Shown: positions 1-64,000, numbered from the stretch's first letter. The stretch is DNA of 64,000 nucleotides from an uncultured Gemmatimonadales bacterium (GCA_963741945.1 CAVUKA010000002.1:1-64000), one strand, 5' to 3'. Notes: generated from the letters alone by a model not told the origin. Program-made: numbers and translations.

Positions 1-2273
1 TGCGGTCCTCCCGCACGAGAAGAATCTTGCAGAGGCGTTCTGCGGCATCGCGCAGTAGGCTTGCATTTCTCTTCCGCGATGGCACGTCTTGTTTCTTCTT
101 ATGCGGAGCCACACGCAGCAGCATTTCATCCACAGAGTCGCGCGTTTGTTCGACTACTGCACCCTCCCCTGGATCTTCCAATAGTACCGCATACTCTCGA
201 AGCTCAAGATGACTGTATCGGTCTATTAGGTCTCGCCGCAGGCGCTCGTCATGAGTGAACACAACTATCTGCTGTCCTTCGTCCATAATTGCGGAAGGAA
301 TCCTTTCAATGAAGCTTGCCCGATGCTCGCTGTCTGATCCTTGAATTGGATCGTCTAGGACTACAAAGCCGGTCGGCGAACGGCTAACTCTGGCGAGGAA
401 GGCTGACAGACCGAGGCAGTTCAGTGCGAATCACTGAATACAGCAACCGCATCTCGTTCCTCGATATTATCATTGCAGACCCCCCGCCGAAAGACCTGCC
501 TTGAGATCCATAAAACGCCGGCCAGAACCCACCCGTTGGACCCCGGCGAAAAAAGTCGGTTATTCCAATCGAAGCATTGCCCACCAGCGCGAGATGTCAC
601 CGGCCAACGCAGAAAACTTTTCGTCTAAGACGGCCGCCTTCGCTCGATCTATATCACTGATGGCTTCCTCAACCAGGCTGATCACTCGGTCGAAATCCTT
701 TACCTGTTCAAGTTCGGCAGCAATCGCCCCTACCTCTCCATGCAGTGCAGCAAGTTCCCTGAGTATCCCCAGTCCATGACGGCTATCAAGAACTGGGGTA
801 ACTGCAGCTACGAATAGCTCGGACAGGCGGCGGAACTCCTCGCGCCTTTCACGTCTGCCGATAACGAATCTCCCAGCCGCTGCTGCGCGGATTCAAGACC
901 GGTTAAGCTGGTCTGCTCAAGCCGCTCAATATCATTGGGGACGAGATCCCGCATAGCGGAAGCAGCACTCACTGTTTGTTTCCATGTACTGGTAAGTGCC
1001 TCAAGAGCTTCAGACCACGCATTCAGTACTTCCGTTGACTCCTCATCTTCGATCATTAGGCTAAGGTTAGACACCTGAATGCTCCTTGACGAAGGCGAGT
1101 CCGGCGTCCGAACCACCTCGGGACACAGGTCTCTAGAGCGCCGGTCGAGAAATCAAGGTCACGTTCCAGCGCCTCAGTCAAACTGACAACTTCTTGACGT
1201 GCAGTACGGAAAACTTCAGTACTTTTCAGTGATTGCAGGATATCGTGGATCCGAGTTGCTGATAATCCCCTCGGCGTGAGACACAACGGACAATCTTCCG
1301 GTTCGCCCTCGTCCCCCAGCTCTGCAGAGGTGTGTTGTAGGTCGTGATACGCCTTATAGAGCTTCTGCAAGGCCAGATCGGACTCGAGTGCGGAGTTGCG
1401 GTAATGGACAAACTTTCGGGCTGACTCCGCGAAGGGTGCTGCGTCAGGCGGCGTTGGTATTCCTCCACCAATTTCTAAAGCACTCAAGGGGAAAACTGCC
1501 TCACGAGCCTCTCTCACCTTCCGCTGGGCCGCTTGGACTAACTCCGTCAGGGTTACGGGTCCAGTTCCGAGGATCGACTCTAGCGCCGTCTTCAGAGACT
1601 CGCGAACGGCTTCTTCAGAATCCTCAGCATCATTGAGCCGTGTGCGAGCCTCCTGGAGTCCCTGCTCATCGAGCGCGCTCAACAGACGGCTCAAGTGCGG
1701 ACTGGGCGGCCTCTCGAGCCCCGTGAGAACTCCGGTGATAGTATCTCGTAAACGTTCGAGGTCGGTAATCTCGAGAACAGCCTTGAAGTAGTTCGATCGG
1801 TCCTGAGGACGGGCTGACAAAACAAAACGGAGAGTGTGCTGAAGAAGGATGGGTGTTTCGAGGGGTGGCTCAGCGAGCCGTATTCCTAGCTCGGCGAGCG
1901 AGTTCGACTCGACCCCGTCAATCTTGAGCCGGGATTCACAGTCGTTCCTAGGCCCGTAATCTTGAACCAACTCCCGCACAACTTCATGTGCAGTATTCTC
2001 ATCATCAATTATCACCGCGTTGACCCGGACCGCGCACTCTGTGTCCAGGTGAACGTTCCGTAGACTTCCAGCGAACTCGCGGGCGGCGCTTCCCAACAAC
2101 TGCTTCCGGCTGATTCTTCCGGCTAAAAGGAATTCAAGCGCCTCGGCGACGCTCGTCTTTCCTTGGCTATTAGGGGCCCAAATGACCGTCAATCCCGTAG
2201 TAAATTCAATCGTCTGCGGGGAAGCCCCGAAGCCTCTGAAGGCTTCAATTGTTAGGCTGCTGATCTTCGCCAT
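1..2273 (-). pseudogene. Rad50/SbcC/RloC-like ABC ATPase with zinc hook; disrupted and runs off the window edge
   Basis: N-terminus MAKISSLTIEAFRGF, Walker A-like APNSQGKTS and zinc-hook CPLC. Manual translation of 1-470 gives FSDSH/LNCLGLSAFLA, Walker B VVLDDPIQGSD and H-loop VFTHD. Frame breaks near 1100, 850, 480 and 422 and an in-frame TAA at 560-562. GC is lower than in the rest of the window. Confidence 0.8.
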
Positions 2274-2424
2274 TTAGTTCACCCCCCTCTTCCAGCAGAG
2301 CCGAAATTTCGGCCCGAATGGCTGCGGGCCATTCTTCCTCCGGCTCGTTCTCCACACGCGAACACAGCCGATAAGCCAGGCTTCCTTGCGTTAGCCGCTG
2401 ACGCAAATCTCCAATGTTTGACAC
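2245..2424 (-). CDS. Small 59-aa protein overlapping the ATPase start (absent from the ORF track)
   Basis: TAAGGAGGAG ribosome-binding site then GTG. Reads MSNIGDLRQRLTQGSLAYRLCSRVENEPEEEWPAAIRAEISALLEEGGELNGEDQQPNN*. Confidence 0.6.
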   Translation of the reverse strand: MSNIGDLRQRLTQGSLAYRLCSRVENEPEEEWPAAIRAEISALLEEGGELNGEDQQPNN

Positions 2425-2525
2425 GGGCCTCTCCTCCTTACCTGTCCTCAGAGCACCAAGCTTGCCCCGCCATTAGTGCAGGAGTAGCGATTTCGAATAG
2501 AGACTTAGGTCCAACTTGCCGTCCC

Positions 2526-2996
2526 TCACGCCACCGCCGCCGCAAACGCCTGGTACAGATCCCCCGGCAGCCGATACTCCAGCTTCCACGTAATCGCCAT
2601 CGGCTGCTCGGACTCGTGCCGGACGTACCTCGCCGGGCCGAGGAAGTGGAACGCCCGCTCGTCGGTGTTCAGCCGCGCGAACAGCAGGACGTGGCTGCCT
2701 CGCCGGGCGTGCTCCTGGTACCGCCGCCCCGTCTCGCTGTCCGCCCGGGTGACCGACTGGCTCTCCCAGTGGATGAGGTCGCGGCTGATGGCGTAGTCGC
2801 GGTAGCGGGTCGTGGGGGAGAACGCGCCGCCGGTCTTGTCCAGGGTGAATGCGAGCAGGTCGGCGGGCAGCTCCTCCACGTACAGGACGCCGGTCTGCCA
2901 CGGCATCACCCTCGCCCCCTCGCCTTTGCCGCACGCGGCGAGGATCTCGATGCGGGTGTAGCGGGCGTGGACGTGGAGGGGGACGGACATGCTCAT
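2526..2996 (-). CDS. Stand-alone DUF3427-type C-terminal domain (orphan copy)
   Basis: Near-duplicate of the helicase C-terminus (VPLHVHARYTRIEILAACG...YRDYAISRDLIHWESQS...FAAAVA*). In-frame ATGs at 3011, 2996 and 2990. Confidence 0.7.
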   Translation of the reverse strand: MSMSVPLHVHARYTRIEILAACGKGEGARVMPWQTGVLYVEELPADLLAFTLDKTGGAFSPTTRYRDYAISRDLIHWESQSVTRADSETGRRYQEHARRGSHVLLFARLNTDERAFHFLGPARYVRHESEQPMAITWKLEYRLPGDLYQAFAAAVA

Positions 2997-3082
2997 GCCC
3001 GATCCCGCCATTCTCAGGGGGAGCCCCGAGGCATAGCGTTCAACGACAGCCCCGTTGATACGCGCAACGTTACAGGTTACAC

Positions 3083-3373
3083 TTGATCCGGACGTTTCGG
3101 GACGCCGCGACACGCGACCTGTTCGAGGGCCGGTCGACGAAAACAGCCCGCCGGTGCCTGCCGGAGGAGTTGTGGTCACGGGCCCTCCTGAAGCTCGATG
3201 AGCTCGATCACGCGACGGAGCTCAGGCAGCTGAGGCTTCCGTCGAACCGGCTCGAGAAGCTTGGTGGTGATCGCGCCGGGCAGTGGTCGATCCGGATCAA
3301 CCGGCAGTACCGGATCTGCTTCCGGTGGGCCGATGCGGACGCCTGGGAGGTTGAGATCACCGACTACCACTGA
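3083..3373 (+). CDS. higB: HigB-like (RelE superfamily) toxin
   Basis: MIRTF...LPSNRLEKLGGDRAGQWSIRINRQYRICFRW...VEITDYH is the typical killer-protein signature. Confidence 0.92.
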   Translation: MIRTFRDAATRDLFEGRSTKTARRCLPEELWSRALLKLDELDHATELRQLRLPSNRLEKLGGDRAGQWSIRINRQYRICFRWADADAWEVEITDYH

Positions 3374-3380
3374 AGCCGCC

Positions 3381-3689
3381 ATGACGCTACCACGCCGCGA
3401 GTCGAACCGAGCCCCGTCCCACCCCGGCGCCGTGCTGCGCCTCGAACTGGAGGAGCTGGGGCTGTCGGTCACGGACGCCGCGCGCCGGCTCCGGGTGTCT
3501 CGCCGCACGCTCAGCGAACTCGTCAACGAAGGGCGAGGGGTGAGCCCGGAGATGGCGCTCAAGCTGGGCCGTTTCCTGGGCAACGGCACGGAGCTGTGGC
3601 TCTCCATGCAGATGGCCCACGACCGCTGGCGGGTGGAGCACGACGAGGCGGCGCTCCGGGAGGCCGACCGGGTCGAGCCCGCGGCGTAG
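3381..3689 (+). CDS. higA: HigA-like XRE/HTH antitoxin
   Basis: HPGAVL...LSVTDAARRLRVSRRTLSELVNEGRGVSPEMALKLGRFLG...WLSMQ, directly downstream of higB. Confidence 0.92.
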   Translation: MTLPRRESNRAPSHPGAVLRLELEELGLSVTDAARRLRVSRRTLSELVNEGRGVSPEMALKLGRFLGNGTELWLSMQMAHDRWRVEHDEAALREADRVEPAA

Positions 3690-3711
3690 CCGGTGAAGCG
3701 GCGAATCCTCC

Positions 3712-6700
3712 TCACGCCACCGCCGCCGCAAACGCCTGGTACAGATCCCCCGGCAGCCGCTCCGCCAGCCTCCACGTAATCGCCATCGGCTGCTCCCCCT
3801 CGTGCCGGACATACCTCGCCGGGCCGAGGAAATGGTATGCGCGGTCCTTGGTTTCCTGCGCGAACAGCAGGACGTGGCTGCCCCGCGCCGCGTGCTCCTG
3901 GTACCGCCGCCCCGTCTCGCTGTCCGCCCGGGTGACCGACTGGCTCTCCCAGTGGATGAGGTCGCGGCTGATGGCGTAGTCGCGGTAGCGGGTGGTGGGG
4001 GAGAACGCGCCGCCGGTCTTGTCCAGCGTGAACGCGAGCAGGTCGGCGGGGAGCTCCTCGGCGTACCACACCCCGCTCTGCCACGAGACCACTTTCGCGC
4101 CCTCGCCCACGCCGCACGCGGCGAGGATCTCGATGCGGGTATAGCGGGCGTGGACGTGGAGCGGGACGTCGGGGAGGATCCGGAGGCCGGGCGTGACGTG
4201 GCTCACCCGGTCCTCCAGGACCTCGAACAGGTCGATCCAGCTCGCGGCGGACCTGGGGGTGGTCCCAGAGCACGGCCGCGCCGTCGCTCAGGCTGGTGTC
4301 CTTGTCGGCCACCTGGTCCAGGAGCTGGCCGACGAGCATGCGGAGCAGGCGGTCGTCGCGCTCGGCGACGCCCACGTCGGGCGGCGTGTCGCGCTGGAGC
4401 CAGCGACGCCAGGTGGCGAGCCGCTCGGGGTCGTCCACGTGGAGCAGGCGGCCGCACGCCCGGCGGAGGATGGCCTCGTGCTCGCCGGCGGGGGCGGTGT
4501 CGAGGCCGGCCCGGTCCCGGAGGTCGGACCAGGCGTAGTGGCCGGCGTAGACGTCGTCGAGGTCGAGGCCGGTGGCGTCGAGGAACTGCTTCAGGGTGAC
4601 GTCGCCCCGCGCGGCGCGGCCAGCTCGGCCAGCTCCGCGGCCCGCTCGGCGATGGTCCGCGGCAGCGCGTTCCGGATGCTGGACAGCACGCGCTCGCTCG
4701 CCACACCGGTCCAGCTCCATGTGGCAGCCGGCGGGGAGGAACGGGAAGCCCTGCTCGACCTGCCGCATGACGTCGGTGCGGGTGCCGCCGAGGAGCGCGC
4801 GGAAGCGGCGGTCGTAGCGGAACTCCTGGCGGTGGTGGCCGACGAAGTCGAGGACGGTGCAGACGGCCTTGCCCTCGGCCTTCCGGAGCCCGCGGCCGAG
4901 CTGCTGGAGGAAGAGGAGCGGGCTCTCGGTGGGGCGGAGCATGAGGAGCGCGTCGACGGTGGGGACGTCCACGCCCTCGTTGAAGAGGTCCACGCTGAAG
5001 ACGACGCGGACGTCGCCTCGCTCCAGCTCCCGGAGCGCCCGCTTCCGCTCGTCGTCATCCGTCTCACCGGTGACCGCCACGGCCGGGACGCCGTGCTCGC
5101 TGAACACGCGGGCCATGTAGCGCGCGTGGGCCACGCCCACGCAGAAGCCGAGGGCGCGGAACTCGGGCGGGTTGCCGAAGTGCTCGGCCACCTGCTTGAG
5201 GACGCTCTTGGCCCAGACGTCGGTGCCGGTGATGACGTTCGTGAGCGCCCGCTCGTCGTACCCCCGGCCTCGCCGCCACGGGATCTCCCGGAGGTCGAGG
5301 GCGTCGGCGATGCCGTAGTAGGCGAACGGCGTGAGGCGGTGCTGGTCGATGGCGTCCCAGAGCCGGAGCTCGGCGGCGATGCGGTCGTCGAACCAGTGGA
5401 GCACGGGCAGGCCGTCGCTCCGCTCGGGCGTGGCCGTGAGCCCCAGCAGCTCCGCGGGCGCCAGCCGGTCCAGCAGCCGGCGGTACGACGCGGCCGCGGC
5501 GTGGTGGAACTCGTCCACGATGACCACGTCGAAGTGGTCGGGCGGGATGGCGTCCACGCCGCTGGCGTTGAGCGACTGGATGGACGCGAACACGTGCTCG
5601 AACTCCCGCGGCCGCCGGCCCCCCACCCACTCCTCGCCGAAGCTCGCGTCCCGGAGGGCGTGGGCGAACGTGGCGCGGCTCTGCGCCAGGATCTCCTCCC
5701 GGTGGGCGACGAAGAGGAGGCGCGCCCGGGGGAGCCGCCGTCGCAGCCGCTGGTAGTCCAGCGCGGCCATGACCGTCTTCCCCGTGCCCGTGGCCGCCAC
5801 CAGCAGGTTCCGGTGCCAGCCGCGCTCCCGCGACAGCTCGATCTGCTCCAGCAGCCGCTCCTGGAACGGGTACGGCCGGATCTCGGTGGGGCTCAGGACC
5901 ATGCGCTCGGCGGCCGGCCGGTCGCGGTCCAGGGCGAGGGCGAAGCGGGCGGCGTCGTATGGCTCGAAGTCCGCTTCCTCCCAGTAGCTGTCGAAGACCG
6001 CGGCCACCTTCTCGATGATGGAGCGGTTGCGCGCGCCCGAGATGCGGACGTTCCACTCGAGGCCCGCCACCTGGGCCGAGTGCGTGAGGTTGGACGAGCC
6101 CACGTACGCGGTGGAGAAGCCGGAGTCGCGGTGGAAGAGCCAGGCCTTGGCGTGGAGGCGCGTGGTGGTGGTGTCGTAGGACACGCGCACGTCCGCCCCG
6201 AGGTCCGGAGCCAGTCGAGCGCCACCGCCTCCGTGGAGCCGGTGTAGGTGGTGGTGAGGACCCGCAGCGCGCGGCCCTCCGCCACGTGCTTCCGCAGCCG
6301 GTCCAGCAGCGGGCGGATCCCGGAGCGGCGGATGAACGCCATGATCAGGTCGATCCGGTCCGCCGACGCGATCTCCGCGGCGACCTGGTGGCCCACGGCG
6401 GGCTCGCCGGGGGCGTTGGTGAGGAGCGCCGAATCCAGGAGCGGGATCAGCGGGGCGTCGATCTCGTTCGGCTTGCCATCCGGGTTGAGCCGGCTCACGG
6501 CGCGGAGGACGTTCGGGGGCGTCCCCGGGGTCTGATCGGCCAGCTCGGCGACGTCGGACCCGGCGTTCGCCATCCCTTCCACCACCCGGGAGACCAGAGA
6601 CCTCGCCAGCGAGACCCCGGCTTCGGTCCGCTTCGACTCGGGGAGCATGTCTATCGCGCGCTCCACCACCCTCGCGATGTGCCAGGCGATGCGGTCGGCG

Positions 6701-6819
6701 GCTTCGGCGGGGCGGAGGGGGTCGCTTCGTGGGCTTCGATCCTTCGGAAGAGAGTCCAGGCGCTGCTTCAAGGACTCGGTGACGAGGGACTCGTAGAGGC
6801 CGGTCGGAAGACGACTCAT
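3712..6819 (-). CDS. PLD nuclease - SF2 (DExH) helicase - DUF3427 protein, SauUSI-like type IV restriction architecture; frameshifted
   Basis: PLD motif RLHAKAW...YVGSSNLT, Walker A AATGTGKT, DEFHH, FNEGVDVP and QQLGRGLR, then the DUF3427-type C-terminus. Frame switches near 6205, 4705, 4610 and 4235. Confidence 0.85.
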
Positions 6820-6883
6820 CGGAGACAGGCCTTCGTCGCATCGGGGCATTCCAGGGCTTCCCGGGCCCAACCAACTTCAAAAT

Positions 6884-7396
6884 GCGTGACACGAAGGGCT
6901 CGAAGGTTCGAAGGGCTCGAAGGAACAGAACAATTCAGAAAAGCACCATGCGGGGCGATCTGCGGGACGACGGGACGGGCGGGGTCACCCGGAACATCAT
7001 CGGGGCGGCGATGACCATCCACCGGGCGTTCGGGCCGGGGCTGCTGGAGAAGACGTACGAGGTGTGCCTCGACGCGGAGTTGCGGCACCTGGGCCTGCGC
7101 GTCAGACGGCAGGTGCCGGTGCCCCTGGCCTACCGGGACGTCCGCCTCGACTGCGGCTACCGGATCGACATGCTGGTGGAGGAGAGGGTGGTGGTGGAGC
7201 TGAAGGTGGTGGAAGCCCTCGCCCCCGTCCACGTCTCCCAGGTCCTCACCTACCTCCGCCTCTCGAACCTCAAAGTGGGTCTGCTGTTCAACTTCAACGT
7301 GACCGCCCTCGCCGCCGGCGGAATCAAGCGGATCCTGCTGGACCGGTGAGTGGCTCTCTTCGAGCCCTTCGAAGCTTCGAGCCCTTCGTGTCACGC
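6884..7396. repeat. 39-bp inverted repeats (6884-6922 and 7358-7396) bracketing the GxxExxY gene; third copy at 8065-8103
   Basis: gcgtgacacgaagggctcgaaggttcgaagggctcgaag versus cttcgagcccttcgaagcttcgagcccttcgtgtcacgc (one mismatch). Confidence 0.95.
6948..7349 (+). CDS. GxxExxY family PD-(D/E)XK nuclease-like protein
   Basis: IIGAAMTIHRAFGPGLLEKTYE...YRIDMLVEERVVVELKVV...QVLTYLRL...GLLFNF. Confidence 0.93.
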   Translation: MRGDLRDDGTGGVTRNIIGAAMTIHRAFGPGLLEKTYEVCLDAELRHLGLRVRRQVPVPLAYRDVRLDCGYRIDMLVEERVVVELKVVEALAPVHVSQVLTYLRLSNLKVGLLFNFNVTALAAGGIKRILLDR

Positions 7397-7526
7397 CGCC
7401 CCCTTCGACCCTTCGACCCCTTCGTGTCACGGTTCTGAAGTCAGACGCACCCGAGACAAGCCTGAGCTCCGGGTCGTCCCGCCTCGCCATGGGTATGCCC
7501 GACAGCCACCGCCAACATACGGGCCC

Positions 7527-7769
7527 ATGCCCACAATCCCTGGAATTCCCGGCCCCTATCGGTTCTTTTTCTACAGCTTCGATTGCGCCGAGCCGATGCA
7601 CGCGCACGTGGAGCGTGGCCGGGCGGTGTGCAAGTTCTGGTTGAAGCCCGTTTCTCTCGCGTCGAACCAGGGGTTCTCGGCACACGAAGTGAATCGTATC
7701 CGGAGCCTGGTGTCCGAGCATCGAAAGGCGATCCAGCATGCATGGACCGAGCACTGCACCGACGCCTGA
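7527..7769 (+). CDS. DUF4160 family protein (putative toxin)
   Basis: MPTI...YRFFFYSFDCAEPMHAHV...KFWL..V.LA.N.GF pattern. Confidence 0.85.
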   Translation: MPTIPGIPGPYRFFFYSFDCAEPMHAHVERGRAVCKFWLKPVSLASNQGFSAHEVNRIRSLVSEHRKAIQHAWTEHCTDA

Positions 7770-8010
7770 ACCGCTGATGAAGTCGATCTCGGTGTCCGAT
7801 GACGCGATCACCGCGGTCCTGACGGATGGTCGAACGATCAGCGTTCCGCTGTCCTGGTCCTGGCGCCTGTCCGAGGCGACGCCGGAACAGCGCGGGAACG
7901 TGCGACTGACCGGTGGCGGCGAGGGCGCCCATTGGCCGGATGTCGACGAGGACATCAGCGTCCGGGGGATGCTGCACGGCACCCCGGCGCCGCGACCACC
8001 GGACCGGTAG
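7738..8010 (+). CDS. DUF2442 family protein (putative antitoxin partner)
   Basis: LTDGRTISVPLSWSWRLSEATPEQR...GAHWPDVDEDISV. Overlaps the DUF4160 gene; start could also be 7776. Confidence 0.85.
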   Translation: MHGPSTAPTPEPLMKSISVSDDAITAVLTDGRTISVPLSWSWRLSEATPEQRGNVRLTGGGEGAHWPDVDEDISVRGMLHGTPAPRPPDR

Positions 8011-8124
8011 GTCGGGAGCCGCCGGCGGAATCAGACGCGTCCTGCTCGACCCATAATTCCCGTCCTTCGAGCCCTTCGAAGCTTCGAGCCCTTCGTGTCA
8101 CGCCGTCCCCTTCGATCCTTCCCC

Positions 8125-9072
8125 TCATAGCACCCCCTCGACCGCTCGCACCACCCACTCCCTCGCCTCTTCCGGCGCCACCACCTCCGCCTCCGGCCCG
8201 TAGCCCAGCACGTGGCGCACGACCCACCTGGGGTCGGCCACGGTGTGCCGGACGAGCACGCCGCCGTCCGCCTGCGCTTCCCCCTCGCCGCGCTCCAGCA
8301 GCCACGGTGCGACGCGGGGGGAGTAGCGCACGGTGACCTCCACCTCCTCGTCGGCGCGGTAGACCCGGCCGCCATCGAGCCAGGCGCCGGGGTCGAAGTC
8401 GGCGGGCGGGTCGAAGGCGGCGTCGCCGAGCGTCGCCTGGAGGATCCGGTCGACGCGGAACGCGCGCACGTCGTCCTTCTCAGGGGCGTTGCCCAGGCAG
8501 TACCACTTGCCGCGGGCGTGGACCACGGCGTACGGCTCGACGTCGCGCTGCTCGGGGGCGAGGGCGTCGGGCTTCAGGTACGCGATGGCGACGCGGCGGC
8601 GGCGGCGGGCGGCGTCGACGAGGAGGGCGCGGATGGCGTCGGCGGCATCGGGGTCGCCGTCGGCGACGATCCGGTCGGGGAGCTCCGTGGGGACGACGCG
8701 GGCGACGCGCTCCAGCAGGCTACGGAGGCGCTCGGGCACCTGTCCGTCCTCGCGCTCGGCGGCGAGGATGCGGAGGCCGAGGTCGAGGGCCGCGGCCTCG
8801 CCGGGGGTCAGGCGCGGCGGGCGCTTCAGGTGGCCGGTGGTCCAGACGCGGACGCGCTCGGCGTCCAGGCCGACCTGGATGTCGTCGCCCTCGCCGGCGG
8901 GGTGGTAGAACTCGCGCTCGGAGACCTGCGCCAGGTCGCGCTCGAGCCGGCGGCGGGAGACGCCGAGGCGGGCGGCCAGGTCGTCGTAGGCGACGCCGTC
9001 GTCATCGCGGGCGGCGAGGGGGAGGACGTGGAGGATCCGCTCGACGCGGTCGAGGGCGGTGTCAGGAGCCAT
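8125..9072 (-). CDS. HTH-WYL-WCX transcriptional regulator, PafC-like
   Basis: N-terminal HTH (DLAARLGVS), RPPRLTPGEAAAL, RDVEPY...GKWYCLG...RAFRVDRI and VLGYGPEAEVVAP. Confidence 0.88.
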   Translation of the reverse strand: MAPDTALDRVERILHVLPLAARDDDGVAYDDLAARLGVSRRRLERDLAQVSEREFYHPAGEGDDIQVGLDAERVRVWTTGHLKRPPRLTPGEAAALDLGLRILAAEREDGQVPERLRSLLERVARVVPTELPDRIVADGDPDAADAIRALLVDAARRRRRVAIAYLKPDALAPEQRDVEPYAVVHARGKWYCLGNAPEKDDVRAFRVDRILQATLGDAAFDPPADFDPGAWLDGGRVYRADEEVEVTVRYSPRVAPWLLERGEGEAQADGGVLVRHTVADPRWVVRHVLGYGPEAEVVAPEEAREWVVRAVEGVL

Positions 9073-10276
9073 GCGCGTCCCCGGGCCGGGCATCGGGGTC
9101 GGGCGACCCGGGGGCAGCCGGCGGCTGCTCGGGCTGGGGGGCGTAGCGCTCCAGCGTGGTGCGGGCGAGGGCGACCTGGGCGGCGCGGAGCTCCGGGGGC
9201 GCGACGACCACGGCGTCGCCGGCGAACGACTGGAGCCAGCGGAGGAACGCGTCCGGCTGGCGGACGGCGAAGCGGCGGACGGCGGTGCCGCCGGGGGCCT
9301 CCTCCACGAGCTCGCCCTTGTGGTTGCGGTCGGCCCAGAGGCTCACCGGGAAGGTGAAGGCGACGTCGGCGCGGCGGGGCTCGGCGTCGCCCAGCTCCCA
9401 CGGCTCCCGCCTGGCGTAGGCGCGGACGTCGAAGCCCGGGTCGATCTGGTACTCGTTCCCGGGGCTCCCTTTCGCCATCGCGGGCGGGTCCATGCGCGCG
9501 ACCTTGAAGATGCGGAGGTCGCCATCGCGGGCGGCGTCGGGGCCGATGAGGTACCAGGACCCGTGCTGGTAGAGGAGCCCGTACGGGGCGACGTCGCGCT
9601 GCGTGGGCTCGCCGCGGGCGATGCCGTGATAGCGGAAGCGGACGCGGGCGCGGCGGCGGAGGGCGTCCATCAGGACTTCGAGGCTGGCGCGGACGCCTTC
9701 GGCGCCGCGGCCTTCGGCGTAGACCACGGGGGGCTCGGCCAGCTTCGCGGGCTCCAGGTCGAACGTCAGCTTCGAGAGCGCGGACCTGGCTTCGCGGGCC
9801 AGGGGGGACGAGGGGAGAGCGGCGATGCGGTGAAGGGCATCGAGGGCGGCGCGGGCGTCGTCCAGGTCCAGGTCCAGCGGACGGGAGAGGCCGGACACGC
9901 CAGACGGAGCACGGGGGGCGGACACGGGGGGGGTCCCGCCCTCGTCCCCGGCGGCCACGAGCCGGAGATACGGCAGGTAGAAGTCCTTCGCGCTGAGCTG
10001 GTAACCGAACGAGGACTCGCCGCCCTCCGCCGGGAACTCGCGCGTCTCGATCGGGATGCCGGCGGCGCGGAGCTCGTCCTTGTCGCGCTCGAACATGCGG
10101 TGGAGGGCGGCCAGGTCCTGCTCGGAGCCGGAGCGCAGCTTCTCGCGGTAGGCGGGGACGCCCTCCATCACCTCGTCGACGGGGACGGGGAAATGGCGCC
10201 TCACCAGGAAGGCGATGAGGTCCAGCCAGCGCTGGGTCTTGGAAATGGCCACGTCGCCGCGTTCCGGGCTGCTCAT
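9062..10276 (-). CDS. HTH-WYL-WCX transcriptional regulator, PafB-like
   Basis: RMFERDKDELRAAGIPIE (PafB-type motif), RDVAPYGL...GSWYLIG...RIFKVARM. Overlaps the pafC-like gene. Confidence 0.9.
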   Translation of the reverse strand: MSSPERGDVAISKTQRWLDLIAFLVRRHFPVPVDEVMEGVPAYREKLRSGSEQDLAALHRMFERDKDELRAAGIPIETREFPAEGGESSFGYQLSAKDFYLPYLRLVAAGDEGGTPPVSAPRAPSGVSGLSRPLDLDLDDARAALDALHRIAALPSSPLAREARSALSKLTFDLEPAKLAEPPVVYAEGRGAEGVRASLEVLMDALRRRARVRFRYHGIARGEPTQRDVAPYGLLYQHGSWYLIGPDAARDGDLRIFKVARMDPPAMAKGSPGNEYQIDPGFDVRAYARREPWELGDAEPRRADVAFTFPVSLWADRNHKGELVEEAPGGTAVRRFAVRQPDAFLRWLQSFAGDAVVVAPPELRAAQVALARTTLERYAPQPEQPPAAPGSPDPDARPGDAHGS

Positions 10277-10415
10277 GGGACACACCTGCGTGCTGCCGTC
10301 GGCGGCCGCCTCGGACAGGGGGTTCCGGGGAGGTGGCGGGCATCGACGGGGTGGAAAATGCTCGGTTGGGACATGGTTCGCAACGGGATGGCGAGGGATG
10401 CGGTCTCCGGGCGGA

Positions 10416-10437
10416 AGGATGGGGGAGGGGTGTGACA
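10416..10437 (-). promoter_or_regulatory. Candidate PafBC-type promoter upstream of the pafB-like gene
   Basis: Minus strand TGTCAC-ACCCCTCCCC-CATCCT. Confidence 0.5.
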
Positions 10438-10517
10438 GTCCTGGGCGGCGGCGAGCGGGCGGCATCGGCGCGGCAGCCGATTCCGGGAGCGGGCGCGGGA
10501 AGGGCGCAAGCCCGGCT

Positions 10518-10555
10518 CACACGAAGGGCACGAAGGGCACGAAGACACGAAGGGG
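10518..10555 (+). repeat. Solo ACGAAG(GG/A)C tandem repeat related to the GxxExxY flanks
   Basis: cacacgaagggcacgaagggcacgaagacacgaagggg. Confidence 0.7.
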
Positions 10556-10800
10556 GGAGGCAGCAGCTGCGGCGGGTCGGGGCGTTTATGGTCGGGCGGC
10601 GCATCAGTCGTAGCGTGGTCGCCACACATTTCCCCGTGTGAACGGTCGGAGGCGGAAATGGCAACCGTTTGCGTTTACATGCGTTAAACAAGCGCCCATT
10701 CTGTCGATATATTCGGTACGGGAAATGCTCGTTACCGTTGTTTCTCACCTGCGGCCACCCGGCCGCATTTCTCGTCCGACAGTCCTGGAAGCGAGGGTGC

Positions 10801-12402
10801 ATGAAGCACCGGATGATGAGCGTCGCGTTGCTGGCGGTGGCCATTACGGCGTGTACGGAACCGGCTGACCCGGTGGCGATGGTGGAGGGCGATCATCTGG
10901 AGAGCCGGGCGTCCTCGGCGACGGATCCGCTGAGCAACGCGAACCGGCTGCCGGAGTCGCTGGAGCAGAAGGTGAAGGCGCTGCGGACGGACATGGAGGG
11001 GCGGGGCTACCGGGTCGCGCGGGGGTACTGGACGTTGTGGGGGGCGGACGACTGCAAGGCGCCGATGCAGACGGTGGGGTTCTGCTACGGGAACAACCCG
11101 ACCGCGCCGTACGTGCTGGCGGTGGTTCCGAACTGGAAGGACGAGCACGTGGACCAGGAGCTCCACCACGCGCTTCTCAAGGCCCAGCGGAACATGTCCG
11201 CCATCTACCGGCTGGACCACCGGGAGGCGCTGGTGGTGATGGCCAAGCTGCCGCCGCCGGCGCGCTACCTCGGCCTCACGACGAACGTGTTCACGCGCGA
11301 GACCACGCTGAACGAGAGCGACCCGATCTACCAGCTGTCTCTGACGGTGCCGCTGATGCAGGCGATGCAGTGGATCCTCTTCGCGACGTCGCCCGTGCCG
11401 TCGCGCATGATGCTGATCTCGAGCATCGGCGACGCCACGAACAACGTGAACATCCAGGACCAGAGCGGGAGCGTGTGGGCCGAGGAGCGCTTCTTCATCA
11501 TCACCCCCGACCGTGGGCTGGCCGCGGAGATCACGGCCGCGCTGGTTTCGGCGGGCGTGCCGTCCGAGGACGTGTTCACGGAGGAGGCCTCGCCCGACGT
11601 GGTGCGTCCGGGGCTGGGCCCGGAAGCGGACGACTTCATCACGTACCTGCGCTACGCGCTTCCGGATGATCCGGCGGCGGGCGAGCAGTGGCGGAAGGAG
11701 CTGCCGCTGACGGTGCTGCGGGTCAGGGACGCGAACCCGTCCAGCGCGCTGGACCCGTTCCCGCTCCCGCCCTACGACGAGCGGACGTTCACGATGGACG
11801 AGAGGGATCCGTCCAACGGTCTCTCCGATGATCTGGGCGCGGTGGTGGCCGCGGTGAAGGCGCGGTGGGGCCAGCCGGATGCATCGGTGAAGCCCTACGC
11901 CAGCCTGACGGACAACTTCGACCTGGTGGGGCAGCACTGCCTGGGCGCGGGGCCGGATCCGCTTCGCGGGCCCATGGACTGCCTGGGGGACAACCAGGAT
12001 GACGAGCCGCTCATCGGTCCGACCATCCACCTCGAAGGCGACACGGTCGTCGCCATGGTCGGAACGCTCGCCACGGAGACGGGCAACGCGACGTACGTGA
12101 GCCTCTCGGTCAACTGGTTCCCGTACCTGGTGGGCGTCCAGAACCTTTCGGACGTTCAGCTCACGGGCACGGCCGCGGAATACCTGGAGGGTGACCGCGC
12201 GCACTTCTTCTACGTGTACTACATCGCGCGGGACTGCACGGGGATCGACAACTGCCTCGAGGTTCCGCGGAAGCTGGTTCCCGCGGGAGAGAGCATCAAG
12301 GCCATCGTGCGGAACTACGTGACCCCGGGCAGCGCGCGCGGCCCCGACCCCACGAAGCTGCTGATGCCGCGGGTGATCTTCCTCGACGGAAGCCAGCGGT
12401 AG
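10801..12402 (+). CDS. Uncharacterised lipoprotein
   Basis: MKHRMMSVALLAVAITAC signal peptide and lipobox, long ORF with high-GC3 codon usage, no recognised family motif. Confidence 0.75.
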   Translation: MKHRMMSVALLAVAITACTEPADPVAMVEGDHLESRASSATDPLSNANRLPESLEQKVKALRTDMEGRGYRVARGYWTLWGADDCKAPMQTVGFCYGNNPTAPYVLAVVPNWKDEHVDQELHHALLKAQRNMSAIYRLDHREALVVMAKLPPPARYLGLTTNVFTRETTLNESDPIYQLSLTVPLMQAMQWILFATSPVPSRMMLISSIGDATNNVNIQDQSGSVWAEERFFIITPDRGLAAEITAALVSAGVPSEDVFTEEASPDVVRPGLGPEADDFITYLRYALPDDPAAGEQWRKELPLTVLRVRDANPSSALDPFPLPPYDERTFTMDERDPSNGLSDDLGAVVAAVKARWGQPDASVKPYASLTDNFDLVGQHCLGAGPDPLRGPMDCLGDNQDDEPLIGPTIHLEGDTVVAMVGTLATETGNATYVSLSVNWFPYLVGVQNLSDVQLTGTAAEYLEGDRAHFFYVYYIARDCTGIDNCLEVPRKLVPAGESIKAIVRNYVTPGSARGPDPTKLLMPRVIFLDGSQR

Positions 12403-12605
12403 CGGCCCGGGCCGGCCCGGGTGCGGCGGCCCTGCCGCATCCGGACCCGGCCGCTTCGCCGTTGACTCCCCGGTCGGCGTCCGACACCGTTGACCATGCG
12501 CGACATGCGGTCGGCGGCCGCCGCCGGGATCGTGATGCGCCGCGTCGCGCCGGTGCGCAGCCCGTCCGCACTGCCGTCCCACCCGACCCGAACCGGAGCC
12601 CGTCC

Positions 12606-14363
12606 ATGACGCCCACAGCGGACCGCGACCGTGGCGTGGCCGCCTACGAGCGCCAGGAATGGGGCGAGGCCCGGGAGCGCCTGGCGCGGGCGGCGGCGGA
12701 TGGTCCGCTGGCTCCGGCCGACCTGGAGCGGCTGGCGGTCGCCGCGTACCTGACGGGCCACCTGGGAACGTTCCTGGACGCGCTGGAGCGGGCGCACGAG
12801 GCGTGGCAGGCGGGCGGCGATTCGCCGGCGGCGGCGCGGGCGGCGATCTGGCTGGGGATCCACCTGGGGGAGCAGGGCGAGGCGGCGAAGGCGAACGGGT
12901 GGTTCGGCCGCGCGGGGCGGATCCTGGACGCGCTGACGCCGGCCGACGAGGCGGGAGCAGGCGAAGCGGCGGACGCGAGCCTGCGGGCCGCCCCGGGCGG
13001 GGCGCCGGGCGAAGCGGAGCGCGGCTTCCTCCTGGTGCCGGCGGCGCGGCAGCGGGCCATGGCGGGCGACCCGGCGGCGGCGGAGCGGCTGGCGGCGGAA
13101 GCGGCGGCCGTCGCCCAGCGCACCGGCGACCGGGACGTCCTGGCGCTGGCGGTGCACATGCAGGGGCGTGCGGTGCTGGTGCAGGGTCGCGTGGACGAGG
13201 GGCTGCGGCTGCTGGACGAGGCCATGGTCGCGGTGACCACGGAGGATCTTTCGCCGCTGATCACGGGGCTGGTCTACTGCTCGGTGCTGAGCGCGTGCCG
13301 GAGCGTGTACGCCATCGGCCGGGCGCACGAGTGGACGGAAGCGCTGGCCGAGTGGTGCGCCCGCCAGCCGGACATGGTGGCGTACGCGGGCGAGTGCGGC
13401 GTGTACCGCTCCGAGCTCATGCAGCTGCACGGCCGGTGGCACGACGCGCTGCGCGAGGCGAAGCGCGCGGCGGATCGCATGCACGAGGCCAGCGGCCCCG
13501 CCGCCGCGCTGGCGCTCTACCAGCAGGGCGAGGCGCACCGGCTTCTGGGGGAGCTGGACGCGGCCGAGGAGGCGTACCGGGCGGCCAGCCGGGCCGGGCG
13601 CGAGCCGCAGCCCGGACTCGCCCTCCTCCGCCTGGCCCAGGGCGACGACGCCGCCGCGGCCGCCGCCATCCGCCGCGCCCTCGCCGAGGCCGCCGACCCG
13701 CTCCAGCGCGCCCGGCTGCTCCCGTCATTCGTGGAGATCGTGCTGGCGTCCGCTGGCGCGGCCGCGGCTCGAGGGCCGGCTCAGGGGTCGGGCATCGAGG
13801 AGGCGGAATCGGGGGCGGCGGAGCTGGAGTCGCTGGCGGAGCGGTACGGGTCGCCGGTGCTCGCGGCCATGGCGGCGCACGCGCGGGGCGCGGTGCTCCT
13901 CGCCCGCGAGCAGCCCGCGGCCGCGCTTCCCCACCTCCGGCAGGCGGCGTCGGAATGGCGAGCGCTGGACGCGCCCTACGACGCGGCGAGGGCGCGGGCG
14001 CTGCTCGCGGCCGCGTGTGGCGCGCTGGGGGACGACAATGGCGCGGCGCTGGAGCTGGACGCGGCGCGGTCGGCGTTCGAACGGCTGGGAGCCGGGCCGG
14101 ACGTGGCGCGGCTCGACGCCCGGAGCGGGACGGGTCGGCAGGCCCGGTCCGGAGGCGGGCGCGCGCACGGGCTCACGCCACGGGAAGCGGAAGTGCTGGC
14201 GGAGGTGGCGACGGGCCGGACGAACCGCCAGGTGGCGGAGCGCCTGTTCATCAGCGAGAAGACCGTGGCGCGCCACGTCAGCAACATCTTCGCGAAGCTG
14301 AGCGTGTCGTCACGGGCGGCGGCCACGGCGTACGCGTACGAGCACGGCCTGGTGGGGCCATAG
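12606..14363 (+). CDS. LuxR-family regulator with a TPR-like helical N-terminal region
   Basis: C-terminal HGLTPREAEVL...GRTNRQVAERLFISEKTVARHVSNIFAKL. Confidence 0.9.
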   Translation: MTPTADRDRGVAAYERQEWGEARERLARAAADGPLAPADLERLAVAAYLTGHLGTFLDALERAHEAWQAGGDSPAAARAAIWLGIHLGEQGEAAKANGWFGRAGRILDALTPADEAGAGEAADASLRAAPGGAPGEAERGFLLVPAARQRAMAGDPAAAERLAAEAAAVAQRTGDRDVLALAVHMQGRAVLVQGRVDEGLRLLDEAMVAVTTEDLSPLITGLVYCSVLSACRSVYAIGRAHEWTEALAEWCARQPDMVAYAGECGVYRSELMQLHGRWHDALREAKRAADRMHEASGPAAALALYQQGEAHRLLGELDAAEEAYRAASRAGREPQPGLALLRLAQGDDAAAAAAIRRALAEAADPLQRARLLPSFVEIVLASAGAAAARGPAQGSGIEEAESGAAELESLAERYGSPVLAAMAAHARGAVLLAREQPAAALPHLRQAASEWRALDAPYDAARARALLAAACGALGDDNGAALELDAARSAFERLGAGPDVARLDARSGTGRQARSGGGRAHGLTPREAEVLAEVATGRTNRQVAERLFISEKTVARHVSNIFAKLSVSSRAAATAYAYEHGLVGP

Positions 14364-14527
14364 CGGGAGCCCGCCCGGAACCGTCTGCATGGAATTACCC
14401 ATCCGAGGCTCCCCGCGAAAATGGTCCGTTCTCCCGACGCGCGCCCGCACCCCGGCGCGCCATCGTTGGTCGTGGGCGCCCGGGAGCCGGCGGTCCCGGG
14501 CACGGCGACAGACCTGCGGGGGACGAT

Positions 14528-15868
14528 ATGGGCGACGCACCTGGGACGGAGACGGCAACGGGAGCGGCGGAGATCCGGACGCAGACGGCGGCGGGAAGGG
14601 CGGAGCTCCGGACCGACGGCGCGGCGGAGCGGGGGTCGACGGACGCGGCGCGGCGGCGGACGAGCGGGGCGGCGGCCGGGCCGGGGCGCGGGGTGAAGGC
14701 GGGGTTGGCCGGCCGTCTGGAGCGGATCGATGCGGTGGTGGTGGGCGGCGGGCAGGCGGGGCTGGCCACCGGCTACCAGCTGAAGCGGCGCGGGGTGCGG
14801 TTCGTGGTGCTGGAGGCGGACGCCCGGATCGGCGACGTGTGGCGGCGTCGCTGGGACTCGCTCCGCCTGTTCACGCCCGCCGCGTTCGACGCGCTGCCGG
14901 GCATGCCCTTCCCCGCCCCGCCGCACTCGTTCCCGACGAAGGACGAGATGGCGGACTACCTGGAGCGCTACGCGGCAGCGTTCGAGCTGCCGGTGCGCAC
15001 GGGCGCGCGGGTGACCAGCGTGACGCGGACGGCTGACGAGGCTGGCGGCTTCGTGGAAGGGAGCGCGTCGCGCGGCGGGGGCGGCGGTCGCTCCCCGGGG
15101 GGCTTCCTGGTCGAGACCGCGGACGGGCGGCACTTCCTCGCGGAGAACGTGGTCGTCGCCATGGCGAACTACCAGGAGCCGTGGCTGCCCGAGTTCGCCG
15201 CCCGCCTGGATCCCGACCTGGTCCAGGTCCACTCGCGCGAGTATCGCAACCCGTCGCAGCTGCGGCCCGGGGGCGTGCTGCTGGTGGGCGCGGGGAACTC
15301 GGCGGCCGAGATCGCCAGGGAGCTGGCGCCGCGGCACCGGGTGTGGGTGTCCGGCCGCGACGTGGGGGAGCTGCCGTTCCGGGTAGAGGGCTTCCTGGGC
15401 CGCCACCTCCTGGTGCGGCTGGTGCTGCGCGTCCTGTTCTACCGGGTGCTGAGCGTGGACACGCCCGTTGGACGCGGCGCCCGTCGCAGGATCGTGGGGC
15501 ACGGCGGTCCGCTGATCCGCGTGAAGCGGGCCCAGCTCGCCGACGCGGGCGTGGAATTCGTCGGCCGCACGGCCGGAGCGAAGGGCGGCATGCCGGTGCT
15601 GGAGGACGGGCGGGTGCTGGACGTGGAGAACGTGGTGTGGTGCACGGGCTTCCGCCCCGGGTTCGAGCGCTGGCTGCACCTCCCCGTGCACGGCGAGCAC
15701 GAGCCCCGGCACCAGCGCGGCCAGGTCGCGGACCAGCCGGGGCTGTACTTCGTGGGCCTCCATTTCCAGCGGTCGCTCGCGTCGGCCATGATCCACGGCG
15801 TGGGGCGGGACGCGGCGGAGATCGCCCGCGCCGTGGCGCGACGGACGCCGGGGGCGATCCCGGCCTGA
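14528..15868 (+). CDS. Flavin-containing monooxygenase/TrkA-like FAD-dependent oxidoreductase
   Basis: VVGGGQAGLA, WRRRWDSLRLFTP, VHSREYRNP, LVGAGNSAAEIA and VVWCTGF. Start uncertain. Confidence 0.88.
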   Translation: MGDAPGTETATGAAEIRTQTAAGRAELRTDGAAERGSTDAARRRTSGAAAGPGRGVKAGLAGRLERIDAVVVGGGQAGLATGYQLKRRGVRFVVLEADARIGDVWRRRWDSLRLFTPAAFDALPGMPFPAPPHSFPTKDEMADYLERYAAAFELPVRTGARVTSVTRTADEAGGFVEGSASRGGGGGRSPGGFLVETADGRHFLAENVVVAMANYQEPWLPEFAARLDPDLVQVHSREYRNPSQLRPGGVLLVGAGNSAAEIARELAPRHRVWVSGRDVGELPFRVEGFLGRHLLVRLVLRVLFYRVLSVDTPVGRGARRRIVGHGGPLIRVKRAQLADAGVEFVGRTAGAKGGMPVLEDGRVLDVENVVWCTGFRPGFERWLHLPVHGEHEPRHQRGQVADQPGLYFVGLHFQRSLASAMIHGVGRDAAEIARAVARRTPGAIPA

Positions 15869-15971
15869 GGGGGTGGGGGAGCGGGCGGCGGGCGCGATCC
15901 TGGCCGCGGCGGTGCCTGGGGGGTCGACGTGCGGCCGATCGGCCCCCGGGGCGAGGGGGGTGAGGCGGTCA

Positions 15972-16000
15972 TTGTCGGAACCGGACCCCTCGGTTACCTT
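15972..16000 (+). promoter_or_regulatory. Sigma70-like promoter of the DEAD-box helicase gene
   Basis: TTGTCG-N17-TACCTT. Confidence 0.6.
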
Positions 16001-16045
16001 ACACGTCGTGTGAGCACCAGTGGGTGCCGCACTCGTACGATCGAG

Positions 16046-16078
16046 AGAGCCTCGGCGGACGCCGGGGTTCTTTTTTTG
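16046..16078 (+). terminator. Intrinsic terminator/attenuator within the helicase 5' leader
   Basis: gagcctcggc-ggac-gccggggttc followed by a T-tract, about 55 nt before the ATG. Confidence 0.7.
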
Positions 16079-16134
16079 TGCGCTCCTTCCGGATGTGCCG
16101 GACCACGGGGCGCCGACCCATCGGAAGGAACTGG

Positions 16135-17615
16135 ATGACGAAGCAGGAAGAGTTTGCAGGAATGATGCTGGACCCGCGGCTGCTGGCGGCTGTGGCGGAC
16201 GAGGGATTCACGAAGCCGACGCCGGTGCAGGAGACGGCGATCCCGGCGGGGGTATCCGGGCGGGACGTTCTGGGGTGCGCGGCCACGGGAAGCGGGAAGA
16301 CGGCGGCGTTCGTGCTGCCGATCCTGCAGCGGCTGCTGCAGCGGGAGCGCGGTGCCACGCGAGCGCTGGTGCTGGTGCCGACGCGGGAGCTGGCGGCGCA
16401 GGTGGAGGAGCACGCGCGGGCGCTGGCGTCGCATACGAAGATCACAGTGACGTCGATCTTCGGCGGCGTGGCCATGGGGCCGCAGGTGAGCGCGTTCAAG
16501 CGGGGCGTGGACATCATGGTGGCCACGCCGGGCCGGCTGCTGGACCATTTCGGCCGCGACCACGGGACGCTGCCGGCGCTGGAAGTGCTGGTGCTGGACG
16601 AAGCGGACCGGATGCTGGACATGGGGTTCCTGCCGGAGATCCGTAAGATCATCCGTCACCTGCCGAACCGGCCGCGGCAGACGTTCTTCTTCTCGGCGAC
16701 GCTGCCCCGCGCGATCGTCGACCTGGCGGGCGAGATGCTGGACCAGCCGGCGCGGATCGACGTGGAGCGGAAGCAGGCGCCGGCGGCGGGCGTGCTGCAA
16801 GCGCTCTACCCGGTGTCGCAGAAGGGGAAGGTGGAGCTGCTTCTGGAGCTGCTGCGGCGAGGCGAGGTGGGAAACGCCATCGTGTTCACGAGGACGAAGC
16901 ACCGGGCGAACCGGGTGGCGCAGAAGCTGGAGCGGCAGGGCGTGAGCGTGGCCCGGATCCACGGGAACCGTAGCCAGAAGCAGCGCACGCTGGCGCTGGA
17001 CGGGTTCCGGAAGGGGCGGTTCCAGGTGATCGTGGCCACGGACATCCTGGCGCGCGGCATCGACGTGGAGGCGCTCGAGCACGTGGTGAACTTCGACGTC
17101 CCGGCCACGCCCGAGGACTACATCCACCGGGTGGGCAGGACCGGGCGCGCGGAAGCCACGGGGGACGCGTACACGTTCGTCACGCCGGAGGACCTCGCCA
17201 TGGTGCGGGCGATCGAGAGGAAGGTCGGCAAGCCCATCGAGCGGCGGACCGTGGACGGCTTCGACTACAACGGCCACAACGCCGGCGAGGCGCTCGAGAT
17301 CCCGCTGGAGGAGCGGCTTGCGAAAGTGCGCGCCGAGCGGGCGGAGGCCCGACGGCGGACCGCGGAGAAAGCGGAGAGGTCGGGAGCCTCCGCTCCGGCT
17401 TCCGGATCGTACTCGAGGTCCCGGAACGGCAGCGGCCGCAATGGCGGCGGCAGCGGCAACGGTGGCAGCCGTGGCAGCGGCAACAGTGGCAGCCACGGCA
17501 GCGGCAACGGCAGCAGCGCAACGGGGGCGGCAGCAGCAGCCGCAGCAGCGATGACGGCCGCAACGGCAGCAGCGGCGGCCTGGGGCGGCGAACAGGCTCT
17601 CGGCGGCGGGGCTGA
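16135..17615 (+). CDS. DEAD-box RNA helicase (RhlE-like)
   Basis: Q-motif FTKPTPVQ, ATGSGKT, PTRELA, LDEAD, SAT, ARGID and HRVGRTGR. The Gly/Ser/Asn tail continues in another frame after ~17520 to TGA at 17615; the ORF track frame ends at 17664. Confidence 0.93.
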
Positions 17616-17635
17616 GCGCGCGGCGGCGCCCGGGC

Positions 17636-18946
17636 TCAGCTGGGGACGCCGCCGCGCGGGTTGATGGGAATGGCGAAGGTGGCGGTGGTCCCGACGGTGC
17701 GGCCGGTGCCGGTGTCGCCTTCCCAGAGCTGGACCTTGGCTTCCATGGTGCCGTGGACCTCGCCGTAGGCGGCGTCGGTGGGGTCGACCCAGCGGGTGAT
17801 GGTGATGGAGCCGGAGCCGGACAGGCCGAACGTGGCGTGGTCGCGATAGAAGAGCTGCGCGAACGCGGGCGGCCACGCGGCGGGGTCGGCGGCGGTGGCG
17901 GGATCGACATCGCCGAGCGGGAACGTGCCGACGCCGGGGGAGCGGAGGATGAAGCCGTGGTTCAGCTCCCACGGGTAGGGGTGCGGAAAGACGCCGTCCA
18001 TGTCCGCGTCCCACCAGACCTGGAAGCCATCCGGCTCGGCCGAGGCCTGCCCGTGCGTGGCGATGGCCGTGCCGGGGACGGGGCCGCCATCGACGGTGAG
18101 GTGGACCGACGGGAGCAGGAGGTGCTGGAGGTCGAGGAGCATCTCGCCCGTGACGGTGACGGTGTCACCGGACGCGACCGGGTGGCCGTCAGGGCCGACA
18201 TAGTAGCGGGTGGCGCGGAAGACGAAGTCGCCGCGCATGACGCCGACGAGCAGCCCCGGGCGCTCGGGAAAGACGGCCTCCGACACCGTGAGCGTGCCGC
18301 CCGTGCCATAGTACACCCGCCCTCCCGGTCCGTCCTGTCCTACGGCGAGCAGCGCGCTCGGCCCCGCCTGCGGGCGGCCCTCGAGCGGGTACGGCGCAAT
18401 GGCGTGCTCGCCCGCGGCGAGGACCGAGGGGAGGACCAGGACGATGGTGGAGTCCCGGAGCGCCGGGTCGAGGCCGTCGCCGACGAGGGTGGTTCGGTCG
18501 CCGGCGTCCGTGGCCAGCACGTCCAGCACCCTGGCCAGCCCCCGCCAGCGGAAGTCCGCCGTGTCCCGGCCTTCCACCCGCCCGCGCAGCTCACCCCGCT
18601 CCAGCGCGCCCCACCGCACCCGGAAACGCGCGGTGTCGACCAGCGCGCCGAGCCGGGCGACGACACCGCCCGCCCCCGGGCGCACGCCCGTCACCCGGCC
18701 GCCCCCGTCCACGCCCGCCACGGAGGCGTCGAGCGCCTCCCAGGTGACGGCGGCGTCGGCGATGACGCGCCCGGAAGCGGTGCGCGCCACCGCGCTGAAC
18801 GCGCGCGGCTCACCGGCCGCCAGGAGCGTGTCGCCCAGGATCTCCAGCGAGGCGGGGGCGCCGACGGCGACAGGGTCGTCGCACGCGGCGGTGAGCGAAG
18901 CGGCAGCCACGGCCAGGACGAGCGGGAGTCCGACAGAACGGGGCAT
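17636..18946 (-). CDS. Lipoprotein with an N-terminal Ig-like (Big_2-type) domain
   Basis: LAVAAASLTAAC lipobox and VTWEALDASVAGVDGGGRVTGVRPG Ig-like motif. Confidence 0.7.
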   Translation of the reverse strand: MPRSVGLPLVLAVAAASLTAACDDPVAVGAPASLEILGDTLLAAGEPRAFSAVARTASGRVIADAAVTWEALDASVAGVDGGGRVTGVRPGAGGVVARLGALVDTARFRVRWGALERGELRGRVEGRDTADFRWRGLARVLDVLATDAGDRTTLVGDGLDPALRDSTIVLVLPSVLAAGEHAIAPYPLEGRPQAGPSALLAVGQDGPGGRVYYGTGGTLTVSEAVFPERPGLLVGVMRGDFVFRATRYYVGPDGHPVASGDTVTVTGEMLLDLQHLLLPSVHLTVDGGPVPGTAIATHGQASAEPDGFQVWWDADMDGVFPHPYPWELNHGFILRSPGVGTFPLGDVDPATAADPAAWPPAFAQLFYRDHATFGLSGSGSITITRWVDPTDAAYGEVHGTMEAKVQLWEGDTGTGRTVGTTATFAIPINPRGGVPS

Positions 18947-19258
18947 GGGAGAGTCTCCGCGAAAAATTGGTCGCCGTAGATAATGCGGCGGGCGGGCGCC
19001 GTCAAGGGATCCGGGCGGGCGACGGGCGGCGTCCGGCGCGCAGCGCGGGGCCAGACCCTGGAATTCCAGCGGGCGGACGCATAGCTTTGAAGGCCCCTAC
19101 TCTCCGGATCCATGAGCGAATTCCTGGAACCTCCAGCGCCCCCGTCCGCCCGGATGGAGGCCGCGGCCGATGCTGCGGCCTCCCCTGCTTAGTCGGCGGC
19201 GGCAACGTCGGCTGCCCTGTGCGGGGGTCGGCGACGCGTCCCTGTCTCCGCGGCGGGC

Positions 19259-20692
19259 GTGGCACCGCGGTTCGTGCGCGCGGCCCCGGGGCAGGGGCGC
19301 GCCCGCGCCTTCGACCGGTCCATCGTGGAAGGTCCGCTGGCGCCGGCGGTGTGGAAGATCGCGTGGCCGACCATGCTGCAGAACGTGATCGGCGGGATGC
19401 AGGGGATCGTGGACCACGTGATGGTGGGGAACTACGTGGGATTCGCGGCGAACGCGGCCATCGGGGTGAGCTGGCAGATCTTCCTGGTCGTCATCGTGTT
19501 CATCTCGAGCCTGTTCACGGGGATGAGCATCCTGGTGGCGCGCTTCGCGGGGCGGGACGAGCCGGAGAAGGTGAACCGGACGGTGTACCAGGCGTTCCTC
19601 ACGGCCACGGCCATGTCGCTGCTGGTCATGGCGCCGCTCGGGTACGTGCTGACGCCCACACTGCTGAACCTGGTGAACGCCGCGCCGGACGTGCAGGCGC
19701 AGGCGCTCCCCTACCTCCGGATCATGTTCGTGTTCAGCGGCGGGATGATGGTGTTCTTCATGCTCGGCGGCGCGCTCCGGTCGGCGGGCGACGCGCGCAC
19801 GCCGCTGCGCATTGGCGTGGTCATCACGCTGATGAACATCGGGCTGAACGTGATCCTGATCCGGGGGCTGGGTCCGATCCCGGCGTTCGGGACGAAAGGC
19901 GCGGCCATGGGGACCGTGCTTTCGGCGGCGATGGTGTCGTGGTACGCCCTCTGGCGGCTCTGGCACGGCGGCTGGGTCGTCCGGTTCCCGCGCGGCCCGG
20001 GCACGAGCCTGCGGCCGGACTGGTCGATCATCCGCGCGCTCTTCCGCTTCGGCCTCCCCACGGGGATCCAGGGGATCGCCATGAACGTCGGCGGCGTGCT
20101 GCTCCTGGGGTTCGTCGGGTCGCTGGCCATGAGCGCCGAAGCCCAGGCCGCGTTCGCGGTGGGCTACACCCAGCTCTTCTCCTTCATCACCTGGACGGCC
20201 GTGGGGCTCATGGGCGCCGCCGCCGCCGTCGCCGGGCAGAACCTGGGAGCAGGCGACGCCGACCGTGCCGACGCAGCCGTCCACGTGGCCGCGCGCATCG
20301 CCGCGGCCGCCGCCGCGGGCGTGGGCATCTTCTTCCTCCTCATCCCCCACCAGCTGCTCGGCGTGTTCGGCATGGACGACCCCGTGGTGGTGGGGATCGC
20401 CACGCAGCTGCTGCGCGTCCTCAGCATTTCCGGCCTCTTCGTCGCCACCGCCCTCGCGTTCACCGGCGGGCTCCAGGGCACCGGCGACACCAGGAGCCCG
20501 CTCTACATCTCCATCGTCTCCCAGATCGTCATCCCCCTCGGCATCTGCTTCACCCTCCAGCGGATGGGCCGGCTCGACCCCATCGACATCTGGCTCGCCA
20601 TCCTCGCCGGCCACGTCACGCGCTCCATGCTCAGCCTCGTCCGGTTCCGCCAGGGCAAGTGGCGGAGCATCGAGGTCGAGATCGGCGGGTGA
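19259..20692 (+). CDS. MATE family efflux transporter
   Basis: IAWPTMLQN...VDHVMVG, LRSAGDARTPL, GTKGAAMGT and GQNLGAG; about 12 hydrophobic segments. Confidence 0.93.
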   Translation: MAPRFVRAAPGQGRARAFDRSIVEGPLAPAVWKIAWPTMLQNVIGGMQGIVDHVMVGNYVGFAANAAIGVSWQIFLVVIVFISSLFTGMSILVARFAGRDEPEKVNRTVYQAFLTATAMSLLVMAPLGYVLTPTLLNLVNAAPDVQAQALPYLRIMFVFSGGMMVFFMLGGALRSAGDARTPLRIGVVITLMNIGLNVILIRGLGPIPAFGTKGAAMGTVLSAAMVSWYALWRLWHGGWVVRFPRGPGTSLRPDWSIIRALFRFGLPTGIQGIAMNVGGVLLLGFVGSLAMSAEAQAAFAVGYTQLFSFITWTAVGLMGAAAAVAGQNLGAGDADRADAAVHVAARIAAAAAAGVGIFFLLIPHQLLGVFGMDDPVVVGIATQLLRVLSISGLFVATALAFTGGLQGTGDTRSPLYISIVSQIVIPLGICFTLQRMGRLDPIDIWLAILAGHVTRSMLSLVRFRQGKWRSIEVEIGG

Positions 20693-20831
20693 CCGCTCGC
20701 CGGCGCGGCATCGATGGTCCGCGCGGCAGCCGGGGGGGGGCTTGTCCGGAACGATAATCATTGACGTCCCGCGCGCCGCACGCGAAGATTAACGCTCCAG
20801 CTCGCCCCCCGCCCGCACCGAGGCCAACCGT

Positions 20832-23486
20832 TTGAGCTCCCATCCTGCCCCGGCCGGCACGTTCCGGCCCGACTCTTCGCATGCCCGCCAGAACGCGCTG
20901 TTGCGGCTGAGCACGGCCATCGCCGCGGCGCGGGACGAGGACGGTGTGTGTCGCAGCGTCATCGAGGGATTGAACGACCCGGCGCTGGGCTACGACTTCC
21001 TGGGGATCTTCCTGCTGGACCCGGCGACGGGGGACCGTGTGCTGCGGGCGAGCCGGGGCTGGCGGGGAGCGGAAGCGGGGATGCGGGTGCCGCCGGGGCG
21101 CGGGATCTCGCACCGTGCGGTGTCGGACGGGGACCTCCACTACACGCCGCGGGTGACGGACGTGCGCTCGTACGTGCCGACGCTGGGGACGGGTGCGGAA
21201 GTGGACGTACCCGTGCTGGATGGCGGCGAGGTAGTGGGTGTGCTGGTGGTGGAGAGCCGTACGCCGGACGCGTTCGACGAGCGGGATTTCGACGTGCTGC
21301 GGGCTGCGGCGCAGCAGGCGGGGCTGGCGATCGGGCGGGTGCGGGTCCTGGATCGGGAGCGACGGCAGGCGGAGGAGCATCGTGCGCTGCTGGAGACGAT
21401 GCAGGACCTGTCGGGGGAGCTGGAGCTGTCGAAAGTGCTGCAGCGGGTGCTGGAGCGGGCGGTTTCGCTGCTGGGTGTGACGGGGGGAGAGCTGGCGATC
21501 TACCACGACGAGGAGGCGGAGCTGGAGATCGTCGCGAGCCACAACATCGGGAGCGACTCGACGGGGACGCGGATGGGACTGGGGGAGGGCGCGATGGGCC
21601 GGGTGGCGGAGACGCACGAGCCGCTGATCATCCCGAACTACCAGGAGTGGGCGGGCCGCTCGGACAAGTACGAGGAGACCACGGCGCGCGGGGTGATGGT
21701 GGTCCCGCTGCTGGTGGGCCATCGTCTGCTGGGTACGCTGGCGAGCGTGCACACGGAGGCGGACCGTACGTTCGGCGATGCGGACCTGCGGCTGCTGAAC
21801 ATGTTCGCGCCGCAGGCGGCGATCGCCATCGACAACGCGCGCCTGTTCGCGGGGGAGCGGCAGCGCTCGGAGGAGCAGCGTGCGCTGCTGGACACGATGC
21901 GGGACCTGTCGGGCGAGCTGGAGCTGTCGAAGCTGCTGCAGTCGGTGCTGAAGCGGGCGGTGTCGCTGCTGGGCGTGACGGGTGGGGAGCTGGCGATCTA
22001 CCATGACGACGAGGGCGAGCTGGAGATCGTCGCCAGCCACAACATCGGGAGCGACTCGACGGGGACGCGCATGGCGCCGGGCGAGGGGGCGATGGGGCGG
22101 GTGGCGGAGACGCACGAGCCGCTGATCATCCCGAACTACCAGGAGTGGGCCGGCCGCTCGGGGAAGTACGAGGAGACCACGGCGCTGGGCGTGATGGTGG
22201 TCCCGCTGCTCATCGGGCACCGTCTGGTGGGGACGCTGGCGAGCGTGCACACGGAAGCGGACCGGACGTTCGGGGAGGTGGACCTGCGGCTGCTGAACCT
22301 GTTCGCGCCACAGGCGGCCATCGCCATCGAGAACGCGCGGCTGTTCACGGAGGGGCAGCGGCAGCGACGGTACTTCGAAGCGGTGGTGCAGAACAGCCCG
22401 GTGGCCATCGTGACGCTGGACCTGGACGGGAACGTGTCGGAGCTGAACCCCGCGTTCGAGCGGCTGTTCGGCTACGCGCGCGAGGAAGCGCTGAACCGGA
22501 ACCTGGACTCGCTCATCAACACGGCGGAGACGCTGCGCGAGGCGGTGGACTACACCGTGGAGGCGGCGGCGGGCCGGCTGGCGCACGGGATCGGGAAGCG
22601 TCGTCGCAAGGATGGCTCGTACCTGGACGTGGAGCTGGCGGGCGTGCCCGTGGAGCTGGCGGGCGAGCGGGTGGGGATCCTGGCGCTGTACCACGATGTG
22701 ACGGAGCTGCTGGAAGCGAGGCGGGAGGCGGAGTCGGCGAACCAGGCGAAGAGCCAGTTCCTGGCGAACATGAGCCACGAGCTGCGCACGCCGCTGAACG
22801 CGATCATCGGCTACAGCGAGATGCTGGAGGAGGAGGCGGCGGACGCCGGGCAGGAGGACTTCATCCCCGATCTGGGCAAGATCAACAGCGCGGGGCGGCA
22901 CCTGCTGGCGCTGATCAACGACATCCTGGACCTGTCGAAGATCGAGGCGGGCAAGATGGACGTGGTGCTGGAGCGCGTGGACCTGCGGGTGTTGATCGGC
23001 GAGGTGGAAGCCACCGTGCAACCGCTGGTGCAGCGGAACGAGAACCGGCTGGACGTGGTGATCGACCCCGGGCTGGACGGGTTGGTGACGGACGGGGTGA
23101 AAGTGCGGCAGGTGCTGCTGAACCTGCTGTCGAACGCGTCCAAGTTCACGGACGGCGGCGAGATCCGGCTGCGGGCGGAAGCGGCGCCGATGACGGATGA
23201 AGTCCTGGTGCACGTGTCGGACAGCGGCATCGGGATGACGGAAGCGCAGCTGGGCCGGCTGTTCCAGGCGTTCAGCCAGGCGGAGTCCACCACGTCGCGG
23301 AAGTATGGCGGCACCGGCCTGGGCCTGGTGATCAGCCGTCGCTTCTGCCGCATGCTCGGCGGCGACCTGGCGGTGACGAGCGAGGCGGGCGTCGGCTCGA
23401 CGTTCACCATGCGCCTCCCGCGGGATTCGTCCGCCGCGGGGGCGGGCGCCGTGGCGGTGGCGGCGGCGGAAGGGAGGGCGTCGTGA
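20832..23486 (+). CDS. Sensor histidine kinase: 3 GAF - PAS - HisKA - HATPase
   Basis: Repeated GAF units ending QAAIAIENARLF, H-box [24 protein letters not shown] and GGTGLGL. Confidence 0.92.
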   Translation: MSSHPAPAGTFRPDSSHARQNALLRLSTAIAAARDEDGVCRSVIEGLNDPALGYDFLGIFLLDPATGDRVLRASRGWRGAEAGMRVPPGRGISHRAVSDGDLHYTPRVTDVRSYVPTLGTGAEVDVPVLDGGEVVGVLVVESRTPDAFDERDFDVLRAAAQQAGLAIGRVRVLDRERRQAEEHRALLETMQDLSGELELSKVLQRVLERAVSLLGVTGGELAIYHDEEAELEIVASHNIGSDSTGTRMGLGEGAMGRVAETHEPLIIPNYQEWAGRSDKYEETTARGVMVVPLLVGHRLLGTLASVHTEADRTFGDADLRLLNMFAPQAAIAIDNARLFAGERQRSEEQRALLDTMRDLSGELELSKLLQSVLKRAVSLLGVTGGELAIYHDDEGELEIVASHNIGSDSTGTRMAPGEGAMGRVAETHEPLIIPNYQEWAGRSGKYEETTALGVMVVPLLIGHRLVGTLASVHTEADRTFGEVDLRLLNLFAPQAAIAIENARLFTEGQRQRRYFEAVVQNSPVAIVTLDLDGNVSELNPAFERLFGYAREEALNRNLDSLINTAETLREAVDYTVEAAAGRLAHGIGKRRRKDGSYLDVELAGVPVELAGERVGILALYHDVTELLEARREAESANQAKSQFLANMSHELRTPLNAIIGYSEMLEEEAADAGQEDFIPDLGKINSAGRHLLALINDILDLSKIEAGKMDVVLERVDLRVLIGEVEATVQPLVQRNENRLDVVIDPGLDGLVTDGVKVRQVLLNLLSNASKFTDGGEIRLRAEAAPMTDEVLVHVSDSGIGMTEAQLGRLFQAFSQAESTTSRKYGGTGLGLVISRRFCRMLGGDLAVTSEAGVGSTFTMRLPRDSSAAGAGAVAVAAAEGRAS
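21384..22350 (+). repeat. Near-identical 498-bp tandem GAF-coding duplication
   Basis: Units start at 21384 and 21882 and share long identical DNA tracts. Confidence 0.85.
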
Positions 23487-26400
23487 GCCCGGGTGGCCGC
23501 CAGTCGGCGCTGCTCCGCCTGAGCACGAACATCGCCGCCGCGGACGACGAGCAGGACGTCTACCGCGCGGTGGTGAAAGGGCTGCAGGACGAAGCGATCG
23601 GGTACACGTTCGTCTCGCTGCTCATGGTGGAGCCGGAGACGGGCGACCGGGTGCTGCGGGCGAGCGTCGGCTGGAACGGCGGCCCGCGCGGCTACCGTCT
23701 GCACCCGGGCGAGGGTCTGACGGAGCGCCCGCTCCTGGACGGGGAGATGCACTACACGGCCGACGTTCGGCAGGACGATCGCTTCGTCCCGGGCCCCGTG
23801 CGCGGCTGCGAGCTGGACCTGCCGCTGAAGGTGGATGGCCGCGTGGAGGGCGTGCTGGCGGTGGAGAGCGCGGAGCGGGACGCGTTCGGCCCGGAGGATT
23901 TCGAGATCCTGATGGCGGCCGCGCAGCAGACGGGCCTGGCCATCGGCCGCGCGAGGCTGCTGGCGGCGGAGCGGCGTCGTGCGGACGAGCAGAAAGCGCT
24001 GCTGGACACGCTGGCGGACGTGACGGGGGAGCTGGAGCTGTCGCGGCTGCTGCAGTCGATCCTGGAGCGGGCGGTGCGTCTGCTGGGGGTGAGCGGCGGC
24101 GAGCTGGGGCTGGTGGTGGAGGCGACGGGCGAGCTGGAGATCGTGGCCAGCTACCGCATGGGGACGGACGCGGTCGGCACGCGGATGGCCCGTGGCGAGG
24201 GGTGCATGGGGCGGGTGGCGGAGACGCGGGAGTCGCTGATCATCCGCGACTACCAGGAGTGGATGCAGCGCTCGGTCAAGTACACCCAGGACGTGGTGCA
24301 GTCGGTCATGGCCGTGCCGCTCCTGGCCGGCGACACGCTGGTGGGCGTGATCGGCGTGGTGCACCGGGACCGGAACTACGTCTTCGAGACGGCCGACGAG
24401 CGGCTGCTGGACCTGTTCGCGCGCCAGGCCGCGGTGGCCGTGCAGAACGCGCGGCTGTTCCGGGCCGAGCGCTGGCGCGCGGACGAGCTGGCGGCGGTGC
24501 TGGACACCATGGCGGACCTGGCCGGGGAGCTGGAGCTGGGCGTGGTGCTCCAGACACTGCTGGAGCGCGCGGTGCGGCTGCTGGAAGTGACGGGCGGCGA
24601 GCTGGCGATGGTGGACGAGCGCACGGGCGAGCTGGTCATCGCGGCGAGCCACGACATGGGGGTGGACGCGGTGGGGACGCGGATGGGGTCCGGCGAGGGC
24701 GCCATGGGTCGGGTCGCGGCCACGCGCGAGCCGCTCATCATCCCGCGCTACCAGGAATGGGAGCACCGGTCGGCCAGCTACGCGGGGGAGACGGTGCAGA
24801 CCGTGATCGCCGCCCCTCTCCTCATCGGGGCGCGGCTGGTGGGCGTGATCGCGGCCGTGCACTCGGACGCCGGTCGCGAGTTCGGCGACGAGGACATGCG
24901 TCGCCTGCAGCTGTTCGCGCCCCAGGCGGCGGTGGCCATCGAGAACGCGCGGCTGTTCACGGCCGAGCGGACGCGGGCGGAGGAGCAGCGGGCGCTGCTC
25001 GAGACGATGCAGGACCTGTCGCGGCAGCTGGAGCTGTCGGTGGTGCTGAAGAAAGTGCTGGAGCGGGCCACGTCGCTGCTGGATGCCACGGGCGGGGAGC
25101 TGGCGATCTACCACGAGGAGGCGGGCGACCTTGAGATCGTGTCGAGCCACCACATGGGTGCGGACACGGTGGGGAGCCGGATGTCGCTGGGCGAGGGGGT
25201 GATGGGGCGGGTGGCGGAGACGGCCGAGTCGGTGGTGATGCCGCGCTACCAGGACTGGGAGCAGCGGGCGGTGCAGTACACGGGGGACCGGGTCCAGACG
25301 GCCATGGCCGCGCCCCTGACCATCGGCGGACAGCTGGTGGGCGTGATCGCCACGGTGCACTCGAGCCCCGATCGCAGCTTCACGGAAGACGACCTGCGCC
25401 TGCTGGAGCTGTTCGCACCGCAGGCCGCCATCGCCATCCAGAACGCGCGGCTGCTGGATGAGGCGGAGCGGGCGAACCAGGCGAAGAGCCAGTTCCTGGC
25501 GAACATGAGCCACGAGCTGCGCACGCCGCTGAACGCCATCATCGGCTACAGCGAGATGCTCCAGGAGGAAGCCGTGGACGAGGGCCAGGAGGACTTCGTC
25601 CCGGACCTGGAGAAGATCCACACGGCGGGGCGGCACCTGCTGTCGCTGATCAACAACATCCTCGACCTGTCGAAGATCGAGGCCGGGAAGACGGAGCTGT
25701 ACCTCGAGCCGTTCGACGTCCGTGAGCTGGTGTCGGAAGTGGAGTCGACCGTGCTCCCGCTGGTGGAGCGGAACGGGAACCGGCTGGAGACGAGCGTGGC
25801 CGATGGCGTGGACGGGATGACGGCGGACGTGACCAAAGTCCGACAGGTGCTGCTGAACCTGCTCTCGAACGCCACCAAGTTCACCGATCGCGGCACGATC
25901 CACCTGGACGTGGCCCCGGCGGCGGACGCGCCCGGTTACGTGGAGATGCGGGTGTCGGACGAGGGGATCGGGATGACCGAAGAGCAGCTCGGGCGGATCT
26001 TCACCGCGTTCGGCCAGGCGGAGGCCGCAACCACCCGGAAGTTCGGCGGGACGGGGCTGGGGCTGATCATCAGTCGCCACTTCTGTCGGATGATGGGCGG
26101 AGAGATCGACGTGGCGAGCGTCTACGGAGAAGGGACCACGTTCACCGTTCGCCTGCCGGAGAGAGTCGGTCCGGGCGCCGGCGCCACGGACGCGGAGCCT
26201 GCCGGCGCGGGCGCATCGGACCAGGGCGCGGCCATCGCCATGGCCGCGGGCGCCGGGCCGGGCGCCGAACCGGGCGGGGGCACGGCCGCGGGCGGTGCGG
26301 CCGCGGCGGCGCGCGCGGGCGGGCATCTCCACGGGCGCGGGGCGGACACGGTGCTCGTCATCGATGATGACCCGACGGTGCAGGACCTGTTGCGGCGGAT

Positions 26401-27094
26401 CCTGTCGAAGGACGGGTTCAGGGTGGAAGGCGCCATGGACGGTGCCGCGGGGCTGGAGCGGGCGCGGGCGCTGGTGCCCGACGTCATCCTGCTGGATGTG
26501 CTGATGCCGCGGGTGGACGGGTGGTCGGTGCTGTCCGCGCTGAAAGAGGACCCGGACGTGAAGGACGTGCCGGTGGTGATGGTGAGCATGCTGGACGACC
26601 GGAACCTGGGGTTCGCGCTCGGCGCCACGGACTACATCGTCAAGCCGGTGGATCCGCCGCGGCTGCTGGCGGTGCTGCGGCGGCTCTGTCCGGGGCCGAG
26701 CGGTCGGGTGCTGATCGTGGACGACGACCCGGCGTCGCGGCAGCGGCTGGCGAAAGTCGTCCTGGAGGCCGGGTGGGAGCCAGAGGAAGCGGAGAACGGG
26801 CGGGTGGCGCTGGAGCGGCTGCCGGTGGTACGCCCGAACCTGCTGCTGCTGGACCTGATGATGCCGGAGATGGACGGGTTCGAGCTCACGGCGAAGCTGC
26901 GGCAGGACCCGGAATGGCGGCAGCTGCCGGTGGTGGTGGTCACGGGGAAGGAGCTGACGGCGGAGGAGCGGGCGGAGCTGAACGGCTCCGTCGCCCGGGT
27001 GATCCGAAAGGACGAGGCCGGGCTCGATGCCCTCACTGCCGAGCTGCGCGGCCTGATCGACCGGGCGCGCGCGCTGGGAGTGACGGCGTCATGA
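23483..27094 (+). CDS. Hybrid histidine kinase: 4 GAF - HisKA - HATPase - 2 REC
   Basis: H-box SHELRTPLN; receivers VLVIDDD...LLDVLMP...KP and VLIVDDD...LLDLMMP. Confidence 0.92.
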   Translation: MSPGGRQSALLRLSTNIAAADDEQDVYRAVVKGLQDEAIGYTFVSLLMVEPETGDRVLRASVGWNGGPRGYRLHPGEGLTERPLLDGEMHYTADVRQDDRFVPGPVRGCELDLPLKVDGRVEGVLAVESAERDAFGPEDFEILMAAAQQTGLAIGRARLLAAERRRADEQKALLDTLADVTGELELSRLLQSILERAVRLLGVSGGELGLVVEATGELEIVASYRMGTDAVGTRMARGEGCMGRVAETRESLIIRDYQEWMQRSVKYTQDVVQSVMAVPLLAGDTLVGVIGVVHRDRNYVFETADERLLDLFARQAAVAVQNARLFRAERWRADELAAVLDTMADLAGELELGVVLQTLLERAVRLLEVTGGELAMVDERTGELVIAASHDMGVDAVGTRMGSGEGAMGRVAATREPLIIPRYQEWEHRSASYAGETVQTVIAAPLLIGARLVGVIAAVHSDAGREFGDEDMRRLQLFAPQAAVAIENARLFTAERTRAEEQRALLETMQDLSRQLELSVVLKKVLERATSLLDATGGELAIYHEEAGDLEIVSSHHMGADTVGSRMSLGEGVMGRVAETAESVVMPRYQDWEQRAVQYTGDRVQTAMAAPLTIGGQLVGVIATVHSSPDRSFTEDDLRLLELFAPQAAIAIQNARLLDEAERANQAKSQFLANMSHELRTPLNAIIGYSEMLQEEAVDEGQEDFVPDLEKIHTAGRHLLSLINNILDLSKIEAGKTELYLEPFDVRELVSEVESTVLPLVERNGNRLETSVADGVDGMTADVTKVRQVLLNLLSNATKFTDRGTIHLDVAPAADAPGYVEMRVSDEGIGMTEEQLGRIFTAFGQAEAATTRKFGGTGLGLIISRHFCRMMGGEIDVASVYGEGTTFTVRLPERVGPGAGATDAEPAGAGASDQGAAIAMAAGAGPGAEPGGGTAAGGAAAAARAGGHLHGRGADTVLVIDDDPTVQDLLRRILSKDGFRVEGAMDGAAGLERARALVPDVILLDVLMPRVDGWSVLSALKEDPDVKDVPVVMVSMLDDRNLGFALGATDYIVKPVDPPRLLAVLRRLCPGPSGRVLIVDDDPASRQRLAKVVLEAGWEPEEAENGRVALERLPVVRPNLLLLDLMMPEMDGFELTAKLRQDPEWRQLPVVVVTGKELTAEERAELNGSVARVIRKDEAGLDALTAELRGLIDRARALGVTAS

Positions 27095-30023
27095 GCGGGG
27101 GCCGGCGAGCCGTGAGCGCGGCCGAATCCGCGCTGGAGCGTCGCCAGTCGGCGCTGCTCCGGCTGAGCACCGGGATCGCGGCGGCGCGCGCCGAGGAGGC
27201 CATCTGCCGCGCGGTGGTGGACGGGCTCCGCGACGACGCGCTGGGCTACAACTTCGTGGGCGTGTTCCTGCTGGACGGGGCCACGGGCGAGCGGGTGATG
27301 TGCGCGGGTGTCGGCTGGGACGACATCCCGTCGGACCTCCGGCTGCCCGCCCACTCCGGGATCTCGGGTCGCGCCATCCGTGAGCGCACGCTGCAGTTCA
27401 CGCCGCGGGTGGCGGAGGACCCGGAGTACGTGCCGGGCCTGGGCACGGGCTCGGAAGTGGACGTGCCGATCCTGGACGACGACGAGGCGCTGGGCGTGCT
27501 GGTGGTGGAGAGCGCGTCGCCGGAAGCGTTCGGCGCCCGGGACTTCGAGATCCTGGAAGCGGCCGCGCGGCATGCGGGGATGGCGCTCGGGCGTCACCGC
27601 CTGCTGGCGGCGGAGCGGTGGCGGGCGGACGAGCAGGCGGCGCTGCTGGCCACGGTGGCGGACCTGTCGGCGGAGCTGGAGCTGGAGCCGCTGCTGGACG
27701 CGGTCCTGGAGCGGTCGGTGACGCTGCTGCGGGCGGTGGGCGGGGAGCTGGCGATCTACGAGGCCGCGGACGAGGAGCTCGTCGTGGTCTCGAACCACAA
27801 CATGAGCGAGAGCTCGCTGGGCGCGCGGCTGGCGTACGGCGAGGGCGCGATGGGCCACGTGGTGAAGACGGGGGAGATGATGATGATCCCCGACTACCGG
27901 ACGTGGCCCGGTCGCTCGCAGCAGTACACGCGCATCGACGCGCGCGCCGTGGTGGTGGCGCCGCTGCTCATGGGCGGGCGGCCGGTGGGCGCCATCAACG
28001 TGTGGCACGAGGACCCGTCGAAGTCGTTCTCCGAGGTGGACCTGCGGCTGCTGAACCTGTTCGGCCAGCAGGCGGCCATCGCCATCTCGAAAGCCCGGGA
28101 GTTCCAGCGCGCGAAGCGGGAGCGGGAGTACCTGGCGGCGGTGATGCGGAACAGCCCCGTGGCCATCGTCACGCTGAACCTGGACGAGAACATCGTCACG
28201 GCGAACCCGGCGTTCGAGAAGCTGTTCGGCTACCGGCTGGACGAAGTGGTGGGCCGGAACCTGGACGAGCTGATCACGAGCGAGGAGCAGCGGGCGGAGG
28301 CGGTGGCGTACACGCAGGCGGCGCGGGACCACGTGACGCACGGGCTGGCGGAGCGCACGCGCAAGGACGGCGGGATCGTGGAAGTGGAGCTGCTGGCCGT
28401 GCGCGTGGAAGCGGATGGCGAGCCGGTGGGGATGATGGCGCAGTACCACGACGTCAGCGACCTGCTGGACGCGCGGCGCGAGGCGGAGCGCGCGAACCAG
28501 GCCAAGAGCCGGTTCCTGGCCAGCATGAGCCACGAGCTGCGCACCCCGCTGAACGCCATAATCGGCTACAGCGAGATGCTGCAGGAGGAAGCGGAGGACG
28601 ACGGCCAGGACCACTACGTCCCCGACCTCCGGAAGATCCACACCGCCGGCCGGCACCTGCTGGCGCTCATCAACGACATCCTGGACCTGTCGAAGATCGA
28701 GGCCGGGAAGACGGAGCTGTTCCTGGAGCCGTTCGACGTGCGGGAGCTGGTGGCGGAAGTGGAAGCCACGATCCTCCCGCTGGTGGAGCGGAACGGCAAC
28801 CGCCTGCGCGTGAGCGTGGCCGGGGAGATCGGCGCCATGACCGCCGATGTCACGAAAGTCCGACAGGTGCTGCTGAACCTGCTTTCGAACGCGTCCAAGT
28901 TCACCGAGCACGCCGAGATCCGGCTCGACGTGGTGCCCTCGCCGGGGGCTCCGGGCGTGGTGGAGATGCGCGTGGCCGACCAGGGGATCGGGATGACCGA
29001 AGAGCAGCTCGGCCGGCTGTTCCAGGCGTTCAGTCAGGCGGAAGCCTCGACCACGAAGAAGTATGGCGGGACGGGCCTCGGGCTGGTCATCAGCCGCCAC
29101 TTCTGCCGGATGATGGGTGGCGACATCGACGTGGCGAGCGTGGCCGGCGAGGGGACCACGTTCACGGTGCGGCTGCCGGAGCGGGTCGGTGAGGCCGCGC
29201 CGGCGCCCGCGGCGGCGGAACCGGACGCGCCCCCGTCCGGCGAGGCGGGGACGGTACTGGTGATCGACGACGATCCGTACGTCCACGACCTGCTGCGGCG
29301 GGCGCTGTCGAAGCGCGGCTTCCGGGTGGAGACCGCGCTGGACGGTACCACGGGGCTGGACCGGGCGAGGGAGCTGCGTCCGGACGTGGTCCTGCTGGAC
29401 GTGCTGATGCCGGGCATGGACGGGTGGACGGTGCTGTCGCGACTGAAGGAGGACTCCGGGCTGCGGGACATCCCCGTGGTGATGGTGACCATGCTGGACG
29501 ACCGCAGCCTCGGCTTCGCGCTGGGCGCCACGGACTACCTGGTGAAGCCCGTGGAGCCCACGCGGCTGGCGGCCGTGGTGCAGCGGCTGTGCCCGGACCC
29601 GGAGGCCACGGTGCTGATCGTGGACGACGACCCCGCGGCTCGAGCCCGGCTCGCGCGGCTGGTGCGCGAGGGCGGCTGGCGGCCGGTGGAAGCGGAGAAC
29701 GGCGCCGTCGCCCTGGAGCGGCTGGAGAGCACGTCGCCGAGCCTGATGCTGCTGGACCTCGTCATGCCCGAGATGGACGGCTTCGCGCTGGCCGCGCGGC
29801 TGCGGGCGGACCCGGCGTGGCAGCACCTGCCGGTGGTGGTGGTGACGGGGAAGGAGCTGAGCGCGGAGGAGCGGGCGGAGCTGAACGGCTCCGTCGCCAC
29901 GGTGTGCCGCAAGGACGACGACAGCCTGGAAACGCTCTCGCGGACGCTGCACGGGCTGCTGGAGCGCCGTGGCGCGCCCGCGGGCGGGAACGGCGGGCGG
30001 ACGGCGGCGCCGGAGTCGGCGCC

Positions 30024-30027
<4 letters not shown>
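27091..30027 (+). CDS. Hybrid histidine kinase: 2 GAF - PAS - HisKA - HATPase - 2 REC
   Basis: Same motifs; ATGA overlap with the upstream gene. Confidence 0.92.
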
Positions 30028-33854
<3,827 letters not shown>

Positions 33855-33884
33855 AGCCGATCCCCTGAACGGAGAAGAGACCTG

Positions 33885-34262
33885 GTGCCGAAGATCCTGC
33901 TGGTGGAAGATGACGAGATGAACCGCGACATGCTGTCGCGCCGGTTGATCAAACGCGGCTACGACGTGGTGATCGCGACGGACGGACAGCAGGGCGTCGA
34001 CATGGCGCGGAGCGAGGACCCGGCCATCGTGCTCATGGACATGAGCCTCCCCGTGATCGACGGCTGGACGGCCACGCGCGCGCTGAAGGACGATCCGACC
34101 ACGGCCGCGATCCCCGTGATCGCCCTGACCGCGCACGCCATGTCCGGCGACGAGGACAAGGCGCGCTCGGCCGGCTGCGACGACTTCGACACCAAGCCCG
34201 TGGAGCTGAAGCGCCTGCTGGGGAAGATCGAAGCGCTGATCGGCGAAGTGTCGACCGGCTGA
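33885..34262 (+). CDS. Single-domain response regulator (DivK/CheY-like)
   Basis: ILLVEDD...VLMDMSLP...IALTAHAM...TKP. Confidence 0.93.
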   Translation: MPKILLVEDDEMNRDMLSRRLIKRGYDVVIATDGQQGVDMARSEDPAIVLMDMSLPVIDGWTATRALKDDPTTAAIPVIALTAHAMSGDEDKARSAGCDDFDTKPVELKRLLGKIEALIGEVSTG

Positions 34263-34339
34263 TCCACGGGCTGGCCTGCCTCCGGCGGCCGGCGCCAGGG
34301 CGAGGGCCCGACTCGATCCGTGGCCGACCGCCCCCCGTC

Positions 34340-36535
34340 CTAGGGGGCGGCGGCTTCCTTCGGCGCGGTGGTGGGCACGCCCTCCATTTCACCGGTCAGC
34401 GCGTGCACGCGCATCTGGCCGCTGCCCGCCACGTTCATCACGCCCCTGGCCTCCAGCCGGAACCGGTCGCGGAGGAGCGCGTGCGCGCCGGGCGTCACCA
34501 GCACGCTGCCGGCCGGGCCACTGGCCGCCAGGGCGGCGGCCGCCTCCACCGCCTCGCCCCACAGCTCGAAGCGCGGGCGGTCACGTCCCACCACGCCACC
34601 CACCACGGCGCCCGTGTGGACCGCCAGCCTCGCGGCGACGCCTTCCCCCCACGCCGCCACCGTGTCCAGCGCCAGCCCGGCGGCATCGGCCGCCGCATCG
34701 GCCGCCGTGCCGCCGGCGCCCATGACGGCCACGAAGCCATCGGCGCGCCAGACCACGGCGTCCACCGCGTGGGTGCGCGCCACTTCCTCGAAGCGGGCCA
34801 GGAGCTCGCGCAGCCCCGCCACCTTCTCGGCCGCATCGGCGCCCGCGGCCGGCCGCAGGGCGGACGGGAGGCGGCAGGCCACGACGGCGACATCCTCCCA
34901 GGTCTGGCAGATGTCCAGGTCGCCGGCGAGGACGCGATCGAGGACGGCGTCGGCGAACGTGCCGCGGAGGACGCGCTCCAGCAGGTCGAAGTCGGCCGCG
35001 ATCCGCTTGCGGTAGGCAGCTTCGCGACGCCGCATCTCGCGGAGATCGAGGGCGGCGGCGATGCGCGCTTCCAGGAGCGTGGGCTGGACGGGCTTGGTGA
35101 TGTAGTCGGCCGCCCCCATCTCGATGCAGTGCACTGCGCTGTCCGCCTCGTCGAGGGAGGAGAGCATGATCACCGGCGTGTCCTGGTGGCGCTCGGAGCC
35201 GTGGATCCTGCGGAGCGTCTCCACGCCGTCCATGACCGGCATGATCATGTCCAGCAGCACCAGGTCGAACGACTGCGCGTCCATGAGCTCCAGCGCCGCT
35301 TTCCCGTTCTCCGCAGTGGCGACGATGTAGCCCGATCGCGCCAGCTGCCGGGAGATGAGGTCGCGATTGGTCTCGTTGTCGTCCACCACCAGCAGCCGGC
35401 CCTCGCCTTCCGCCGCCGACCGGCCGGGCGACATCGTCCGGATCTTCGACAGGACGCCCCGCGTCAGCGCTGCGCTGGCTTCCAGTGAGGACGGAGCGCC
35501 GCCCACGGACCCGACCGCTGCGCCAGTGCCATTGCCGCCGCTGGCGCCCGGCCGGCCGCCGGAGCCCGCGGCGGGGGCCGCCATTCCGCCGGCAGCGGCC
35601 GCGATGCCCACGATGTCGCCGCTGGCGGCGAGGAGCCGCTGTGCGGCGTCCAGGATGCGCTGGAGGTCGGGGCGGAGGTGCTCGTGGCGCGGTGCGTCGC
35701 AGCACTCGATCAGCATCTCCGCGTAGCCCACCACCGCGTTGATGGGTGTGCGCAGGTCCACTTCCACCTGCGCAGCGAACGCCGGGAGGTCATCGAGGGC
35801 GCCGGCCGGGAGCCGCTCGGGCCGGAGGAGCGCATCAAGACGATCGAGCAGGCGACGACCGGACTCACGGATCCGCCCCAGGTCCGCCACCAGCTCGGGG
35901 TCCTCCACATCCTCCATCAGCATCTCGGAATACCCGATGATGCCGTTGATCGGCGTACGAAGCTCGTGGCGCACGTGACCGAGCGTGGCCTGTCGCACCC
36001 GCTCCGGATCCGCGTCCGCGACGGCGGCGCCGGCCGCTCCATCCCCGTCGCCCCCCACCATGGTGGCGCCGCCCGTCCCGGGGCCGCCGCCTCCGGCCAC
36101 GACAGTCCCGGGGGGCCGCCTCCGCCGCAGCGGCGCTTCCGGCACCGACACCGCGTCCGAACGGCGGAACGCTTCCGAGAGGTCCCCCCGCGGGCGGACC
36201 GACCGGCCCTCATGGGAGCCCGGGCCGTGCGCCGGGGTGTCGCTCCGGACCAGGCCCGTCGACGATATGTCGAACACCCACGCCAGGACCAGCACCAACG
36301 GGAATCCCAGGATCAGGATCACCGTGACCAGGCGCGCGGTCCAGGCCGGGAAGAGGAGCGCATCGAAAATGGCGCCGGACAGCTCGATGACCAGCGCGCC
36401 CAGGACGACGTACGCCGCCGCGGAGCCGAAGACTCGACGCCGCTTCAGCTCGTTGTAAAAGCGCAGCAGACGGGGTGGCAGACTCGGAGGCAAGCGCTCG
36501 GGGGGGTGGAGAGTCGCAGGAATTTCAAGGGGCAT
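34340..36535 (-). CDS. Membrane-anchored protein with duplicated HisKA-like helices, a REC domain and a degenerate class III nucleotide cyclase domain
   Basis: ELKRRRV plus transmembrane helices, RHELRTPING and EVDLRTPINA, LLVVDDN...LLDMIMP, and AVHTGAVVGGVVGRDRPRFELWGEAV. Confidence 0.8.
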   Translation of the reverse strand: MPLEIPATLHPPERLPPSLPPRLLRFYNELKRRRVFGSAAAYVVLGALVIELSGAIFDALLFPAWTARLVTVILILGFPLVLVLAWVFDISSTGLVRSDTPAHGPGSHEGRSVRPRGDLSEAFRRSDAVSVPEAPLRRRRPPGTVVAGGGGPGTGGATMVGGDGDGAAGAAVADADPERVRQATLGHVRHELRTPINGIIGYSEMLMEDVEDPELVADLGRIRESGRRLLDRLDALLRPERLPAGALDDLPAFAAQVEVDLRTPINAVVGYAEMLIECCDAPRHEHLRPDLQRILDAAQRLLAASGDIVGIAAAAGGMAAPAAGSGGRPGASGGNGTGAAVGSVGGAPSSLEASAALTRGVLSKIRTMSPGRSAAEGEGRLLVVDDNETNRDLISRQLARSGYIVATAENGKAALELMDAQSFDLVLLDMIMPVMDGVETLRRIHGSERHQDTPVIMLSSLDEADSAVHCIEMGAADYITKPVQPTLLEARIAAALDLREMRRREAAYRKRIAADFDLLERVLRGTFADAVLDRVLAGDLDICQTWEDVAVVACRLPSALRPAAGADAAEKVAGLRELLARFEEVARTHAVDAVVWRADGFVAVMGAGGTAADAAADAAGLALDTVAAWGEGVAARLAVHTGAVVGGVVGRDRPRFELWGEAVEAAAALAASGPAGSVLVTPGAHALLRDRFRLEARGVMNVAGSGQMRVHALTGEMEGVPTTAPKEAAAP

Positions 36536-36646
36536 TGTAAGGTTGCACCCCACGGGGTCGGAGGCAAGAGCCGCGTGGCGACGGTTCGGCGTGGCCGCAG
36601 AACTGTCACGCTCCGCGACGGAAGCTCCGCGAGCGCGGCGAGTGCG

Positions 36647-39316
36647 TCAGGCGGCCTGCGGGCCGAGGACTTCAGCCACCTTCTGGACCAGCGCTTCGGG
36701 AGTGAAGGGCTTGGGCAGGAAAGCGTGGGCGCCATCGGCAATGCCGCGGCGGACCACGTCGTCGCTGGTGTAGCCGGAAATGAAGAGGATGGGGGTATCG
36801 GGCCGTGAAGCGGCGAAGCGCTCGGCCACCTCGCGGCCGGAGAGGCCGGGCATGACCAGGTCCGCCACGAGGAGGTCGATGCGGCCGCGGTGGTCGGCCG
36901 CGCTCCGGAGGGCCTCTTGCCCGTCCGCGGCCTCCAGGACGGTGTAGCCGCGGCGCTGGAGGATCTTGCGCAGGAGCGCGCGGATGGGAGCCTCGTCCTC
37001 TACCACGAGGATGGTGGCACCGTGCTGGTCCCGGGCAGGACGCGCACCAGGGGCCTCCCCTCCCCTGGGGGCGCCCGTCTCGACGGATCGGTCCGCCTCG
37101 ACCGGTGGGTCCGTCTCGACCGTTCGGTCCGTCTCGTGGGCCTCATGGGCCTCGTGGGCGGGGAGGAAGACGCGGAAGACGGAGCCGCGTCCGGGCTCGC
37201 TGTCGACGCTGATGGCGCCGCCAGACTGGCGCACCCATCCATAGACGGTGCTGAGCCCGAGGCCGTTCCCGTCACCCGCGGCCTTGGTGGTATAGAACGG
37301 CTCGAATATGCGGGCGCGGATGGCGTCATCCATGCCGCGGCCGTCATCGGCGACGCTGAGGACCACGTAGCGGCCCGGCTCCTCGCCGAGCTCCCGGGCG
37401 AGGGGGTGGGTCGGTCCGAGCTCCGTGAGTGCCGTGGAGATCTCGATCGTGCCGTCGCCGGCAATGGCAGCGCGGGCGTTGAGGACGAGGTCCATCAGGA
37501 CCTGCTCGAGCTGGGCGCGGTCGGCGCGGATCCGGGCGCCGTGGGGGTCGAGCCGGGTGCGCAGGCGGATGCGCTCCCCCACCACGCGGCTGAGCATGGA
37601 CTCCAGCTCGGCGACGATCCCGTTGAGGTCGAGGACGCGCGCGGGCGCCATCTTTCGCCGGCTGAACGCGAGGAGCTGGTCGGTGAGGCGGGCGGCGCGG
37701 GCGGCGCCGCGGCGGACCTCGTCGAGGTCGGTGGCGAGATCGGAATCGGGGGCCACCCGCTCCGCCATGAGCTCCACGTAGCCCTGGATGGCGGTGAGAA
37801 TGTTGTTGAAGTCGTGGGCCACACCGCCCGCGAGGCGGCCAATGGCCTCGAGCTTCCGGGACTGCTGGAGCCGGACTTCGAGGTCCCGGGCGTCCGTGAC
37901 GTCGCGGCTGTTGATGACGATCCCGCGCACGGCCGGGTCGTGGAGGAGGTTGGTGGAGCGGGCCTGGAAGACGCGGTAGCTGCCGTCGACGTGCCGCACG
38001 CGCGCCTCCGCCGTCGCGCTGGTGCCGGGGGCGGCGAGCAAACGGGCCAGGCCCTTCTGGAGGCGCTCGCGATCGTCGGGGTGGACGCGGTCGTAGAGCG
38101 ACGCTCCGCTGGCGGGGGTGTACCCGAGATTCCGGGTGACGGCCGGGCTCTCGTACCTGACCCGCCCCTCCTCGTCCAACACCGTGATCATGTCGCCGGC
38201 GTTCTCGATCAGGGCGCGGAACCACTGCTCCCGGCGGCCCAGCTCCGCCGCGGCGCGCTTCTCCTCGCGGATGTCGCGCGCCACGACCACGATACCGGCC
38301 GCCTGGCCCGTCCGTGAGCGCAGCGTGCCCGCGGACACGGCCACATCGATGACGTCGCCGCCCCGGGTCCGCACCCGCATCTCCCGGCTCTCACGCCGCA
38401 CTTCACCGCCCAGAATGCGCTCCGCGTCCGCCTCGCCGAATACCGCCGGAAGGTGCATGGCCCTGAGACCACCGTCGTCGTAGCCCAGGATCCGGCGCGC
38501 TGCCGGATTGGCGATGACCACGCGCCCCCCGGGGTCGCAGACCAGGAGCGGCTCGGCCATGGTCTGGAGGATCTTGTCCGCCGCGTACTGCGGCGTGATC
38601 TGCGGGAGGTGGTACCGGTTGACCACCCAGGCGGCGCTGAGCAGGAAGGCGGGGAAGAAGACGAATCCCAGCGGCGCCATGTCCACGCCGTAGGACGGGG
38701 CGTAGTCAATGAAGCCGAAGCCGGCGATGCACAGCGGGACGGCGAACCAGCGGATCCGCGCACGCTGGACCGGATCGGCGCCCCGGTACTCGCGGGCATA
38801 ATCCAGCATGGTGAGACCGAACAGGAGCGCGGACCAGGCCACGAACAGCAGGCTTCCCGGCGTGAGCCGAGTGAACCAGCCCCACTCCGTACGGTGAACA
38901 CCCGCCACCACGCTGTCCGTCAGCACGGCCGCCAGGGAATAGCCGATCCCCACCAGCCACGCCGCGTGCACCAGCCGCCGCCGTGCGCGCGCGAGGCCGA
39001 GCACGTGCATGCTGAAGTGGTACAGGGCCGGGATGATGAACGGCACACCCACGTACGCGAGCTTCGCCCAGATCAGCGCCCGCGCGGCGTCCTGGCTGTC
39101 CAGCATGCGCGAGAAGCTGAAAAGGTACAGCGTCAGCGCCAGCGCGCCCGCCAGGAACGGCAGGCTGATCGGCCGGCCTCGCTCCCGCCCCACCACCCAG
39201 ATCCCGGTCACCAGGGCCAGCGCGGCGCAGGCGGCGATCGGCAGAGCGAGCGCGCTGTGCCCGGCGGCTCCCGCCACCCCGTAGTGGAGCGCGGCGATCA
39301 CAGGGTATTGGCTCAT
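36647..39316 (-). CDS. Hybrid kinase: multi-TM sensor (HisKA_7TM-like) - 2 PAS - HisKA - HATPase - REC (CckA-type)
   Basis: Hydrophobic N-terminus, AGGVAHDFNNILT, IFEPFYTTK, GLGLS and ILVVEDE...FLPKPF. Confidence 0.9.
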   Translation of the reverse strand: MSQYPVIAALHYGVAGAAGHSALALPIAACAALALVTGIWVVGRERGRPISLPFLAGALALTLYLFSFSRMLDSQDAARALIWAKLAYVGVPFIIPALYHFSMHVLGLARARRRLVHAAWLVGIGYSLAAVLTDSVVAGVHRTEWGWFTRLTPGSLLFVAWSALLFGLTMLDYAREYRGADPVQRARIRWFAVPLCIAGFGFIDYAPSYGVDMAPLGFVFFPAFLLSAAWVVNRYHLPQITPQYAADKILQTMAEPLLVCDPGGRVVIANPAARRILGYDDGGLRAMHLPAVFGEADAERILGGEVRRESREMRVRTRGGDVIDVAVSAGTLRSRTGQAAGIVVVARDIREEKRAAAELGRREQWFRALIENAGDMITVLDEEGRVRYESPAVTRNLGYTPASGASLYDRVHPDDRERLQKGLARLLAAPGTSATAEARVRHVDGSYRVFQARSTNLLHDPAVRGIVINSRDVTDARDLEVRLQQSRKLEAIGRLAGGVAHDFNNILTAIQGYVELMAERVAPDSDLATDLDEVRRGAARAARLTDQLLAFSRRKMAPARVLDLNGIVAELESMLSRVVGERIRLRTRLDPHGARIRADRAQLEQVLMDLVLNARAAIAGDGTIEISTALTELGPTHPLARELGEEPGRYVVLSVADDGRGMDDAIRARIFEPFYTTKAAGDGNGLGLSTVYGWVRQSGGAISVDSEPGRGSVFRVFLPAHEAHEAHETDRTVETDPPVEADRSVETGAPRGGEAPGARPARDQHGATILVVEDEAPIRALLRKILQRRGYTVLEAADGQEALRSAADHRGRIDLLVADLVMPGLSGREVAERFAASRPDTPILFISGYTSDDVVRRGIADGAHAFLPKPFTPEALVQKVAEVLGPQAA

Positions 39317-39378
39317 ACTGTTCGTAGCATCGGCACAGCCCGGTGAATCTTGAGTGTGCGGCCGAACCAGCCTGCCGC

Positions 39379-39400
39379 TGTCACACGGATGCGATACCTT
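39379..39400 (+). promoter_or_regulatory. Candidate PafBC-type promoter of the addB-addA operon, probably leaderless
   Basis: TGTCAC-ACGGATGCGA-TACCTT, ending 7 nt before the ATG at 39408. Confidence 0.65.
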
Positions 39401-39407
39401 TGGAACC

Positions 39408-42400
39408 ATGATTTCCGATTCCAAGTTCCCCATCCTGCTCCGATCCCTCGACCGCGCCACGCGCGAGCGCCCGCACGCGCGCAAGCTCCTGCTGTGCTCG
39501 CGCCCCGCGGAAGGGCGTGAGCTGCTGCGATCCCTGGCGCTTTCCGGCGTGCCGTGGCTGGGCTGGGAGCCGCTCTCGCTGCGGCAGCTGGCGCTGACGG
39601 TGGCGGGCGGTGCGCTGGCGGTGGCGGAGCTCCGCGTGGCGGACGCGTTCGACGTGATGGCGGTGGTGGACGCGGCCATTGATGAAGCCGTGGCGGAGGG
39701 CGGGGCGCGCCCGTTCCGCGGCGGGGTGCCGGGTCCGTACCGTGACCCGATCCGGCGGAGCGTGGAAACGCTGCGAGCGGCGGGCCTGGGGGCGAGCGCG
39801 CTGCGGCGGGCGGAGTCGGGCGACGGCCGGCTGGACCTGCTGGCGCGGGTGCTGGAGCGCTACGAGGCCGGGCTGAGCGCGTCGGCGCTGGTGGACGGCC
39901 CCGGGCTGCTGGCGCGTGCGGAGGAGGCGCTGGGGGCCGGCGGCGTGCCGGAAGCGCTGGCGGGTGCGCGGCTCCATCTGCTGCCCGGGCTGGACGCGGG
40001 CGGGGTAGCGGGGCGGCTGGTGGCGCGTCTGATGGAGCTGGGCGCGCGCGTGCTGGAGACCGATGCCACGCCCGGTGCCCCGACGCCGGCGCACACGGTG
40101 TGGGCGGCCCCGGCGGAGCCGGAAGGCGGGCTGTCGTGGCTGAGCACGCGGCTGGACGGGGCACTGCCGCCGTCGCTGGAGGCGGGCGGTCTGCCGGGGG
40201 GCCTGCACCTGTTCGCGGCGGCGACACCGGCGGACGAAGTGCGGGAAGTTCTGCGGCGGGTGGTGGCGGCGGGGGTCCCGTGGGACCGGGTGGAGATCAT
40301 CGCGACGGACGCGGACGTGTACGGGAACGCGCTGGACGGCCTGGCCCGCCGGCTCGGGATCCCCGTGAGCTACGCGGAAGGGCTGGACATCCGGCGGACG
40401 CGGGCGGGCCGCGTGGCGGAGGCGTACTTCCGCTGGCTGGCGGACGGCTTCCCCGCCGACGTGATCCGCCGCCTGCTGGAGACCGGGGACGTGGCGCCGC
40501 CCGGGCCGTCGTCCGCATCGGCATCGGCGCTCGCGCGCCGGCTGCGGCGCCTGCGGATCGGCTGGGGCTACGACCGCTACCTGCCGGCGATCGACCGTGC
40601 GCTGGAAGCGGCGGCAGGGGCGAGTCCGCGGGAGGGTGATGGTGACCCCGAGGCCGCGGCCGATGCGCTGGCGCGGGAGCGGACGGAGCTGAAGGCGCTG
40701 CGGTCGCTGCTCGCCCCCGTGCTGGAGGCGACGCCCCGCCTGGCCGACCGCCACGCCATCGACACCGCCCGCACCTCCCCCGCGCGCCTGGCCGGGGGGC
40801 TGCTCGAGCTGCTGGCGCTGGTGCCGCCGGGCGACGAGGTGGAGCGGGCGGCGAAGCTGGTGCTCGGCGAGCGGCTGGAGCGGGCGCGCGCCACGCTGGA
40901 CCGGGAGACCGGGTGGCGGACGGCCACGGCCATGCTGCGCGCACGGCTGCGCACGCGCATCTCCCCGGCGGGCGACGACGGGCAGCTGTCGCCCTGGACG
41001 TCGGCGGGCGGGCGGCTCCACCTGAGCGACATCGCCTCCGGCGGGCTCGCGGCGCGGCCGCACACGTTCGTGGTGGGGCTGGCCGCGGGGGCGGTGGGCC
41101 CCGGCGCGTCGGACCCGATGCTCCCGGACCGGGAGCGCGCCGCGCTGGGCCTGCCCACCACCGCGGACCGGCTGGCCGCGTCGCGGCACGCGCTGGCATC
41201 GGTGCTGGCGCGGCTGCGAGGTTCGGTGACGCTGTCGTACGCGGCGTGGGACATGGCCGAAGGGCGCGTGGTGGCGCCCGCGCCGGAGCTGCTGCAGGCG
41301 CTGCGGCTGCTGGACGCGGACCCGTCGCGGACGTACGAGGACCTGCGGAAGCGCCTGGGCCGGCTCGCCTGCGCGGTCCCGGCCGAGGGCGCCGGCGCGC
41401 TGGACGCGGCGGACGTCTGGCTGGACGCGCTCTCGGCGCCGGATGGTCTGCTGCGGGATGGCGCGGCCGCGGTGCGCACGCTGTACCCGGGGCTGGCCGC
41501 GGGACTGGGCGCGGGGGAGGCGAGGCGCGCGTCGTCGCTGACGGCGTGGGACGGGCGGGTGGCGCCGGACCCGGCACTGGATCCGCGGCGCAGCGGCGTC
41601 GTGCACTCGGCTTCGCGGCTGGAAGCGCTGGGCGCGTGCCCGCTCCGCTACTTCTACCGCTACGTGCTGGACGCTCGGCCGGTGCGCGATCCGGGGTACG
41701 ACCCGGAGAGCTGGCTGGACGCGCTGGAGCGGGGTTCACTGCTGCACGCGGTGTACGAGCACGCGGTGGTGCGGGCGGGCGTGGGCGCGGACTACGGCGG
41801 GGCGTCGTTCGAAGCGCTGGCGATGGACGCGCTGGAGGACGCGGTGCATCGCACGCTGCGTCGCCTGCCTTCGCCGAGCGAGGCGGTGCTGCGGTCGGAG
41901 CTGCTGGCGCTGCAGGACGACGTGCGGTCCTTCGTGGTCATGCTCCGGGATCGGCGTCCGCGCGTGGTGCGGACGGAGCTGGCGTTCGGCCCCGAAACGG
42001 ACGCGGAGTCGGAGGGTGAAGTCGAGCTGTCGGTGCCCGGCGGTCGGCTGCGCCTGCGCGGGCGGGTGGACCGGCTCGACGCGCTGGACGGGGGCGGGCT
42101 GCGCGTGGTGGACTACAAGACGGGACGGCCATCGCGCTACCGGGAGGCGCTTCCGTTCGACGGCGGGCGGCGGCTCCAGCACCTGCTCTACTCGCTGGCG
42201 GTGGAGCAGCTCCGACCGGGCGAGCGCGTGGGCGTCATGGAGTACCACTTCCCCACGGCGCGTGGCGAGAACCACGTGACGCGCTACCACCGCGAGCAGC
42301 TGGAACCGGGAGGCGAAGTGCTGCGGATGCTGCTCCAGCTGGCCGCGGACGGGCTGTTCATCCCGACGGACGACGACGGCGACTGCCGCTACTGCGACTT

Positions 42401-42539
42401 CGGCGCAGTCTGCCGCGTGACCACGAACGACTGGGGCTCGGCCGACTCGCCGCGTGCGCGATGGGCGAAGGAGTCGGGGATGCTGCTACCCGAGTACGCG
42501 CCGCTGGTGCAGCTGCGGGGCGGGGAGGTGGAGGCATGA
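39408..42539 (+). CDS. AddB-like inactive-helicase/PD-(D/E)XK nuclease subunit
   Basis: SASRLEALGACPLRYFY, RGSLLH, RGRVDRLD...VVDYKTG and CRYCDFGAVC (four Cys for an Fe-S cluster). Confidence 0.88.
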   Translation: MISDSKFPILLRSLDRATRERPHARKLLLCSRPAEGRELLRSLALSGVPWLGWEPLSLRQLALTVAGGALAVAELRVADAFDVMAVVDAAIDEAVAEGGARPFRGGVPGPYRDPIRRSVETLRAAGLGASALRRAESGDGRLDLLARVLERYEAGLSASALVDGPGLLARAEEALGAGGVPEALAGARLHLLPGLDAGGVAGRLVARLMELGARVLETDATPGAPTPAHTVWAAPAEPEGGLSWLSTRLDGALPPSLEAGGLPGGLHLFAAATPADEVREVLRRVVAAGVPWDRVEIIATDADVYGNALDGLARRLGIPVSYAEGLDIRRTRAGRVAEAYFRWLADGFPADVIRRLLETGDVAPPGPSSASASALARRLRRLRIGWGYDRYLPAIDRALEAAAGASPREGDGDPEAAADALARERTELKALRSLLAPVLEATPRLADRHAIDTARTSPARLAGGLLELLALVPPGDEVERAAKLVLGERLERARATLDRETGWRTATAMLRARLRTRISPAGDDGQLSPWTSAGGRLHLSDIASGGLAARPHTFVVGLAAGAVGPGASDPMLPDRERAALGLPTTADRLAASRHALASVLARLRGSVTLSYAAWDMAEGRVVAPAPELLQALRLLDADPSRTYEDLRKRLGRLACAVPAEGAGALDAADVWLDALSAPDGLLRDGAAAVRTLYPGLAAGLGAGEARRASSLTAWDGRVAPDPALDPRRSGVVHSASRLEALGACPLRYFYRYVLDARPVRDPGYDPESWLDALERGSLLHAVYEHAVVRAGVGADYGGASFEALAMDALEDAVHRTLRRLPSPSEAVLRSELLALQDDVRSFVVMLRDRRPRVVRTELAFGPETDAESEGEVELSVPGGRLRLRGRVDRLDALDGGGLRVVDYKTGRPSRYREALPFDGGRRLQHLLYSLAVEQLRPGERVGVMEYHFPTARGENHVTRYHREQLEPGGEVLRMLLQLAADGLFIPTDDDGDCRYCDFGAVCRVTTNDWGSADSPRARWAKESGMLLPEYAPLVQLRGGEVEA

Positions 42540-45500
42540 GTGGGGACGACCTGCAGCTTCGGATGCCGCTGATCGCGGGCGCGGACGATGCCGCGCCGAA
42601 GCCGCCGGACGACCAGCCGGCCCGGGACCGGATCCTCGCCGAGCTGGATGCCAACCTGCTCGTGGAAGCGGGGGCGGGGTCGGGGAAGACCACGTCCATG
42701 GTGGGGCGCATGGTGGCGCTGGTCGGCGCCGGCCGGGACGTGGAGCGCATGGCCGCGGTGACGTTCACCCGCAAGGCCGCGGCGGAGCTGCGGGAGCGGT
42801 TCCAGGAGAAGCTGGAGTGCGCGTTCCGGGACGCCCGGGCGGCGGGTGATGCCGAGGGCGCGGCGCGGTTCGGCGCCGCGCTGGACGCCCTCGACCGCTG
42901 CTTCCTGGGCACCATCCACGCGTTCTGCGCGCGACTGCTGCGGGAGCGGCCGCTGGAGGCCCGCGTGCCGCCCGAGTTCGAGGAGATCTCGGGACCGGAC
43001 GAGGATCGGCTGCGGGCGGAGAGCTGGACCCGCTTCCTGGAGCGGCTGGCCGCGCGCGACGGCTCGCGGCTGGTGCGCGCCATGGCCGACTACGGCCTGA
43101 CACCGGCCCGGCTCCACGGTGCGTTCCGGGAGCTGAGCGAGAACCCGGACGTCCACTACCCCGCCCCGGCGGCGCCGCGGCCGGGCGCCGCCGAGATCGC
43201 GGCAGTGCGTCGCGGGCTGGAGCGGCTGCACGACCGCTCGCTCGCGCTGCTTCCGGCGGCGGAGCACCCGGACGGCCGGGACGATCTGCAGAGGAAGATC
43301 CACACGCTCAAAGTGCGGCGCTTCGTCCTGGGCTGGGACTCCGACGTGGCGTTCATGGACGCATTGGAGCTCGCGGTACAGGGGTCGAACAGGATCGTCC
43401 AGAAGCGCTGGGCCGACGAGCGGGACGGGAAGGCCGCGGCCAGGGACCTCTCGGAGGGGTGGGAGGAGTTCTGCGACGAGGGCTCCGGCGCGAGCCGGCT
43501 GCTGCGCGCGTGGTGGGCGGCCCGCTACCCGGTGGTGATCCGCTTCGCCCGCGCGGCCGCGGGTGCGTACCAGCGGGACCGGCTGAGCGTGGGGCAGCTC
43601 ACGTTCCAGGACCTGCTGGTGCGCACCGCCGCACTGCTCCGCGAGCGCCCGTCGGCCAGGCGGGAGCTGGGCGAGCGATACCGGTGGCTGCTGGTGGACG
43701 AGTTCCAGGACACGGACCCGCTCCAGGCGGAGATCCTCTTCCTGCTGGCGTCGGAGCCGGCCGCGGCGGGCGACTGGCGCACGCTCGCGCCGCGGCCTGG
43801 CGCGCTCTTCGTGGTGGGCGACCCGAAGCAGAGCATCTACCGGTTCCGCCGGGCGGACATCAGCGTCTACAACCAGGTGAAGCGCGCGTTCGAGGGCTTC
43901 GGCGAAGTACTGGCGCTGACCACGAACTTCCGCTCCCGCCCACCCATCGGGGCGTTCGTGAACCCGGCGTTCCGGAACGTTTTCGCCCCGACTGCGACGG
44001 AGCACCAGGCTGCGTTCGCGGAGCTCAGGGTGCACCTCGGCGACACGCCCGCCCAGCGCGTGGCCTGCTACCGGTTCGAGCCCCGACCGGGCCGGGGGAA
44101 GCACAGCGGAAAACGGATCTCCGAGCCGGAGTCGGCGCTGCTGGCGTCCTGGATCCGGTCGCGCATCGAGACGGGCGAGCGCCGGCCGGCCGACTTCATG
44201 GTGCTGGCCATGCGGAAGGGTGAGCTGGCCGCCTACGCCCGGGCGCTGGAAGCGCACGGCGTCCCCGTGCAGGTAACGGGCGCCGGTGTCGGCGCCGACC
44301 ACGAGCTGAGCGAGCTCATCCTCCTGCTGCGCGCGCTGGCCGATCCGGGCGACCCGGTGCTCACGCTGGCGGTGCTGGAAGGGCTGTTCTTCGGTCTCTC
44401 CCACCAGCAGCTGCTGGACCACGCGCGGGCCGGCGGCCGGCTGTCGTTCGCCGGCGAGACGGGAAGCGGCCCCGTGGCGGACGCGCTCCGCACCCTGGGC
44501 CGCTTCTGGAACACCGCGCAGCGCCTCCCCGCCGACATCGCCATCGCCACACTGGTGGACGAGCTGGGCATCCTTCCCTGGGCCGCGGCCGGGGAGCTGG
44601 GCGCCACGCGGGCGGGCGCGGTGCTCTACGCGCTGGACGCCCTGCGGGTCGCCGCCGGGGATGGTGCGGCGTCGCTGGCCGAGGCCATCGAAGTACTGGA
44701 AGCGGCGCTGGCCGAGGAAGTGGACGCGCCGCTGGTCCCGGGCGAGACGGATGCCGTGCGGGTCATGAACCTGCACAAGGCCAAGGGACTGGAAGCGCCG
44801 GTGGTGGTGCTGGCCTATCCGGCGAAGCTGGAGCCACACCCGCCCACGCGGCACATCGCCCGGGATGCCGGGGGCCGGGCCGTGGGCTGGCTGCGCGTCC
44901 TGGATGCGACGCAGGCGGGGGCCCGCACCCTGGCCGCGCCGGCCGACTGGCAAGCGCACGAAGAAGCGGAAGCGCCGTATGCGGCGGCCGAGGCCGGGCG
45001 GCTCCTCTATGTCGCCGCCACCCGGGCGAAAGAGGAGCTGGTGGTGGGCCGCTGCACGAAGACCGAGGACGACGGCTGCTGGAGCGCGCTCCACGAGACG
45101 CTGGACGCACCCGGCGTGGCCACCGAGATCTCCCCCACCCTGCTGGACCCCGCGCCGCGCCAGCCGCTGGCGGAGTCACCGGCCACCCTCGAGCGTCGCA
45201 TGGCCGACGTGGCGGCAGCGCGGAGCGGCCTGGGCTCCCCCTCCTACCGGGCGAGGTCCATCACGGCCCGGGTGCACGGCGAGGGCGGCGGCGCAATCAC
45301 CCGGGATCTGCCGGAAGGCGGGCACGGGGACGCGGGCGGTCGGCCACGCCCCGACACCCGGCTGGTCCCGGTGACCGGCGACGCGCTCCGGGCGGCCGGC
45401 GCCATCCGGAGCGGCGGGGCGGCCGTGCGCACCCGTCCCGCGGACTGGGGGAGCGCGGTGCACCGTGCGCTGGAAGCGGCCGGCCGCGGGGCCGCGGGCG

Positions 45501-45901
45501 CGCGGCTGCGGCAGCTGTGTCGCCTGACGCTGGCGGAGTTCGACCGGCCGATGGACGCGGGCAGCGGTGAGCCGGTGGAGCTGGACGAGATCGTGGCGCT
45601 GGTCGAAGCGGTCCGCGCGTCGGCCGTGTGGGACGAAGTGCGGCGCGCCCGGCACGTGCTGGTGGAAGCGCACCTGGCGTTCGCCATGGATGCGGCGGAA
45701 GCGGCGCGGCTGGGCGTGGACTCCCCGGCGGAGCGGGAGCTGTTCGAGGGCACCATCGACCTGGCGTTCCAGGACGAGCGTGGCCGCTGGAACATCGTGG
45801 ACTTCAAGACCGACGCGGACATCCCCCCGGACCGCCGGCGGCTGTACGAGCGGCAGCTCGCGCTCTACGCCGAGGGGCTGGCGCGCGCCGACGGGGCCTG
45901 A
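42536..45901 (+). CDS. AddA-like UvrD helicase-nuclease subunit
   Basis: EAGAGSGKT, VTFTRKAA, LVDEFQDT, VGDPKQSIYRFR, HKAKGLE, LYVAATRAK and GTIDL...IVDFKT. Confidence 0.9.
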   Translation: MSGDDLQLRMPLIAGADDAAPKPPDDQPARDRILAELDANLLVEAGAGSGKTTSMVGRMVALVGAGRDVERMAAVTFTRKAAAELRERFQEKLECAFRDARAAGDAEGAARFGAALDALDRCFLGTIHAFCARLLRERPLEARVPPEFEEISGPDEDRLRAESWTRFLERLAARDGSRLVRAMADYGLTPARLHGAFRELSENPDVHYPAPAAPRPGAAEIAAVRRGLERLHDRSLALLPAAEHPDGRDDLQRKIHTLKVRRFVLGWDSDVAFMDALELAVQGSNRIVQKRWADERDGKAAARDLSEGWEEFCDEGSGASRLLRAWWAARYPVVIRFARAAAGAYQRDRLSVGQLTFQDLLVRTAALLRERPSARRELGERYRWLLVDEFQDTDPLQAEILFLLASEPAAAGDWRTLAPRPGALFVVGDPKQSIYRFRRADISVYNQVKRAFEGFGEVLALTTNFRSRPPIGAFVNPAFRNVFAPTATEHQAAFAELRVHLGDTPAQRVACYRFEPRPGRGKHSGKRISEPESALLASWIRSRIETGERRPADFMVLAMRKGELAAYARALEAHGVPVQVTGAGVGADHELSELILLLRALADPGDPVLTLAVLEGLFFGLSHQQLLDHARAGGRLSFAGETGSGPVADALRTLGRFWNTAQRLPADIAIATLVDELGILPWAAAGELGATRAGAVLYALDALRVAAGDGAASLAEAIEVLEAALAEEVDAPLVPGETDAVRVMNLHKAKGLEAPVVVLAYPAKLEPHPPTRHIARDAGGRAVGWLRVLDATQAGARTLAAPADWQAHEEAEAPYAAAEAGRLLYVAATRAKEELVVGRCTKTEDDGCWSALHETLDAPGVATEISPTLLDPAPRQPLAESPATLERRMADVAAARSGLGSPSYRARSITARVHGEGGGAITRDLPEGGHGDAGGRPRPDTRLVPVTGDALRAAGAIRSGGAAVRTRPADWGSAVHRALEAAGRGAAGARLRQLCRLTLAEFDRPMDAGSGEPVELDEIVALVEAVRASAVWDEVRRARHVLVEAHLAFAMDAAEAARLGVDSPAERELFEGTIDLAFQDERGRWNIVDFKTDADIPPDRRRLYERQLALYAEGLARADGA

Positions 45902-45908
45902 TCGCCAG

Positions 45909-46000
45909 CGGCCGCGTCCGCTCGCCAGAGGGTCGGGCTACCGTCGGCCGTGCCCGCTCGCCAGAGGGGTGGGCTACGGTCGGCCGTGTCCGCTCGCCAG
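45909..46000. repeat. 36-bp tandem repeat (~2.6 copies) at the addA/yhaN convergence
   Basis: cggccg(c/t)g(t/c)ccgctcgccagaggg..gggctac.gt repeated. Confidence 0.85.
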
Positions 46001-49000
46001 GATGGCGGGTCCGCGGGCGAAGCGGTCGAGGAGGGCGTCGATGTCGGCGGGGTCCAGTGATGGCGCGACGCGGGCGGCGTCGGCGGAGAGGGCCAGGCGG
46101 AGCTCGGCGGCCGAGAGCGGCTCGGCTTCGGCCATGTAGCCGTTCTCCCGCAGCCAGTCCCGCAGCTCTTCGGTCTTGGCTGCGTGGAAGCGCTCGACCT
46201 GCCGGTCCTCGAGGGCGGCGATGAGCGCGCGGGCGTCCCCGTCCACGCGCTCGCACAGGTCGCAGACCCGGTCGAACATGGTGTCCGAAACGGCGGGCGC
46301 GTCGGCCAGCGCGGCGCGGTCCACGGCCTGACCGCGGCCGCTTCGCCAGAGCTGGAGGAAGCGCTCGCACAGTGCGGCGGCGCTCGCCGCCCGCTCCAGT
46401 GCGGCCCGGAGCGCCGCGTCGGGCGCGGCGGTCACGCGGCCAACCCGCTCGAGCTGCCCCCATCGCGTGATCCCGCGCTTCAGCAGCCCGTGCAGCGCGT
46501 CGGGTTCATCCAGCAGGTACCACAGGTGCACGCCGCCGAGCCCGTCGGACCACGGATCGAGGCGGGGCACGGCGAGCGCGCGGCCGTACGCGTCGTAGTC
46601 GAGGCCATCGGGCGACGGCACGGCCTCTACCGGGTCGGCGGACCACTCGATCTCCGCCGCGATCGGGCCACGGAGCTGCCCGCGCTCCGGTCCCGCGCCA
46701 TCTCCTCCGCCGTCCAGCGACCGGACCCCCCAGTCCACGTCGGGCGCGGCGTCGAGCGCGCGCCGCCACCTGGCGAGCTCGTCCGCCTGGGCAGTGAAGT
46801 AGAAGATCTGGCGGCCGCGGCGGGCGAGGCCGATGGCGGCCTCGATGATGGCGTCGGCGCGCTGCTCGTCGGAGTTGGCGAGGACCTCGTCCAGGAGCAG
46901 CGGTAGTGCGGCGCCCGCCTCCTGCGTCTCCACGAACGCCACGCGCACGGCCAGGAGCAGCTGGAGCCGCGTCCCCGAGGACAGCTCGTCCAGGGCGTGG
47001 CCGCGGCCGGTGACCGTGTCCCGCGCCCGGAAAGAGCCGTCGTGGCCCAGGTCCAGCACGTACCGGTGCCGCGTGATGGTCTCCAGCAGGTCCCTCGCCC
47101 GCTCGAACACAGCCGGCCGGCCGTGGTCCGCCGCGCGCGCGCCGAGCCACTCCACCAGGGCGACGCCGACCTCGGCCTCCACGTCCGCGGCGCGCTGGTC
47201 CCGGAGCGCCGCCATCGCCGCGTCCACTCCGGCGAGCGCCTCTTCCACGTCGTGTTTCCGGCGCGCTTCGGCAAGGCGCGTCTCGATCTGCGTGATGCTC
47301 CGGGCCAGCGATGTGGCGCCCGCCATGGCCTCCTCCGCCCCTGCGAGCGCCTGCTCGAGTCCCGGGATCCCGCCGGGAGAGGCCGCTTCCACGGCCGCCC
47401 GAGCGGTGGACCCTTCGGGCGCAATGTCGTCCAGCGACCGCTCGAGCAGCGATCGACGCGTCCCGGCCTCGTCGGCCGCGCGTCTCGCCTCCCGGTAGTC
47501 CTCGACGAGCTCCGCCCTGGACCGGAGCTCGTGCTCCCGCTCCGGCGGCAGCCCGGCGGCGTCGAACACCCCGGCGCGCTCGGAGAGCCCGCTGGCCCGG
47601 TCCTGCTCGGCGCGCTCGCGGTCGCGGAGCGCGGCTTCCCGGGCGGCGACTGCGGCCGCGTGGCGCTCGCGCCGGCCCCGCAGGTCGCGGGCAAGGGCGG
47701 CCAGCGCGGCCACCGACTCCCTGGCCCGCCCGACGTCGTCCTCCGCGCAGTGGTCGGCGGCCAGGTCGGCGCCGGCCGCGAGGGCGGCGGAAAGCGCGGC
47801 CGCGTGCCCGGCGAGATCGGCTGCCCGGGCGACTTCGGCGCGCCGGGCCGCGCTCCACTCCCGCAGCCGGGTGGCGGTGACGTGGAGCGCCAGGTCATCC
47901 GTCGCGGGCGCCAGCCCGAGCGCGGTGGCAACCCGCTCCCGTTCGGACCGGAGCGCCGCCGCGTCCTCTTCGAGCTGCGGACGCATCGCTTCAAGACGGG
48001 CCGCCTCCTGCGCTCGCAGCTCGCCACTCTTCACTTCCGCCCGGACGGCGGCCAGCCGCCGGTCCAACCCGCGCAGCGCGCTCTCCACGGCGTCCGCCGT
48101 CCACGCCGTCGGCGCTTCGCCAGCCTGTGTCGCCCGACGCTCCAGCGGCGTGCGGTCGGCCGACGACGGGCGGGGCCGCAGGACCAGGACGAGCGCCGCG
48201 GCCACCAGCGCGGCGGCGCCCAGGAGCGGCACGCCCACGAGAAGTGCCGCGCCGCCCGCCAGCGCCAGCGCGCCGGCGGCGACCAGCACGAGCATCCGCA
48301 AGCGCGTTTCGGCAGTCCCGCCACCCTCACCCGTGCGCAGCCACTCACGCAGGGCGCTGGCGGCGTCCTCCAGGTCGGTGAGCCGATCCGCCTCGGGGCT
48401 CTCCGAAGGAGCGCCCAGGACGCGCAGCCGCTCCTCCAGCGCGCTCCGCCGCTCCTCGAGCCGCTGCGCGCGCTCGATCAGGCGCTGGAGCGCGTCGGCC
48501 TCGGCCGCGGCGGGATCGGGGAGCGGATCGGCCTCCCGTTCGATCCCCAGCCGGGCGCCCGCCAGCTCCCGCTCCGCGGCGGCTTCAGCCAGCGCTTCAC
48601 GATCACGGACGATCTCCCGCTCGGCGTCGCGGGCCTGCTGCACGTGCTCGTCCAGCTCGTCCAGTCGCTGGGCCGGGAGGCCGGCCTCCCCGAGCCCGAC
48701 GCGCTCCAGCTCCTCCACGGCGGCGGCCGCCTTCTCCCGGGCGGCGGCGAGTTCCCGCTCGGCCTGCTCGATGGCGGCATCGCAGGCGTCCAGGCGTGAA
48801 GGCTCCTGGCCGTCCAGGCGATCCATGCCGTCCGGGAATGCCGCCAACCGCAGTTCGGCGGAGGCCAGCGCCTCGGCGGCGCGGGCCACTTCCAGCGCGC
48901 GGCGAAGCGCCTCGGCTGCGCCACCGCGCTCCCGGGCCACCCCGTGCGCGGACCGCAGCCGCGCCAGCTCCGTCACGGCCGCGCGCAGCTCCGACTCCTT

Positions 49001-49519
49001 CGCCTGCGCCTCCCGCAGCCGCGCCTCCGCGGAGCGCAGGTTCTGCTGGAGCGAGCGCGGCGCCCCGGCCGACTCGATCTTCAGCGCCGCGGCCGCACCA
49101 GCCACGTCGTACCCGCCCGCGGACTCCACGCGGATGCGGTCGGCCAGGTCGCGGTCCTCCTGGTCCGCGGACAGGAGCCCGTGAAGCGACAGGAAGTAGC
49201 GGTCGCGGGTGTCCGCCGGCGGGAGCGCCGGCGCACCGGCCTCCACGGTGTCCCGCTGCCAGCGGACACGCGGCGCGTCCAGCTCCACCAGCCACGCCGC
49301 GCCCTCCAGCTCGAAAGCGGCATCCACGCCGGCCGAGTCCGGCGCGGCCGTGCTCCAGAGCGCCGCCTGGAGCGCCCGTGCCGCCGTGGTCTTCCCCGAT
49401 GCGTTGGCCCCGTGCACCAGCGTCACGCCCCCGGGCAGGTCCTCGAGCCGCAGCCCGCCCCGGGGGAAGCCGGGCATGCGACGCACCACCAGCCAGCGGA
49501 ACCGGAGCGCGTCGCTCAT
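45974..49519 (-). CDS. YhaN/SbcC-like coiled-coil ABC ATPase
   Basis: Walker A HGANASGKTT, long coiled coil with a central hydrophobic hairpin, signature LSSGT and Walker B LLLDEVLANSD. Confidence 0.85.
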   Translation of the reverse strand: MSDALRFRWLVVRRMPGFPRGGLRLEDLPGGVTLVHGANASGKTTAARALQAALWSTAAPDSAGVDAAFELEGAAWLVELDAPRVRWQRDTVEAGAPALPPADTRDRYFLSLHGLLSADQEDRDLADRIRVESAGGYDVAGAAAALKIESAGAPRSLQQNLRSAEARLREAQAKESELRAAVTELARLRSAHGVARERGGAAEALRRALEVARAAEALASAELRLAAFPDGMDRLDGQEPSRLDACDAAIEQAERELAAAREKAAAAVEELERVGLGEAGLPAQRLDELDEHVQQARDAEREIVRDREALAEAAAERELAGARLGIEREADPLPDPAAAEADALQRLIERAQRLEERRSALEERLRVLGAPSESPEADRLTDLEDAASALREWLRTGEGGGTAETRLRMLVLVAAGALALAGGAALLVGVPLLGAAALVAAALVLVLRPRPSSADRTPLERRATQAGEAPTAWTADAVESALRGLDRRLAAVRAEVKSGELRAQEAARLEAMRPQLEEDAAALRSERERVATALGLAPATDDLALHVTATRLREWSAARRAEVARAADLAGHAAALSAALAAGADLAADHCAEDDVGRARESVAALAALARDLRGRRERHAAAVAAREAALRDRERAEQDRASGLSERAGVFDAAGLPPEREHELRSRAELVEDYREARRAADEAGTRRSLLERSLDDIAPEGSTARAAVEAASPGGIPGLEQALAGAEEAMAGATSLARSITQIETRLAEARRKHDVEEALAGVDAAMAALRDQRAADVEAEVGVALVEWLGARAADHGRPAVFERARDLLETITRHRYVLDLGHDGSFRARDTVTGRGHALDELSSGTRLQLLLAVRVAFVETQEAGAALPLLLDEVLANSDEQRADAIIEAAIGLARRGRQIFYFTAQADELARWRRALDAAPDVDWGVRSLDGGGDGAGPERGQLRGPIAAEIEWSADPVEAVPSPDGLDYDAYGRALAVPRLDPWSDGLGGVHLWYLLDEPDALHGLLKRGITRWGQLERVGRVTAAPDAALRAALERAASAAALCERFLQLWRSGRGQAVDRAALADAPAVSDTMFDRVCDLCERVDGDARALIAALEDRQVERFHAAKTEELRDWLRENGYMAEAEPLSAAELRLALSADAARVAPSLDPADIDALLDRFARGPAILASGHGRP

Positions 49520-50811
49520 GCGACCTCCTTGCGCCGCACCAGCTCGTCCAGCAGCCGCGACGCCTGGCGACGCAACGCGTCCCGGGCTCCGTCCCGGCCC
49601 GCGCCTTCCGCTCCCCGGACCGCCGCGAAATGGGAGCGCGCCAGCACGCGGTCGGCGGCGGACCGGGCCCGGGCGGTGACTTCCTCGAGGAGCGGATCCG
49701 GCTCTCCCGCGTCGAGGGCCAGGAGGAGGCGGGCGAGGAGCGCCGGCGCGTCGCTGCCGCGGGAGAGGTCGTCGAGGTCGAGGGCGGGGGCGGTGTCGTC
49801 GTCGAGACGGGCGTCCACCACCAGGCGGACGCCCTCCCGCTCCGGCAGCTCGAGCTCCTCGAGGCGGCCGAGCGCGGACGCCACGCGGGCGTACAGCGCC
49901 GTCCGGCCCGTCAGCCGGACGCGGCAGGAGAGCAGCCCGAGCGGACCGCACCCTTCCTCCACCACCGCGGCCAGCCGGGAGCGGAGCGCGTCCACGACGC
50001 GGGCGCGCAGCATGGCCTCGTCGCCCGCATCGGTCACGTCCACGTCCACCACCTCGTAGCGCACGGGTGAGAGCGCGAGCGGGCGGAAGCGCGGCGGCAC
50101 GCCGGGGCCGATCTCCAGCATCCACGCGCCGTGACGCCCGCGCTCGCCGGGGTCCAGCGCCAGCAGGGAGCCCGGGTAGAGGAGCGGGACGCGGCCGGCG
50201 TCGCGCAGCCCGGGGACGTGGACGTGCCCCAGCACCCACGCCGCCGGCCCGGCGGACTCCAGCGCCGCCACGGACACCGGGGCGTAGCGAGCTTCCCGGC
50301 CATCCAGGTCGCAGTGCAGCAGCCCGACCACGGGCGCGCCGTCGGCCGGCGGCTCGAACGCGTAGCCGGCCAGCGGATCGTCGCCCCAGCGGGCCTCCGG
50401 GAACGACCACCCGTCCACGTGCAGCAGCGGGCGGCCCTCGGGGTCCGCGAGCGTGTGGCGACGCCATTGCCCGCCCCGCCCGAGCACCACCAGGTGCTCC
50501 TGGCCGACCTCCTCCGCCACGTCGTGGAGCGTGGCATGGTCGTGGTTTCCCGCGACCGCCACCAGCGCGATCCCCGCCTCCTTCAGGCGCCGGACGCCCG
50601 CCTCGAGCGGGCCGTACGCCTCGAAATAGCGGTTGTCCTGGTCCACGACATCGCCGGCGAGCAGCACCGCGTCGACGCCGTCCGCCACCGCTCGATCCAC
50701 CAGCTCGAGCCACGCGGCCGCGGCGGAGACCGGCGATGCGGATGCGGGCAGACGGCTCGGCCTCCGCCCCAGGTGGAGGTCGGCCGCGCACAGCAGCTTG
50801 ACGTCGGACAT
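49516..50811 (-). CDS. YhaO/SbcD/Mre11-like metallophosphoesterase nuclease
   Basis: ADLHLG, AGDVVD, AGNHD, LGHVH and YPGS motifs; ATGA overlap with the ATPase gene. Confidence 0.92.
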   Translation of the reverse strand: MSDVKLLCAADLHLGRRPSRLPASASPVSAAAAWLELVDRAVADGVDAVLLAGDVVDQDNRYFEAYGPLEAGVRRLKEAGIALVAVAGNHDHATLHDVAEEVGQEHLVVLGRGGQWRRHTLADPEGRPLLHVDGWSFPEARWGDDPLAGYAFEPPADGAPVVGLLHCDLDGREARYAPVSVAALESAGPAAWVLGHVHVPGLRDAGRVPLLYPGSLLALDPGERGRHGAWMLEIGPGVPPRFRPLALSPVRYEVVDVDVTDAGDEAMLRARVVDALRSRLAAVVEEGCGPLGLLSCRVRLTGRTALYARVASALGRLEELELPEREGVRLVVDARLDDDTAPALDLDDLSRGSDAPALLARLLLALDAGEPDPLLEEVTARARSAADRVLARSHFAAVRGAEGAGRDGARDALRRQASRLLDELVRRKEVA

Positions 50812-50856
50812 GCGGGTGATGCTCGGTGATGCGGTGGCGAGGATACGGCCGCGTGT

Positions 50857-50878
50857 AGGGTAACACGGGGGTGGGACA
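50857..50878 (-). promoter_or_regulatory. Candidate PafBC-type promoter of the yhaO-yhaN operon
   Basis: Minus strand TGTCCC-ACCCCCGTGT-TACCCT, 45 nt before the ATG. Confidence 0.62.
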
Positions 50879-51024
50879 GGGAACAGCCGCGGCCCGGGAG
50901 CGGCTACCGCTGAACGGGTGTTCCGTTACATTGGACCGTGTGCCGGGGTGTTCGCCGGCGCCGCCAATGGAGTGGCAGATTCTCCCCGCGCCGCTCCCCA
51001 GCATTTCCGTCGATGATCCGAATC

Positions 51025-53457
51025 ATGAAGCGGTTCTCTTCCATGGGCGCGGCCATCCTCGCCGTGGCCGGGCTCGGGGTGCTCGCGTCCGGGTGCGACG
51101 ATCCGGCCGCCCCCGCCCCCGTGCCCACCTCCGTCCAGGCGGTGGCGGGTGATGGCCAGACCGGCACCGTGGGGACGCCGGTTCCGATCGCGCCGTCAAT
51201 CCGTGTGCTCGACCAGAACGGGCGGCCGATGGCGGACGTGACCGTGCGCTTCGGCGTGGCGGCCGGGGGTGGCTCCGTGGCGAAGCCGGAGGGAACGACG
51301 AACGAGGCGGGAGTGGCGTCGCCTGGATCGTGGACGCTGGGCACCCGCGCGGGGCCGAACACCCTGGCCGTGTCGGTGGGGCAGGCGGTCGGCGCGCTGA
51401 CCGCGACGGCGGCCGCGGGCGCTCCGGCCGCGATGAGCGCGCAAGCGGGCGACGGCCAGAGCGCGACCGTGGGCAGCGCTGTCGAGATCGCGCCGGCGGT
51501 GCGCGTGGAAGACCGGTACGGGAATCCGGTGGCGGGTCTGGCCGTGACGTTCGCCGAGACCGCGTCGCCTCCCGGAGACGGGGCCCGGGGGAGCGTGATC
51601 GCGGGGGCGGACGCCATCACGGACGCGGACGGTGTCGCGACGGCGGGGAGCTGGACGCTCGGGACGACGCTGGGAAGCTACGAGATCAGCGCGAGCGCGC
51701 AGGGGCTGGAGCCGGCGGTGTTCACGGCCTCGGCTCTGGCCGGGGCGGGCGCGGCGGTGGAGAAAGCCGCGGGCGACGGGCAGAGCGCACGCGTCCTGAC
51801 CGCCGTTTCCGTGGCGCCGGCCGTGCGGGTCACGGACGCCTTCGGCAACCCCGTGGCCGGTGCGGCGGTCACGTTCGAAGTCACGGCCGGTGGCGGCGTG
51901 GTCGAGGGCGCGTTCCCCCGGACGGCTGCGGACGGAGTGGCGGCGGTGGGGAGCTGGACGGTGGGCCCGGCGCCGGGCGACAACGCCCTCACGGCGAGGG
52001 CGGAGGGCATCGGTGCCGTGACGTTCACGGCCGCGGCCAGACCGGCCGTCCCGGCCACCATCACGGTGGTCCGGGGCGCCGACCAGGCCGCCACTGTGGG
52101 AACGGCGGTGCGCGAGGAGCCCGCCGTGCGCGTGGACGACGAGGACGGCGTGCCGATCCCCGGTGTGGAGGTGACGTTCGGCGTCGCGTCCGGCGGCGGC
52201 ACGATCACGGGGGCGAGGGTGGTCACGGACGGCGGCGGCGAAGCGGCGGTCGGGTCGTGGACACTCGGCACCACGGCGGGCGAGAACGCGCTCGCCGTGG
52301 CCGCGGGGCCGGCATCCGCCACGATCCGCGCGACGGGGCGTCCCGGCGCGCCGGTGTCCATGAAGGCGGTGGCCGGGGACAGCCAGAGCGTCGCCACGGG
52401 CACAACCGTGCCAATCCGCCCGACCGTGCGGATCGAGGACTTCCACGGCAACGGTGTCCCCGATGTCCCGGTGACGTTCGCGGTCGAAACCGGCGGCGGA
52501 ACCGTGACGGGCGGCTCCGCCACGACGTCGCCCGACGGCGTCGCCGCCCCCGCGGGGTGGACCCTCGGCCCGAACCGGGGCGCGAACACGCTCACCACCA
52601 CGGCCGCATCGCTGCCGCCGGTGACCTTCACCGCCACTGCCACCGCGCCGGAGGGCGACGGCTCGTTCGACATCCAGGTGGTGGTGCTCGGCACGATGAC
52701 CGACGAACAGCTGGCCGCCTTCACCGCGGCCGCCGCCCGCTGGCAGGAAGTGATCACGGGCGACGTCCCCGACCACACGAGCACCCTCCCCGCCAACGGC
52801 TGCCAGCCCCAGGACATTGGCTACGTGGACGACCTCGTCATCTTCGCGCGCATCGACTCCATCGACGGCCAGGGCGGGATCCTCGGGCAGGCGGGGCCGT
52901 GCAACTTCCGCGCGGGTGGGCCGCCGTTCCCCGTGACCGGCCGCATGACCTTCGACAGCGCCGACGTGGCGAGCCTGCAGGAGCGCGGCACCTTCGGCGA
53001 CGTGATCCTCCACGAGATGGGGCACGTCCTCGGGATCGGCACCCTCTGGAGCGTGGGGCAGAACCACCTCCTGGCCGACGCGGGCGGCGCCGACCCCCAC
53101 TTCACCGGCCCGGGCGCCATCGCCGCCTTCGACAACGCGGGCGGCGCCGGCCGCACCGGCCCGAAGGTCCCCGTGGAGAACATGGGCGGCCCAGGCACCC
53201 GCGACGCCCACTGGCGCGAGAGCGTACACGGCAACGAGCTCATGACCGGTTGGCTCGGGACGGCCGGGAACCCGCTCAGCGCCATCACGGTGGCGAGCCT
53301 GCAGGACATGGGCTACTCGGTGGACATCTCCGCCGCCGATCCGTACGCCATCCCCCAGCCCAACGCAGCCCTCCGCGCACCGGGATCCGAAGGCTTCGAG
53401 CTTCGCGAGCTGCCGCTCGGCCCGCCGATTCCGCTGCCGCCATCCGCGAGCCGGTAA
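51025..53457 (+). CDS. Lipoprotein with ~5 Ig-like repeats and a C-terminal leishmanolysin (M8)-like zinc metallopeptidase
   Basis: LASGC lipobox, repeated AGDGQ..TVGT...P.VRV.D..GNP...VTF...WTLG units, and HEMGHVLG...HWRE...ELMTG. Confidence 0.85.
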   Translation: MKRFSSMGAAILAVAGLGVLASGCDDPAAPAPVPTSVQAVAGDGQTGTVGTPVPIAPSIRVLDQNGRPMADVTVRFGVAAGGGSVAKPEGTTNEAGVASPGSWTLGTRAGPNTLAVSVGQAVGALTATAAAGAPAAMSAQAGDGQSATVGSAVEIAPAVRVEDRYGNPVAGLAVTFAETASPPGDGARGSVIAGADAITDADGVATAGSWTLGTTLGSYEISASAQGLEPAVFTASALAGAGAAVEKAAGDGQSARVLTAVSVAPAVRVTDAFGNPVAGAAVTFEVTAGGGVVEGAFPRTAADGVAAVGSWTVGPAPGDNALTARAEGIGAVTFTAAARPAVPATITVVRGADQAATVGTAVREEPAVRVDDEDGVPIPGVEVTFGVASGGGTITGARVVTDGGGEAAVGSWTLGTTAGENALAVAAGPASATIRATGRPGAPVSMKAVAGDSQSVATGTTVPIRPTVRIEDFHGNGVPDVPVTFAVETGGGTVTGGSATTSPDGVAAPAGWTLGPNRGANTLTTTAASLPPVTFTATATAPEGDGSFDIQVVVLGTMTDEQLAAFTAAAARWQEVITGDVPDHTSTLPANGCQPQDIGYVDDLVIFARIDSIDGQGGILGQAGPCNFRAGGPPFPVTGRMTFDSADVASLQERGTFGDVILHEMGHVLGIGTLWSVGQNHLLADAGGADPHFTGPGAIAAFDNAGGAGRTGPKVPVENMGGPGTRDAHWRESVHGNELMTGWLGTAGNPLSAITVASLQDMGYSVDISAADPYAIPQPNAALRAPGSEGFELRELPLGPPIPLPPSASR

Positions 53458-53461
53458 AGCG

Positions 53462-53545
53462 GGGGTCTGGGGTCTGGGGTCTGGGGTCTGGGGTCTGGGG
53501 TCTGGGGTCTGGGGTCTGGGGTCTGGGGTCTGGGGTCTGGGGTCT
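53462..53545 (+). repeat. (GGGGTCT)12 heptamer tandem repeat
   Basis: Twelve perfect copies starting 4 nt after the peptidase stop codon. Confidence 0.97.
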
Positions 53546-53906
53546 GGGCGGCGCGGGCGAGACATCGATCGTCCAATCGACGCAGCGGACCGCACGGGTT
53601 GGTCGATCCACGGCGTAAGGGACCGTCCATCGTCCACCGGCGGCGGTCCACCCGATCCGCTGGTTGATGGACGGCGAATAGAGCCGTCGAGAGTCCAACC
53701 GCCCCGGGGGGAGGCATTCACTGGTCGATGTGCGGCTTCCAACCGAGCCCCGCACCGCGCCGGCCCCGCGCACCGCTCCGGCCACCCCCCACCGCACCGC
53801 CCACGCACCCCGCCCCCCGCCCCCGCCTACCCCCGTCTTTCGTCTCCGCCGGCCGCTCGCTATATCAGCCACCGGTCCCCCTCCCACCCGAAAGGCCCGG
53901 CTGACG

Positions 53907-55802
53907 ATGACAGACACTCCCCGCCCGGAGTCCAATTCCAGAGACGCCTTCGACCCCGATGCGGACGCCAGCGTGGCCCGCGAGGCCGGCCGGGATGTGG
54001 CCCGCGAGGCCGGCCGGGATGTGGCCCGCGAGGCCGGCCCGGATGTGGCCCGCGAGGCCGGCCGGGATGCGGCCCGCAAAGCCAGCCGCGACATCGCCCG
54101 CGAAGCCGGTCGCGGTTTCGACCGCCGCACCTTCCTCCGGTCCGCGGCGGTGGCGGGCGGGGGGCTGGCTGTGGCGGGGCCGCTGCTGGCGGCGTCGAGG
54201 CCAGCGGGATCCGCGGCACCGTCCGTTGGCCATGCCGGGGCTGCCGGGGCGACCGGCGTTCCCGGAACCATCGCGGTGATCGGGGGCGGCGGCGTGCCGC
54301 CGTTCGACCTGGAGGAGGTCACCGTGGCCCGGCTGCAGCAGGCCATGCGGAGCGGGGAGTGGACGGCCCGGCAGGTGGCGGAGCTGTACCTGGCCCGGAT
54401 CGAGGCGGTCGACCGGGCGGGCCCCACGCTGCGCGCCGTCATCGAGACGAACCCGGACGCGCTCGCCATCGCGGACGAGCGGGACGCGGAGCGGAAGGCG
54501 GGGAAGGTGCGCGGTCCGCTGCACGGCATCCCGATCATGATCAAGGACAACATCGACACGGGCGACCGGATGCTGACAACGGCCGGATCGCTGGCGCTGG
54601 TGGGGGCGCCGGCGCCGGACGACGCGTTCCTGGTGAAGCGGCTGCGGGATGCGGGCGCGGTGCTGCTCGGAAAGACGAACCTGAGCGAGTGGGCCAACTT
54701 CCGCGGCAACCAGTCGTCGAGCGGGTGGAGCGGGCGGGGCGGTCAGTGCCGCAACCCGAACGTGCTGGACCGGAGCCCGTGCGGCTCGAGCTCCGGGAGC
54801 GGCGCGGCGGTGTCGGCCAACCTGTGCGCCATCGCCATCGGGACGGAGACGGACGGGAGCGTGGTGTGCCCGGCCACGGCCAACGGCGTGGTGGGCATCA
54901 AGCCCACGGTGGGGCTGGTCAGCCGCGACGGCATCGTCCCGATCTCCCACAGCCAGGACACCGCCGGCCCCATGGCGCGCACCGTGGCCGACGCCGCGGC
55001 GCTGCTCACGGTGATGGCGGGCGTTGACCGATCGGACCGGGCCACCGCCGCGGCGACAGGTCACATCGCACAGGACTACACCCGCTTCCTCGATGCGGGC
55101 GCGCTGAAGGGCGCCCGGCTGGGAGCGCTGCGCGGCTCGTTCGCCGGCTACTCCCCGGAGGGCGACCGACTGTACGAGGCCGCGCTGACCGCGCTCCGGG
55201 ACGCGGGCGCCACCGTGATCGACAAGCTCGAGATGCCGCACGATGGCGACTACAACGATGCGGAGTTCACCGTCCTCCTGTACGAGTTCAAGCACGACCT
55301 CAACGCATACCTGGCCGCGCGCACGGGCGTGCCGATCCGGACGCTGGCCGACGCCATCGCGTTCAACAACGAGCACGCCGAGCAGGAGCTGAAGTGGTTC
55401 GGGCAGGAAACGTTCATCCGCGCCCAGGAGAAGGGCGGCCTGGACGAGCAGGAGTACCGGGATGCGCTGGAGAAGTCGAAGCGGATGGCGGGGCCGGAGG
55501 GGATCGATGCGCTCATCGCCGAGCACCAGCTGGACGCCATCATCTGCCCCACGGACAGCCCATCGTGGGCCATCGACCTGGTCAACGGTGACCACTTCCT
55601 CGGCGGCTCCTCGACGCCCGCGGCCGTGGCCGGCTACCCGCACATCACCGTGCCCATGGGCCGCGTGTTCGACCTCCCCGTCGGTCTCAGCTTCTTCGCC
55701 GGCGCCTGGTCCGAGCCCCGGCTCATCGGGCTCGCTCACGCGTTCGAGCAGGCGACGCACCACCGCCGGCCGCCGGCCATGATCCCGACGCTGGAGAGCT
55801 GA
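53907..55802 (+). CDS. Amidase-signature family enzyme with a Tat signal
   Basis: [36 protein letters not shown] and [12 protein letters not shown]. Confidence 0.92.
53973..54116 (+). repeat. 24-bp in-frame tandem repeat x6 (VAREAGRD)
   Basis: gtggcccgcgaggccggccgggat, four near-perfect and two degenerate units. Confidence 0.9.
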
Positions 55803-55804
55803 GC

Positions 55805-57001
55805 GTGCGCGCGAACATGGATCCGGGCGACATCGCCACCTGCCTCGCCCCGGACCACCCCGGCTCGCCGGACGACCCCGCCGGCACGGGCGGACCCGCC
55901 GCCCCCATGGCCACCCCCATCGTCCAGTCGGCCACGTTCGCGTTCCCCGACTTCGATGCCCTCGTGGCCGGGCTCCGGGACGAGCGCGGCACCACCGTGT
56001 ACTCCCGCGGGCGGAACCCCACGGTGGTGGCGCTGGAGCGGAAGTTGGCGGCGCTGGAGCGGGGCGACGCGTGCACGTGCCACGCGTCGGGCATGGCCGC
56101 CATCAGCGCCGTGCTCCTCGGACTGCTGGAAGCGGGCGACCACGTCGTCTTCGTCAACCACACGTACGGCCCGACGCTGGAGCTGGCGGAGCAGCTTCGG
56201 CGGTTCCGCATCCGCCACGACGTGGTCCTCGATGGCCGGGTCCACGCGGTGGAAGCAGCGCTCCGGCCGGAGACGCGGCTGGTCTGGCTGGAGAGCCCGG
56301 GGACCATGCTCTTCCGCCTGGCCGACGTGAAGGGGATCGCCGCGCTGGCCCGCGATCGCGGGATCACCACCTGCCTCGACAATTCGTGGGCCACACCGCT
56401 ATTCCTCAAGCCGCTGGAGCTGGGTGTGGACGTGGTGGTGCACAGCGCGTCGAAGTACCTGGGCGGCCACAGCGACCTCATGGCCGGCGCCGTGATCGCC
56501 GATGAAGCCCGGATGGCGCGGATCTTCGAGCGCGCCTACATGCTCGTGGGCGGCATCCTGGCCCCGTTCGACGCGTGGCTGCTGCTGCGCGGCCTGAAGA
56601 CGCTGCCCACCCGCATGCGCCAGCACCACGAGGACGGCCTGGCGGTGGCCCGGTTCCTCCGCGACCACCCGGCCGTCCGCGCGGTCCACCATCCCGCGTT
56701 CGACCCGGCCATCGCCCCCGGCGACGCCGGGCTCACCGGCTTCGCGTCCCTCTTCAGCTTCGAGCTCCGGGACGGCAGCTACCACGCGGTTCGCGCGGTG
56801 CTGGACGCGCTGCGCGTCTTCCGCCTGGCCGTGAGCTGGGGCGGAACGGAAAGCCTGGCCATCTCACCCGAGCGGGGCGACAACGGGAGCGCACTGGAGG
56901 CCGCGGGTCTGCCGCGCGGGCTGATCCGGCTCTCCGTCGGGCTCGAGGGCACCGACGCGCTGATCGCCGACCTGGGCCCCGCCCTCGAGGCGCTGGCGTG
57001 A
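55805..57001 (+). CDS. PLP-dependent trans-sulfuration enzyme (cystathionine beta-lyase/gamma-synthase family)
   Basis: YSRGRNPT, SGMAAIS, LDNSWATP, HSASKYLGGHSD and SWGGTESL. Confidence 0.9.
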   Translation: MRANMDPGDIATCLAPDHPGSPDDPAGTGGPAAPMATPIVQSATFAFPDFDALVAGLRDERGTTVYSRGRNPTVVALERKLAALERGDACTCHASGMAAISAVLLGLLEAGDHVVFVNHTYGPTLELAEQLRRFRIRHDVVLDGRVHAVEAALRPETRLVWLESPGTMLFRLADVKGIAALARDRGITTCLDNSWATPLFLKPLELGVDVVVHSASKYLGGHSDLMAGAVIADEARMARIFERAYMLVGGILAPFDAWLLLRGLKTLPTRMRQHHEDGLAVARFLRDHPAVRAVHHPAFDPAIAPGDAGLTGFASLFSFELRDGSYHAVRAVLDALRVFRLAVSWGGTESLAISPERGDNGSALEAAGLPRGLIRLSVGLEGTDALIADLGPALEALA

Positions 57002-58602
57002 CCCGCCCGGGTCCGAGCTCGAATTCGGATCCGGAGGCGACGACGGGGGCGCACGCCCGGGGCCCGCGGCGGCCGGTGCCCACGCTGTTCGAGGCCGCGC
57101 TCCCGATCCTCACGATGCTGGCCCTGTTCGCCGCCGTGGCCCTGGGCCCCGGCTTCCGGGGCGAGCTGCTGGTGGTGGTGCTGCTGGGCGCGACCGCGGT
57201 GGCGGGGCTCGTCGCCCGCCGCTACGGCGTGGGCTGGGACGCCATCCAGGCGGCGACGGGGCGCAAGATCGCGGACGTGCTCCCCGCGCTGCTGATCCTG
57301 CTGGCCATCGGGCTGCTCATCGCCACCTGGATGCTGGCCGGCACCATCCCGTACATGGTGTACTGGGGCGTGCGGCTCATCAGCCCGCGCTATCTGATCG
57401 TCACCGCCTTCCTGGCCACGGCCATGATGTCGCTGTTCACCGGGACATCGTGGGGGTCGGCCGGGACGATCGGGGTGGCGCTCATGGGGACGGCCGCCGC
57501 CCTCGGCGCGCCCGTTGCCGCCACGGCCGGAGCCGTGGTGTCGGGCGCGTACCTGGGCGACAAGATGTCGCCGCTCTCGGACATGACCAACATCGCGGCC
57601 ATCGGGGCCGGCGCGCCGCTGTTCGCTCACATCCGGCACATGATGTACACGGCCACGCCATCGTTCGTGGCATGCCTCGTCGTCTTCACGCTGGCCGGCG
57701 GCTCCGCCGGCGCCGCGCCGCCGGAAGCGGACGCGTTCCTGGCGCAGCTGGAGCGGCTGTTCCGCCTCAGCCCGTTGGTGCTGCTTCCGCCCGTCGTCGT
57801 CCTCTGGGGGATCGTGCGCCGGACGCCGCCAGCGCTGGCCATCACCGCCTCTTCCGTGGTGGCCGTGGGTCTCGGGATCGGGCTCCAGCACTTCCCCGTG
57901 GGCGATGCCCTGGCCGCCGCTGTCTCCGGGTTCCACCACGAGATGCTGGGCCCCGACGGTGCGGCCGGCGCCGCGGTTACGGCCACCGGGGCCGTCGCGT
58001 CCGGGTCCGTGGCCGGGACCGCCGCGCGGGCGGGCGCCGCGACCATGGCGCTCGACCCCCGCGTGGTCACACTGGTGGACCGCGGCGGGTTGTTCAGCAT
58101 GGGGTCCACGCTGGTGATCGTGATTGCCGCGTTCCTCCTGGCGGGAGCCATGGAGAGCTATGGCGCGCTGGAGCGGCTCATCGATGCCATGCTCGGCGCG
58201 GTGCGCGGCGTGTTCGGGCTGATCGCCGCCACCATGGCCGCCGGCGCCACGATGATCGCGCTCACCAGCCATGGCGGCGTGACGGCGCTGGTGGTCGGCG
58301 GCCTCTTCCAGAAAGCGTACGACGAGCGCGGCCTGGCCCGCGTCAACCTCTCCCGCTCCCTCGAGGACTCCGTCACGCTCACCGAGCCGATCATGCCGTG
58401 GACCGTTTCCGCCGTGTTCATGGCGACCACGCTCGGTGTCCCCACCGTCCACTATCTTCCCTGGGCCGTCTTCAACTACGGCGGCCCGATCTTCTCCCTC
58501 ACCATTGCGGCCACCTACCGGCTCACCGGGTTCGGCATCCGGAAAGCGGCGGCCCGACCCCCCGCGGTGGACGTCGCGGCGGCCGACCTGGCATCGAAGT
58601 GA
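56998..58602 (+). CDS. NhaC family transporter
   Basis: GTSWGSAGTIG, SGAYLGDKMSPLSDMTN and LSRSLEDS...PW; GTGA overlap with the upstream gene. Confidence 0.88.
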   Translation: MTRPGPSSNSDPEATTGAHARGPRRPVPTLFEAALPILTMLALFAAVALGPGFRGELLVVVLLGATAVAGLVARRYGVGWDAIQAATGRKIADVLPALLILLAIGLLIATWMLAGTIPYMVYWGVRLISPRYLIVTAFLATAMMSLFTGTSWGSAGTIGVALMGTAAALGAPVAATAGAVVSGAYLGDKMSPLSDMTNIAAIGAGAPLFAHIRHMMYTATPSFVACLVVFTLAGGSAGAAPPEADAFLAQLERLFRLSPLVLLPPVVVLWGIVRRTPPALAITASSVVAVGLGIGLQHFPVGDALAAAVSGFHHEMLGPDGAAGAAVTATGAVASGSVAGTAARAGAATMALDPRVVTLVDRGGLFSMGSTLVIVIAAFLLAGAMESYGALERLIDAMLGAVRGVFGLIAATMAAGATMIALTSHGGVTALVVGGLFQKAYDERGLARVNLSRSLEDSVTLTEPIMPWTVSAVFMATTLGVPTVHYLPWAVFNYGGPIFSLTIAATYRLTGFGIRKAAARPPAVDVAAADLASK

Positions 58603-58688
58603 GCCGGGGGGCTTGACCTCCGCACACGGAACCGCGAGCTTCTGTCTCGGCGAGTACTCCGGCATGTGTCCGGAGCCGGTGACGAAAG

Positions 58689-58717
58689 GACCTGGGCGCT
58701 ATCGCCCGGGTTTTTTT
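58689..58717 (+). terminator. Terminator-like hairpin within the csp 5' leader
   Basis: acctgggcg-ctat-cgcccgggt followed by a T-tract, about 85 nt before the ATG. Confidence 0.65.
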
Positions 58718-58800
58718 GCACACGCCGCGATCAGGTGAGTTCGTGAGGTACGGAGATACCGCTACCCCGAGGCACCAGAACACAGAGGGAGTACGGTATC

Positions 58801-59007
58801 ATGCGTACCAGAGGCACCGTGAAGTGGTTCAACGACGACAAGGGTTTCGGCTTCATCACGCCGGAGACGGGCGGCAAGGACTGCTTCGTTCACCACAGCG
58901 CCATTCAGTCCCAGGGCTTCAAGACCCTGAGCGAGGGGCAGCAGGTGGAGTTCGAGGTCGTGCAGGGCCAGAAGGGCCCCGCCGCTGAGAACGTCGTCGC
59001 GATCTGA
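58801..59007 (+). CDS. Cold-shock protein
   Basis: [15 protein letters not shown]...DCFVHHSAI...KTLSEGQ.VEF...[10 protein letters not shown]. Confidence 0.97.
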
Positions 59008-59027
59008 CGCCAGTCAGGCGATCGCGT

Positions 59028-59062
59028 GAACGGCCGCCCCGGGCTTCCCGGGGCGGCCGTTC
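59028..59062 (+). terminator. Perfect 16-bp stem hairpin after csp
   Basis: gaacggccgccccggg-ctt-cccggggcggccgttc; no long T-tract. Confidence 0.6.
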
Positions 59063-59126
59063 TGCATCCGGCCGGCTCCGCTTCCCGGCGCCCGGCTCCC
59101 GCTCGGCACAGTCCTCGCATTTCATC

Positions 59127-59540
59127 ATGGCGGCTGAACTCGAAATGACCCGCACTCCGGAGGAACGCATGGAGCCGGTGCCGTACGAGATCCGTGAGGA
59201 GGACGTGGACGAGGTCCTCGACGCCTACGAGCCCACCGGGGGCGGCGCGTGGCCGGAAGACCGTCGACAGGAAGCGCGCGAGCACGTGCTGCGCAACGTA
59301 GTGGACCTGGATGACACCATCCGCTCCGCGTCGGAGGATCCCACCGACGCCCTGGGCGAAGCGGGCGACCGCATGGGCAGCATGTCCGACCGGCCGGGCG
59401 ACCGCTCACCCGCGCGTCGCGAGATGGCGCTCGCCGCCATCGAGGACCTCCTCATCCGGGACGGCTTCATCGACATCGATGATGATGAGGGACGCGCTTT
59501 CCCGGCCATCTCGGAACCGGACACCGAGCACGAGGACTGA
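59127..59540 (+). CDS. Acidic hypothetical protein
   Basis: Open frame with high-GC3 codon usage; no recognised motif. Confidence 0.6.
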
Positions 59541-59684
59541 CGGAACCCCTGACGCCGCCTTGCACCCCGTCCGCGGCTCCGCTACATCCGACGCGTTGCG
59601 GGCCGGGGGACGGCGGCGGACCGGTGTGACCGGGCGCCCTCGTTTCGAACGGGCAGCACAACCTGAACCGAGCCGGAAGATCCG

Positions 59685-61338
59685 ATGCGCCTAGTGGAAT
59701 GTGTTCCGAACTTTTCCGAGGGTCGCGACCGGGAGGTCATCGACGCCATTGCCGACAGCATCCGCGCGGTGGACGGCGCCACGCTGCTGGACGTGGACCC
59801 GGGCGAGTCCACGAACCGAACGGTCATGACCATCGTGGGGGAGCCGGACGCGGTGGTGGAGGCGGCGTTCCAGGGGGCGAAGACGGCGTACGGTCTCATC
59901 GACATGCGCCACCAGACGGGTGAGCACCCGCGCATGGGCGCGGTGGACGTGGTCCCGTTCATCCCGGTATCGGACGTCACCATGGAGGAGTGCGTCGAGC
60001 TCGCGAAACGCTTCGGCGAGCGTGTGGGCGAAGAGCTGGGCGTGCCGATCTACCTGTACGAGGAAGCCCAGCCGAACGAGGATCGGAAGGCGCTGGCCCA
60101 GATCCGCCACGGGGAGTACGAGGGGCTGGCGGAGCGGATCGTCGCACCGGAGTGGGAGCCGGACTACGGCCCGGCGGAGTTCGTCGCCAGATCGGGCGCC
60201 ACGGTGACGGGCGCGCGCTTCTTCCTGATCGCGTACAACGTGAACGTGCTGGGCACGCGCAACCAGGCGCACCGCCTCGCGCTGAACGTCCGCGAGCAGG
60301 GCCGCACCGTGAAGGGCCGCGACGGCCAGCCGGTGCAGCAGCCGGGCTACTTCGAGAAAGTGAAGGCCATCGGCTGGGAGCTGGAGGAGTTCGGGATCGC
60401 CCAGGTCTCGATGAACCTCGACAACTACCGCATCACGCCGATGCACGAGGTCTTCGAGGCCATCAGGCGCGACGCGGCGGAGCTGGACGTGGGGATCGCC
60501 GGGAGCGAAGTGGTGGGGCTCGTCCCGCTGGAGGCGATCCTCATGGCCGCCGAGTACTACATGGAGAAGGAGAACCTCTTCATCCTCGGCGAGCGCCAGA
60601 AGGTCCGCCTCGCCATTGACCGTCTGGGGCTCAGCTCCGTCTACCCGTTCGACCCGGACGAGAAGATCATCGAGTACATGATGGACCGGGAGGAGGACGG
60701 CCCGCTGATCCGGAAGACTGTGCGCGGCTTCGTGGAGGCGGTGGGCGCGCGCAGCTCGGCGCCCGGGCGGCGGCTCCGTGGCCGCGCTCATGGGAGCCCT
60801 CGGCGCTGCGCTGGGCGCCATGGTCGGGTGGCTGACGTACGGGCGTCGCAAGTACGAGAAGCTGGACGCGGCCGTCCGCCAGCACCTGCCGCCGCTCGTG
60901 GAGCTGCAGGAGGAGCTGCTCGGCATGGTCGACGCAGACACCGACGCGTTCGCCGACTTCATGGCCGCCATGAAGCTGCCGAAGGAGACGGAGGCGCAGA
61001 AGGAGAAGCGGCGGCAGGCCATGCAGACCGGGCTGAAGAAAGCGACGCTGGTGCCGTTCCACACCATGGAGCTCGTGGACCGCGCCTGGGACCCCATGCT
61101 CCAGCTGGCGAAGATCGGACAATACTCCTCGCGCTCGGACCTGGAGGTGGGGGCGAAAGCGCTGGAGGCGTGCCTGTACGGCGCCCATCGCAATGTCCTG
61201 ATCAACGCCGGTGACATCAGGGACGAGGCGTTCCGGGGTGACCTGGAGGAGCGGGCCGGCGCCCTCATGGAGCGGGGCGAGGCGAAGATGGCGGAGATCC
61301 AGGCGGTGGTGGCGGGGCGGACGGGGGACGCAGTGTAG
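59685..61338 (+). CDS. ftcd: Bifunctional glutamate formimidoyltransferase/cyclodeaminase, one frameshift
   Basis: MRLVECVPNFSEGR and HPRMGAVDVVPF. The conserved APGGGSVAAL is broken by one extra G at ~60766. Confidence 0.9.
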
Positions 61339-61351
61339 CAGGGCCAGTGTA

Positions 61352-61531
61352 GCAGGGCCAGGCTCCAAAATCCACATTCGCGGCGATCAGGGACGGCGAG
61401 GCGAGCTGGGCCGGCGGGAGGTTCGGCCCGTCCACCAGCATGTCCGGGCCGCGCGCTCGGGTCCGCATCGCCAGACCGGGACGGTCGCACGGCTCAACGG
61501 GGCGAATGTGGATTTTGGAGCCTGGCCCTGC
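61352..61531. mobile_element. 180-bp MITE-like element with perfect 30-bp terminal inverted repeats
   Basis: gcagggccaggctccaaaatccacattcgc (61352-61381) and its reverse complement (61502-61531). Non-coding; no clear target duplication. Confidence 0.55.
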
Positions 61532-61584
61532 ACCGCTGCACCGCCCCCTGCCCCCGCGCGCTGCGCCCCGATATACTTGCCGGC

Positions 61585-62730
61585 ATGACTGATACGGCCG
61601 TTACCCCACCCGCCGACTGGCGCCTCGCGATCCCGGAGGAGCGCCGCGCGCACCTGCGCACGTGGTTCTGGGCGGTGGCCGCCATGACGTTCAGCGTCCT
61701 GGTGGTCGGCGGGATCACGCGGCTGACGCACTCCGGGCTGTCCATCGTGGACTGGGACCCGATCCTGGGCGTGATCCCGCCGCTCAACCACCACCAGTGG
61801 CTGGAGGCGTTCGAGCGCTACCAGCAGTTCCCGGAGTACCAGCAGCTGCGCCAGGGAATGACACTGGGGGACTTCCAGTCCATCTTCTTCTGGGAGTACC
61901 TGCACCGCCTGCTGGCCCGCAGCATCGGCCTGGTTTTCCTCCTACCGTTCCTCTTCTTCTGGCTCCGCGGCTACTTCAACCGTCCGCTGGCGACGCGCGC
62001 ACTCGTTCTCTTCGGGCTCGGCCTGGGCCAGGGCGTGATGGGCTGGTTCATGGTGGCCAGCGGGCTGGTGGACCGGCCCAGCGTGAGCCATTTCCGCCTG
62101 GCCGCGCACCTCAGTCTCGCGTTCACCATTTTCGGCTTCTCCGTCTGGATGGCGCGGGAGCTGACCATGACGCCGCTGCGGATGGCCGTGCCGGCGGACA
62201 CGAAGCGTCGCGTGCTGCGGAGAGTGTGGCTGGTGGGCGTCGTCCTGGCGCTCCAGGTGGTGTGGGGCGCGTTCACGGCGGGGCTCAAGGCGGGCCATTA
62301 CGACAACACGTTCCCGCTCATGGAGGGGCACCTCGTCCCGCCCAGCCTCTACTGGCTCCAGCCGACGGTCCTCAACTTCTTTCAGAACCCCGTTGGCGTG
62401 CAGTGGACGCACCGGGTGATCGGGACGCTCCTCCTCCTGGCCGTCATGGGGGCGGCCCTCGCCATGCGACGACCCGGGGTCGACCGCGGCTCCCGGCGCT
62501 ACGCCATGCTCTTCCTCGGCCTCGTGGCCGTGCAGTACCTCCTCGGCATTGCGACCCTCCTCCTGGTCGTGCCCGTCCCCCTGGCGGTGACGCACCAGGC
62601 CACGGCCATGGTGATCTTCGGCGTCTGGGTGTCGTGGCTGCACCACGCGCGCGGGCTCGGAGACGTGAGCGCGGGAGCCGGAGCGGTGAGAACGGGCGCG
62701 CTGCCTTCGCGTCACCCTTTCGCGAAGTAG
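61585..62730 (+). CDS. ctaA: Heme A synthase (COX15/CtaA)
   Basis: [42 protein letters not shown] and HQA. Confidence 0.93.
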
Positions 62731-63485
62731 ATGGCGGCCACGACCACGCCGAGGGCCACCACAACACGGCGCAGCGTCTCCGGCTTCACCCGGCTCGCGA
62801 GGCGACCGCCCACCACGCCGCCCACGATGGCGCCCACGGCCATGATGCCCGCGGCGATCCATACCGTCTTGCCCGAGAAGACGAAGAGCAGCGCCGCCGC
62901 GACGTTCACCGCGAAGGACATGACCTGCTTCACCGCGTTCAGCCGCGTCAGGCTCTCGTCGATGGCGAGCCCGAGCACGGCCAGGATGATCACGCTCAGA
63001 CCCGCGCCGAAATAGCCGCCATAGACGGCCGCTACGCCTCCGGCCGCGACCACACCGGCGTCGCGCCCCCGCCCTGTCCCCCGCTCGCCGCCCGCCGTGG
63101 TCCTGGACGCCGCCCACCGCTTCACCGGCTCCTGGATCGCCAGCAGGCCGGACGCGACCAGGATCAGCCACGGCACCAGCGCCCGGAACGTCCCCTCGCC
63201 CGTGTTCAGGAGGAGCAGCCCGCCGGCCAGCCCGCCCACGGCACTCACCGGCAGGAGCAGCCACAGGCGATGATGCTGCCCCCGCAGGTCGCGAAGCTGG
63301 GCCACCGTCGCCCCCAGGTAGCCGGGGGTCAGCGACACCGTGTTGGTGACGTTCGCCGCCACGGGCGGGACCCCGACGGCGAGGAGCACGGGGAAGCTGA
63401 TGAGCGTGCCGCCGCCGGCAAGCGCGTTCACCGCCCCCGCGGCCGCGGCCGCCAGCCCCACCAGCAGAAGATCCAGGCCGCCCAT
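62712..63485 (-). CDS. TauE/SafE sulfite exporter family protein
   Basis: [16 protein letters not shown]...ANVTN...YGGYFGAG. Confidence 0.9.
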
Positions 63486-63605
63486 CGCAGTCGACTCCGT
63501 CGATCGGGCCCACACCCACCCCCCGGGACACCGGCAACCTAAACCGCCGTCCCCCCCGTCGCACGCCCTACCCGCCCCACCCGCCCCCGCCTTACCTTTG
63601 CCCCC

Positions 63606-64000
63606 ATGCAACCGCTGCCGAGCCTCACCGCCGAACGTTATCTCCAGCCGCTCCGCGAGGGCGGCTCCCTTCCCGCGGTGGTGGACACCGATCACGGGCT
63701 TTTCGTCGCCAAGTTCAGGGGTGCCGGCCAGGGCCCGCGGGCGCTGATCGCGGAGCTGGTGGTGGGCATCGTCGCCCGCGAGCTCGGACTGCCGGTGCCC
63801 GAGCCGGCGGTCATCGTGCTGCCGCCGGGACTCGGCGACGACCAGCCGGACCCGGAGATCCGGGAGCTGCTGGACCGCAGCCGGGGCGTCAACATGGGGC
63901 TCCGCTACCTCGACGGCGCCTTCAACTTCGACGTCCATGCCGCCGGGGACCTGATCGCTGCCGAGCTGGCCGCGGACGTGGTCTGGCTGGATGCGTTCGT
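63606..64000 (+). CDS. HipA-like kinase (partial, runs off the window; absent from the ORF track)
   Basis: Manual translation: [51 protein letters not shown]...LGLPVP...DPEIRELL...VWLDAF. Confidence 0.8.

Follow-up and report, generated by a model that had tools for sequence, protein, structure and literature searches.

A likely PafB/PafC-type activator pair with four candidate PafBC-type promoters in a Gemmatimonadota bacterium

The closest described systems are the mycobacterial PafBC of M. smegmatis and M. tuberculosis (PDB 7P5X, 9FND) and the fused PafBC of Arthrobacter aurescens (6SJ9). The published PafBC promoter has the form tGTCgg(N10)tA(N3)T, in which the GTC triplet is read by R46 and R50 of PafB (PMC8635444, in part). 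Another WYL-type activator that responds to ssDNA, the homodimeric DriD of Caulobacter crescentus (PDB 8TP8, 9PFV), governs a small SOS-independent regulon. We found no printed account of PafBC in Gemmatimonadota. Our analysis, all of it computational, suggests by analogy with these systems that two overlapping genes of a Gemmatimonadota bacterium probably encode a PafB/PafC-type heterodimeric activator of a DNA-damage regulon, with four PafBC-type promoters. The genes lie in a stretch of 64,000 nucleotides, which we refer to as the window:

8125..9093, minus strand, pafC-like gene (322 aa) with wHTH (HTH_PafC), WYL and WCX domains by Pfam
9062..10276, minus strand, pafB-like gene (404 aa) with WYL and WCX domains by Pfam

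The two genes overlap by 32 nt and, as judged by reciprocal best matches of B to B and C to C, are orthologues of pafB and pafC, so that domains and solved structures agree with the original prediction of such a pair at 8125-10276. The PafC-like protein matches HTH_PafC (1.8e-16), WYL (7.1e-19) and WCX (1.5e-15), and, among solved structures, comes closest to the PafC half of the fused PafBC (6sj9, 6.4e-17) and to PafC of M. smegmatis (7p5x_AX, 4.9e-16), the match to the PafB chain being weaker (9.7e-6). For the PafB-like protein, Pfam returns WYL (5.3e-18) and WCX (4.5e-8) and misses the N-terminal HTH, yet this region aligns with residues 3-95 of PafB (7p5x_AY); a profile of 10 orthologues finds PafBC 6sj9 at 4.7e-33 and PafB 7p5x_AY at 1.9e-30, and PafC only at 5.2e-11. 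Both genes are retained together at 10 of the 11 loci inspected, with overlaps of 4-89 nt, the eleventh (L005) having a doubtful downstream ORF. They are the only two WYL-domain genes that we found genome-wide, which leaves no other candidate regulator of the WYL class. The lack of Pup-proteasome genes next to the pair, also pointed out beforehand, goes with the result for the whole genome (96.7% complete), in which a Pup_ligase search gave no match; the association with pafA and the Pup-proteasome, absent here by that search, is the source of the PafBC name and not part of the activation mechanism.

The GTC-reading arginines R46 and R50 correspond to R60 and R64 of the PafB-like protein, within RMFERDK, and are invariant in 10/10 orthologues. 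The published ssDNA-binding residues of the WYL domains are R181, Y196, R204, R208, R211 and R214 in PafB and R201 and R204 in PafC (PMC11804915, in part). Five of the PafB residues (R181, Y196, R204, R208 and R214) fall on R227, Y242, R250, R255 and R261, all invariant in the orthologues, and the sixth, R211, is K258 in this protein and R in the family consensus, while the two PafC arginines fall on R213 and R216, invariant in all 10 orthologues. As far as alignment can tell, both the DNA-reading and the ssDNA-binding residues are kept in the pair. The acidic residue of the PafC HTH that is a published contact to sigma region 4, D62, is replaced by Gln here and by Q, R, S or T in the orthologues (acidic in 0/10), at a position where the loop alignment and the numbering of the chain against the published one are uncertain. 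A PafB-PafC heterodimer is predicted with an ipSAE of 0.75 (best control 0.00), a mark attained by 116 of 157 solved complexes and by 2 of 215 mismatched pairs, with at least 81% of contacts agreeing between model runs and a partner pLDDT of at least 79. Since solved structures of like complexes exist, this result may reflect likeness only and not binding, and heterodimer formation is put forward as an in silico prediction.

Three candidate promoters in the window, each an exact match to one pattern, face the genes that the pair is proposed to control:

10416..10437, minus strand, candidate PafBC-type promoter upstream of pafBC, TGTCACAC-N8-CATCCT
39379..39400, plus strand, candidate PafBC-type promoter upstream of addB, TGTCACAC-N8-TACCTT
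50857..50878, minus strand, candidate PafBC-type promoter upstream of the yhaO-like operon, TGTCCCAC-N8-TACCCT

These 22-nt sites are present, correctly oriented, exactly where they had been predicted, and their spacing, claimed to be that of mycobacterial PafBC promoters, does equal that of the published promoter (PMC8635444, in part). Past the -10 hexamer, the ATG follows after 139 nt for pafB (10276), 45 nt for the yhaO-like gene (50811) and 7 nt for the addB-like gene (39408), whose transcript would be leaderless or nearly so. The three matches in the window compare with 0.00 expected from 100 shuffles, a circular test because the pattern was derived from these very sites; the independent tests are genome-wide rarity and conservation in orthologous promoters of other genera. 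In 4.09 Mb, both strands included, the strict pattern occurs only four times, always in intergenic DNA 7-139 nt from the gene faced, the fourth match lying on another contig upstream of a gene for a VWA-domain protein. The four promoters score 30.0-21.9 bits, compared with 19.3 bits for the next-best position in the genome, which is intragenic, and 15.3 bits for the fifth-best of its 3471 upstream regions. With a leave-genus-out weight matrix made from 33 sites, all from other genera, and run over 8.2 million positions, the VWA site ranks first, the pafB site second (21.8 bits) and the yhaO site third (19.5 bits), the addB site ranking only 12th.

Conservation was assessed across the family by searching for TGTC-N12-nAnnnT in 250-nt windows upstream of orthologues, and for pafB also in 450-nt windows of a larger set of genomes. 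The motif precedes the VWA gene in 17/17 orthologues and pafB in 9/16; in the wider search the pafB count is 17/26, with 2/26 for the opposite strand. For addB it is 10/25 and for the yhaO-like nuclease gene 4/7, and the motif was found before orthologues of all three genes named in the original prediction. Pooled, 40 of 65 orthologous windows contain it, where the opposite strand gives 4/65 and the full gene set of this genome 70/3471, figures to be read with the reservations that the search pattern was picked after the sites had been seen and that related genomes are not independent. Two negative sets stay at background, namely the RecQ-like helicase orthologues (3/28) and those of recA (4/30, opposite strand 3/30), so that the enrichment proposed at recA is absent. 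In three addB orthologues (G001, G042 and G052) the ATG again lies 7-10 nt past the -10, and in a fourth (G033) 6 nt past it, at what is possibly not the real start. Positions that the search left free carry information (A/G at 5, A at 7, T at 17 and T at 21, each worth 1.2-1.5 bits), and the 16 nt upstream contain no -35-like signal. The consensus of the box across relatives is TGTC(A/G)(C/G)A(C/G), followed by a C-rich spacer; it had been taken for a variant of this system's own but is not private, TGTCGG forms occurring among the relatives. Coincidence in GC-rich DNA, as an explanation of the three sites, would suit a pattern set post hoc, but we consider it hardly credible: four matches in 8.2 million positions all stand before genes, the excess of the motif over the opposite strand in orthologous windows contradicts chance, and a matrix from other genera puts three of the four sites at ranks 1-3.

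A more serious alternative is that the reader of the motif is something else, such as an alternative sigma factor or an unrelated regulator, and that the motif's link to the WYL pair is indirect. Binding of the box by the pair is a prediction from sequence, the motif stands before addB in a genome without a PafB match (G042, 87% complete), and the co-occurrence of the addB motif with PafB (9/18 with it, 1/7 without) is not significant (p 0.18). We nevertheless find this alternative quite improbable, since the motif precedes pafB itself in most of the genomes searched, the VWA target is restricted to PafB-positive genomes and often adjoins pafB, the arginines kept without exception in these PafB proteins are those that read GTC, the conserved core of the motif, and TAnnnT is a -10 of the housekeeping rather than the ECF type.

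Activation through sigma is a separate matter, for which the leader of pafB is relevant. Its site has an atypical -10 (CATCCT) and lies upstream of a second putative promoter:

10355..10383, minus strand, putative second promoter of sigma-70-like form within the leader of pafB, TTGCGA-N17-CATTTT, read from the sequence

The same hexamers with identical spacing are found at two other loci (L002 and L005), and this genome (G000) and G001 share about 90% identity over the leader. Such a separate promoter, together with the non-acidic residue at the uncertainly aligned D62 position and the existence of repressors such as CapW among WYL regulators (PMC11662680, in part), could mean that the pair binds the TGTC box as a repressor or as a class I/II-like activator that does not adapt sigma. 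We regard this as unlikely, because the DNA-reading arginines are conserved and the distance from the box to the -10-like hexamer is fixed at 12 nt in 40 sites with no conserved -35, which is the layout of an activator that replaces the -35 contact and matches the solved PafBC complex (PMC8635444, in part).

The predicted targets in the window are two operons for DNA-end processing:

39408..42539, plus strand, addB-like gene (1043 aa) with a C-terminal PD-(D/E)XK nuclease (PDDEXK_1, 4.1e-36)
42536..45901, plus strand, addA-like gene with UvrD-helicase (2.4e-49) and a C-terminal nuclease (PDDEXK_1, 5.8e-10)
49516..50811, minus strand, yhaO/SbcD-like metallophosphoesterase gene (431 aa; Metallophos, 5.7e-10)
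45974..49519, minus strand, yhaN/SbcC-like ATPase gene (1181 aa), overlapping the yhaO-like stop by 4 nt

Their names denote resemblance, the subfamily matches being under the respective cut-offs. The addB-like protein matches addB_alphas and addB_Gpos weakly, the addA-like protein, whose start is uncertain (the frame is open from 42461), matches addA_alphas (8.6e-62) and recB (1.4e-58) below their equivalog cut-offs, and the yhaO-like protein matches the sbcd subfamily at 4.3e-13. The yhaN/SbcC-like assignment is made on size, position and a P-loop region, the sole domain match being a weak N-terminal AAA_23 (2.3e-5, under cut-off).

Just downstream of pafC lie a type IV methyl-directed restriction enzyme gene (3176-6190; PADLOC mREase_IV, 2.4e-175) and a PD-(D/E)XK gene. 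Given this neighbourhood, and given that WYL regulators often adjoin defence systems (PMC11662680, in part), the pair might be a CapW/BrxR-like regulator of the restriction enzyme, with the three sites unrelated to it. We think this very unlikely and rejected a CapW/BrxR-type assignment: the match to CapW is weak (7.6e-5, compared with 1e-30 for PafB), there are two genes, B and C, and not one homodimer gene, both motif and pair persist in genomes where pafBC has different neighbours (the VWA gene or others), and no TGTC box is aimed at the restriction gene.

The proposed regulon of both end-processing operons and the pair itself is supported computationally, while its strongest and most conserved site, that of the VWA gene, falls outside the window. 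PafB was detected in 30 of 41 family genomes, and the VWA gene in 18, all of them PafB-positive, against 0/11 PafB-negative ones (Fisher p 0.0008, kin not being independent); its distance from pafB is at most about 2 kb in five genomes (G052, G044, G032, G041, G096) and at most about 3 kb in two more (G126, G168). The VWA protein appears to be cytoplasmic, with a predicted VWA-beta-sandwich-helical arrangement and an ArnB/Sec23-24-like fold. The upstream regions of recA, lexA1 and lexA2 contain no site (best scores of -1.5, 0.6 and 1.1 bits), and none of the 3471 upstream regions scored, beyond the four, exceeds 15.3 bits, a survey that took the regions as a whole and did not single out uvr, ruv, dnaE2 or radA. 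The regulon thus appears to be small, with the VWA gene as its core and recA and lexA outside it. The closest named relatives of PafB are from Gemmatimonadota/Longimicrobiales MAGs (44-52% identity), those of Actinomycetota reaching 26-34%, which agrees with the suspicion that the genome is non-actinobacterial and places it in Gemmatimonadota (Longimicrobiales-like). The host is a soil-type bacterium. A bolder suggestion, in which we have distinctly less confidence and which we offer tentatively, is that the PafBC sigma adaptation is not an actinobacterial invention and might be an older or horizontally shared module, present in about a quarter of sampled Gemmatimonadota; its core would be the VWA gene travelling with pafBC, not recA, and the VWA protein could be an undescribed effector or sensor partner of the DNA-damage response.

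By analogy with mycobacterial PafBC, the mechanism that we favour would begin with damage-derived ssDNA binding in the WYL/WCX tunnel, upon which the PafB HTH would read the GTC triplet in a box with its centre at about -26 and PafC would stand in for the contact that the housekeeping sigma factor otherwise makes at -35, allowing RNA polymerase to start at promoters with a normal -10 (TAnnnT) and no -35. Four promoters would be served in this way: those of pafBC (positive autoregulation), of addBA, of the SbcCD-like yhaO/yhaN operon and of the VWA gene. Both nuclease machines would resect broken DNA ends and make more ssDNA, so that the circuit would be self-reinforcing.

The system predicted here shares with the mycobacterial and Arthrobacter PafBC its adjacent paralogous wHTH-WYL-WCX genes with best matches of B to B and C to C, the arginines that read GTC and bind ssDNA, the spacing from TGTC to the -10 with no conserved -35, and an AddAB-class end-resection helicase-nuclease among the (predicted) targets, M. 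tuberculosis AdnAB being up-regulated by PafBC (PMC8151990, in part). It differs in its host, the known systems belonging to Actinomycetota, in that the genome search gave no Pup ligase and pafBC would be transcribed from promoter(s) of its own, and in the box, TGTC(A/G)(C/G)AC with a C-rich spacer as opposed to the mycobacterial tGTCgg. About four promoters stand out here compared with roughly 150 genes in mycobacteria (PMC8635444, in part). The PafBC regulon known from there takes in recA together with most of the repair genes induced by damage, whereas recA and lexA have no sites here. The most conserved target is the VWA-domain gene; the main text of the one regulon paper searched has no mention of 'von Willebrand' (PMC8151990). 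With DriD the pair would share an ssDNA-sensing wHTH-WYL-WCX activator (the sensing assumed here by analogy), a small regulon and coexistence with LexA, homologues of which are present in this genome. A DriD-type assignment was rejected, DriD being a single homodimer gene and this a B/C pair; its chains (8tp8, 9pfq) match the PafC-like protein at about 1.5e-7 and are not among the listed matches of the PafB-like profile. The box here is asymmetric and at -26, unlike the DriD target site, which we take to be an inverted repeat further upstream. CapW/BrxR regulators, finally, resemble the pair in domain architecture, and a defence gene is nearby in the window; they are single homodimeric repressors, whereas the boxes described here stand in activator geometry before repair genes.

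Our analysis supports, with amendments, the original prediction of a PafBC-like activator acting through a variant promoter box, and we consider the finding real. Judged from its sequence, the system belongs to the PafBC kind, here in a new phylum, and has a small and different regulon; activation, a signal from single-stranded DNA (ssDNA) and the positions of the transcription starts are predicted for it. The genome (8 contigs, 4.09 Mb, 70% G+C; 3477 genes called by codon usage, 89% coding, with some genes missed) was found to have just two WYL-domain genes, the members of the pafB/pafC-like pair. The window spans contig C2:1-64000, and the features in it that bear on the prediction are the following.

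8125-9093 (-), PafC-like protein, HTH_PafC, WYL and WCX domains
9062-10276 (-), PafB-like protein, WYL and WCX domains
10437-10416 (-), pafB-like site, TGTCACAC-N8-CATCCT, 139 nt to the ATG at 10276
39379-39400 (+), addB-like site, TGTCACAC-N8-TACCTT, 7 nt to the ATG at 39408
39408-42539, AddB-like protein, PD-(D/E)XK nuclease at the C-terminus
42536-45901, AddA-like protein, UvrD-type helicase and nuclease
45974-49519, large YhaN-like protein, a weak Rad50/SbcC-type P-loop match and nothing more
49516-50811, SbcD/YhaO-like metallophosphoesterase
50878-50857 (-), yhaO-like site, TGTCCCAC-N8-TACCCT, 45 nt to the ATG at 50811

No named NCBIfam family was found for the PafB-like, PafC-like or YhaN-like protein. 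Each subunit of the pair best matches its own solved counterpart. A profile of ten family PafB-like orthologues (alignment A1) matched fused PafBC (6sj9, 4.7e-33), M. smegmatis PafB (7p5x_AY, 1.9e-30) and PafC (5.2e-11), and the PafC-like protein matched PafC (7p5x_AX, 4.9e-16) and PafB (9.7e-6). The DNA-reading and ssDNA-binding residues are kept. PafB R46 and R50, described as the readers of the GTC triplet (PMC8635444), have their counterparts in R60 and R64 within an invariant RMFERDK. The ssDNA binders described for the PafB WYL domain are R181, Y196, R204, R208, R211 and R214 (PMC11804915); R181, Y196, R204, R208 and R214 correspond to R227, Y242, R250, R255 and R261, all invariant, and R211 corresponds to K258 in this genome and to R in the family consensus. 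PafC R201 and R204, also in the WYL domain (PMC11804915), correspond to the invariant R213 and R216. PafC D62 touches sigma region 4 in the complex from mycobacteria; at the position aligned to it this genome has Gln and none of ten orthologues has an acidic residue, in a loop where the alignment is weak. A model of the complex, with at least 81% contact agreement between runs and partner pLDDT of at least 79, supports a predicted B/C heterodimer: its ipSAE of 0.75 (best control 0.00) is a mark reached by 116/157 solved complexes and 2/215 mismatched pairs, and is a sign of likeness rather than proof that this copy binds, since PafBC complexes are already solved.

Among species-representative genomes, the named entries closest to the PafB-like protein are MAGs labelled Gemmatimonadota, from Longimicrobiales (44-52% identity) and Gemmatimonadales (35-41%), with Actinomycetota next at 26-34%, in agreement with the earlier impression of a non-actinobacterial genome. 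A record under the name Gemmatimonas aurantiaca has a PafB relative at 38% identity. In keeping with the lack of Pup-proteasome genes noted beside the pair, no Pup ligase was found genome-wide. Just downstream of pafC lie a type IV methyl-directed restriction enzyme with a PLD-like N-terminus and a helicase (3176-6190 (-), frame open to 6892; PADLOC mREase_IV, 2.4e-175) and a PD-(D/E)XK (PDDEXK_3) gene (6948-7349 (+)).

The three promoter sites are exactly as originally described. The strict pattern TGTC(A/C)CAC-N8-(T/C)A(C/T)C(C/T)T has 3 matches in the window against 0.00 expected, a test that is circular because the pattern was made from these same sites. Over both strands of the whole genome it has four, the fourth at C3:298025 (-), 44 nt before a gene encoding a VWA-domain protein; this site has extra flanking bases in common with that of pafB. 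Matches to the published form, TGTC-N12-TAnnnT, number 29 in the genome, 7 of them followed by a same-strand gene within 200 nt; the window matches at 58437 and 59316 are intragenic and were set aside. At two sites, C4:62320 (+) (locus L214), 6 nt from the ATG of a downstream PP2C phosphatase gene, and the intragenic 58437 (+), TGTC(A/C)CAC is replaced by TGTCCCCAC, with CAC one base out of register. An identical 22-nt TGTC-N12-TAAACT match at C1:851658 (+) and C3:873520 (+) probably belongs to a repeat, an rRNA operon for example. Between the box and pafB, the leader at 10277-10383 (-) carries a sigma-70-like TTGCGA-N17-CATTTT. This leader is about 90% identical in the same-genus genome G001 and is present in another genome, G005, too; its role may be that of a basal promoter or of a regulatory 5' UTR. 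In G001 (locus L002:1160-1349 (+)), the box is followed by an ORF of about 63 aa (MDDPELAQ...) and then by the conserved leader; the ORF is absent from the genome under study, where the box abuts the leader.

The motif is conserved in orthologous promoters. A looser pattern, TGTC-N12-nAnnnT, was sought on the sense strand at orthologous loci of 40 further genomes from the same family, and within 250 nt upstream the motif was found in 17/17 orthologues of the VWA gene, 9/16 of pafB, 10/25 of addB and 4/7 of the yhaO-like gene. Pooled, these windows gave 40/65 on the sense strand versus 4/65 on the opposite strand (Fisher p = 9e-12, overstated because related genomes are not independent); the background of the same pattern is 70/3471 upstream regions of all gene calls in the genome under study. 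With more genomes and 450 nt upstream, pafB had the motif in 17/26 orthologues, with 2/26 on the opposite strand. The positions left free by the search also carry information (5 A/G, 7 A, 9-12 C-rich, 17 T, 21 T), giving the consensus (A/G)C-TGTC(A/G)(C/G)A(C/G)-CCCC-N4-(T/C)A(C/T)CTT, and the 16 nt upstream of the box, the place of any -35 element, carry almost none in the family sites. TGTCGG forms resembling those of mycobacteria occur in several genera. In 15/17 VWA promoters, 25-58 nt separate the box from the ATG, mostly with a GGAGG ahead of the ATG. Before addB, an ATG follows the -10 element by 7-10 nt in the genome under study, G001 and two further genomes, G042 and G052, which suggests that these addB messages are leaderless. 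Among named Gemmatimonadota records, TGTC-N12-YAnnnT lies at most 300 nt upstream in 14/33 pafB loci, Gemmatimonadales and Gemmatimonadaceae included. Another genome, G008 (contig C24:27755-28471; loci L022, L028), has a second, single PafB-like WYL gene (330-aa frame) directly before addB at 28616 (L114), with a near-motif, TGTCGGAG-N8-TATACC, between the two.

The regulon appears to be small. A weight matrix built from all 40 sites scored the VWA, pafB, yhaO and addB promoters at 30.0, 23.7, 22.1 and 21.9 bits; the next-best position in the genome was intragenic (19.3 bits) and the fifth best among the 3471 upstream regions reached 15.3 bits. When the matrix was built from just the 33 sites in other genera, VWA, pafB and yhaO took ranks 1-3 of 8.2 million positions and addB came 12th, for want of a C-rich spacer. 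The fifth-best upstream match, a RecQ-like helicase (C1:1098280-1099803), was rejected, as the motif is found in just 3/28 of its orthologues and not in the same-genus genome; this set served as a negative control. Upstream matches of 11-13 bits (an ArsR-type HTH, riboflavin synthase, a sigma factor, peptidases, a response regulator and an ABC transporter) resemble background.

Enrichment at recA, which had been proposed as a check, was not borne out. In the genome under study the site is absent upstream of recA (C3:313095-314144) and of two clear LexA homologues, lexA1 and lexA2 (C1:371346-371969 (+) and C7:31429-32103 (-); loci L138, L139), with best scores of -1.5, 0.6 and 1.1 bits, respectively, and recA orthologues have the motif in 4/30 cases versus 3/30 on the opposite strand, so recA was rejected as a conserved target. 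With no TGTC box at either lexA or at recA, a separate SOS system probably coexists in this genome. Well-formed boxes do occur 77-83 nt before the match start of recA in G048 (L255; TGTCACAG-N8-TAGCTT) and in the unpublished G016 (L276; TGTCCGAT-N8-TATCTT), and recA may thus be a regulon member in certain genera, though not in the one studied here.

The VWA gene (L148:1501-2814; C3:296640-297953), which lies outside the window and has the best PafBC-type site of the genome, encodes a 438-aa protein with an intact, invariant MIDAS motif (DRSGS...T...D), in which neither a Pfam domain beyond VWA nor a signal peptide was found. Its AlphaFold2 model (pLDDT 81.5) consists of a beta-sandwich, a VWA fold, a second beta-sandwich and a helical tail. 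The best Foldseek matches, a Catenulispora VWA protein (4fx5, 3.1e-19), archaeal ArnB/ArnAB (8s05, 4.3e-19) and Sec23/24, have low TM-scores (0.35-0.38), pointing to just domain types in common. An 89-aa ORF, for which no Pfam match was found, overlaps the VWA stop codon.

PafB was found in 30/41 family genomes, and the VWA gene in 18/41, all PafB-positive, versus 0/11 PafB-negative genomes (p 0.0008; here too related genomes are not independent). The yhaO-like gene was found in 7/41 genomes, again all PafB-positive. For the addB motif, 9/18 PafB-positive versus 1/7 PafB-negative genomes is not significant (p 0.18), and the PafB-negative genome concerned, G042, is 87% complete. The yhaO-like gene and addB have a complementary distribution: of the 7 yhaO-like genomes, 5 (G006, G035, G038, G047, G049) lack an addB match, and only the genome under study and G001 have both. 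The VWA gene and pafB are at most about 2 kb apart in G052, G044, G032 and G041, and 4-18 kb apart in G009, G010, G013, G015, G040 and G048. In a sample of 151 genomes of the phylum, 39 have a PafB match (E <= 1e-30) and 14 a VWA orthologue; outside the genome under study, the motif lies at most 300 nt upstream in 10/13 of these, versus 1 on the opposite strand, and it is present in every one of the 7 with a match from residue 1. The two genes are within about 3 kb of each other in three of the phylum genomes (G096, G126, G168) and about 4 kb apart in G104. The conclusions are independent of the three unpublished genomes in these tallies (G016, G017, G032), without which VWA becomes 16/16, addB 8/22, pafB 15/23 (450 nt) and 8/14 (250 nt), recA 3/28 and RecQ-like 3/25. 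All three are in the PafB-positive count of 30, and G032 is among the 18 genomes with VWA; one G017 sequence is part of each of the alignments A1 and A3.

PafBC is reported in almost every actinobacterial species (PMC8635444) and treated as actinobacterial among the ubiquitous WYL proteins (PMC6789036), and in these accounts it and sigma adaptation, the mechanism by which it reprograms promoters, are so far described for actinobacteria only (PMC8635444, PMC6789036). We found no literature that connects Gemmatimonadota with PafBC or WYL regulators, in a search that took in few subscription journals and no supplementary tables. The occurrence in this phylum of B/C orthologues together with an identical promoter geometry would make the mechanism independent of actinobacteria-specific polymerase factors, and provides a second, independent lineage for asking which parts of the system are essential. 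The targets indicate a compact core regulon of the activator itself, end-resection nucleases and the VWA protein. The most evident new lead is the VWA gene: it is the most conserved target, is found only in genomes that have PafB and has no assigned role in DNA repair. In the actinobacterial system, the consensus is tGTCgg(N10)tA(N3)T, where the HTH of PafB occupies positions -23 to -28 and that of PafC lies against sigma region 4 (PMC8635444), ssDNA sits in the WYL/WCX tunnel (PMC11804915), and AdnAB is up-regulated by PafBC in M. tuberculosis (PMC8151990). The Gemmatimonadota pair shares with actinobacterial PafBC its B/C orthology and promoter geometry, but differs from it in having no link to the Pup-proteasome and in a regulon that appears to be small and different.
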